Notes: generated from the sequence alone by a model not told the origin. A DNA stretch of 32,000 nucleotides from Mucisphaera calidilacus (GCF_007748075.1 NZ_CP036280.1:630001-662000); one strand, 5' to 3'. Shown: positions 1 through 32,000, numbered from the stretch's first letter. Numbers and translations are program-made.

Positions 1-214
1 CGCCGAAGGCGGCACCGACCATCTGGCATCGAGGGAAGAGTTTCTGGACGGTTTTGGGCTGTGCGTCGGTGGCGATGTCGTAGTCGAGAGGCTGGATGCC
101 CAGGAGCTGGTCGCGGACGCATCCGCCGGCGAAGTAGGCGGTATGTCCGGCGTCGCGGAGAATCTGGATGATCCGCACGGCGGCCTGTCGTTCTGTCGTT
201 TCAGGCTGAGCCAT
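1..214 (-). CDS. cca: CCA-adding tRNA nucleotidyltransferase / poly(A) polymerase family protein, N-terminal fragment (gene continues past the window start)
   Basis: Hand translation of the minus strand from ATG (214-212): MAQPETTERQAAVRIIQILRDAGHTAYFAGGCVRDQLLGIQPLDYDIATDAQPKTVQKLF... This carries the GGxVRDxLLG...DxDxxT motif of the PolyA_pol head domain. It is absent from the ORF track because it is open at the window edge. Confidence 0.75.
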   Translation of the reverse strand, partial: MAQPETTERQAAVRIIQILRDAGHTAYFAGGCVRDQLLGIQPLDYDIATDAQPKTVQKLFPRCQMVGAAFG

Positions 215-281
215 TTGGGGCAGTGTAGAGCAGCGGGGTTCGGTTGTTCCGTGGGCTGGGCGGCTCTGGTAATCTGGGGCG

Positions 282-512
282 ATGATGCGAACGATGCGTT
301 GTGTGCTGAGTGTGCTGCTTGTGGGGGTTGTTGTGTTGGGGAGTGGGTGCAAGTACTCGAAGAACCAGCTGTTTCCGCCTCATACGCCTCGGTCGCCTTA
401 CGAGCGTTATCTGGCTTTGCGGGATCGTGAGCGTACGGCGACGTACAAGGATGCTTACGGCCGGGATCAGCCGAATCTTCGTGAGCGTTTGCGTCCTCTG
501 GACACGCCCTGA
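282..512 (+). CDS. small putative lipoprotein (76 aa)
   Basis: ATG start. The N-terminus MMRTMRCVLSVLLVGVVVLGSGC looks like a signal peptide with a lipobox (L-G-S-G-C). The rest is hydrophilic and of normal composition. No homology recognised. Confidence 0.4.
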   Translation: MMRTMRCVLSVLLVGVVVLGSGCKYSKNQLFPPHTPRSPYERYLALRDRERTATYKDAYGRDQPNLRERLRPLDTP

Positions 513-635
513 TGGTGAAGGATTCGGGAAAAACGGTTGATCTGGCGAAGTTTTGATGACACTGCCGGCTATCGACGATACAACTAGAGATAAGTCTTTA
601 AGGCGTTGGCGTTAAGGGCCGATAACCGTCTTTGG

Positions 636-1289
636 ATGAATCAGAAGGAGCCACTCCGCACGATGCCGGACCAGCGGACGATCACGATACTTGGTGTGCT
701 GCTGGTGGCGATGACGCTCACGAGCAGTCTGCTGCTGGTGCTGGAGCCGTCGCCTGTGGCGCCGGTGCAGCCTGTGGCGATGAAGCTGCAGAGTGACCGT
801 GCGGGGGATTCGCTGGACGAGCCGCTGCTGGATGTGGCGGAGCCGGCGGCGTGGCAGGCGATCATCATCCATGACTCATCGCGTCTGCGTGGGGGTGCTG
901 CGTCGTTGAACGAGGCGCACGAGCGTGACGGTCGTGGGGGTCTGGGTTATCACTTTGTGGTGGGTAACGGGACGGAGACGGGTGACGGCGAGATCGAGGC
1001 GGGTTTCCGCTGGCGTCTTCAGGCACAGGGTCGATTCCTGGCTGGCGAGGAGGCGAGTCGCTGGCACCGGGTGGCGATCGGGATCGTGGTGGTCGGGGAC
1101 GCGGACGAGCGTGCGATGACCCCCGTTCAGCGTGAGTCGTTATTGAGGCTGGTTTCGTCGATTCAGGAGCGATTCGGGATCCGCAGCGACCAGGTTCATG
1201 CCCACTTCGGTGATGACGGGAGCGGGGGAAAAGAGCTGTTTTCGCTGAGTGAGTTCCGGGCTGAGTTGGCGTCGGTTTCTGTCGATTAA
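636..1289 (+). CDS. membrane-anchored N-acetylmuramoyl-L-alanine amidase / PGRP (Amidase_2) domain protein
   Basis: One TM helix (ITILGVLLVAMTLTSSLLLVL) is followed by IIIHDS...GLGYHFVVGNGT..GDGEIE.G.RW...IGIVVVGD...QVHAH, typical of the amidase_2/AmpD-PGRP fold. The start is uncertain: TTG 606, ATG 636, or ATG 663 (the last preceded by AAGGAG). Confidence 0.8.
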   Translation: MNQKEPLRTMPDQRTITILGVLLVAMTLTSSLLLVLEPSPVAPVQPVAMKLQSDRAGDSLDEPLLDVAEPAAWQAIIIHDSSRLRGGAASLNEAHERDGRGGLGYHFVVGNGTETGDGEIEAGFRWRLQAQGRFLAGEEASRWHRVAIGIVVVGDADERAMTPVQRESLLRLVSSIQERFGIRSDQVHAHFGDDGSGGKELFSLSEFRAELASVSVD

Positions 1290-1498
1290 GCGGTTTTTTC
1301 GCTTGGAATCGCGCAGAAAAGGGGGATTTAAAGCGTTCAGTGGGGAGTTAGTGCAAGGGTAAGGCGGTCCTGCCGACAGTTGTGGTGGTCTGTACGTGTC
1401 GTTAAGTTGGGTTTATACGTTTATGGATTGTTCCGACAACCTGGTATGAGGCGACAGGTCCGGCATTGGTGGTCTGATGCGGGTCTGCACCCTGAAGT

Positions 1499-2353
1499 AT
1501 GGGCGACTGGCACGAAATCTCGGGATATCAGATTCTTGGCACGCTCGGAAAGGGTGCCAAGAGCACGATTTATGAAGTTCGGGGTCAGGATGGGAAGCGT
1601 TATGCGCTCAAGCACGTGATCAAGGATTCGCCGAGTGATCAGCGTTTCATTGATCAGGCGGTGAGCGAGTATGAGCTGGCTCGCAAGTTCGACAGCCCGT
1701 ATCTGCGCAAGGGGATCAAGCTGATCCGGGTGCGGAAGGTGATCCGGACGAGCGAGGTGGTGGTGATCATGGAGCTGATCGAGGGTTTACCCCTAGAGCA
1801 GTATCAGCCGGGGAACATGCTGGAGCTGATTGAGATCATCGCGCATTCGGCGAGTGGTCTTCATGCGATGCACAACGTGGGCTATGTGCACGCGGACATG
1901 AAGCCGAACAACATCATGGTGACGCCTGCGCGTGAGGTGAAGCTGATTGATTTTGGTCAGAGCTGTCCGGTGGGGACGATCAAGGAGCGGATCCAGGGGA
2001 CGCCTGATTACATTGCGCCGGAGCAGGTTCGACGTCGGGCGATCACGCCTCAGACGGACGTGTTCAATCTTGGCGCGACGATTTACTGGTTGCTGACGAA
2101 GAAGCACGTGCCGACGCTGATCCCGAAGGAGCGAGCGGGTGCGGGTGTGTCGTTGAAGTCGGTGGAGCGTTGCGTGCCGCCTGCGGAGCTGAATCCGAAG
2201 GTTCCGCCTGCGTTGTCGAGCCTGGTGATGGATTGTGTGCAGCACGACATGCAGGACCGTCCGCGTTCGATGGCGGCGGTGAATGACCGGCTGATGATCG
2301 CGCAGTCGCAGATCCGCAGGGGCAATGGCGAGCAGGGCGTGGGCGCGGCCTAG
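1499..2353 (+). CDS. Hanks-type serine/threonine protein kinase, kinase domain only (284 aa)
   Basis: Motifs seen: Gly-rich loop LGKGAKSTIYEV, catalytic Lys YALKHV, catalytic loop YVHADMKPNNIMV, DFGQS, GTPDYIAPEQ. Confidence 0.9.
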   Translation: MGDWHEISGYQILGTLGKGAKSTIYEVRGQDGKRYALKHVIKDSPSDQRFIDQAVSEYELARKFDSPYLRKGIKLIRVRKVIRTSEVVVIMELIEGLPLEQYQPGNMLELIEIIAHSASGLHAMHNVGYVHADMKPNNIMVTPAREVKLIDFGQSCPVGTIKERIQGTPDYIAPEQVRRRAITPQTDVFNLGATIYWLLTKKHVPTLIPKERAGAGVSLKSVERCVPPAELNPKVPPALSSLVMDCVQHDMQDRPRSMAAVNDRLMIAQSQIRRGNGEQGVGAA

Positions 2354-2378
2354 CAAGATTTATTGATTGTGTTAATAT

Positions 2379-4706
2379 TTGGGGGTGCGTGAGGCATTCG
2401 GTTCCAGCCCGGGTTTGTTGTGGTATGGCGGCTTAGCCGGCGTTGTGGGGTGTGCTGCGGGTTGTGTGGTGGATCGGGTGTGGTTGTGGGTCGGTTTGAG
2501 TCTGGTGGTGTGGTGTTCGGGCTGGCTGGTGGGTCGTGCGTGGCGTGGGGTGGTGGTGTGGCTGCTGGTGGCGGCGGTGTTTGCGGGCTGGGCGGCGGTG
2601 GGGCAGGGGCGGACGTGTGGCGACGATCTGCGGCATTACCTGGTGCGTGAGCGGCGTCTGGTGGCGGTGACGGGTGAGGTGGTGGAGGCGTTTGCGGGGG
2701 GTGGGGGTTCGTCGTCGGTTCTGGCGGGGTTCGGGTATCGGCCTGAGACGCGGACGGGTGTGCTGGCGGTATCGACGATCACGGTGGAGGGTGTTGTGGT
2801 TGCGGCGCGGGGTCGGCTGCTGGTGCACCTGAGTGGCGAGGGTGAGGTGCCGGGTGTTGGGGCGCGGATCGAGGCGCGGGGCTGGGTGACGGAGATGGAG
2901 CGGGCGTCGAATCCGGGCGGGTTTGATGCGCGGGCGTTCTATGCGCGGCGGGGGGTGTATGGCCGGCTGCGTGTGGGTGCGGGGTCGTGGGATCGGCTGG
3001 AGGGTGCGGGGTGGCTGGGTTTGCGTGGGCTGAGGGCGGGTGTGAGCGGGGTGCTGTCGGAGCGGTTACTGGCCGGGCTGGATGCGGAGCATGTGGCGCT
3101 GGTGGACGCGGTGGTGCTGGGCCGGCGGGGGGCGGCGTTGGAGGGTTTGTCGGAGGCGTTTCGGATGTCGGGGCTGGCGCACCTGCTGGCGATCAGCGGG
3201 ACGCATATCGGGTTGGTGGTGCTGCTGACGGCGGGGTTGCTGGGGTTGGTGATCAGGCATCCGCGTTGGCGGCTGGTGGTGTGCGTGGTGGTGTTGCTGG
3301 CTTATCTGGCGGTGCTGCCTGGGCGTGCGTCGGTGGTTCGGAGCGGTGTGATGGCGGTTTCGCTGATGATGGCGGCGTGGAGCGGCCGTCGGCTGAGTGG
3401 TTTTGATGCGTTGGGGTTGGCGGCGTTGGTGATCCTGGGTTTTGATCCGGTTCAGGTTCTGGAGGCGGGGTTTGAGCTGAGTTTCGCGGCGGTGGCGGGG
3501 ATTCTGTTGTGGGTGCGGTGGCGTGTGCGTGTGGCGGCGGCGGATGCGGGTTCCGCGTTTGAGGATCATCGGGCTTGGGGTGGGCGTGTGCGGCGTTGGG
3601 TGGTTTCGGTGGGTGGAGCGGGGGTGGCTGCGTGGCTGGCGACGATGCCTGTGGCGGCGTGGCATTTCGGGTGGGTGGTTCTGGCGGGCCCGGTGCTGAC
3701 GCTGATCGCGACGCCTGTGCTGATGGGTGTGCTGGGTGTGGGGTTGTTGAAGATGCTGGTGGGTCTGGTGACGCCTGCGGTGGATGGTGTGCTGGCGTGG
3801 GTTCTGGGCGGGTTGACGGCTTGTCTGATCGGGATGGCGGATGTGGGGGCGTCGCTGCCTGGGCTGGCGTGGGAGGTGCCGTCTACGGCGGAGGTGGCGG
3901 GGTGGTTTGCGGGGGGCGATGATTCGCTGCGTGTGACGTATCTGTCGGTGGGTTCCGGGAATGCTTATGTGGTGCGTTGGCCGGACGGTCGCTGGTGGAT
4001 GGTGGATGCCGGGGGGTATCCGGGCGCGGGTGAGGGTGTGGTGTTGCCGGCGCTGCGTGCGTTGGGTGTGGGGCGGTTGGAGACGCTGGTGGTGACGCAC
4101 AGCGATCTGGATCACTACGCTGCGGTGCCTGAGGTGCTGTCGTCGGTGGGTGTGGGTCGTGTGGTGGTGCCGGTGACGTTTCCGGAGCGTGACGAGGTGG
4201 TGGCGGATTCGGCGGTGGGTGTGTTGTGGGGTTGTCTGGATGCGTCGGGTGTGGCGGTGGAGCGGGTGTCGGCGGGGTGGTCGGAGGACGTGGGCGGGGC
4301 GCGGGTGGAGGCGGTGTGGCCGGAGGCGGGTGCGGCGGGGTTGTCGGACAACGACGGTTCGCTGGTGTTGCTGGTGGCGGCGAACGGGTGTCGGGTGCTG
4401 TTTACGGGGGATCTTGCGGCGGAGGGGATTGCGGGTGTGGGTGATGGGCTGGCGGGTGTGGATGTGGTGGACGTGCCGCATCACGGGAGTCGGAAGCCGG
4501 AGGCGATGGCGTGGGTTGCGGGTCTGGGGCCTGAGGTGGCGGTGCAGTCGTCGGGTTGGCCGCGTTCAGTCGGCGTCAATCCCTGGGCTGTCGCTTTGCC
4601 CGGCGTCGGGCTGTTCGAGACGTGGCGCGACGGGTGTGTCACGGTTGTCGTCGGACGGGATGGCGGGATCGAGGTTGGTGTGCATCTCGACGGCGGGGGG
4701 CGTTGA
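2379..4706 (+). CDS. comEC: ComEC/Rec2 DNA internalisation-related competence protein with C-terminal metallo-beta-lactamase domain
   Basis: Polytopic membrane core with the ComEC signature SGLAHLLAISGTHIG. The C-terminal MBL motifs are VVTHSDLDHYAAV and DVPHHGSR. The start is TTG 2379 or GTG 2385. Confidence 0.85.
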   Translation: MGVREAFGSSPGLLWYGGLAGVVGCAAGCVVDRVWLWVGLSLVVWCSGWLVGRAWRGVVVWLLVAAVFAGWAAVGQGRTCGDDLRHYLVRERRLVAVTGEVVEAFAGGGGSSSVLAGFGYRPETRTGVLAVSTITVEGVVVAARGRLLVHLSGEGEVPGVGARIEARGWVTEMERASNPGGFDARAFYARRGVYGRLRVGAGSWDRLEGAGWLGLRGLRAGVSGVLSERLLAGLDAEHVALVDAVVLGRRGAALEGLSEAFRMSGLAHLLAISGTHIGLVVLLTAGLLGLVIRHPRWRLVVCVVVLLAYLAVLPGRASVVRSGVMAVSLMMAAWSGRRLSGFDALGLAALVILGFDPVQVLEAGFELSFAAVAGILLWVRWRVRVAAADAGSAFEDHRAWGGRVRRWVVSVGGAGVAAWLATMPVAAWHFGWVVLAGPVLTLIATPVLMGVLGVGLLKMLVGLVTPAVDGVLAWVLGGLTACLIGMADVGASLPGLAWEVPSTAEVAGWFAGGDDSLRVTYLSVGSGNAYVVRWPDGRWWMVDAGGYPGAGEGVVLPALRALGVGRLETLVVTHSDLDHYAAVPEVLSSVGVGRVVVPVTFPERDEVVADSAVGVLWGCLDASGVAVERVSAGWSEDVGGARVEAVWPEAGAAGLSDNDGSLVLLVAANGCRVLFTGDLAAEGIAGVGDGLAGVDVVDVPHHGSRKPEAMAWVAGLGPEVAVQSSGWPRSVGVNPWAVALPGVGLFETWRDGCVTVVVGRDGGIEVGVHLDGGGR

Positions 4707-5801
4707 GGGGGGTTCGGGGGTGTCGGCGACGATGCGGATGCGGAGTTTTTCGGTTCGGGTGTTGAGTTCGCTGAGGGGGATGCGGTCGGGCGGGGGGACG
4801 AGTTCGCTGAGGCTGGCGGGCATGTTGATGGTGCGGAGGAGTGTGGCGAGGGGTGAGTTGTCCTGGGCGTCGGTGGCGGGTGTGTCGGTTGGCGGCTGGG
4901 GGTTGTCGGCATCGGGTTGGGTGGTGAGGTCGCCTCGGAGTGTCTGGATGGCGAAGGGGGGGCCTTCGATCTCGAGGGTGATGGTCCGTGGTGCGTTGTC
5001 GTCGTCCTCGATGCCTTTGCCGGAGAGGAGGTTTTCGAGGGTCATGACGCGGGCGGGCTGGCCGAGGTTGCGGACGGGCAGGGCGCGGTTCCTGGCCCAT
5101 TGCTCGATGACGTTGACCATGACCTGGGGGTTGGCGGTGTTGATGACGAGCAGGTCGCGTGGTGTGTCGGCGGCGGGGGGTTGTGTTGGGACGCCTCGGC
5201 CGAGGGTGGTCGTGTCGGGTGGTTGGGTGTCGGTTTGTGTGGCGGGCAGGCCACGGGAGCGTTGTGTTGTGCCGTAGTTTGCCTGAGGTTCGGGCTGAGC
5301 CTCGGGTTGTGTGGGTGCGGCGGCGACGGTGTCGCCGACGGCGGGTGCTTTGGTGCTCGGTTGGGCTTCGGGTGTGGGTTGGGGCGGTGTGGACCGGGCG
5401 ACGGGGAAGCCCTGCATGAGGGACTGGCCGGTGGTGAGGCTTTGCCAGAGGACGGCGCCGCAGGCGATGCAGACGAGGGCTGCGGTGGCGTAGGCGGCGT
5501 ATCGGCCGAGGTGCGAGCGTGGTTTGCGTGGTGATCGCGCGGAGGGCGTGCCGTCGAGGAGGAGGTTTCGTTCGAGTCGGTCGATGGCGAGTTCGGCGAG
5601 GTCCTGGGGCGGCTGGACTTCGGGGAGTCTGGCGGTGCGTTGGCGGTCGTCGCGGAGTCGTCGGGTGAGTTCGGCGAGGTCTTCGCGGCCGGTCATGGTG
5701 GCCTCGAAGGCGGCTTCCTGGTCGTGGTCGAGTTCGCCTTCGATGTAGGCGAGGAGCAGTTCGTGCTCGGCGGAGAGCTGGTCGGAGCTTTTTTTAGCCA
5801 C
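4566..5801 (-). CDS. putative anti-sigma factor: N-terminal anti-sigma domain, one TM helix, Pro/Thr/Gln-rich extracytoplasmic region
   Basis: The GTG start overlaps the stop of the upstream ECF sigma gene by 8 nt (GTGGCTAA). The N-terminus EHELLLAYIEGELDHDQEAAFEATM resembles an anti-sigma domain, followed by TM helix AAYATAALVCIACGAVLW. The C-terminal end is uncertain because its last 141 nt overlap comEC. Confidence 0.6.
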   Translation of the reverse strand: MAKKSSDQLSAEHELLLAYIEGELDHDQEAAFEATMTGREDLAELTRRLRDDRQRTARLPEVQPPQDLAELAIDRLERNLLLDGTPSARSPRKPRSHLGRYAAYATAALVCIACGAVLWQSLTTGQSLMQGFPVARSTPPQPTPEAQPSTKAPAVGDTVAAAPTQPEAQPEPQANYGTTQRSRGLPATQTDTQPPDTTTLGRGVPTQPPAADTPRDLLVINTANPQVMVNVIEQWARNRALPVRNLGQPARVMTLENLLSGKGIEDDDNAPRTITLEIEGPPFAIQTLRGDLTTQPDADNPQPPTDTPATDAQDNSPLATLLRTINMPASLSELVPPPDRIPLSELNTRTEKLRIRIVADTPEPPSTPPAVEMHTNLDPAIPSDDNRDTPVAPRLEQPDAGQSDSPGIDAD

Positions 5802-6399
5802 GGCTGCCCTCCGGGTTTTGGCGTCGGGGTGTGGCTTCGCGGTCGTCGAGGATCTGTCGGAGCGCGAGTCGTCCGCGGAAGAGTCGGCTCTTGACGGTTC
5901 CGATGGCGAGCCCGGTGGTTTCGGCGATCTGCTCGTAGCTCATAGCCTGGATGTCGCGGAGGACCAGCACGACGCGGAAGTGTTCCTCGAGTTCTTCGAG
6001 GGCGAGTGCGATCTCACGGGACCGCTCCTGTTCTTCGATGCGTCGGGAGGGCTCGGGTTCCCGTGAATCGGCGAGTGCGAGGGGATTATTGTGGTCGTCG
6101 TGGTGTGTGAGTCGGAGTGCGGGTCGTGCTTTTCGTCGTCGTAGGAGCGAGAGTCCCTCGTTGATGGCGATGCGGCTCATCCAGGTGGAGAGTCGTGAGC
6201 GTCCCTCGAACTGTTCGAGGTTCTGGATGATGCGGACCATGGCGTTCTGGGTGGCGTCGGCGGCGTCCTCGGGGTTGGCGAGGATGCGCAGGCAGAGCGA
6301 GTAGAGTCGGCCCTGGTGCTGTCGGAGGAGGTCCGCGAGCTGGGTCCGGTCGCCTTGGCGTATGGCGGAGAGTTGTTGGGCGTCAGCCTCGTGGGTCAT
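5794..6399 (-). CDS. ECF-type RNA polymerase sigma-70 family factor
   Basis: Region 2 (LYSLCLRILANPEDAADATQNAMVRI...STWMSRIAINEGLSLLRRR) and region 4 (VLVLRDIQAMSYEQIAETTGLAIGTVKSRLFRGRLALR) are both recognisable. Confidence 0.9.
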   Translation of the reverse strand: MTHEADAQQLSAIRQGDRTQLADLLRQHQGRLYSLCLRILANPEDAADATQNAMVRIIQNLEQFEGRSRLSTWMSRIAINEGLSLLRRRKARPALRLTHHDDHNNPLALADSREPEPSRRIEEQERSREIALALEELEEHFRVVLVLRDIQAMSYEQIAETTGLAIGTVKSRLFRGRLALRQILDDREATPRRQNPEGSRG

Positions 6400-6428
6400 T
6401 GGTGGGCCAGCGGGTCAACGAATACCAT

Positions 6429-6456
6429 GACGGTCTTGTTGGTGGACCGTCTTTTT
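6429..6456 (+). promoter_or_regulatory. inverted repeat GACGGTC-N9-GACCGTC followed by TTTTT in the sigma/purB divergent region; attenuator-like hairpin or operator
   Basis: Read directly: 7-bp perfect arms at 6429-6435 and 6445-6451, with the T-run at 6452-6456, 30 nt upstream of the purB ATG. Confidence 0.3.
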
Positions 6457-6485
6457 CCGACCTCAATCTTACGCTGAACCTGCCT

Positions 6486-7946
6486 ATGCAACCTGATGAC
6501 CGTTATGTCTCGCCTCTGGCTTCTCGCAACGCCTCGCCCGAGATGCAGGCGATCTGGTCGCCTCGCCGGAAGTTCATGACCTGGCGTCAGTTGTGGATTG
6601 TGCTGGCGGAGGCGGAGCATGAGTTGGGTCTGCCGGTGTCTGGGGAGCAGGTGGCGGCGCTGCGTGGGGCGGCGGAGGATCTGGATCTGGAGGCGGCGGC
6701 GGCGTACGAGAAGAAGCTGCGTCACGACGTGATGGCGCACGTGCACGCGTTCGGGGACGTGGCGCCGGAGGCGCGGGGGATCATCCATCTCGGGGCGACG
6801 TCGCAGTTTGTGAACTGCAACACGGAGTTGATGCTGATTCGGGATGCGCTGGGGCTGGTTGCGGGGAAGCTGGCGTCGGCGATTGATCGGTTGGCGACGT
6901 TTGCGGCGGAGCATCGGAGTCTGGCGACGCTGGGGTACACGCACCTGCAGCCGGCGCAGCCGACGACGGTGGGCAAGCGTGCGTGTCTGTGGATTCAGGA
7001 GTTGTCGATCGGGTTGGCGGAGGTGGAGCACCGGTTGGGGATGTTGCCGTTGCGGGGCGTGAAGGGGACGACTGGGACGCAGGCGTCGTTTCTGGCGTTG
7101 TTCCGTGCTTTGGAGGGTGTGGACGAGGCGGAGGCTCAGCGTCGGGTGGAGGCGTTGGATCGGCTGGTGACGGAGAAGCTGGGTTGGCCGGCGGATCGTC
7201 GGTTGCCGATCTCGGGTCAGACGTACCCGCGTGTGATTGACGGTTTGGTGGCTTCGTCGCTTGGCGCGGTGGCGGCGGCGGCGCACAAGATGGCGACGGA
7301 CCTGCGTCTGCTGGCGTCGCGGAAGGAGATCGAGGAGCCGTTCGAGACGAGTCAGATCGGTTCGTCGGCGATGGCGTACAAGCGGAACCCGATGCGGAGC
7401 GAGCGGATCTGCGGTTTGAGTCGGTTCGTGATCGGGATGATCCAGACGCCTTTTGTGACGGCGGCGGAGCAGTGGATGGAGCGGACGCTTGACGATTCGT
7501 CGACGCGTCGGCTGACGCTTCCCGAGCCGTTTCTGGCGTTGGATGGCGTGCTGGAGCTGTTGAACAATGTGAGTGCGGGGCTGGTGGTTTATCCGGCGGT
7601 GATCCGGGCGAATCTTGAGGCGGAGCTGCCCTTCATGGCGACGGAGGAGATCCTGATGGCGGCGGCGCGTCGGGGCGTGGACCGTCAGGATGCGCACGAG
7701 GCGATTCGTCAGCACAGCATGGCTGCGGCGCGTTGTGTGAAGGAGCGGGGGGGTGCGAACGACCTGATCGAGCGTCTGCGTGGTGAGCCGTTGTTCGAGG
7801 GGATTGCTTTGGAGGATGCGCTGGACGCGTCGCTTTTCATCGGTCGTGCGCCGGAGCAGGTGGATCTGTTTATCGACGAGGTGGTGGGGCCGATTCGTGA
7901 GCGGTACGCGGGTGCGTTGGGTCACGAGGCCGAGTTGAAGGTGTGA
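6486..7946 (+). CDS. purB: adenylosuccinate lyase
   Basis: Fumarate-lyase signature GSSAMAYKRNP. The N-terminus MQPDDRYVSPLASRNASPEMQAIWS is typical of PurB. The ATG at 6486 is preferred over the track start at 6399, which would abut the divergent sigma gene. Confidence 0.93.
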   Translation: MQPDDRYVSPLASRNASPEMQAIWSPRRKFMTWRQLWIVLAEAEHELGLPVSGEQVAALRGAAEDLDLEAAAAYEKKLRHDVMAHVHAFGDVAPEARGIIHLGATSQFVNCNTELMLIRDALGLVAGKLASAIDRLATFAAEHRSLATLGYTHLQPAQPTTVGKRACLWIQELSIGLAEVEHRLGMLPLRGVKGTTGTQASFLALFRALEGVDEAEAQRRVEALDRLVTEKLGWPADRRLPISGQTYPRVIDGLVASSLGAVAAAAHKMATDLRLLASRKEIEEPFETSQIGSSAMAYKRNPMRSERICGLSRFVIGMIQTPFVTAAEQWMERTLDDSSTRRLTLPEPFLALDGVLELLNNVSAGLVVYPAVIRANLEAELPFMATEEILMAAARRGVDRQDAHEAIRQHSMAAARCVKERGGANDLIERLRGEPLFEGIALEDALDASLFIGRAPEQVDLFIDEVVGPIRERYAGALGHEAELKV

Positions 7947-7952
7947 GTCGGC

Positions 7953-8753
7953 TCAGGCCTTGTCGGCGTCTTTGTTGCGGGTGAAGGTGCAGAGCCCGCG
8001 TGTGGTTTTTTCGACGAAGTCGGCGAATTGCTGGCAGAGGGGGTCGTCGGCGAGTTCGGTGCGGATCTTTTCGACGGCGGTCTTGTTGGCGAGTCCGGAG
8101 AGCCCGACGATTTCGTAGGCGCGTTTGAGGGGCTTGATGTGTTCTTTGAGGCCGGCGCGTCGGAGTCCGATGACGTTGATGCCGATGATCTGCTCGTTGT
8201 GGAAGTAGATGCAGAAGGGGGTGACGTCCTGGATGGCGGCGACGATGCCGGCGAGCATGGCGTGCTGACCGATGCGGCAGTTCTGGTGGACGGCGGAGCC
8301 GCCTCCGATGTTGACGTCGTCTTCGACGGTGACGTGTCCCGCGAGCAGGACGTTGTTGGCGAGGTTGCACCGGCTGCCGACGACGGTGTCGTGGGCGAGG
8401 TGTGCGCCGGCCATAAGGTAGTTGTCGCTGCCGAGGGTGGTGGGGATGTCGTGGGTGGCGCGGTGGATGGTGACGTTTTCGCGGAGGGTGTTGTTGTCGC
8501 CGATGACGACGCCTGCGCCGGACTCGTCGTGGTCGTACTTTCGGTCCTGGGGAGCGAATCCGATGGCGGTGTTGGGGTAGAGGGTGTTGTTGCTGCCGAG
8601 GGTGAGGGGCCCGTAGAGGTGGACGTTGGCGATGAGTCGGGTGCCGGGGCCGACGTTTACGTTGCCCTCGATGCGGCACCAGGGTCCGATGTCGGCGTCG
8701 TCGGCGATCTGTGCTCGGGTGTCGATGATGGCGGTGGGGTGGATGGTTGCCAA
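7953..8753 (-). CDS. lpxA: acyl-ACP--UDP-N-acetylglucosamine O-acyltransferase
   Basis: IHPTAIIDTRAQIADDADIGPWCRIEGNVNVGPGTRL followed by hexapeptide repeats and a helical C-terminal domain. The start codon is TTG (plus-strand caa at 8751-8753). Confidence 0.88.
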   Translation of the reverse strand: MATIHPTAIIDTRAQIADDADIGPWCRIEGNVNVGPGTRLIANVHLYGPLTLGSNNTLYPNTAIGFAPQDRKYDHDESGAGVVIGDNNTLRENVTIHRATHDIPTTLGSDNYLMAGAHLAHDTVVGSRCNLANNVLLAGHVTVEDDVNIGGGSAVHQNCRIGQHAMLAGIVAAIQDVTPFCIYFHNEQIIGINVIGLRRAGLKEHIKPLKRAYEIVGLSGLANKTAVEKIRTELADDPLCQQFADFVEKTTRGLCTFTRNKDADKA

Positions 8754-8796
8754 GGCGGCCTCGCGATCGGATAAAAGTCGGCGGGCATCATAGGCT

Positions 8797-9492
8797 ATGG
8801 GGATGCGTGACTCATCTGTGACGGCGGAGCGGTTCGGGGTGGAGGACCTTGGGGTGATGGCTTACGCGGAGGCGTTGGGTGTTCAGCGTGAGGTGCACGC
8901 GGGGGTGGTGGCGGGTGAGCGTGAGCGTCTGCTGGTGGTGGAGCATCCGGCGGTGATCACGCTGCCTGACCGTGATGCGGTGCGTGCGCACATACTTGCG
9001 GATTCGGAGGCGTTGGGGCGTGCGGGTGTTGACGTGCAGATCACGGACCGCGGGGGCGACGTGACGTATCACGGGCCGGGGCAGTTGGTGGTGTATCCGA
9101 TCGTGCGGCTGCGCGATCACCGATTGAACCTTGGGCGGTACATGCGGTTGCTGGAGGCGGTGGTGATGGACACGCTGGCAGCGTTCGGGGTGGTGGGTCA
9201 TCGTCGAGAGGGTGCAACGGGTGTGTGGGTGGAGGGTGAGGGTGAGCCTGTGTCGAAGGTTTGCGCGCTGGGGGTGCGGATCCGGAAGAACGTGACGATG
9301 CACGGGTTGGCGTTGAATGTGACGACGGATCTGCGGCACTTTGAGTTGATCGTGCCTTGCGGGTTGGCGGATCGTGGTGTGACGAGTCTGGAGCGGTTGC
9401 TGGGTGAGGGTGTGCCGGCGATGGCCGAGGTGGTGTCGGAGCTGGTGTCGGCGTTTGATCGTCGGCTGGCGGAGGCGGAAGCGCGTGCGTGA
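8797..9492 (+). CDS. lipB: octanoyltransferase (lipoyl(octanoyl) transferase)
   Basis: Motifs RGGDVTYHGPGQLVVYPI, KVCALGVRIRKNVTMHGLALNV and PCGL are LipB hallmarks. Confidence 0.9.
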   Translation: MGMRDSSVTAERFGVEDLGVMAYAEALGVQREVHAGVVAGERERLLVVEHPAVITLPDRDAVRAHILADSEALGRAGVDVQITDRGGDVTYHGPGQLVVYPIVRLRDHRLNLGRYMRLLEAVVMDTLAAFGVVGHRREGATGVWVEGEGEPVSKVCALGVRIRKNVTMHGLALNVTTDLRHFELIVPCGLADRGVTSLERLLGEGVPAMAEVVSELVSAFDRRLAEAEARA

Positions 9493-9496
9493 GGGG

Positions 9497-10900
9497 ATGC
9501 CGCTGAGTCTGCCGGTGTGGGCGTCGGCCAAGGGTGTGGTGCTGGCGGTGCTGTGCCTGGTGATGATGTCGCTGACGTGGGTTGACGTGGTGGATGCGCG
9601 GCTGGGGTCGCTGGGGTGGTTGTGGGCGGGTGCGTTGGCGGGCTGGTGTTGCCTGTCGTGGCTGGGCTGGCGGCTGGGGCGGTGTGATGGGAAGGCGGAG
9701 GGTTTTGGTCGTGCGGCGGTGGTGGTGGTTCTGGTTGGCTTGGTGGCGCGTGTGGTGGTGTCGTTGGGGACGACGCCTGTGTTGTCGGACGACATCTGGC
9801 GGTATATCCATGACGGGTCGGTGCTGGCGTCGGGTGCGAATCCTTACGCGGTAGCGCCGGCGGAGCTGGGTGAGGGGGAGCGTTTGCTGCCCGGGGTGGT
9901 GGAGCGTGTGAACAACCCCGGGTTGGTGACGATCTATCTGCCGACGAGTCAATGGGTGTTTGCGGGGGTGTCGCGGTTGTATGAGGGGTTGCCCGCGGGG
10001 TGGCGGGCCTGGGACGGGCTGCGGGATCACACGTTCCGGGTGGTGTTTGGTCTGGCGGATGTGGGTGTGGTGGTGGCGTTGGTGTTGCTGCTGGGGGCGA
10101 TGGGGCGTTCGGCGTGGTGGGCGGCGTTGTATGCGTGGCACCCGCTGGTGCTGGCGGAGGTGAGCGGGTCGGGTCATCAGGATTCGCTGGGTGTGCTGGG
10201 TCTGGTGGTGGCGGTGTGGTGCTGGGTTCGGTTGTTGCGTGGTGGTTCCGGCGTGAGCGCGGCGGCGATGGGAATCGCGTTGGCGGCGAGTGTGCTGGTC
10301 AAGCCGATGGGATTGCTGTTGGTGCCTGCGATGGTGGTGAGTCTGTGGGGTCGGCGCGGGTGGCTGGGGGTTTCGGTGTTGAGTGGGGTGGTCACGGGTC
10401 TGGCGGTGGGTTTGCCTTTTGTGGCGATGGATGGCGGTGTGGGACGGCTGCTGGAGACGGGCGAGCGATTCGTGGAGGCGTGGGCGTTCAACGGGTCGGC
10501 GCACGCGTTGCTGGTATGGGCGTTGGGTGAGAAGGGGTGGGCGGACGTGGCGGCGGGGGTGTTGCTGGCGGGGGTGTCGTTGGGTGTGGCGTGGCGTGGC
10601 TTGAAGCCGGCGTGTGCGACGGGCTGGGTGTTGCTGGCGGCGTTGTTGCTGTCGAGCACGGCGCACCCGTGGTATGCGTTGTGGATGCTGCCTTTTGTGG
10701 TGGCGGGTGGGAATCGTGTGGGGTGGTTGCTGAGTCTGATGGTCCTGCTGGCGTACGTGGCGCATCTGGACGGGGGGTATGAGCTGGCGTGGTGGGTGGT
10801 GTGGGCGGAGTACGTGCCGGTTTACGCGTTGCTGCTCTGGGTTTTGTGTCGGTGGTCAGCCGGTGGAGCGGACGATGAAGCTGGGCTGGGCGCCGATTGA
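9497..10900 (+). CDS. polytopic GT-C-fold membrane glycosyltransferase (DUF2029/GT87-like)
   Basis: About 11 predicted TM segments. The first-loop motif SDDIWRYIHDGSVLASGANPYAVAP is typical of DUF2029/mannosyltransferase-like proteins. The ATG at 9497 lies 4 nt after the lipB stop, so the track start at 9404 lies inside lipB and is rejected. Confidence 0.6.
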   Translation: MPLSLPVWASAKGVVLAVLCLVMMSLTWVDVVDARLGSLGWLWAGALAGWCCLSWLGWRLGRCDGKAEGFGRAAVVVVLVGLVARVVVSLGTTPVLSDDIWRYIHDGSVLASGANPYAVAPAELGEGERLLPGVVERVNNPGLVTIYLPTSQWVFAGVSRLYEGLPAGWRAWDGLRDHTFRVVFGLADVGVVVALVLLLGAMGRSAWWAALYAWHPLVLAEVSGSGHQDSLGVLGLVVAVWCWVRLLRGGSGVSAAAMGIALAASVLVKPMGLLLVPAMVVSLWGRRGWLGVSVLSGVVTGLAVGLPFVAMDGGVGRLLETGERFVEAWAFNGSAHALLVWALGEKGWADVAAGVLLAGVSLGVAWRGLKPACATGWVLLAALLLSSTAHPWYALWMLPFVVAGGNRVGWLLSLMVLLAYVAHLDGGYELAWWVVWAEYVPVYALLLWVLCRWSAGGADDEAGLGAD

Positions 10901-11701
10901 CCGGCCGCCGACGGATTCTTCGATGGTGAGTCCGTTGCGGAGGTTGTGGGGGTATTGTTCCTGGAGCGCTTTCATGGCGGGGCCGTAGCCTCGCTGGCCG
11001 TCGCTTCGCCAGACGAAGTCGTGGTCGGTGAAGAGGCCGATGGTGACGAGTGATCGGATGGGGCCGTGGTAGAAGTAGGCTTCGACGTCCTGTTCGCGGA
11101 GGACGCGGACGGCGTCTTCGGCGGCTTCGCGGAATTTTCGGCCGAAGTCTTCGTCGTAGACGGCGATCTGGAGTGAGTATCGGTTGGGGTATCCGGCGAG
11201 GTCGAAGGGGTCGGTGGCGACCATGTTGTGGGCGAGGGGTGCCATCTCGGCGTCTTTGAAGGGTCGTTGGTCGTTGCGTTGTAGTTTTTTGATGGTGCTG
11301 AGTGCTTCGCGTGCCTGTTTGTTTTTGCGTTCGCGGAATTGGCCGGCGTAGACGTAGGTGATGCCTTGGGATTCTTCCATCCAGACCGGCTCGATGAGGT
11401 TCTGACGGGTGAGGAATTCGGCGTAGGTGCGGGCGCGTTCGTAGCGTTGGTTGTCGTCGAAGGCGGCGGCCTGGATGGTCCACGAGCGTGCGCGGACCTG
11501 TTTTTTTTTCGAGTCGCCTGCGGCCCATTCCATCATGGGGTGGTCGTCCCAGGAGGAGCTGACAACGGTGGTCTGCCAGCAGCCGGTGAGGGCGAGGCAG
11601 GCTCCGAGGGTCAGGATGAGGGTCGTGATGGGGCGCAAGGTGATTTCCGGCAGGGGGATAGGTGATATCGGGGCTGGTTTGTGGTTTTGACCCCGGTTCA
11701 C
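10856..11701 (-). CDS. lipoprotein with two SPOR-like (peptidoglycan-binding) domains
   Basis: GTG start and lipobox LALTGC. Two beta-alpha-beta-beta-alpha-beta-like segments are seen: WTIQAAAFDD...TYVYAGQF and YSLQIAVYDEDF...SLVTIGLF. The start is uncertain. Confidence 0.55.
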   Translation of the reverse strand: MNRGQNHKPAPISPIPLPEITLRPITTLILTLGACLALTGCWQTTVVSSSWDDHPMMEWAAGDSKKKQVRARSWTIQAAAFDDNQRYERARTYAEFLTRQNLIEPVWMEESQGITYVYAGQFRERKNKQAREALSTIKKLQRNDQRPFKDAEMAPLAHNMVATDPFDLAGYPNRYSLQIAVYDEDFGRKFREAAEDAVRVLREQDVEAYFYHGPIRSLVTIGLFTDHDFVWRSDGQRGYGPAMKALQEQYPHNLRNGLTIEESVGGRSIGAQPSFIVRSTG

Positions 11702-11755
11702 ATTGTCCTTTTTTTGAGCGTTTATGGAAAGGTGGGTCGCGATCCGATATATTAC

Positions 11756-11769
11756 TTCATCCGGATGAA
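11756..11769. promoter_or_regulatory. perfect 14-bp palindrome TTCATCCGGATGAA overlapping the ATG (11765) of the ArsR-methyltransferase gene; candidate autoregulatory operator
   Basis: Read directly from the sequence: ttcatcc/ggatgaa are exact reverse complements. It sits in the AT-richer 63-nt divergent intergenic region. Confidence 0.4.
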
Positions 11770-12727
11770 AGGATTAATTGTGTCGGTTGACCATCTTCTC
11801 AGGGATTTTGCGACGCTGGCGGAGCCGACCCGGCTACGGCTGCTGCGGGCCGTTGAGACGGGTGAGTTGGCGGTATCGGACTTGTGTGCTGTGCTGCAGA
11901 TGCCTCAGTCGACGGTGAGTCGTCATCTGCGGGTGTTGACGGACGAGTCGTGGGTGGTTTCGCGCCGTGACGGCACGACGAATTACTACCGGCTGGACAA
12001 CGAGCGGATTGACAACGGCACGTCGGAGTTGTGGAAGCTGGCTTGTGATCAGACGGAGGGTTGGGCGACGCTGAAGCAGGACCGGTTGCGGCTGGCGGAG
12101 CGTCTGCGTCAGCGGCGGGGTTCGTCGCGTCGGTTTTTCGAGGATGCCTCGGCGGCGTGGGACGGTCTTCGCGAGGAGTTGTACGGGCGGCTGTTTGGTC
12201 ATCGTGCTTTGGTGGGGTTGTTGCCGAGTGACTGGGTGGTGGGTGATCTGGGTTGCGGGACGGGTCGTGTTGTGGCGGAGTTGTCGCCTCAGGTCCGTCG
12301 CGTGGTGGGTGTTGATGATTCGGAGCCGATGCTTGAGGCGGCGGAGCGAGCGACGCGTGGGTTTGAGAATGTCGAGCTGATGCGTGCGCCGGTGGAGGCG
12401 ACGCCTCTGGAGGACCAGTCGCTGGACGCGGCGTTGCTGATTCTGGTGCTGAGTTACGTGGAGCAGGTTGAGCCGGTTTTGCTGGAGGCGCGTCGGGTGT
12501 TGAAGCCGGGCGGGCGTCTGGTGGTGGTGGACCTTCTGCCGCACGACCGTGATGATTTTCGTCGTCGATATGGCCAGCAGCACCCGGGTTTTGATCCGGC
12601 TTTGCTGGCGTCGTCGCTGGAGCGTTTGAGTTTTGAGTCTGTCCGACATCGGCCGTTGCCGCCTGAGGCGGAGTCCCAGGGGCCGGCGTTGATGATGGTT
12701 GCTGCGCAACGGAGCGTGGCGGCCTGA
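11765..12727 (+). CDS. ArsR-family winged-helix regulator fused to a SAM-dependent methyltransferase-like domain (SahR-like)
   Basis: The N-terminus [41 protein letters not shown] is an ArsR HTH. The C-terminus carries MTase motif I ([11 protein letters not shown]) and [11 protein letters not shown]. It lies 35 nt upstream of ahcY. Confidence 0.8.
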
Positions 12728-12762
12728 GTGTTGTTGTTGATCCTTCTTACAGGAGTCTGGTT

Positions 12763-14241
12763 ATGAGTTCGTCTGTTGCTGCCCCGGTCATGGAATACAA
12801 GGTTGCGGATTTGTCGCTTGCGGAGTGGGGGCGCAAGGAGCTGATGCTCGCCGAGCAGGAGATGCCGGGCCTGATGGCGTGCCGCGAGGAGTACGGTCCG
12901 AGCAAGCCGCTGGCGGGCCTGAACATCGGTGGTTCGCTGCACATGACGGTTCAGACGGCGGTTCTGATCGAGACGCTGGTTGAGCTGGGTGCGAACGTTC
13001 GCTGGTGCTCGTGCAACATCTTCAGCACGCAGGACCAGGCTGCGGCTGCGGTGGTGGTCGGTCCGAAGGGGACGATCGAGAACCCGCAGGGCGTGCCGGT
13101 GTTTGCGTGGAAGGGCGAGACGCTCGAGGAGTACTGGGCGTGCACGGAGCGGATGCTGGACTTCGGCGACGGTCGGGGCCCGGACCAGATCGTGGACGAC
13201 GGCGGCGACGCGACGCTGCTGATCCTCAAGGGTGTTGAGTACGCCAAGGCGGGGAGCGTTCCCGGTCCGGAGACGACGGACAACGAGGAGTTCAAGGAGG
13301 TTCTCAAGGTTCTCGCGAAGACCATGGAGCAGGACGCTCAGCGTTGGGTGAAGGTCGCGGAGAACTGCAAGGGCGTGACCGAGGAGACGACCACGGGCAT
13401 CAAGAACCTGGTGAAGTACCAGAAGGAGGGGACGCTGGCGTTCCCGGCGATCAACGTCAACGACTCGTGCACGAAGAGCAAGTTCGACAACCTGTATGGC
13501 TGTCGTCATTCGCTGATCGACGGTCTGTTCCGTGCGACGGACGTGATGGTCAGCGGCAAGGTGGCGGTGGTTTGTGGTTATGGCGACGTGGGCAAGGGTT
13601 GTGCGCAGTCGCTTCGCGGCCAGGGTGCCCGTGTGATCGTGACCGAGATCGACCCGATCTGCGCCTTGCAGGCGGCGATGGAGGGTTACGAGGTGAAGAC
13701 GCTCGAGGACGTGATTGATACGGCGGACGTTTTTATCACGACGACGGGCAACTTCAAGATCATCACCGCGGAGCACATGTCGAAGATGAAGGACAAGGCG
13801 ATCGTGGGCAACATCGGTCACTTTGACAACGAGATCGACATGGCGGGTCTGAAGAAGCTGGCTGAGCCTACGAACATCAAGCCGCAGTACGACATGTGGA
13901 CGTTCAAGGACGGTCACAGCGTGCTGATTCTGGCGGAGGGTCGTCTGCTGAACCTGGGTTGTGCGACGGGTCACCCGTCGTTCGTGATGTCGGCTTCGTT
14001 CACGAATCAGACGATCGCTCAGATCGACCTTGCCCTGTACAACAAGGGTCAGGAGACGCTGTCGGGCATGAAGTACGACGAGAACAAGGTGACGCTGTTG
14101 TCGAAGAAGCTGGACGAGAAGGTGGCGCGTCTGCACCTGGACCAGCTGGGCGTGAGGCTCACGGAGCTGAGCAAGGAGCAGGCGGACTACATCGGCGTGG
14201 AGGTCGAGGGTCCGTACAAGCCGGAGCACTACCGCTACTAA
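12763..14241 (+). CDS. ahcY: adenosylhomocysteinase (S-adenosyl-L-homocysteine hydrolase)
   Basis: Full-length match to the AhcY pattern ([15 protein letters not shown]..., [52 protein letters not shown]). An AGGAG Shine-Dalgarno lies 7 nt upstream of the ATG. Confidence 0.97.
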
Positions 14242-14261
14242 GCGGTTCGCTTGTTGCCATG

Positions 14262-14295
14262 AAAAACCCGAGGCCGGAAGGCCTCGGGTTTTTTT
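14262..14295. terminator. bidirectional rho-independent terminator shared by convergent ahcY and infC
   Basis: AAAAA - CCCGAGGCC - GGAA - GGCCTCGGG - TTTTTTT. A perfect 9-bp GC-rich stem is flanked by an A-run and a T-run. Confidence 0.85.
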
Positions 14296-14314
14296 GTGGG
14301 TGGTGTCCTGGTGT

Positions 14315-14983
14315 TTACTCGTTGGGCGTTGATGCCGTCTCGAGGTTGGGTGCGGGAGCCGGCGGCTGAGCGGCGGGTTTGGAGGCCGCGGGGGCGGGGG
14401 CCGGCCTGGGTGTGTCGTCTTTTTTGGTCTTGGGTCCGGACTTGTCGGCGGCGAGGACCATGGTGGCTCGTCGGCCGAGCATCTTGGGGATCTGCTCGAT
14501 CTTGGAGACGTCTTCGAGCTGGCTGCTGATGTTGCGCATCAGGTCGAGGTGGAGTCCCTGGTGGGCCATCTGTCGTCCGCGGAAGAGCATGGTGAACTGG
14601 ACCTTGTGTCCCTCTTCGAGGAACTGTCGTGCTTTTTTGAGCTTGATGCCCAGGTCGTGCTCATCGATGTTGGGTCGGAGCCTGATGCCTTTGAGTTCGC
14701 TCTGGCTGGCGTGCGACTTGGCCTTGGACTCTTTTTTCTTCTGCGCGTACTTCCATTTGCCGTAATCCATGATCCGGCAGACGGGCGGGTCAGAGTTCGG
14801 CGATACCTCGACCAGGTCAAGCCCGGCGTCTTGTGCTCGGTCTTTGGCTGCGTTGGTATCGATGATGCCGATCTGCTCGTTGTTTTCGTCAACGAGTCGG
14901 ACCTGCGGAACGCGAATCATGTCGTTGTGACGGAGGCCCTTGTCGTTCGGCTTGGGCGGAGGTCTGAAGCGTCCTCGTGCGAT
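14315..14983 (-). CDS. infC: translation initiation factor IF-3, proposed non-AUG (ATC) start
   Basis: Motifs IRVPQVRLVDENNEQIGI, DLVEVSPNSDPPVCRIMDYGKWKY and the C-domain are present. The frame stays open upstream of the track ATG (14920) to an in-frame TGA at 15002-15004. An ATC at 14983-14981 lies 7 nt downstream of AGGAGA (plus-strand tctcct, 14991-14996). Confidence 0.88.
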   Translation of the reverse strand: MARGRFRPPPKPNDKGLRHNDMIRVPQVRLVDENNEQIGIIDTNAAKDRAQDAGLDLVEVSPNSDPPVCRIMDYGKWKYAQKKKESKAKSHASQSELKGIRLRPNIDEHDLGIKLKKARQFLEEGHKVQFTMLFRGRQMAHQGLHLDLMRNISSQLEDVSKIEQIPKMLGRRATMVLAADKSGPKTKKDDTPRPAPAPAASKPAAQPPAPAPNLETASTPNE

Positions 14984-15165
14984 GTGAGAATCTCCTAGCG
15001 GTCAGCGTGAAGGGGATGTGTACACAACATCCTCGATACGTCATAGATCGGCAGATCAGCGTTCGCTGGCTGCTGCCGTCCCATAACAAGATTACCCCCG
15101 TCTGGGGGTTGCGGCAAGATAACGTGACCTGTGAGGCGGGTAACCGGGGTTAGAAATGGGTTGAT

Positions 15166-16140
15166 TCAGGCATCTGGTGCGAGCCACCAGGCGGTGAATC
15201 GGAGTAGGGCGTATCCGACGGGAGCTGCGAGCAGGAGCGAGTCGAGGACGTCGAGGACGCCTCCGAAGCCGGGAACGGTGCCTCCGGAGTCCTTGAGTGC
15301 GGCGTCGCGTTTGAAGAGTGAGGCGATGAGGTCGCCGAACTGCCCGACAAGCCCGAGGAAGGCCCCGAGAGCGGCGACGTAGAGCAGGGGGTAGTCGTAG
15401 GGGATGAAGACGGGTTCGCCTTGTCCGGTGATCCAGTGCCCGGAGTGGTGTCCGGCGTTGCTGGCGGCGGCGATGGCGACGGCGACGACGGAGGAGAGGA
15501 TCAGGCCGCCGAGGAGGCCCTCGACGGTTTTTTTGGGGCTGATGAGGGGTATGAGGGGCGTTCGGCCGAGCCACCTGCCGGTGAAGTAGGCCCCGATGTC
15601 GCTGGCCTTGGTGATGAGGATGATGGCGACGACGGTCCAGGCGGGGTGCCACCAGCGTATGACGAGGAAGAAACCGGGCATGAGTCCGAGGTAGACGGCG
15701 CAGAGGAGTGCGGCCGCGGCGGACATGATGGCTCCCTCGCGTTCGCCTCGGCGGAGGGGCTGGACGACGGAGAGGAAGAGGACGGCGGCGAGGAGCCCTG
15801 CGAGTGCGGTGCTTCCGCTGGAGCCGTCGGGCCCGTGGGGGAGCGTGTAGAGGCAGGTGGCGCCGGCGGCGGCGGAGAGGTACCCGAAGCCCCATGAGAG
15901 TCGTGATCCGCGAGCGCTCATCATGCGGACCATCTCGCGGGTGAGTGGGATGAGGGCGGCTAGGAGCAGGAGGAGCATGAGGATGCCGCGTGGGATGCGT
16001 TCGCCCTCGCCGGGCAGCCAGGGGATGGTTCCGAGGCCGAGTCGGACGTCGTCGAGCGCGTCGTCGACGGCGATGATGATGAGCAGGGTGGTGATCATCA
16101 GGCTGCTCGAGATGATTCGCTGGATGAGCATGTTGGCCAT
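15166..16140 (-). CDS. cdsA: phosphatidate cytidylyltransferase (CDP-diglyceride synthase) family protein
   Basis: Polytopic membrane protein starting MANMLIQRII. The C-terminal CTP-transferase signature is SLFKRDAALKDSGGTVPGFGGVLDVLDS. The Pro-rich region of the track ORF upstream of 16140 is rejected. Confidence 0.8.
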   Translation of the reverse strand: MANMLIQRIISSSLMITTLLIIIAVDDALDDVRLGLGTIPWLPGEGERIPRGILMLLLLLAALIPLTREMVRMMSARGSRLSWGFGYLSAAAGATCLYTLPHGPDGSSGSTALAGLLAAVLFLSVVQPLRRGEREGAIMSAAAALLCAVYLGLMPGFFLVIRWWHPAWTVVAIILITKASDIGAYFTGRWLGRTPLIPLISPKKTVEGLLGGLILSSVVAVAIAAASNAGHHSGHWITGQGEPVFIPYDYPLLYVAALGAFLGLVGQFGDLIASLFKRDAALKDSGGTVPGFGGVLDVLDSLLLAAPVGYALLRFTAWWLAPDA

Positions 16141-16193
16141 GGTATCGGGTTGTCGGACTCGCCCCGCGGCGTCGGGGGTACTACGCTCGGGGG

Positions 16194-17879
16194 ATGAATG
16201 TGCGTGATGCCTGGATATCTGGATGGGTGGCGGCGTTGTCGTTGCTGGTGCTGCCCGGTCTGGTGCTGGCGACGGAGCTGCGTCTGGCAGGGTCGCTGGA
16301 GCACGCGTGGGTGGTGGCGCGGCTGCAGGCGGAGGATCCGTGGCAGGTTTATCACCTGCCGGCGACGGGTCGTCTGGAGCGGCCCTTGCGTGCGGGCGAG
16401 ATTCCGGCGGGGGTTGAGATTGACGGGATCGCGGCGCAGGGCGAGCGGCTGTGGGTGTTTTCGGGTCGGACGGTGCGGTTGCGGTCGGCGGTGTGGCACG
16501 AGTTGTCGGAGCGTTGGCGGTACCGGGAGGACGTGGGGATGACGCTGCCCGGGGAGGTGGTGTCGGCGGGGGCGTCGGACCGGTCGGTGTGGGTGTTGTG
16601 TCGGCGTGAGGCTCGTGAGTTGGGCGGGGAGCGTGTTCGGAGCGGTGGGGTGGGGCGTTCGGCGCTGGCGGTGACGTTGGGCATTCCGGCGGATGCGCTG
16701 GGTGAGGCTGAAGCGGAGGAAGCGGAGGACCTGGCGGAGGCAACGGAGCCGGTTGCGGAGGAGGCAGGGGGGTACGTGTTGGCGCGGTGGGCGGGTGACT
16801 CGTGGGATGTGATGCCTGTGTCGGCGGCGGGCCGTGTGCTTTCGCTGGTGGCGGATCGACCGGGCGGTCTGCCGTGGGTGGCGGTGATGGAGTCGGAGGT
16901 TGCGGGTGATGCTCGTGTGATGGGGGTGGCTCCGCTGCGTCAGGAGGAGGGGGTTTGGGTGCTGGGGCCGGTGACCGATCTGAACGGGGTTTTGCCGGCG
17001 TATGGTCTGCCGGTGGTTCGTCGGGGTGTGGCTTCGTTGTTGACGGCGTCGCGTGAGCGAGGCGTGCGTCTGCGGACGGAGGGGCGAGATACGGTTCTGG
17101 TGTTGAATCTGGGGCAGGAAGCGGGGCCGCTTCAGAGTGCGATCACGGCGACGGGGTTTGACGGGGGTTTGCTGGTGGCGGGTGTGGACCGTTGGGAGGC
17201 GGGTTGGCCGAGGCTGGACTGGGCGTGGCTGGCGTCGGCGGACGACGCGCCGCGTGCGGGGACGCTTGAGGTCGCGGCGATTCCTCCGCCTTGGTCTCAG
17301 CCGGCGTACGCGATTCCGGTGGTGATCTGGATCACGTCGTTTTTGCTGGTGATCATGACGCTTGAGGCTCGGCGTCGCCCGCTTCGTTTTCGTCCGCGTC
17401 CGGTGGTGGTGGCGCCGCTGGGGGCGCGGATGACGGCGGCGATGATTGATTTTTTCCCGTGTCTGTTTGTGGTGATGTGGCTGACGGACACGACGTTTGA
17501 GCAGATGGTGGCGATGTGGCCGGGGCAGCCGTTGGCGTCGACGTGGGGCCAGGTGTTCCCGGGTTTGTTGACGATCGCGCTGTTTGTGGGGTCGACGGGT
17601 CTGGGGGAGGCTTTGTCGGGTCGCACGGTGGGCAAGCGTCTGATGGGTCTTGAGGTGCGTTCGATCGACGGTCGGATGCCGACGGCGACGCAGGTGGTGG
17701 CGCGTGGTCTGCTTAAGGCGTTTGACGTGATCGCGACGCTGTTGCTGCTGCTGATGATTTTCAGTCGTTACCGCCAGCGTCTGGGCGACATGGTGTCGCG
17801 GACGGTGGTGGTGGTGCGTGGTGCTCGGCCCGAGTTGCCTCCGCGGGGTGACGGGTCGGAGGAGCGGCGTGATGGTTGA
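16194..17879 (+). CDS. RDD-family membrane protein with a large (~380 aa) uncharacterised N-terminal extracytoplasmic region
   Basis: N-terminal signal/anchor [16 protein letters not shown]. The C-terminal RDD domain reads [18 protein letters not shown]...[18 protein letters not shown]...RGLLKAFD. Confidence 0.7.
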
Positions 17880-18588
17880 TGATCGGCCGCCGGCGGTGGT
17901 GCTGCTCTCGGGCGGGTTGGATTCGGCGACGGTGCTGGCGATGGCGCGGGACGATGGTTTTGCGGCGCACGCGTTGAGTTTTGATTACGGGCAGCGGCAT
18001 CGCGCGGAGCTGATCGCGGCGGCGTTGCAGGCGGAGCGTGGGGGTGCGGCATCCCACCGGGTGGCGACGATCGATCTGCGCGCGTTCGGCGGGTCGGCGT
18101 TGACGTCGGACCTGGCGGTGCCGAAGGACCGTGACCCGGAGGCGTCGGGTGACGAGATCCCGGTGACGTACGTTCCGGCGCGGAACACGATTTTTCTGAG
18201 TTTCGCGTTGGGTCTGGCGGAGGTGCTGGGTGCGCGGGACGTGTACCTGGGCGTGAACGCGGTGGACTACTCGGGGTATCCGGATTGCCGTCCGGCGTAC
18301 ATCGAGGCGTTTGGGTCGATGGCGAACCTGGCGACGCGAGCGGGGGTGGAGTCGCCTGACGGCTCGTGGCTGCGGATTCATGCGCCGCTGATCGAGTGGA
18401 GCAAGGTGGCGATCATCCGGAGGGGGCTGGAGCTGGGTGTGGATTATGGCCTGACGCACTCGTGTTACGACCCGGTGGCGGACGCGGGGCGTGCTCTGGG
18501 GTGTCGGCCCTGCGAGCATTGTGATGCGTGCCTGATCCGTCAGCGTGCGTTTGAGGAGCTTGGCGGTCGTGATCCGGCGTTGGGATGA
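17872..18588 (+). CDS. queC: 7-cyano-7-deazaguanine synthase
   Basis: Motifs [15 protein letters not shown] (PP-loop), FDYGQRH, TYVPARN and Zn-cluster [10 protein letters not shown]. The ATG at 17872 overlaps the RDD gene stop (ATGGTTGA). Confidence 0.92.
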
Positions 18589-18636
18589 GACAGGGGCTAT
18601 CTTGGGGGTGATGGACGCGTTTTGGAAAGGACGATC

Positions 18637-20187
18637 ATGACGCTGGCGGCGGCCGATCAGGAACGTTTTGCGGCGATGGGTCTGACGACCCGTCTGGTTG
18701 TGGGCATGGAGATTCACGTCGAGTTGGCGACGCGTTCGAAGATGTGGACGAGTTCGCCGAACGTGGCGCACGCGTCGTTTCAGGACGCGGAGCCGAACAC
18801 GCTGACGAGCCCGGTGGTGATCGGGATGCCGGGCACGCTTCCTGTGATGAACAAGCGTGCGGCGGAGATGTCGATCATGGTGGGGTTGGCGTTGAACTGC
18901 GCTATCGCGAGGCGTTGTCACTGGGACCGCAAGAGTTACTACTACCCGGACCTGCCGAAGAACTACCAGATCAGCCAGTACGAGGAGCCGATCTGCGGCG
19001 AGGGGTACCTGGACATTCCGGTGGATCCGGATCGGCCGGAGGGAGCGTGCAAGCGGATCCGGATCACGCGTGCGCACCTGGAGGAGGACGCGGGCAAGCT
19101 GATGCACGAGGCGCCCGGGGGTTTGGCGATTGACCACTCGATCGTGGACCTGAATCGTGCGGGGACGCCTCTGCTGGAGATCGTGACGGAGCCGGATTTC
19201 GGTTCGGCGGAGGAGGCGGTGACGTTTTCGGTGATGCTGCGTGACCTGTGTCGTCACCTGGGCGTGACGCAGGGGATCATGCAGCGTGGGCATATTCGTT
19301 TCGAGCCGAACATCAACGTGGTGATCGAGAAGGAGGGGCAGACGTACAAGACGCCTATCGCGGAGATCAAGAATCTCAACTCGTTCCGTGCGGTGAAGGG
19401 TTCGATCGAGCACGAGTACGTGCGTCAGGTGGAGCAGTGGCTGGAGGACGGTCGTGTGATGTCGGCGGGGGCGAAGTCGACGCGTGGCTGGGACGACAAC
19501 AAGCAGGTGACGCTTCTTCAGCGTGAGAAGGAGGACGCGCACGACTACCGCTATTTCCCGGATCCGGATCTGGTGGACCTGGTGGTGGATGAGGCGTGGC
19601 TGGACACGATCCGCGGTTCGATGCCCAGGCCGCTTGGCGAGCGTGAGGCGTCGTGGCGTGCGGCGGGTGTGGGGTCGTCGGAGGTGCGTCAGCTGCTGGA
19701 CGATCCGGGTTTGGCGCGGCTGTTCGATGAGGTGGTGGGTTTGGGGGTTGCGCCCAAGCGTGCGTTGTCGCTGTTGCTGAACGCGGGCTTGAAGTGGGCG
19801 AATGAGTATGGGGTTTCGCTGGGCGATCATCTGTCGGCGGCGCAGGTGGCGGGGATCGACGGGTTGTTGTCGGCGGAGAAGCTGGGTTCGTCGGGTGCGG
19901 AGAAGCTGGTCGCGGCGTTGCTGGACCCGGAGGGGGGGCATGACGGCGGGGAGCCGGAGGCTGTGGCGGAGCGGCTGAATCTGTTGCAGGTGAGTGACAG
20001 CGGGGCGTTGGAGGCTCACGTGGACGAGGTTCTGGCCGATGCGCGGAACGCGAAGGCGGTCGAGGACATCCGAGGGGGTAAGGACAAGGCGGTGGGGGCG
20101 TTGCTGGGTCAGATCATGAAGAAGACGGGCGGGGCGGCGAATCCGAAGGTGGTGCGTGATCTGATCTTCGGCAGGTTGCGCAGTTGA
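18637..20187 (+). CDS. gatB: Asp-tRNA(Asn)/Glu-tRNA(Gln) amidotransferase subunit B
   Basis: Motifs VVGMEIHVEL, WDRKSYYYPDLPKNYQISQY, HLEEDAGK and RFEPNINV, plus a C-terminal YqeY-like tail. The ATG at 18637 is preceded by GGAAAGG. Confidence 0.95.
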   Translation: MTLAAADQERFAAMGLTTRLVVGMEIHVELATRSKMWTSSPNVAHASFQDAEPNTLTSPVVIGMPGTLPVMNKRAAEMSIMVGLALNCAIARRCHWDRKSYYYPDLPKNYQISQYEEPICGEGYLDIPVDPDRPEGACKRIRITRAHLEEDAGKLMHEAPGGLAIDHSIVDLNRAGTPLLEIVTEPDFGSAEEAVTFSVMLRDLCRHLGVTQGIMQRGHIRFEPNINVVIEKEGQTYKTPIAEIKNLNSFRAVKGSIEHEYVRQVEQWLEDGRVMSAGAKSTRGWDDNKQVTLLQREKEDAHDYRYFPDPDLVDLVVDEAWLDTIRGSMPRPLGEREASWRAAGVGSSEVRQLLDDPGLARLFDEVVGLGVAPKRALSLLLNAGLKWANEYGVSLGDHLSAAQVAGIDGLLSAEKLGSSGAEKLVAALLDPEGGHDGGEPEAVAERLNLLQVSDSGALEAHVDEVLADARNAKAVEDIRGGKDKAVGALLGQIMKKTGGAANPKVVRDLIFGRLRS

Positions 20188-20372
20188 TCTATTGTGATGG
20201 CAAATTCCTGATAGCAGAGAAAAACAGGCTATGCCGGGCGGGTATTTTTCCCCCTTTAACGCGCAGGGGTTGTATACCTCAGTAGTAAACTAAGGGTGTC
20301 AGGGTTGGTGATGGACGTGTCGGACAAGGGAAGCCGGCGACCTGACATGTCATTGGGGAAGCATCAGGAGAC

Positions 20373-21854
20373 ATGGTTATGAAAGCTCAGCAGATCACGA
20401 TCGGTATGGTGGGACTGGCGGCGGCCGCTTCGTTCGCGGCGACGTCGGAGGCGCGTCTGGGTCCGGTGTTCAGCCTGGACGACAACCCGGCGTTCCCTGT
20501 TTCCTCGAACCCCGGTCTGGTGCCGGGTTACGGGGCGGAGGATCCGTTTGGTATTTTCCTCGCGCCGGGTCTGGCGCCTTCGCCGACGCTCGGCGGATTT
20601 GGCCCGCATGGTGACGCGTTCATCTTCTCGCCGGGTCCGGCGGTGAACGTGCTGCCGACGATCGACACGTTCACGGGGCTGCCGTGGTCGTACCTGGATG
20701 CCTACTCGAACAACAGTGCTTATGACGTGGACGGCAACGTTGCTTTCTCTCAGGGGCGGACGTTCAACCTGATGTTCTCGGTGGACCGGATCACGCAGGG
20801 CATCTCGGGCGACGTGATGGGTGAGGCGGCTGCCGGCGAGCAGGCGGCGGACATTTTCATCACGACGAAGCCGTTCAAGTCGCCTGCTGATTTCGCGGGT
20901 TCGTTGCCTTTCGACGCGGGCTACGTGGGTGTGCTTGGTGCGCCGACGTCGGCGGGTCCGGGCAGCAACCGGCTGTTTTTTGACGAGGACAAGGACTTTG
21001 GTCTGATCCCGGGTCCGGGCCCGTTCCAGCCGCGTGAGGCGGACAACATTGATGCGTTCGAGCTGCGGAACATGGATGTTGTGGGCCAGCAGGTCCCGAC
21101 GTCGAACGCGTATCACTCGATCAATCCGGACGAGGCTTTCAACAAGCACCTGGCGACGGGTGCGACGCTTCCGTACACGCCTTCGGACATTTATGCGACG
21201 CCTGCTTTCTCGCCATTCAGCCAGCTGTTCGCGCGGGAGCATCACATCTTCGGGTCGGGCAACCCGCCTTTTGTGGCAGATCAGGGCGTTGCGATCGGCG
21301 AGGACGTGGATGCGTTGGTGATCTGGGACGCGGACGACTTCATACCGGACGTGATTATCGCTGACGGTGTTGATGGTGCGATTTTCCCGCCGCAGCCGCT
21401 GGTGGAGCCGGGGCGTGACTTCGCGTTGTTCAGTTTGTCGCCTGGTTCACAGATCCTGTTCAACCTCAACAACCAGGGCATCCAGGTGGGTCCTGCGGAC
21501 GTGTTCTTCACGGACTTCAATGGATCGTTTGCTTTGTATGCGAGCGGTCTTGATCTGGGGCTGAACACCGGTGGCGCGTTGGAGATTGACAACCTTGACG
21601 CGTTGGAGGTCGTGCTGACCGGCGACGCGAATCTTGACGGGCGTGTGGACCTGCTGGACCTGTCGATTCTCGCTTCGAGTTTCGGCGGCGTGGGTGACTG
21701 GCGTCAGGGCGACTTCAACGGTGATGGCCTGGTGAACCTGCTGGACCTGTCGGCGTTGGCGTCGAACTTCGGCGGTTCGACGGGTGCGGTGCCGGAGCCG
21801 GCGGTGGCGACGCTCCTTGGCCTGGGGCTGCTGGCTGTGGGCCGGCGCCGCTGA
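20373..21854 (+). CDS. secreted PEP-CTERM protein with a C-terminal dockerin-like repeat pair; N-terminal ~400 aa uncharacterised
   Basis: Signal peptide MVGLAAAASFAATSEA. The C-terminus reads GDANLDGRVDLLDLSILASSFGG...GDFNGDGLVNLLDLSALASNFGG, then VPEPAVATLLGLGLLAVGRRR (PEP motif, TM helix, basic tail). Confidence 0.8.
   Translation: MVMKAQQITIGMVGLAAAASFAATSEARLGPVFSLDDNPAFPVSSNPGLVPGYGAEDPFGIFLAPGLAPSPTLGGFGPHGDAFIFSPGPAVNVLPTIDTFTGLPWSYLDAYSNNSAYDVDGNVAFSQGRTFNLMFSVDRITQGISGDVMGEAAAGEQAADIFITTKPFKSPADFAGSLPFDAGYVGVLGAPTSAGPGSNRLFFDEDKDFGLIPGPGPFQPREADNIDAFELRNMDVVGQQVPTSNAYHSINPDEAFNKHLATGATLPYTPSDIYATPAFSPFSQLFAREHHIFGSGNPPFVADQGVAIGEDVDALVIWDADDFIPDVIIADGVDGAIFPPQPLVEPGRDFALFSLSPGSQILFNLNNQGIQVGPADVFFTDFNGSFALYASGLDLGLNTGGALEIDNLDALEVVLTGDANLDGRVDLLDLSILASSFGGVGDWRQGDFNGDGLVNLLDLSALASNFGGSTGAVPEPAVATLLGLGLLAVGRRR
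21618..21851 (+). repeat. dockerin-like Ca-binding repeat pair + PEP-CTERM cassette, copy 1 (protein-level paralogous module)
   Basis: The 78-aa tail shares the xVDLLDLSxLAxxF motifs with copies at 27148-27579 and 31392-31781. Confidence 0.7.
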
Positions 21855-21884
21855 GTGTTCTGAGTCTGATTGCGATACGACGAT

Positions 21885-21921
21885 CCCCGCTTCCCGGAAT
21901 GACCGGGGGCGGGGTTTTTTT
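21885..21921 (+). terminator. rho-independent terminator after the PEP-CTERM gene
   Basis: CCCCGCTTCCCGG - AATGA - CCGGGGGCGGGG followed by TTTTTTT. The stem has one small bulge. Confidence 0.7.
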
Positions 21922-21930
21922 ATACGGGGT

Positions 21931-21939
21931 TGATAGAAT
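21931..21939 (+). promoter_or_regulatory. possible extended -10 promoter element (TGaTAGAAT) for typA
   Basis: TGATAGAAT lies 67 nt upstream of the typA ATG, immediately after the upstream terminator. No convincing -35 was seen. Confidence 0.25.
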
Positions 21940-22005
21940 GGGTGTCCGGCGTTCACGCGACGCCCCTCCCTCCCAGCCACCCCCTTGATAACAATCGGTA
22001 AGTCT

Positions 22006-23958
22006 ATGGACCACAAGCACCTGCGCAATGTAGCGGTTATTGCCCACGTTGATCACGGCAAGACCACCCTGACGGATCAGCTGCTCTATCAGTCGGGCAT
22101 GTTCCGCAGCGAGGAGCTGGACAAGCTGGCGGGTGGTCAGCACAACCTGGTATTGGATACGGGTGATATCGAGCGTGAGCGTGGTATCACGATCACGGCG
22201 AAGAACTGCGCGGTGTCGTATCGGCACAAGGACGGGCACGAGTACACGATCAACCTGATCGATACGCCGGGCCACGCGGACTTTGGCGGTGAGGTGGAGC
22301 GTGTGCTGAACATGGCGGACGGCTGTCTGCTGGTGGTGGATGCGTTTGAGGGGCCGATGCCTCAGACGCGCTTTGTGCTGGGCAAGGCGTTGGCGTTGGG
22401 ACTCAAGCCGGTGGTGGTGGTGAACAAGATCGACAAGCCGAACGCTCGGCCGGAGGAGGTGGTCAACGAGGTTTTCGACCTGTTGGGTCAGCTCGATGCG
22501 CCGGATGACGCGTTGGACTTTCCGGTGGTGTATGCGTCGGCGAAGAACGGTTGGGCGACGGCGGACCACGACCGGATCGGCGAGGACCACCCGGACAACA
22601 TTGCGGATCTGTATGACGCGATTCTGTCGCACATCCCCGAGCCTTATGCGGAGGGGTCGGCGCGGGGTGCGGCGGCGGGCTTTACGAGTCGTCAGGCGGC
22701 GTTGGACTCGCCGCTGCAGCTGAGCGTGACGTCGATCCAGTACAGCGAGTACGTGGGTCGTATCGCGGTGGGTCGTGTGACGGCGGGGACGATCACGGGC
22801 GGCCAGAAGGTGACGGTGATCAACCGTGCGGGCGAGGGGAGCCAGCAGCGTGTTCTGAAGGTGAATGTCTTTGACGGTTTGTCGCAGCGGGAGGTGGCGT
22901 CGGTGTCGGCCGGTGACATCTGCGCAGTGGTGGGTTTGGACCCGATCGACATCGGTGACACGATCGCGTGTCCGGATGATCCGTCGGCGCTGCCCTCGGT
23001 GAAGATCGATGAGCCGACGCTGAGCATGATGTTCCGCGTGAATGATTCGCCTTTTGCGGGCAAGGAGGGGACGTACGTCACGAGCCGGCAGATCTGGGAT
23101 CGTCTGCAGCGGGAGTTGCAGTCCAACGTGGCGTTGCGTGTCGAGCGGGGCGAGACGGGCGAGAGCTTTCTGGTGTCGGGTCGTGGGTTGATGCACCTTG
23201 GCGTGCTGATCGAGGAGATGCGTCGTGAGGGCTACGAGCTTCAGGTGGGACGTCCTCAGGTGATTCTGAGGCGGCCGGAGGAGGGGGATCACGCGGGCAA
23301 GCTGTGCGAGCCGATCGAGCAGCTGGTGGTGGATTGTCCGGAGGAGTGCCAGAGCGACGTGATGTCGCTGGTGAGTAATCGTCGCGCGGAGATCGTGCGG
23401 ATGGACCCGAAGGCTGGGGCGAGCGACTACATCCACATCGAGTTCACGATCCCGGCGCGGGGTCTGCTGGGTCTGCGGACGCGGATGCTGACGGCGACGC
23501 AGGGGCGCGCGATCATGCACCACAACCTGCTGCGTTACGAGCCGGTGCGTGGCGAGATGCCTTCGCGTCTGGCGGGCGTGATGATTGCGTCGGACCCGGG
23601 TCAGGTGACGGCGTATTCGCTGGACCGTTTGTTTGACCGGGGGGTGTTCTTTGTGAAGCCGGGCGACAAGGTGTACGCGGGTCAGATCGTCGGCGAGCAC
23701 TGCAAGGACAACGACATCACGGTGAACCTGGCGATCAACAAGAAGCTGACGAACGTGCGTGCGGCGTCGGCGGACGATCAGACAAAGGTGAAGCCGGCGC
23801 GTGAGTTGTCGCTGGAGGCGACGCTTGAGTACATCGCGGAGGACGAGTTGGTGGAGATCACGCCTGAGTCGGTGCGGATGCGTAAGCGTCTGCTGACGGA
23901 GGCGGAGCGTCGTCGCGAGGATCGTGCGGCGAAGGCGAAGTCGACGGTGAGCGTGTAG
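22006..23958 (+). CDS. typA: translational GTPase TypA/BipA
   Basis: Motifs [29 protein letters not shown] and NKID, with EF-G-like domains and the BipA-specific C-terminus. The ATG at 22006 is preferred over TTG 21985. Confidence 0.97.
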
Positions 23959-23985
23959 TCGTCGCTCGGCTTTCTGTTGCGGGGG

Positions 23986-26900
23986 CTAGGGGGTGAGGTC
24001 GATGGTGAGGGATGCGGGGCTTTGGGGGATGGTGGTGGTGATGGCCTGGGAGCCGGACGGGCCGGGTAGGTAGAGGATGATGCCGTTGGGCGGGCTGGCG
24101 TCGCCGGTGATGTGAAGATGGGCGGTATCGCCTACGCGTCGGAGTTGGTAGCTGATGGAGCCGTAGCGTGTGGGTGCGTCGGTGACGCGGACGCCCTGGC
24201 CGTCGAGCCATGTGGAGCGGATGCCTAGGCCGAGTCGGAGTTGTCCGCGGGTTTCGTCTTCGGCGACGAACATGGCGCGTGTGGCGTTGATGAATCCGGC
24301 GCCGACCCAGGTGTGGGGCATGTCGCCGATGAATCGCGGCGCGCGGTCGTCGCGGTAGGCGATCTCGGCCCAGTGGAGCCAGTTGGCGGGGTGCTGGTCG
24401 CGTGCGAGCCACTGGTACATGGTGTGGGCGCGTTCGCGGTGTCCGAGCCGGACCATGGTGGACATGACGCGGAGTTCGTAGGGGGTGTAGTCGAACCAGT
24501 CGCGTTCGTCGGTGAGTCGTGTGATGAAGCCTTCCCAGTACTTGTCGAAGGTTCGGTTCATGAGGTCGGCGGGGAGGTGGTGCCGGAGGTCGCCAACGGA
24601 GATGGCGACGGCGGTGGAGGGTGGGTCGAAGTCGCCGAGTTCGACGCAGCCGGGGATGTAGTCGATGCCGTGCTCGGTGGCGGCCATCTCGACGGAGCGG
24701 ACCATGGCCTGTCGGTGTGCGTCGGCCAGTTGTGCGTAGCGTTGGGCGTTTTCGGTTTCGCCGAGGCGTTGAGCGATGGCGGCGGCGTCGGCAAAGCCGC
24801 GGACGACGAAGGTGTTGTCCCAGTAGGCGTGCATGGGTTTGGCGGAGTAGCCCTCGTGGCTGATGGATTCGGGGACGAGTCCTTCGTAGGCGGTGCCGAG
24901 GTAGGGTTCGGTGAGTCGCTGGTTGCGCAGGGCTTCGAGGTAGTCGACGGCCTTGCGGACGTGTTGGTCGTGCCGTCGGGCGAATTCGGTGTCGCCGGTG
25001 TGGTCGAGCAGGAGTTTGGCGAGGTAGATGAACTGTCCGGTGGAGTCGTGTTCGTCGACGGGGTCTGCGCCGCGGTGGTCGACGACGCAGGGGATCTTGC
25101 CGTTGTCGTACTGGTAGTCGGCGTACCAGTCGAGGTAGCGTGCGACGGACGCGGCCTGTCCGAGGTTGACGAGTGCGGTGCCGGTGAGGGCTCCGTCGCG
25201 GATCCATGATCGTTCGTAGGTGCGTGAGCCGGGCTGGATGCGGTCGCCATCCTTGTTGATGAGGATGTAGCCGAGCTGTGCGCGGAGGCTGTCGAGCATG
25301 GGGGCGGCGGAGGGGTGGTCGACGGCGAAGATGCGCGGGCCGAGCCGTTCTTCCCATTCGTCGATGGCCTGTTCGTACTGCTGGTCGAAGTCGAGGCGTC
25401 GGAGTTTGGAGATGGCAGGGACGAGGCTGTCGCCGAGCGGCGTGGCGACGATGACGTCGGCGGAGGCTCCGGGTTCGAGCTGGTGGTCGAAGGCCATGAG
25501 GCCGGACGCGAGGCCGTGGGTGTCGTGGGTCTCGTCGGTTTCTGATTCGATGTCGTGGCGGAGCCAGTCGGTGGGCTGGCCGTCGATGAAGCTGCCGACG
25601 GTCAAGGCGTCGGGCGGGTTGATCGCGATGACGGGGGCGTTGTCGTTGACGATGAGCCCGTGGTCGTCGTGGGCGTGGCGGACGCGGTGGATGGGGGAGT
25701 GGCCGCCATCGATGTTGAGGTTCTGCCAGGGGGGCAGGACCTGGAGTGGGCGGATGGCGAGACCGAGGGTGACGGCTTGCGGGGTGTCGCTGGTGTTGGT
25801 GATGCGGTAGCGGGTGAGGATGACCTGGTTGTTGTCGATGACGCGGGGCAGGGGGGTGATGGTGAGGGAGAGTTTGTCGTGGGTGCGCGTGACGGAACTG
25901 ATGGGGACGGGGCCGGGCGCGAGGTGCTGGGTGTGGGCGGCGTCGGCCCAGGTGAGGACGTTGTCGTTGACGCGGAGGAGGGGTTCGAGCGTGAATCCGC
26001 CTTTGTGGACTTCGAGGCTGCCGTGCTCGCTGATGAGGGCTTCTTCGTCGCGGTCGGGGAGGCCGACGACGTTCCAGAAGACCTGGCGGTTCTCGGTCGT
26101 CATGGGGAAGGTGCCGCGTGGCGCGGCGGCTGCGGCGGACTGGATGATGGCGTTGGCGGGTGAGGGTGCGTCGACGGGGAGGAGTTGGAGGGATTCGAGG
26201 GTGAGGCCCTGGCTGTCGTGGGTTCGTGTGGTGTTGATGCGCAGGTAGCGGGCCTCGTGCTCGGGGGCGAGGTGTCCGTCGGGCCCGCCGATGCCTTGGG
26301 TGACGGCGGCGAGTTGTGTCCAGGTGTTGCCGTCGGTGGAGGTTTCGAGGGTGTAGGCCTGGGGGTATCGGTCGGTGGACCAGCCGAGGAGGATTCCGGC
26401 GAACTCGCGCAGGTCGCCAAGGTCCATCATGATGGTGCTGTGGTCGCCTGGCTGTGTGCGGAGGTTGATGGCGTCGGGCTGTGCGACGAGGGTGGTGGTG
26501 CGGTAGAGGTCGTTTTCGGATTGTTCGCAGCGGACGGCGAGTTGGAGGGGGCCGGTGACGGCGGGGGGGATGGGCTGGAGTTGGACGTTGTCGATCCAGA
26601 TGGTGCCTTGGCCGCCTGAGGAGGCGGTGACGACGATCTCGAGGGCGCCGAGTTGATCGTGTAGTTGTTCGCCGCCGGCGGGTCCCCATGCGAAGACGAA
26701 GTGTCGGCGTTTGAGGCGGACGTTAGTCCATGCTTTGGTGAAGGTGTGGTTGCGGCGGTTGACCCACCAGACGTTCTCGCCTGAGGGATCGAGGAGTTTG
26801 ACTTCGAGGGTGTTGGGTGGCGTGTCGCCTCGGAGGTCGAAGGTGAGGGCGAAGTTCTCGGGCAGGTTGATGGGTTGGGGGAGTTTGAGCTGGCTGACGG

Positions 26901-27114
26901 CGTAGCCGGCCCCGGCTTCGAAGCTGAAGTCGACGCGGAGCGCGGTTTCGCCGTCGGGCTGCTGTTCGGTGGTGAGGGTCTGCCGGACGCCGTCGGCGGG
27001 TATGGCGGCCCATGCGTCGGGGTCGGAGCCGTCGTAGAGGGTGTGCTGATCGAGGGCGTGGCAGAGGGTGGTGGCGGTGAGGATCGCGACGGTCAGGGTC
27101 AACCAGTTTCGCAT
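23986..27114 (-). CDS. secreted multidomain glycoside-hydrolase-like protein: N-terminal CBM-like beta-sandwich, F5/8 type C (discoidin) domain, C-terminal (alpha/alpha)6 glucoamylase/GH15-like barrel
   Basis: Signal peptide MRNWLTLTVAILTATTLCHA. The discoidin-like segment reads MMDLGDLREFAGILLGWSTDRYPQAYTLETSTDGNTW...ARYLRIN. The barrel motifs are ERSWIRDGALTG...QYDNGKIPC and GDMPHTWVGAGF. The family assignment rests on motif recognition only. Confidence 0.75.
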   Translation of the reverse strand: MRNWLTLTVAILTATTLCHALDQHTLYDGSDPDAWAAIPADGVRQTLTTEQQPDGETALRVDFSFEAGAGYAVSQLKLPQPINLPENFALTFDLRGDTPPNTLEVKLLDPSGENVWWVNRRNHTFTKAWTNVRLKRRHFVFAWGPAGGEQLHDQLGALEIVVTASSGGQGTIWIDNVQLQPIPPAVTGPLQLAVRCEQSENDLYRTTTLVAQPDAINLRTQPGDHSTIMMDLGDLREFAGILLGWSTDRYPQAYTLETSTDGNTWTQLAAVTQGIGGPDGHLAPEHEARYLRINTTRTHDSQGLTLESLQLLPVDAPSPANAIIQSAAAAAPRGTFPMTTENRQVFWNVVGLPDRDEEALISEHGSLEVHKGGFTLEPLLRVNDNVLTWADAAHTQHLAPGPVPISSVTRTHDKLSLTITPLPRVIDNNQVILTRYRITNTSDTPQAVTLGLAIRPLQVLPPWQNLNIDGGHSPIHRVRHAHDDHGLIVNDNAPVIAINPPDALTVGSFIDGQPTDWLRHDIESETDETHDTHGLASGLMAFDHQLEPGASADVIVATPLGDSLVPAISKLRRLDFDQQYEQAIDEWEERLGPRIFAVDHPSAAPMLDSLRAQLGYILINKDGDRIQPGSRTYERSWIRDGALTGTALVNLGQAASVARYLDWYADYQYDNGKIPCVVDHRGADPVDEHDSTGQFIYLAKLLLDHTGDTEFARRHDQHVRKAVDYLEALRNQRLTEPYLGTAYEGLVPESISHEGYSAKPMHAYWDNTFVVRGFADAAAIAQRLGETENAQRYAQLADAHRQAMVRSVEMAATEHGIDYIPGCVELGDFDPPSTAVAISVGDLRHHLPADLMNRTFDKYWEGFITRLTDERDWFDYTPYELRVMSTMVRLGHRERAHTMYQWLARDQHPANWLHWAEIAYRDDRAPRFIGDMPHTWVGAGFINATRAMFVAEDETRGQLRLGLGIRSTWLDGQGVRVTDAPTRYGSISYQLRRVGDTAHLHITGDASPPNGIILYLPGPSGSQAITTTIPQSPASLTIDLTP

Positions 27115-27144
27115 CGTGTTGTTCCGGAGGGGTGAGTCTGAGGT

Positions 27145-29457
27145 TTACGCGTTGGCTTGTCGTCGGTGGGTGAGAAAGAGTCCGAGTGTGAGGGGGCATG
27201 CTGCGGCGGGTTCGGGGAGGTTGATGGACTGGCCGAAGGCGGTGGCGAGTCGCGAGAGGTCGATGAGGTCGATGATGCCGTCGCCGTTGTTGTCGCCTTG
27301 GGCCCAGCCGCCGGCTTGTTCAAAGGAGGCGGCGAGGATCGAGAGGTCGAGGAGGTCAACGGTTCCGCTGAGGTTGGCGTCGCCGACGAGGGTGCCGGTG
27401 CCGGGTCCGAGGTCGGTTTCGACGAGGGAGGCGACGAGGATGGCGTGGTCGATGGCGTCGATGCTGCCGTCGTTGTCGAGGTCGTACATGGGGCCGGCCT
27501 GGGTGGCGGTGAGGCCGAGGCGTGCTGAGAGTCGGTCGATGTCGTCGGCGTTGATGAGGTTGTCGCGGGTGAAGTCGCCTGCGATGAGTGGGTTGAAGAC
27601 CTTGTCGAGGGCGTCGGCGACTTCGGGGACGTTGGCGTAGTCGGCGGCGTCGTTCCAGAGGTACTCGAAGAGTGCCATGGTGGAGAGCGTGGTGTTCCAG
27701 AGGTCGTAGAAGCCGCGTACTTCGCTGGGGAGTGCTGCGTTGGTGGTCCAGCGTGCGGCGTCGGAGAGTCCGAAGGGTCCTTCGAGGTCGTTCTCGAGGA
27801 GGAAGCGGATGGCGGCTTCGCCGGCGGGTTCGTCGCCGAGGAGCGCGAAGGCGGCGGACCAGGGCATGAAGAGGTCGGGGTAGCCGTGGTCGTCGTAGGC
27901 GCTGTACTGGGCGTAGGGTCCGTCGGAGGTGTTGGCGCCGGCGTCGGGCTGGAGGAAGAAGGCGCGGTTGATGGCGGCGAAGTAGGCGTCGACGTCCTGC
28001 TGGTAGAGCTCGGCGTTGCGGTTGGGGTTGCCGGCGAGGGAGGCGATGGGGTAGGTGTCGTCGCCTCGGTCGCTGGTGTCGACGAAGAGGGGCAGGAGCC
28101 ACTGGACGAAGGGCGGGCGGAACTGTTCGGAGCTGTTGACGAGGTGTGCCTTGTCGGGGTCGACGAGGAAGTCATGCTCGCGGTGGACGGAGGAGTGATA
28201 CTGCTCGGTGATATCGACGTGGAAGTCGTCGTTGAGGTGCGCGGCGAGCGAGATGACCCAGTTCTCGCCGCCGTAGCCGTTGTAGGTTCCGCCGAGCATC
28301 TGCTGGGTGTTGGTGTTGTAGGCGAGGCTCCAGCCGGTGTTGGGTCCGGTGGTGTCGCTGAAGGCGGCGAAGTCGAAGCGGTTGCGGAGGTCGTCGAGTT
28401 CGTTGCGGAGGTCGTCGGGTGTGGATTCGCGGCTGCTGTAGCGGTGCATGGCGAGGGCGAGGAAGGCGGTGTCGATGTTGGTTTCTTCGGGGACGAGGTC
28501 GTTGGCGAGGGTCTGCCAGTTGAAGTAGCGGCCGGGGGCGTGCGTCGCCTGGTCCATGATGGTGTTGAAGCTGTCGGCGAGGGTGGTCATGTAGGCGTCG
28601 GCCTCGTGCTGGGGGACCCAGCCGTTGTCGACGGCGCGGGGGAGCATGAGGGCCATGGCGGCGGTGACGTTGATGGCGCCGTGGCCGGCGTTGGTGGAGT
28701 GGAGGGGCATGAGGCCGTTGACGCGGTTGCGTGAGCCCCAGATGGCCTGCCACTGCCGTTTGGCGAGGCGTTCGGCGACCTGGTTGATGGGAGCGGTGGC
28801 GACGTCGACGGGGCCGCCGGGTTCGCGGAGGACCATCTCGTCGAAGTAGATCGAGCCGTCGACGGCGGTGCCCTGGTTGGCCTGGACGACCATGCCGAGG
28901 GACTTGGTTCGGTCGAGGAAGTCGTGCTCGGTGCCGGCGGGGATGCCGGTGCGTTGCCAGCCGGGGTCGTTGAGGTCGAGGGGGATGCTGATCTGTTGCC
29001 AACTGCGTCCGGCGTCGATGGTGAGGGGCATGCGGGCGATGTGTCCGTTGCCGTCGCGGTAGTCCTTGATCTCGAACTGGATGGTGAAGGGTTCGCCGGT
29101 GTCGTTGCGGAGGGCGAAGTCGACGGAGGCGTAGGGGGTGAGGTCGCGGCTGGTGGCGAATTCGCCGGCGGGGCCGTAGGCGGCGAGGGGTGCCTGGATG
29201 AAGCCCCAGTCGTTCTGCGCGAGTGTGCCCTCGGTCTTGATGACGTAGCCGGCCTGTCCGGCGTAGCGCGTGGTGGTGGTTCTGTCGAGGTCGAGGTTGT
29301 AGGCGAGTGGGTTTCCGCCGAAGCGGTTGGTGAGGGTTTCGAGGGTTTCGCCGTCCCAGAGCGGGACGACGGCGAGGTCGCTGGAGGCGATGGCGGGCGC
29401 GGCGAGGGCGAGTCCCGCGAGGAGTGTGGTGAGCCGGGATCGTGAGGGGGTACGCAT
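27145..29457 (-). CDS. secreted PEP-CTERM protein: N-terminal CBM-like module, (alpha/alpha)6-barrel glycoside-hydrolase-like core (DUF3131/GH144-like, tentative), four dockerin-like loops, PEP-CTERM anchor
   Basis: Signal peptide LLAGLALAAPAIASS. The core carries GPFGLSDAARW...FYDLWNTTLS. The tail reads DLDNDGSIDAID...GDANLSGTVDLLDLSILAASF...GDNNGDGIIDLIDLSRLATAFG...LPEPAAACPLTLGLFLTHRRQ. Confidence 0.72.
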   Translation of the reverse strand: MRTPSRSRLTTLLAGLALAAPAIASSDLAVVPLWDGETLETLTNRFGGNPLAYNLDLDRTTTTRYAGQAGYVIKTEGTLAQNDWGFIQAPLAAYGPAGEFATSRDLTPYASVDFALRNDTGEPFTIQFEIKDYRDGNGHIARMPLTIDAGRSWQQISIPLDLNDPGWQRTGIPAGTEHDFLDRTKSLGMVVQANQGTAVDGSIYFDEMVLREPGGPVDVATAPINQVAERLAKRQWQAIWGSRNRVNGLMPLHSTNAGHGAINVTAAMALMLPRAVDNGWVPQHEADAYMTTLADSFNTIMDQATHAPGRYFNWQTLANDLVPEETNIDTAFLALAMHRYSSRESTPDDLRNELDDLRNRFDFAAFSDTTGPNTGWSLAYNTNTQQMLGGTYNGYGGENWVISLAAHLNDDFHVDITEQYHSSVHREHDFLVDPDKAHLVNSSEQFRPPFVQWLLPLFVDTSDRGDDTYPIASLAGNPNRNAELYQQDVDAYFAAINRAFFLQPDAGANTSDGPYAQYSAYDDHGYPDLFMPWSAAFALLGDEPAGEAAIRFLLENDLEGPFGLSDAARWTTNAALPSEVRGFYDLWNTTLSTMALFEYLWNDAADYANVPEVADALDKVFNPLIAGDFTRDNLINADDIDRLSARLGLTATQAGPMYDLDNDGSIDAIDHAILVASLVETDLGPGTGTLVGDANLSGTVDLLDLSILAASFEQAGGWAQGDNNGDGIIDLIDLSRLATAFGQSINLPEPAAACPLTLGLFLTHRRQANA
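27148..27579 (-). repeat. dockerin-like repeats (two pairs) + PEP-CTERM cassette, copy 2
   Basis: The 144-aa tail is colinear with the tail of the 31389-32000 gene. Confidence 0.7.
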
Positions 29458-29498
29458 CGGTTCCTACAGCATGAACCAGGGATGGCCGTGGAGCCAGC

Positions 29499-30323
29499 TC
29501 ATTGGGTGACGATGTTGCCTTGTGGGTGTCCCCAATTGTACCAGGGGCCGTTGCCGTTGCCGTCGAGGGGCGTGGGGCTGCCTTTGTAGCTCTTGTATTC
29601 TTCGATGGCCATGAATTCGGAATGGCCGTCGACGAAACTCAGGTTGGAGCCTGAGCCGTTGCCGTGTCGGAGCACCTCGTTCCCCGTGCTATCGAGTCCG
29701 GTCACCTCATCGAGGGGTGTATCGATGTCCAGGGCGATGACGGCCATGGTCTGGTCGGTGATGCGGCTGACTTTGTAGGAGAGCAGGCCTTCTCCCGCAG
29801 CGGGTACGTTGAGGTTGTCATTGAATTTGTAGTCGGTGAAGTAGGATTCGCCGGACATATCGAAGCCCCCGTTGCTGTCGAGTTTCATCTCGTACCAGCC
29901 GAGTCCCATGAGGTTCGTGTGCGCGATGTTGGGCGATACCCAGAGTTCTCCATGGGTGTTCATCTGTTCGGCGAGGGGGCATCGGAAGGCTTCGAAGGAC
30001 TGGATGTAGGGGTAGATCATCGGGATCTGGATGCCCTGCGTGTTGTAAGAGATCGAGAGGGGGAATTTTGCGCCGCTGGGGAGGGTGGCGTCGAAGGATG
30101 AGGGCAGGTAGTCGTCGTTGTCGAAGGCGTAGTACTGGGCGCCGAGTGAGAGTTGGCGCAGGCCCGAGAGGCAGGACATGTCCTGGGCGGCTCTGCGAGC
30201 CGCGCCGAGTGCGGGGAGGAGGATGCCGATGAGCAGGGCGATGATGGAGATGACGACGAGCAGTTCGATGAGGGTGAAACCGGAGTTGCTTCGGGGTGTC
30301 GGTGGCTGGTTGCGCGTCATCAT
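29499..30323 (-). CDS. prepilin-type N-terminal cleavage/methylation domain protein (DUF1559 / H-X9-DG-like pseudopilin)
   Basis: SNSG|FTLIELLVVISIIALLIGILLPALGAARRAAQ is a class III signal peptide. The C-terminal motif is RHGNGSGSNLSFVDGHSEF. The tandem ATGs at 30323/30320 follow AGGAGA, so the track GTG at 30347 is less likely. Confidence 0.85.
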   Translation of the reverse strand: MMTRNQPPTPRSNSGFTLIELLVVISIIALLIGILLPALGAARRAAQDMSCLSGLRQLSLGAQYYAFDNDDYLPSSFDATLPSGAKFPLSISYNTQGIQIPMIYPYIQSFEAFRCPLAEQMNTHGELWVSPNIAHTNLMGLGWYEMKLDSNGGFDMSGESYFTDYKFNDNLNVPAAGEGLLSYKVSRITDQTMAVIALDIDTPLDEVTGLDSTGNEVLRHGNGSGSNLSFVDGHSEFMAIEEYKSYKGSPTPLDGNGNGPWYNWGHPQGNIVTQ

Positions 30324-30391
30324 GAGTCTCCTGTAGGGGCGCAGCACACCACACGGTCTGCCGTGACCTGTGCGATGTCGGGTGAGAGAAG

Positions 30392-30421
30392 CCGGTCCCG
30401 CGCCGTCAGGCGGGGAACCGG
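30392..30421 (-). terminator. candidate intrinsic terminator after the 266-aa PEP-CTERM gene
   Basis: A 13-bp GC-rich stem with 2 mismatches (ccggtcccgcgcc / ggcggggaaccgg) and a 4-nt loop. On the minus strand it is followed by CTTCTCTC, which is only moderately U-rich. Confidence 0.35.
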
Positions 30422-30434
30422 GGGTAGGGTGGTT

Positions 30435-31232
30435 TTATGCCGCGTGACGGCGGACGAGTCCGGCGATGCCGAGGCCGAGGAGGGCCAGGGCGGAGGGTTC
30501 GGGTGTGACGCGGATGTCTTCGAAGCTGACGTTGGCGAACTCGGCGGAGTTGTTGAGGTCGGGTGAGATCTGAGTGTAGAAGCCGACGTTGTACTGGAGG
30601 GGTCCGCCCTCGAGGTTGGACCAGTCGAGGAGTCCGCTGGACTCGAGGCCGTTGCCTCGGTCGATGACGTACTCGACCTTTCCGGGGACGCCGAAGCTGC
30701 CGCTGGGCGTGTAGGTCATCTGCATGAAGATGGTGTCGCCGAGGGTGTATCCGTCGCCGCCGCCGTTGCTGCCGAAGATGAAGAAGGGTGCGCCGCCGCC
30801 GAAGGCGACGATCTCGCCGGCGTCGGAGTTGATGAGGAAGAGTGCGTCGCCGGTGATGCCGCTGTTGACGCGGATGCCGGCTTCCTTGCGGGGTGCGGCG
30901 GAGCCGACGTTCATGGTGACGTTGGCGCTGACGGAGAATCCGTCGTTGAGGTTGAGGAGGGTCGCGGTGGCGCCGCCGTCCATGGAGATCATGGCGTCGT
31001 GTCGGTTGGCCCAGTTGCCGCCGATGCCGTCGTCGGCGTAGCCGGACTCGTTGAAGGCGACGATGGCGGGGAAGTTGTCGGTGGTGGTGAGTGTGGTGGT
31101 GCTGAAGTCGTTGAAGAAGCGTTCGCTGATGGCGACGCCGTCGGTGAGTTCAGCGCTGGCGTACAGGGGTGCGGTGATGGCGAGCGCGAGAGTGCATGAT
31201 GCCGCGATACGGGTTGTTGCGAGATTCTCCAT
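30435..31232 (-). CDS. secreted PEP-CTERM protein (266 aa), possibly a lectin/jelly-roll-like fold
   Basis: The ATG at 31232 is preceded by GAGGAGG. Signal peptide AASCTLALAITAPLYASA. The C-terminus is VTPEPSALALLGLGIAGLVRRHAA. The Pro/Arg-rich N-terminal extension in the track ORF is rejected. Confidence 0.75.
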   Translation of the reverse strand: MENLATTRIAASCTLALAITAPLYASAELTDGVAISERFFNDFSTTTLTTTDNFPAIVAFNESGYADDGIGGNWANRHDAMISMDGGATATLLNLNDGFSVSANVTMNVGSAAPRKEAGIRVNSGITGDALFLINSDAGEIVAFGGGAPFFIFGSNGGGDGYTLGDTIFMQMTYTPSGSFGVPGKVEYVIDRGNGLESSGLLDWSNLEGGPLQYNVGFYTQISPDLNNSAEFANVSFEDIRVTPEPSALALLGLGIAGLVRRHAA

Positions 31233-31388
31233 GGTGATCCTCCTCTGTGGTTGACAGGACGTGAAACGGGTTTGGCGTCCGGCTCGGCACGCGCGGGCCG
31301 GTCGCGGGTGTTGGGCCGGTGATGTGCCGGCGTTGAGACGTTGGCTGGGGATGTGTGTCGCGTGACACATGGTTGATCCTGCTTGGGG

Positions 31389-32000
31389 TCAGTGTCGGCG
31401 TGTGAGACCGAGTGCGGCGAGGCTCAGCAGCGTGAGGCTCGCGGGTGCGGGGACGGCATTGGTTTCGAAGTTGCTGGCGAGAATCGAGAGGTCGAGCAGG
31501 TCGACGGTGGTGTCGGTGTTGAAGTTGCCGCCGGCCCAGCCGGCGCCGGCGTCGAAGTTGCTGGCGAGTGCTGAGAGGTCGAGTAGGTCGACGCTGCCGT
31601 CGAGTGTGGCGTCGCCGAAGCTGGTGGCGAGGATGTCCTCGACGATGAAGTTGAGGTCGCCGTTGTCGACGCCATTCTGCCCGTCGAGGTCGTAGACGGG
31701 GTCGGTGGATCCGGTTCGGATGGCGGCGGTGAGCAGGTCGATGTCGGTGGCGTCAACGACGCCGTCGTTGTTGAAGTCGCCGGGGATTGTGTTGCCGCCG
31801 TCGGTGATGGTCCAGTTGGCGGTGGTGACCTTTCCGAAGTCTGCGGGGAAGGCGAAGACGTTGGGGGGGAACTGGGCGTAGACGCCGAGGCTGCTGCCGT
31901 CGATGACGCCGTTCTCGAGGTTGTTGATTTCGCGGGGGCCGCTGGAGGCTCCGTCGACGAGGAACTCCATGGTTGCGGGCGTGGAGCCGCCCTGGCCGTC
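31389..32000 (-). CDS. PEP-CTERM-like protein with four dockerin-like loops, C-terminal fragment (N-terminus beyond window end)
   Basis: The frame is open to the window edge upstream of the track ATG (31970). The tail reads GDFNNDGVVDATDIDLL...YDLDGQNGVDNGD...GDATLDGSVDLLDLSALASNF...NFNTDTTVDLLDLSILASNF...VPAPASLTLLSLAALGLTRRH. Confidence 0.75.
   Translation of the reverse strand, partial: DGQGGSTPATMEFLVDGASSGPREINNLENGVIDGSSLGVYAQFPPNVFAFPADFGKVTTANWTITDGGNTIPGDFNNDGVVDATDIDLLTAAIRTGSTDPVYDLDGQNGVDNGDLNFIVEDILATSFGDATLDGSVDLLDLSALASNFDAGAGWAGGNFNTDTTVDLLDLSILASNFETNAVPAPASLTLLSLAALGLTRRH
31392..31781 (-). repeat. dockerin-like repeats (two pairs) + degenerate PEP-CTERM (VPAP) cassette, copy 3
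   Basis: The 130-aa tail is colinear with copy 2. The sorting motif reads VPAP instead of VPEP/LPEP. Confidence 0.7.

Follow-up and report, generated by a model that had tools for sequence, protein, structure and literature searches.

Besides replication, biased gene orientation and rolling-circle elements can give rise to base-composition skews. A 32,000-nt stretch of bacterial DNA (hereafter the window) has one strand so rich in G and T that an earlier note on its sequence considered the bias to be replicative or mutational rather than transcriptional. The questions addressed here are whether the asymmetry is real, whether it follows the genes or the DNA strand, and which process could have produced it.

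Eight of the proteins encoded in the window were identical to GenBank proteins of Mucisphaera calidilacus (range QDU70664 to QDU70683). The source is strain Pan265 (CP036280.1), an axenic isolate of a planctomycete of the Phycisphaerae with a closed 3.49-Mb genome.

Composition and gene content of the window

The + strand contained 13,463 G, 7,179 C, 6,947 T and 4,411 A (64.5% GC), which corresponds to a GC skew of +0.304, an AT skew of -0.223 and a G excess of 0.196 per nt (G versus C, z = 43.7). The GC skew was positive (0.146-0.469) and the AT skew negative in all 31 overlapping 2-kb windows, with no sign switch within the 32 kb. The two strands also differed in runs of GGG or longer (914 versus 154), G4 motifs (11 versus 1) and stop trinucleotides (853 on the + strand versus 365 on the - strand). 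Six 60-nt lines counted by hand for the earlier note were each reproduced exactly on recount, and the strong G+T enrichment of one strand that it had reported was confirmed as real, both over the whole window and in the sliding windows.

Twenty-four genes were delimited by Pfam domains and orthologues (Table 1). Orientation was nearly balanced, as had been claimed, with 13 genes on the + strand and 11 on the - strand, slightly fewer than the earlier estimates of about 14 and 12. The gene at 9404..10900 probably starts near 9482, judging from its orthologue in another Mucisphaera assembly (L083), which aligns from 9488. Long spurious ORFs on the - strand, to which attention had also been drawn, were present and non-coding: one of 943 aa overlaps the real glycoside hydrolase gene in another frame, and three others had no Pfam hit. 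Their length is accounted for by the scarcity of stops on the - strand.

Table 1. Features of the window, with third-position skew (for genes on the - strand, skew of the coding strand)
Feature	Position	Strand	Evidence and remarks	GC3 skew
Whole-window strand asymmetry	1..32000		+ strand G+T-rich, putative leading strand of one replichore	
N-acetylmuramoyl-L-alanine amidase	663..1289	+	Pfam Amidase_2; start refined by orthologue	+0.44
Ser/Thr protein kinase, QDU70664.1	1499..2353	+	Pfam Pkinase 3e-36; identical to M. calidilacus protein	+0.44
comEC-type competence protein	2418..4706	+	Pfam Competence, DUF4131, Lactamase_B; AT3 skew -0.91	+0.73
Conserved hypothetical	4566..5801	-	No Pfam hit; 46% identical orthologue in L083	-0.69
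ECF-type sigma-70 factor	5794..6399	-	Pfam Sigma70_r2, Sigma70_r4	-0.50
Adenylosuccinate lyase purB	6486..7946	+	Pfam Lyase_1, ADSL_C; start from orthologue	+0.60
lpxA (UDP-GlcNAc O-acyltransferase), QDU70669.1	7953..8753	-	Pfam Hexapep, Acetyltransf_11; exact match	-0.79
lipB-type lipoyl/octanoyl transferase	8797..9492	+	Pfam LplA-B_cat	+0.66
Conserved membrane-type hypothetical	9404..10900	+	No Pfam hit; L083 orthologue with MptA_B_family	+0.71
Conserved hypothetical	10856..11536	-	61% identical orthologue in L083	-0.67
ArsR-HTH / SAM-methyltransferase fusion	11681..12727	+	Pfam HTH_5, Methyltransf_11	+0.61
ahcY (adenosylhomocysteinase), QDU70674.1	12763..14241	+	Pfam AdoHcyase 1.6e-136; exact match	+0.25 (weaker)
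infC (IF-3), QDU70675.1	14315..14920	-	Pfam IF3_N, IF3_C; exact match	-0.29
cdsA (CDP-diglyceride synthase)	15166..16131	-	Pfam CTP_transf_1; start by 326-aa congener orthologue	
RDD-family membrane protein	16194..17879	+	Pfam RDD; aligned to 596-aa congener orthologue	
queC	17818..18588	+	Pfam QueC 5.7e-65	+0.47
gatB, WP_145444832.1	18622..20187	+	Pfam GatB_N, GatB_Yqey; exact match	+0.48
Dockerin-domain protein	20373..21854	+	Pfam Dockerin_1	+0.20 (lowest in window)
typA/bipA, QDU70681.1	22006..23958	+	Pfam GTP_EFTU, BipA_C; 100% identical to M. calidilacus TypA	+0.38
Spurious 943-aa ORF	23858..26689	-	GC by codon position 0.85/0.69/0.46, a non-coding pattern; R/P/H/T/L-rich	
Discoidin / rhamnosidase-like glycoside hydrolase, QDU70682.1	23986..27114	-	Pfam F5_F8_type_C, Bac_rhamnosid6H; exact match	-0.72
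Dockerin-domain protein, QDU70683.1	27145..29457	-	Pfam Dockerin_1; exact match	-0.74
Prepilin-type N-terminal methylation-motif protein	29499..30347	-	Pfam N_methyl	-0.54
PEP-CTERM-anchored protein	30435..31370	-	Pfam PEP-CTERM	-0.72
Dockerin-like protein	31389..31970	-	Pfam Dockerin_1, weak; two VDLLDLS copies	-0.80

Independence from gene orientation

Measured on the + strand, the GC skew was +0.310 in the 13 plus genes and +0.308 in the 11 minus genes, while the TA skew was +0.221 and +0.239, respectively; the cross-skew was about 0.006. Four-fold degenerate sites on the + strand carried 70-77% G, 13-19% T, 8-9% C and 1.7-2.0% A in both orientations (GC4 skew +0.77 and +0.82), and T/(T+C) was about 0.6-0.67. 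Non-coding DNA was skewed in the same direction (+0.236 and +0.170). The near-equal skews in both orientations and the skew of non-coding DNA bear out the view that the bias is not transcriptional. A neighbor effect was also found: a four-fold site that follows a G on the + strand was itself G in 0.35-0.51 of cases and otherwise in 0.72-0.92. Since this effect was the same in both gene orientations, it tracks the DNA strand rather than the mRNA.

The skew was so strong that synonymous codon choice was inverted, and amino acid usage altered, between the two gene orientations. On the coding strand, the third-position GC skew was +0.51 in plus genes and -0.66 in minus genes, and the corresponding AT3 skews were -0.84 and +0.65. 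Codon usage flipped with gene strand more strongly than had been claimed, with plus and minus counts of 379/28 and 44/388 for Leu CTG/CTC, 462/37 and 3/198 for Val GTG/GTC, 525/30 and 42/351 for Ala GCG/GCC, and 337/9 and 73/131 for Glu GAG/GAA. With the third-position preference inverted and a GC skew of +0.304, neither of the two contrary outcomes named in the earlier note was found. The peptide VDLLDLS, its internal control, was encoded by the codons it had listed at four sites, 1-2 nt from its approximate positions: GTG GAC CTG CTG GAC CTG TCG at 21645-21665 in the plus Dockerin gene, GTT GAC CTC CTC GAC CTC TCG at 27340-27360 in the minus gene for QDU70683.1, and two further minus-strand copies at 31485-31505 and 31572-31592.

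Amino acid usage differed by gene strand (Val, 10.4% in plus versus 4.8% in minus genes; Thr, 4.2% versus 7.5%), and the distribution of GT-codon versus AC-codon amino acids between gene orientations gave a chi-square p of 1e-42. As for replacements relative to relatives, plus genes gained G, V, F and R and minus genes T, A, D, N, Q and H; in both orientations these directions are as expected from the strand skew.

Magnitude, distribution and known parallels

The replication-driven 'dot-skew' of Joesch-Cohen et al. (2018), available for 7,738 bacterial genomes, was used as the benchmark. The window scored 0.148 against a maximum of 0.0499, about three times the top value when a 32-kb window is set against whole-genome averages, so that the magnitude is, as had been suggested, far above the usual bacterial skew. 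The typical bacterial G excess is about 2.5%, and the example of a fit given in the SkewDB paper has 0.046 per nt (PMC8941118), as compared with 0.196 in the window. The smallest skews normally occur in high-GC genomes (PMC6042203), unlike the window, which is strongly skewed despite its high GC content. We found no published mention of skew in Mucisphaera.

The 3.25-Mb contig of a congener was also skewed, with a GC skew of up to +0.39. In a 41-kb composite of the syntenic block, its GC skew passed from +0.37 through zero at position 2,350,834 to -0.22. The AT skew flipped at the same place, the TA maximum was at 2,347,695, and the two skews fell jointly through zero across some 40 kb immediately downstream of typA. 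This sign switch is a maximum of the cumulative skew, the terminus-type pattern expected where replication ends. The M. calidilacus skew is still positive beyond typA, where that of the congener switches. The third independent Mucisphaera assembly, L083, had skews of +0.22 and -0.20. A relative contig, L082, with a 91% identical TypA, was hardly skewed at all across the region that is syntenic with 20-31 kb of the window, a point against the explanation favoured here. Among about 160 loci of other relatives (80 centred on typA and 80 on purB), the median |GC skew| was about 0.03 and a large GC skew was never combined with a large AT skew. The extreme skew is best explained as specific to the genus Mucisphaera.

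The window is an extreme case of the known replication-linked GC skew. As in ordinary bacterial skew, G exceeds C and T exceeds A on one strand whatever the gene orientation, most strongly at synonymous sites, and in the congener the GC and TA skews change sign together at a terminus-type point. Borrelia (Borreliella) is the textbook example of codon and amino acid usage that depend on the replication strand. The GC skew of its leading-strand genes, 0.26-0.33, is like that of the window, 0.31 (PMC6042203). However, its lagging-strand genes are barely GC-skewed on the leading strand (0.015-0.06), its leadTA is about 0.02-0.05 and its dot-skew is at most 0.031, whereas all four components are large in the window (0.31, 0.22, 0.31 and 0.24). 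Borrelia is also host-dependent and has about 28% GC, while Mucisphaera is free-living and has 64%.

Orientation-independent G+T skew, as in the window, occurs in the PVC outliers Verrucomicrobiae bacterium DG1235, Akkermansia glycaniphila, Rubritalea marina and Coraliomargarita akajimensis. These have mid-to-high GC (54.2% in DG1235, 57.65% in A. glycaniphila), and in positive dot-skew they come close to the top of the 7,738 genomes (DG1235, 0.047, with lead/lag GC of 0.18/0.21 and TA of 0.06/0.16; A. glycaniphila, 0.033), but the window exceeds them 1.5- to 3.5-fold in its components and 3-fold in dot-skew. They belong to another phylum, and because the trait is absent from the intervening Phycisphaeraceae, its origin in Mucisphaera was probably independent.

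The heavy and light strands of vertebrate mitochondrial DNA are likewise asymmetric, one being G+T-rich, with the rarest four-fold base down to a few percent; the explanation is that C and A become deaminated on the strand that stays single-stranded during replication. The window shares the G+T-rich strand and the few percent of the rarest four-fold base, but it belongs to a 3.5-Mb bacterial chromosome and not to a 16-kb organelle genome with strand-displacement replication, and the congener has two oppositely skewed arms. The Microgenomates (CPR) bacterium Ch65 has a similar GC skew (C 29.83% versus G 14.97%, about 0.33) and balanced gene orientation (PMC7143001). However, Ch65 has no AT skew and a single sign chromosome-wide, read as unidirectional replication, while the window is AT-skewed and the congener switches sign.

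Origin of the asymmetry

A transcription or coding-strand effect, a sequencing or assembly artefact and a foreign element (a prophage or an island, for instance) were refuted and retain next to no probability. The coding-strand skew inverts with gene strand at an orientation of 13:11; each of the 24 ORFs is intact; TypA shares 80-81% identity with its counterparts in relatives that do not belong to the genus, and the identity of orthologues inside it spans 45-92%; the skew is seen in three independent assemblies of the genus; and the housekeeping genes (typA, gatB, infC, purB, lpxA and ahcY) are syntenic in congeners. No support for any of these three was found. It is very unlikely that M. calidilacus replicates its chromosome mostly or entirely one way, or with very unequal replichores, which would make the same strand G-rich along most of the chromosome, as proposed for Ch65. 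The single sign across the window and beyond typA, where the congener switches, would fit such a scheme, as would the single-sign GC skew of 0.33 reported for Ch65 (PMC7143001), but the congener clearly changes sign and is strongly skewed on either side of the switch, and a 32-kb stretch spans 1% of the genome, so that most such stretches would be expected to lack a switch. Very unlikely, too, is selection, rather than mutation, for a G-rich leading strand through strand-oriented motifs, G-quadruplex or R-loop biology, or replication-transcription coordination. The asymmetric G runs and G4 motifs are in keeping with it, as is a non-coding GC skew (+0.24) somewhat below that of four-fold sites (+0.8). 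Nevertheless, practically all classes of four-fold site in all genes are affected, which is beyond the reach of oriented motifs, conserved proteins pay in amino acid changes, G-G dinucleotides are avoided at free sites and close families lack the trait.

The asymmetry is very probably mutational, linked to replication and specific to Mucisphaera, with the + strand leading and the window wholly inside one replichore. Its orientation independence and the joint GC/AT sign switch of the congener support the replicative or mutational reading of the earlier note. Because leading strands are generally rich in G and T, we infer that the + strand is the leading strand. Such mutation would have pushed all weakly constrained sites of the + strand towards G and secondarily T, and those of the other strand towards C and A. 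The likeliest chemistry would be an excess of C->T and A->G by deamination of C and A, which would strike the strand that is left single-stranded as template for lagging-strand synthesis. The counter-force may have been a strong pressure towards G:C that acts alike on both strands and holds GC3 near 0.8-0.9; purines would then become nearly all G, and pyrimidines would move towards T, with a net purine excess. Candidate genus-specific causes are 1) lost or weakened repair of deaminated or oxidised bases, 2) longer single-strand exposure and 3) an asymmetric replicase.

If transitions dominate, the (G/A)/(C/T) ratio of 35-80 at four-fold sites implies a combined A->G and C->T strand asymmetry that is tens-fold. 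A toy equilibrium model with transition asymmetry only fitted these sites when the symmetric AT->GC bias was at least about 5.7:1, and then needed at least a 10-fold C->T and a 25-fold A->G excess. Weaker GC pressure cannot give 71% G in this model, so that direct transversional input (T->G, C->G) may be needed.

The failure of transitions alone without very strong symmetric GC pressure favours another replication-linked source, which is possible but doubtful: asymmetric polymerase or nucleotide-pool errors or asymmetric repair, instead of deamination of single-stranded template. Misincorporation of 8-oxo-dGTP, which would yield T->G on the nascent leading strand, is one example and unequal leading/lagging fidelity another; in other bacteria, T->G hot spots with a leading-strand bias have been described (bioRxiv 10.1101/2022.10.28.514265). 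The net differences from the weakly skewed L082 point the same way, being mostly C->G, T->G and A->G, with C->T and T->C about balanced and no increase in T; however, four-fold sites between the two are saturated, so that the flux table mirrors compositions and not single steps. Moreover, four-fold sites that follow a G tend to avoid G, which is the reverse of what the GGGT->GGGG hot-spot effect would give, and pure G-ward transversions leave the T-ward pyrimidine balance of the + strand unexplained.

Base composition and codon choice on the two strands

The plus strand of the window contained 13,463 G, 7,179 C, 6,947 T and 4,411 A (64.5% GC), corresponding to a GC skew of +0.304, an AT skew of -0.223 and an excess of G of 0.196 per nucleotide (G versus C, z = 43.7). 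In 2-kb windows, the GC skew ranged from +0.146 to +0.469 with no change of sign, and the AT skew was negative throughout. The earlier note had proposed that this strand is enriched in G and T whatever the orientation of the genes; its hand counts of six 60-nt lines were reproduced exactly on recount, and the GC skew of the whole window was three times the lower limit of 0.1 that it had set for the claim.

A set of 24 genes, 13 on the plus and 11 on the minus strand, was established from GC-by-codon-position patterns, Pfam and orthologue alignments. It included the housekeeping genes purB, lpxA, lipB, ahcY, infC, cdsA, queC, gatB and typA, together with comEC, a Ser/Thr kinase, an ECF sigma factor and a dockerin/PEP-CTERM/prepilin-type/glycoside-hydrolase cluster. 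The coding-strand GC3 skew was +0.51 in plus-strand genes and -0.66 in minus-strand genes, so that the third-position preference for G or C inverted with gene strand as the note had predicted; the coding-strand AT3 skew was -0.84 and +0.65, respectively. Gene values re-expressed on the plus strand were computed with refined gene starts. The 2,231 non-coding bases had a GC skew of +0.236 and a TA skew of +0.170.

Skews, four-fold degenerate site composition and codon counts of the window genes, by gene strand
Quantity	Plus-strand genes	Minus-strand genes
GC skew, read on plus strand	+0.310	+0.308
TA skew, read on plus strand	+0.221	+0.239
GC3 skew, read on plus strand	+0.53	+0.68
G at four-fold sites, plus strand	70%	77%
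T at four-fold sites, plus strand	19%	13%
C at four-fold sites, plus strand	9%	8%
A at four-fold sites, plus strand	1.7%	2.0%
GC4 skew (four-fold sites), plus strand	+0.77	+0.82
TA4 skew (four-fold sites), plus strand	+0.84	+0.73
Val GTG/GTC	462/37	3/198
Leu CTG/CTC	379/28	44/388
Ala GCG/GCC	525/30	42/351
Thr ACG/ACC	216/15	30/255
Glu GAG/GAA	337/9	73/131

Synonymous codon choice was almost completely inverted between the gene strands. The heptapeptide VDLLDLS, which had served as an internal control of strand-dependent codons, was encoded as claimed, at positions that differed by 1-2 nt. The effect extended to the proteins: Val (10.4% versus 4.8%) and Gly (10.4% versus 7.7%) were more frequent in the products of plus-strand than of minus-strand genes, while Thr (4.2% versus 7.5%), Asn (2.2% versus 4.5%) and Pro (4.8% versus 7.5%) were less so, and the distribution of amino acids with GT and AC codons differed by gene strand with a chi-square p = 1e-42. 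The third-position skew was weakest in the highly conserved, presumably highly expressed ahcY, infC and typA, as expected if codon selection partly resists a mutational bias.

The minus strand was poor in stop codons (365 stop trinucleotides versus 853 on the plus strand), and the long minus-strand open reading frames that the note had regarded as a by-product of the bias had the signatures of non-coding frames and no Pfam matches. Gene finders are flooded by such false frames, and predictors of codon usage and expression, and amino-acid composition and strand-symmetric phylogenetic models, will misbehave for the Mucisphaera lineage. The tRNA pool must serve two opposite codon preferences. The window itself contained neither a tRNA gene nor any match to Rfam.

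Source and magnitude of the skew

The TypA encoded in the window was 100% identical to the M. calidilacus protein at NCBI, and eight window proteins matched GenBank entries in the range QDU70664.1-QDU70683.1 exactly, with numbering that ascends along the plus strand. The record CP036280.1 is the closed genome (3,486,541 bp, 63.9% GC) of strain Pan265, an axenic member of the Phycisphaeraceae, mesophilic and aerobic, that was isolated from a biofilm in a hydrothermal area (PMC8882080), and the skew is therefore not an artefact of binning or of a metagenome. A sequencing or assembly artefact is ruled out by the intact reading frames, the conserved proteins and the agreement of three independent assemblies, and a foreign element by the housekeeping content and the synteny with congeners.

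The earlier note's suspicion that the magnitude lies far above the usual bacterial range was substantiated by published surveys. In SkewDB the usual effect is about 2.5%, and in the example chosen to show the fitting, G exceeds C by 0.046 per nucleotide (PMC8941118), compared with 0.196 here. For 7,738 genomes, Joesch-Cohen et al. measured GC and TA skews against the leading strand, separately for genes on the leading and on the lagging strand (PMC6042203); the strand convention, ambiguous in their text, was fixed from the legend of their Figure 1, the Discussion and the Borrelia values. Their dot-skew, which is positive when replication dominates, reaches a maximum of 0.0499, the top ranks being held by Blochmannia, Borrelia and several PVC bacteria (PMC6042203). 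The values of leadGC, leadTA, lagGC and lagTA are 0.18, 0.06, 0.21 and 0.16 in Verrucomicrobiae DG1235 and 0.12, 0.05, 0.21 and 0.17 in Akkermansia glycaniphila (PMC6042203); those of the window were 0.310, 0.221, 0.308 and 0.239. The resulting dot-skew of 0.148 was three times the survey maximum, in a comparison of a 32-kb window with genome averages from a survey dated 2018. Skews are smallest in the high-GC range that includes the 64.5% of the window (PMC6042203). The CPR bacterium Ch65 has a comparable GC skew of about 0.33, called "unusual", but lacks both an AT skew and a sign switch (PMC7143001), whereas the window had a marked AT skew and the congener switches sign.

Compositional asymmetry between the replication strands is a known phenomenon, of which this is an extreme and apparently undescribed member. 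The species description of M. calidilacus (PMC8882080) does not mention skew, strand, asymmetry or codons. Literature searches, of incomplete coverage, returned no record of skew in strain Pan265, nothing relevant on GC skew in Phycisphaerae and, for extreme or strongest GC skew, papers on organelles and eukaryotes with no such bacterial record. The genome is public, and plotting its base composition reveals the skew.

Relation to replication

The asymmetry belongs to the DNA strand and not to the transcript, and it is greatest where selection is weakest. An effect of transcription or gene orientation is ruled out, in agreement with the earlier note, because the coding-strand skew inverts with gene strand while the plus-strand skew is alike in genes of both orientations; the coding-strand skew of the Firmicutes type is likewise unlike the pattern found here, given the opposite GC3 skews of the 13 plus-strand and 11 minus-strand genes. 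Instead, as in replication-type skew, the same strand had G>C and T>A in genes of either orientation, and the asymmetry was present at the weakly selected four-fold and non-coding sites.

Evidence for a link to replication came from a congener, Mucisphaera sp. (ENA ERZ26867466), assembled as one 3.25-Mb contig with a TypA 86% identical to that of the window. Three overlapping loci (L165, L081 and L084) gave a 41-kb composite, whose synteny with the window extends from the gene for the sigma factor to typA. Its GC skew was +0.32 to +0.39 at 2.323-2.331 Mb, then fell almost linearly through zero to reach -0.22 by 2.363 Mb. The AT skew flipped at the same place, and the third-position skews of individual genes changed sign whatever their orientation. 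Such a change from plus to minus is the pattern that a replication terminus would be expected to leave. The switch lay 5-8 kb beyond the downstream end of typA, at the very point where the congener ceases to be syntenic with the window. A scan of the loci analysed for a DnaA-like protein (motif GKTHL plus HTT[VI]) found none. In L083, a contig from a third, independent assembly (62.6% GC) that is syntenic with the window at 1-12 kb and carries a kinase 92% identical, the GC skew was +0.22, the AT skew -0.20 and the third-position skews +0.43 and +0.47 on its plus strand. By the general rule that leading strands are rich in G and T, the plus strand of the window is inferred to be the leading strand.

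In the congener, the sign did not change in a step: the skew fell in a near-linear ramp, by about 0.6 units across 40 kb or more. Forks may therefore meet at a point that is diffuse or that moves in evolution, and not at a fixed fork trap. Strand-displacement replication of the mitochondrial type is expected to give a gradient that scales with single-stranded time from a second-strand origin, and a gradient towards the switch was seen across the 41-kb composite, but a fork-meeting point that varies would produce one just as well. Unidirectional replication of the M. calidilacus chromosome seems unlikely, as the sign switch in the congener argues against it.

Within the window, the GC skew dipped to +0.15 in a segment that includes a dockerin gene and typA, compared with +0.29 to +0.35 over the next 8 kb and up to +0.47 upstream. 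The matching block of the congener declines likewise, but continues through zero to the switch past typA. The terminus may once have lain here, or a rearrangement may have left the dip behind; alternatively, it may reflect a gene-specific constraint.

Runs of GGG or longer numbered 914 on the plus and 154 on the minus strand, runs of at least five G 96 and 5, and canonical G-quadruplex motifs 11 and 1. With the plus strand as the leading strand, most of this potential G4 DNA would lie on the template of lagging-strand synthesis.

Coordinates of features in the window, the congener and the related contigs
Feature	Sequence	Positions	Strand
Overlap of comEC and the next, hypothetical gene	Window	4566-4706	comEC plus, hypothetical gene minus
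Gap between ahcY and infC	Window	14241-14315
Segment of reduced GC skew	Window	20000-23500
Dockerin gene	Window	20373-21854
typA	Window	22006-23958
Dockerin gene	Window	27145-29457
Dockerin gene	Window	31389-31970
Composite of three overlapping loci	Congener contig	2,323,403-2,364,525
T-A maximum	Congener contig	2,347,695
Cumulative G-C maximum	Congener contig	2,350,834
HD-domain phosphohydrolase gene	Congener, L081	698-2080
Related contig of low skew	L082	1-10968
Related contig of high skew	L083	1-16137
Overlap of comEC and hypothetical gene orthologues	L083	8348-8488

Lineage range and candidate chemistry

The strong skew appears to be confined to the genus Mucisphaera, as low values were found in two sets of relatives. 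Among 80 typA-centred loci from species-representative genomes, mostly Phycisphaerae or other Planctomycetota with a TypA at most 81% identical, the absolute GC skew was mostly below 0.1, and the 19 closest (L001-L018 and L062) had no 4-kb window above 0.19. For an independent region, 80 purB-centred metagenome loci (at most 67% identical) had a median absolute GC skew of 0.032 (95th percentile 0.10, maximum 0.25), and none had a coupled AT skew. One contig was discordant: L082 (58.8% GC), syntenic with the window at 20-31 kb and with a TypA 91% identical, had a GC skew of only +0.03. It may come from a different population or from a zero-skew zone of its organism. L082 and L083 derive from one Logan run (ERR15087775) and are both closest to M. 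calidilacus; their contrast reflects either two related populations or strong heterogeneity within a genome.

On the plus strand, about 97-98% of the purines at four-fold sites were G and about 60-67% of the pyrimidines were T, and (G/A)/(C/T) was 35-80. Should transitions predominate, the leading/lagging asymmetries of A-to-G and of C-to-T change, multiplied together, would be tens-fold. The leading, though unproven, chemistry, and one expected to give this pattern, is deamination of A and C, which would occur on the strand exposed as lagging-strand template and act against a strong strand-symmetric pressure towards G:C. A transition-only toy equilibrium model reproduced the composition with an approximately 11-13-fold excess of C-to-T and 26-29-fold excess of A-to-G, provided that the symmetric baseline GC4 was at least 0.85; weaker GC pressure needs transversional input into G. 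Because of this dependence on very strong GC pressure, asymmetric polymerase, nucleotide-pool or repair errors remain a serious rival to deamination as the source of the chemistry. Comparison with relatives showed net C-to-G, T-to-G and A-to-G change at conserved four-fold sites, and amino-acid replacements in the expected directions, with gains of G, V, F and R in plus-strand genes and of T, A, D, N, Q and H in minus-strand genes. Synonymous sites are saturated between the available genomes, whose other proteins are only 45-76% identical, and these comparisons therefore represent net shifts in composition, not a mutation spectrum.

The sequence context of the four-fold sites bears on the other explanations. 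Following a G on the plus strand, the site was G in only 0.35-0.39 of cases in plus-strand genes (GGN, CGN) and in 0.51 in minus-strand genes (where, on the coding strand, the site precedes a C), compared with 0.72-0.92 in other contexts. After G, the sites gain T and C; free sites avoid GG even though the overall drive is towards G. Because genes of either orientation show this context effect, mutation is a better explanation for it than translational selection. Self-reinforcing hot spots in G runs (GGGT to GGGG on the leading strand), known in other bacteria, were not supported, G being rarer after G. Selection for oriented motifs is unlikely; G runs and G4 motifs are indeed very asymmetric between the strands, but about 75% G in all classes of four-fold site is hard to explain in this way.

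It is conceivable, though we rate it somewhat below an even chance, that mutation differs more strongly between the replication strands in Mucisphaera than in any cellular chromosome seen so far, with about 75% G at leading-strand four-fold sites and, in effect, two codon dialects and two amino-acid regimes in one proteome, and that the asymmetry arose when replication or the repair of damaged bases changed recently in this lineage alone, through causes such as lost repair of deaminated C or A or a long-lived single-stranded template. If so, the culturable type strain Pan265, with its closed genome, would be an experimental model for the origin of strand asymmetry and for how translation copes with it. 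Strand asymmetry is widely used to locate origins and to model substitution, and its cause is debated (deamination of single-stranded DNA, polymerase asymmetry, selection). The organism offers a natural contrast, being free-living, culturable and high in GC, with an effect several times that of the usual examples, while relatives from other genera, whose TypA is about 80% identical, lack it. The factor of replication or repair behind the effect might thus be found by comparing gene content, and sequencing of mutation-accumulation lines could reveal the spectrum on each strand at first hand. This combination of an extreme, apparently undescribed skew, a culturable host and relatives without the trait is worth following up.

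Local gene arrangement

The VDLLDLS heptapeptide occurred in four identical copies in the dockerin type I repeats of three genes. These adjoin genes for a rhamnosidase-like hydrolase, a PEP-CTERM protein and a prepilin-type N-methylation protein, and the group is a surface or polysaccharide-degradation cluster; it was present in L082 and absent at the same position in the congener. The gap between ahcY and infC was only 73 nt in the window, and the HD-domain phosphohydrolase (460 aa) that lies between the two genes in the congener was missing. The convergent reading frames of comEC and the next, hypothetical gene overlapped by about 141 nt, and their orthologues in L083 had the same convergent overlap.
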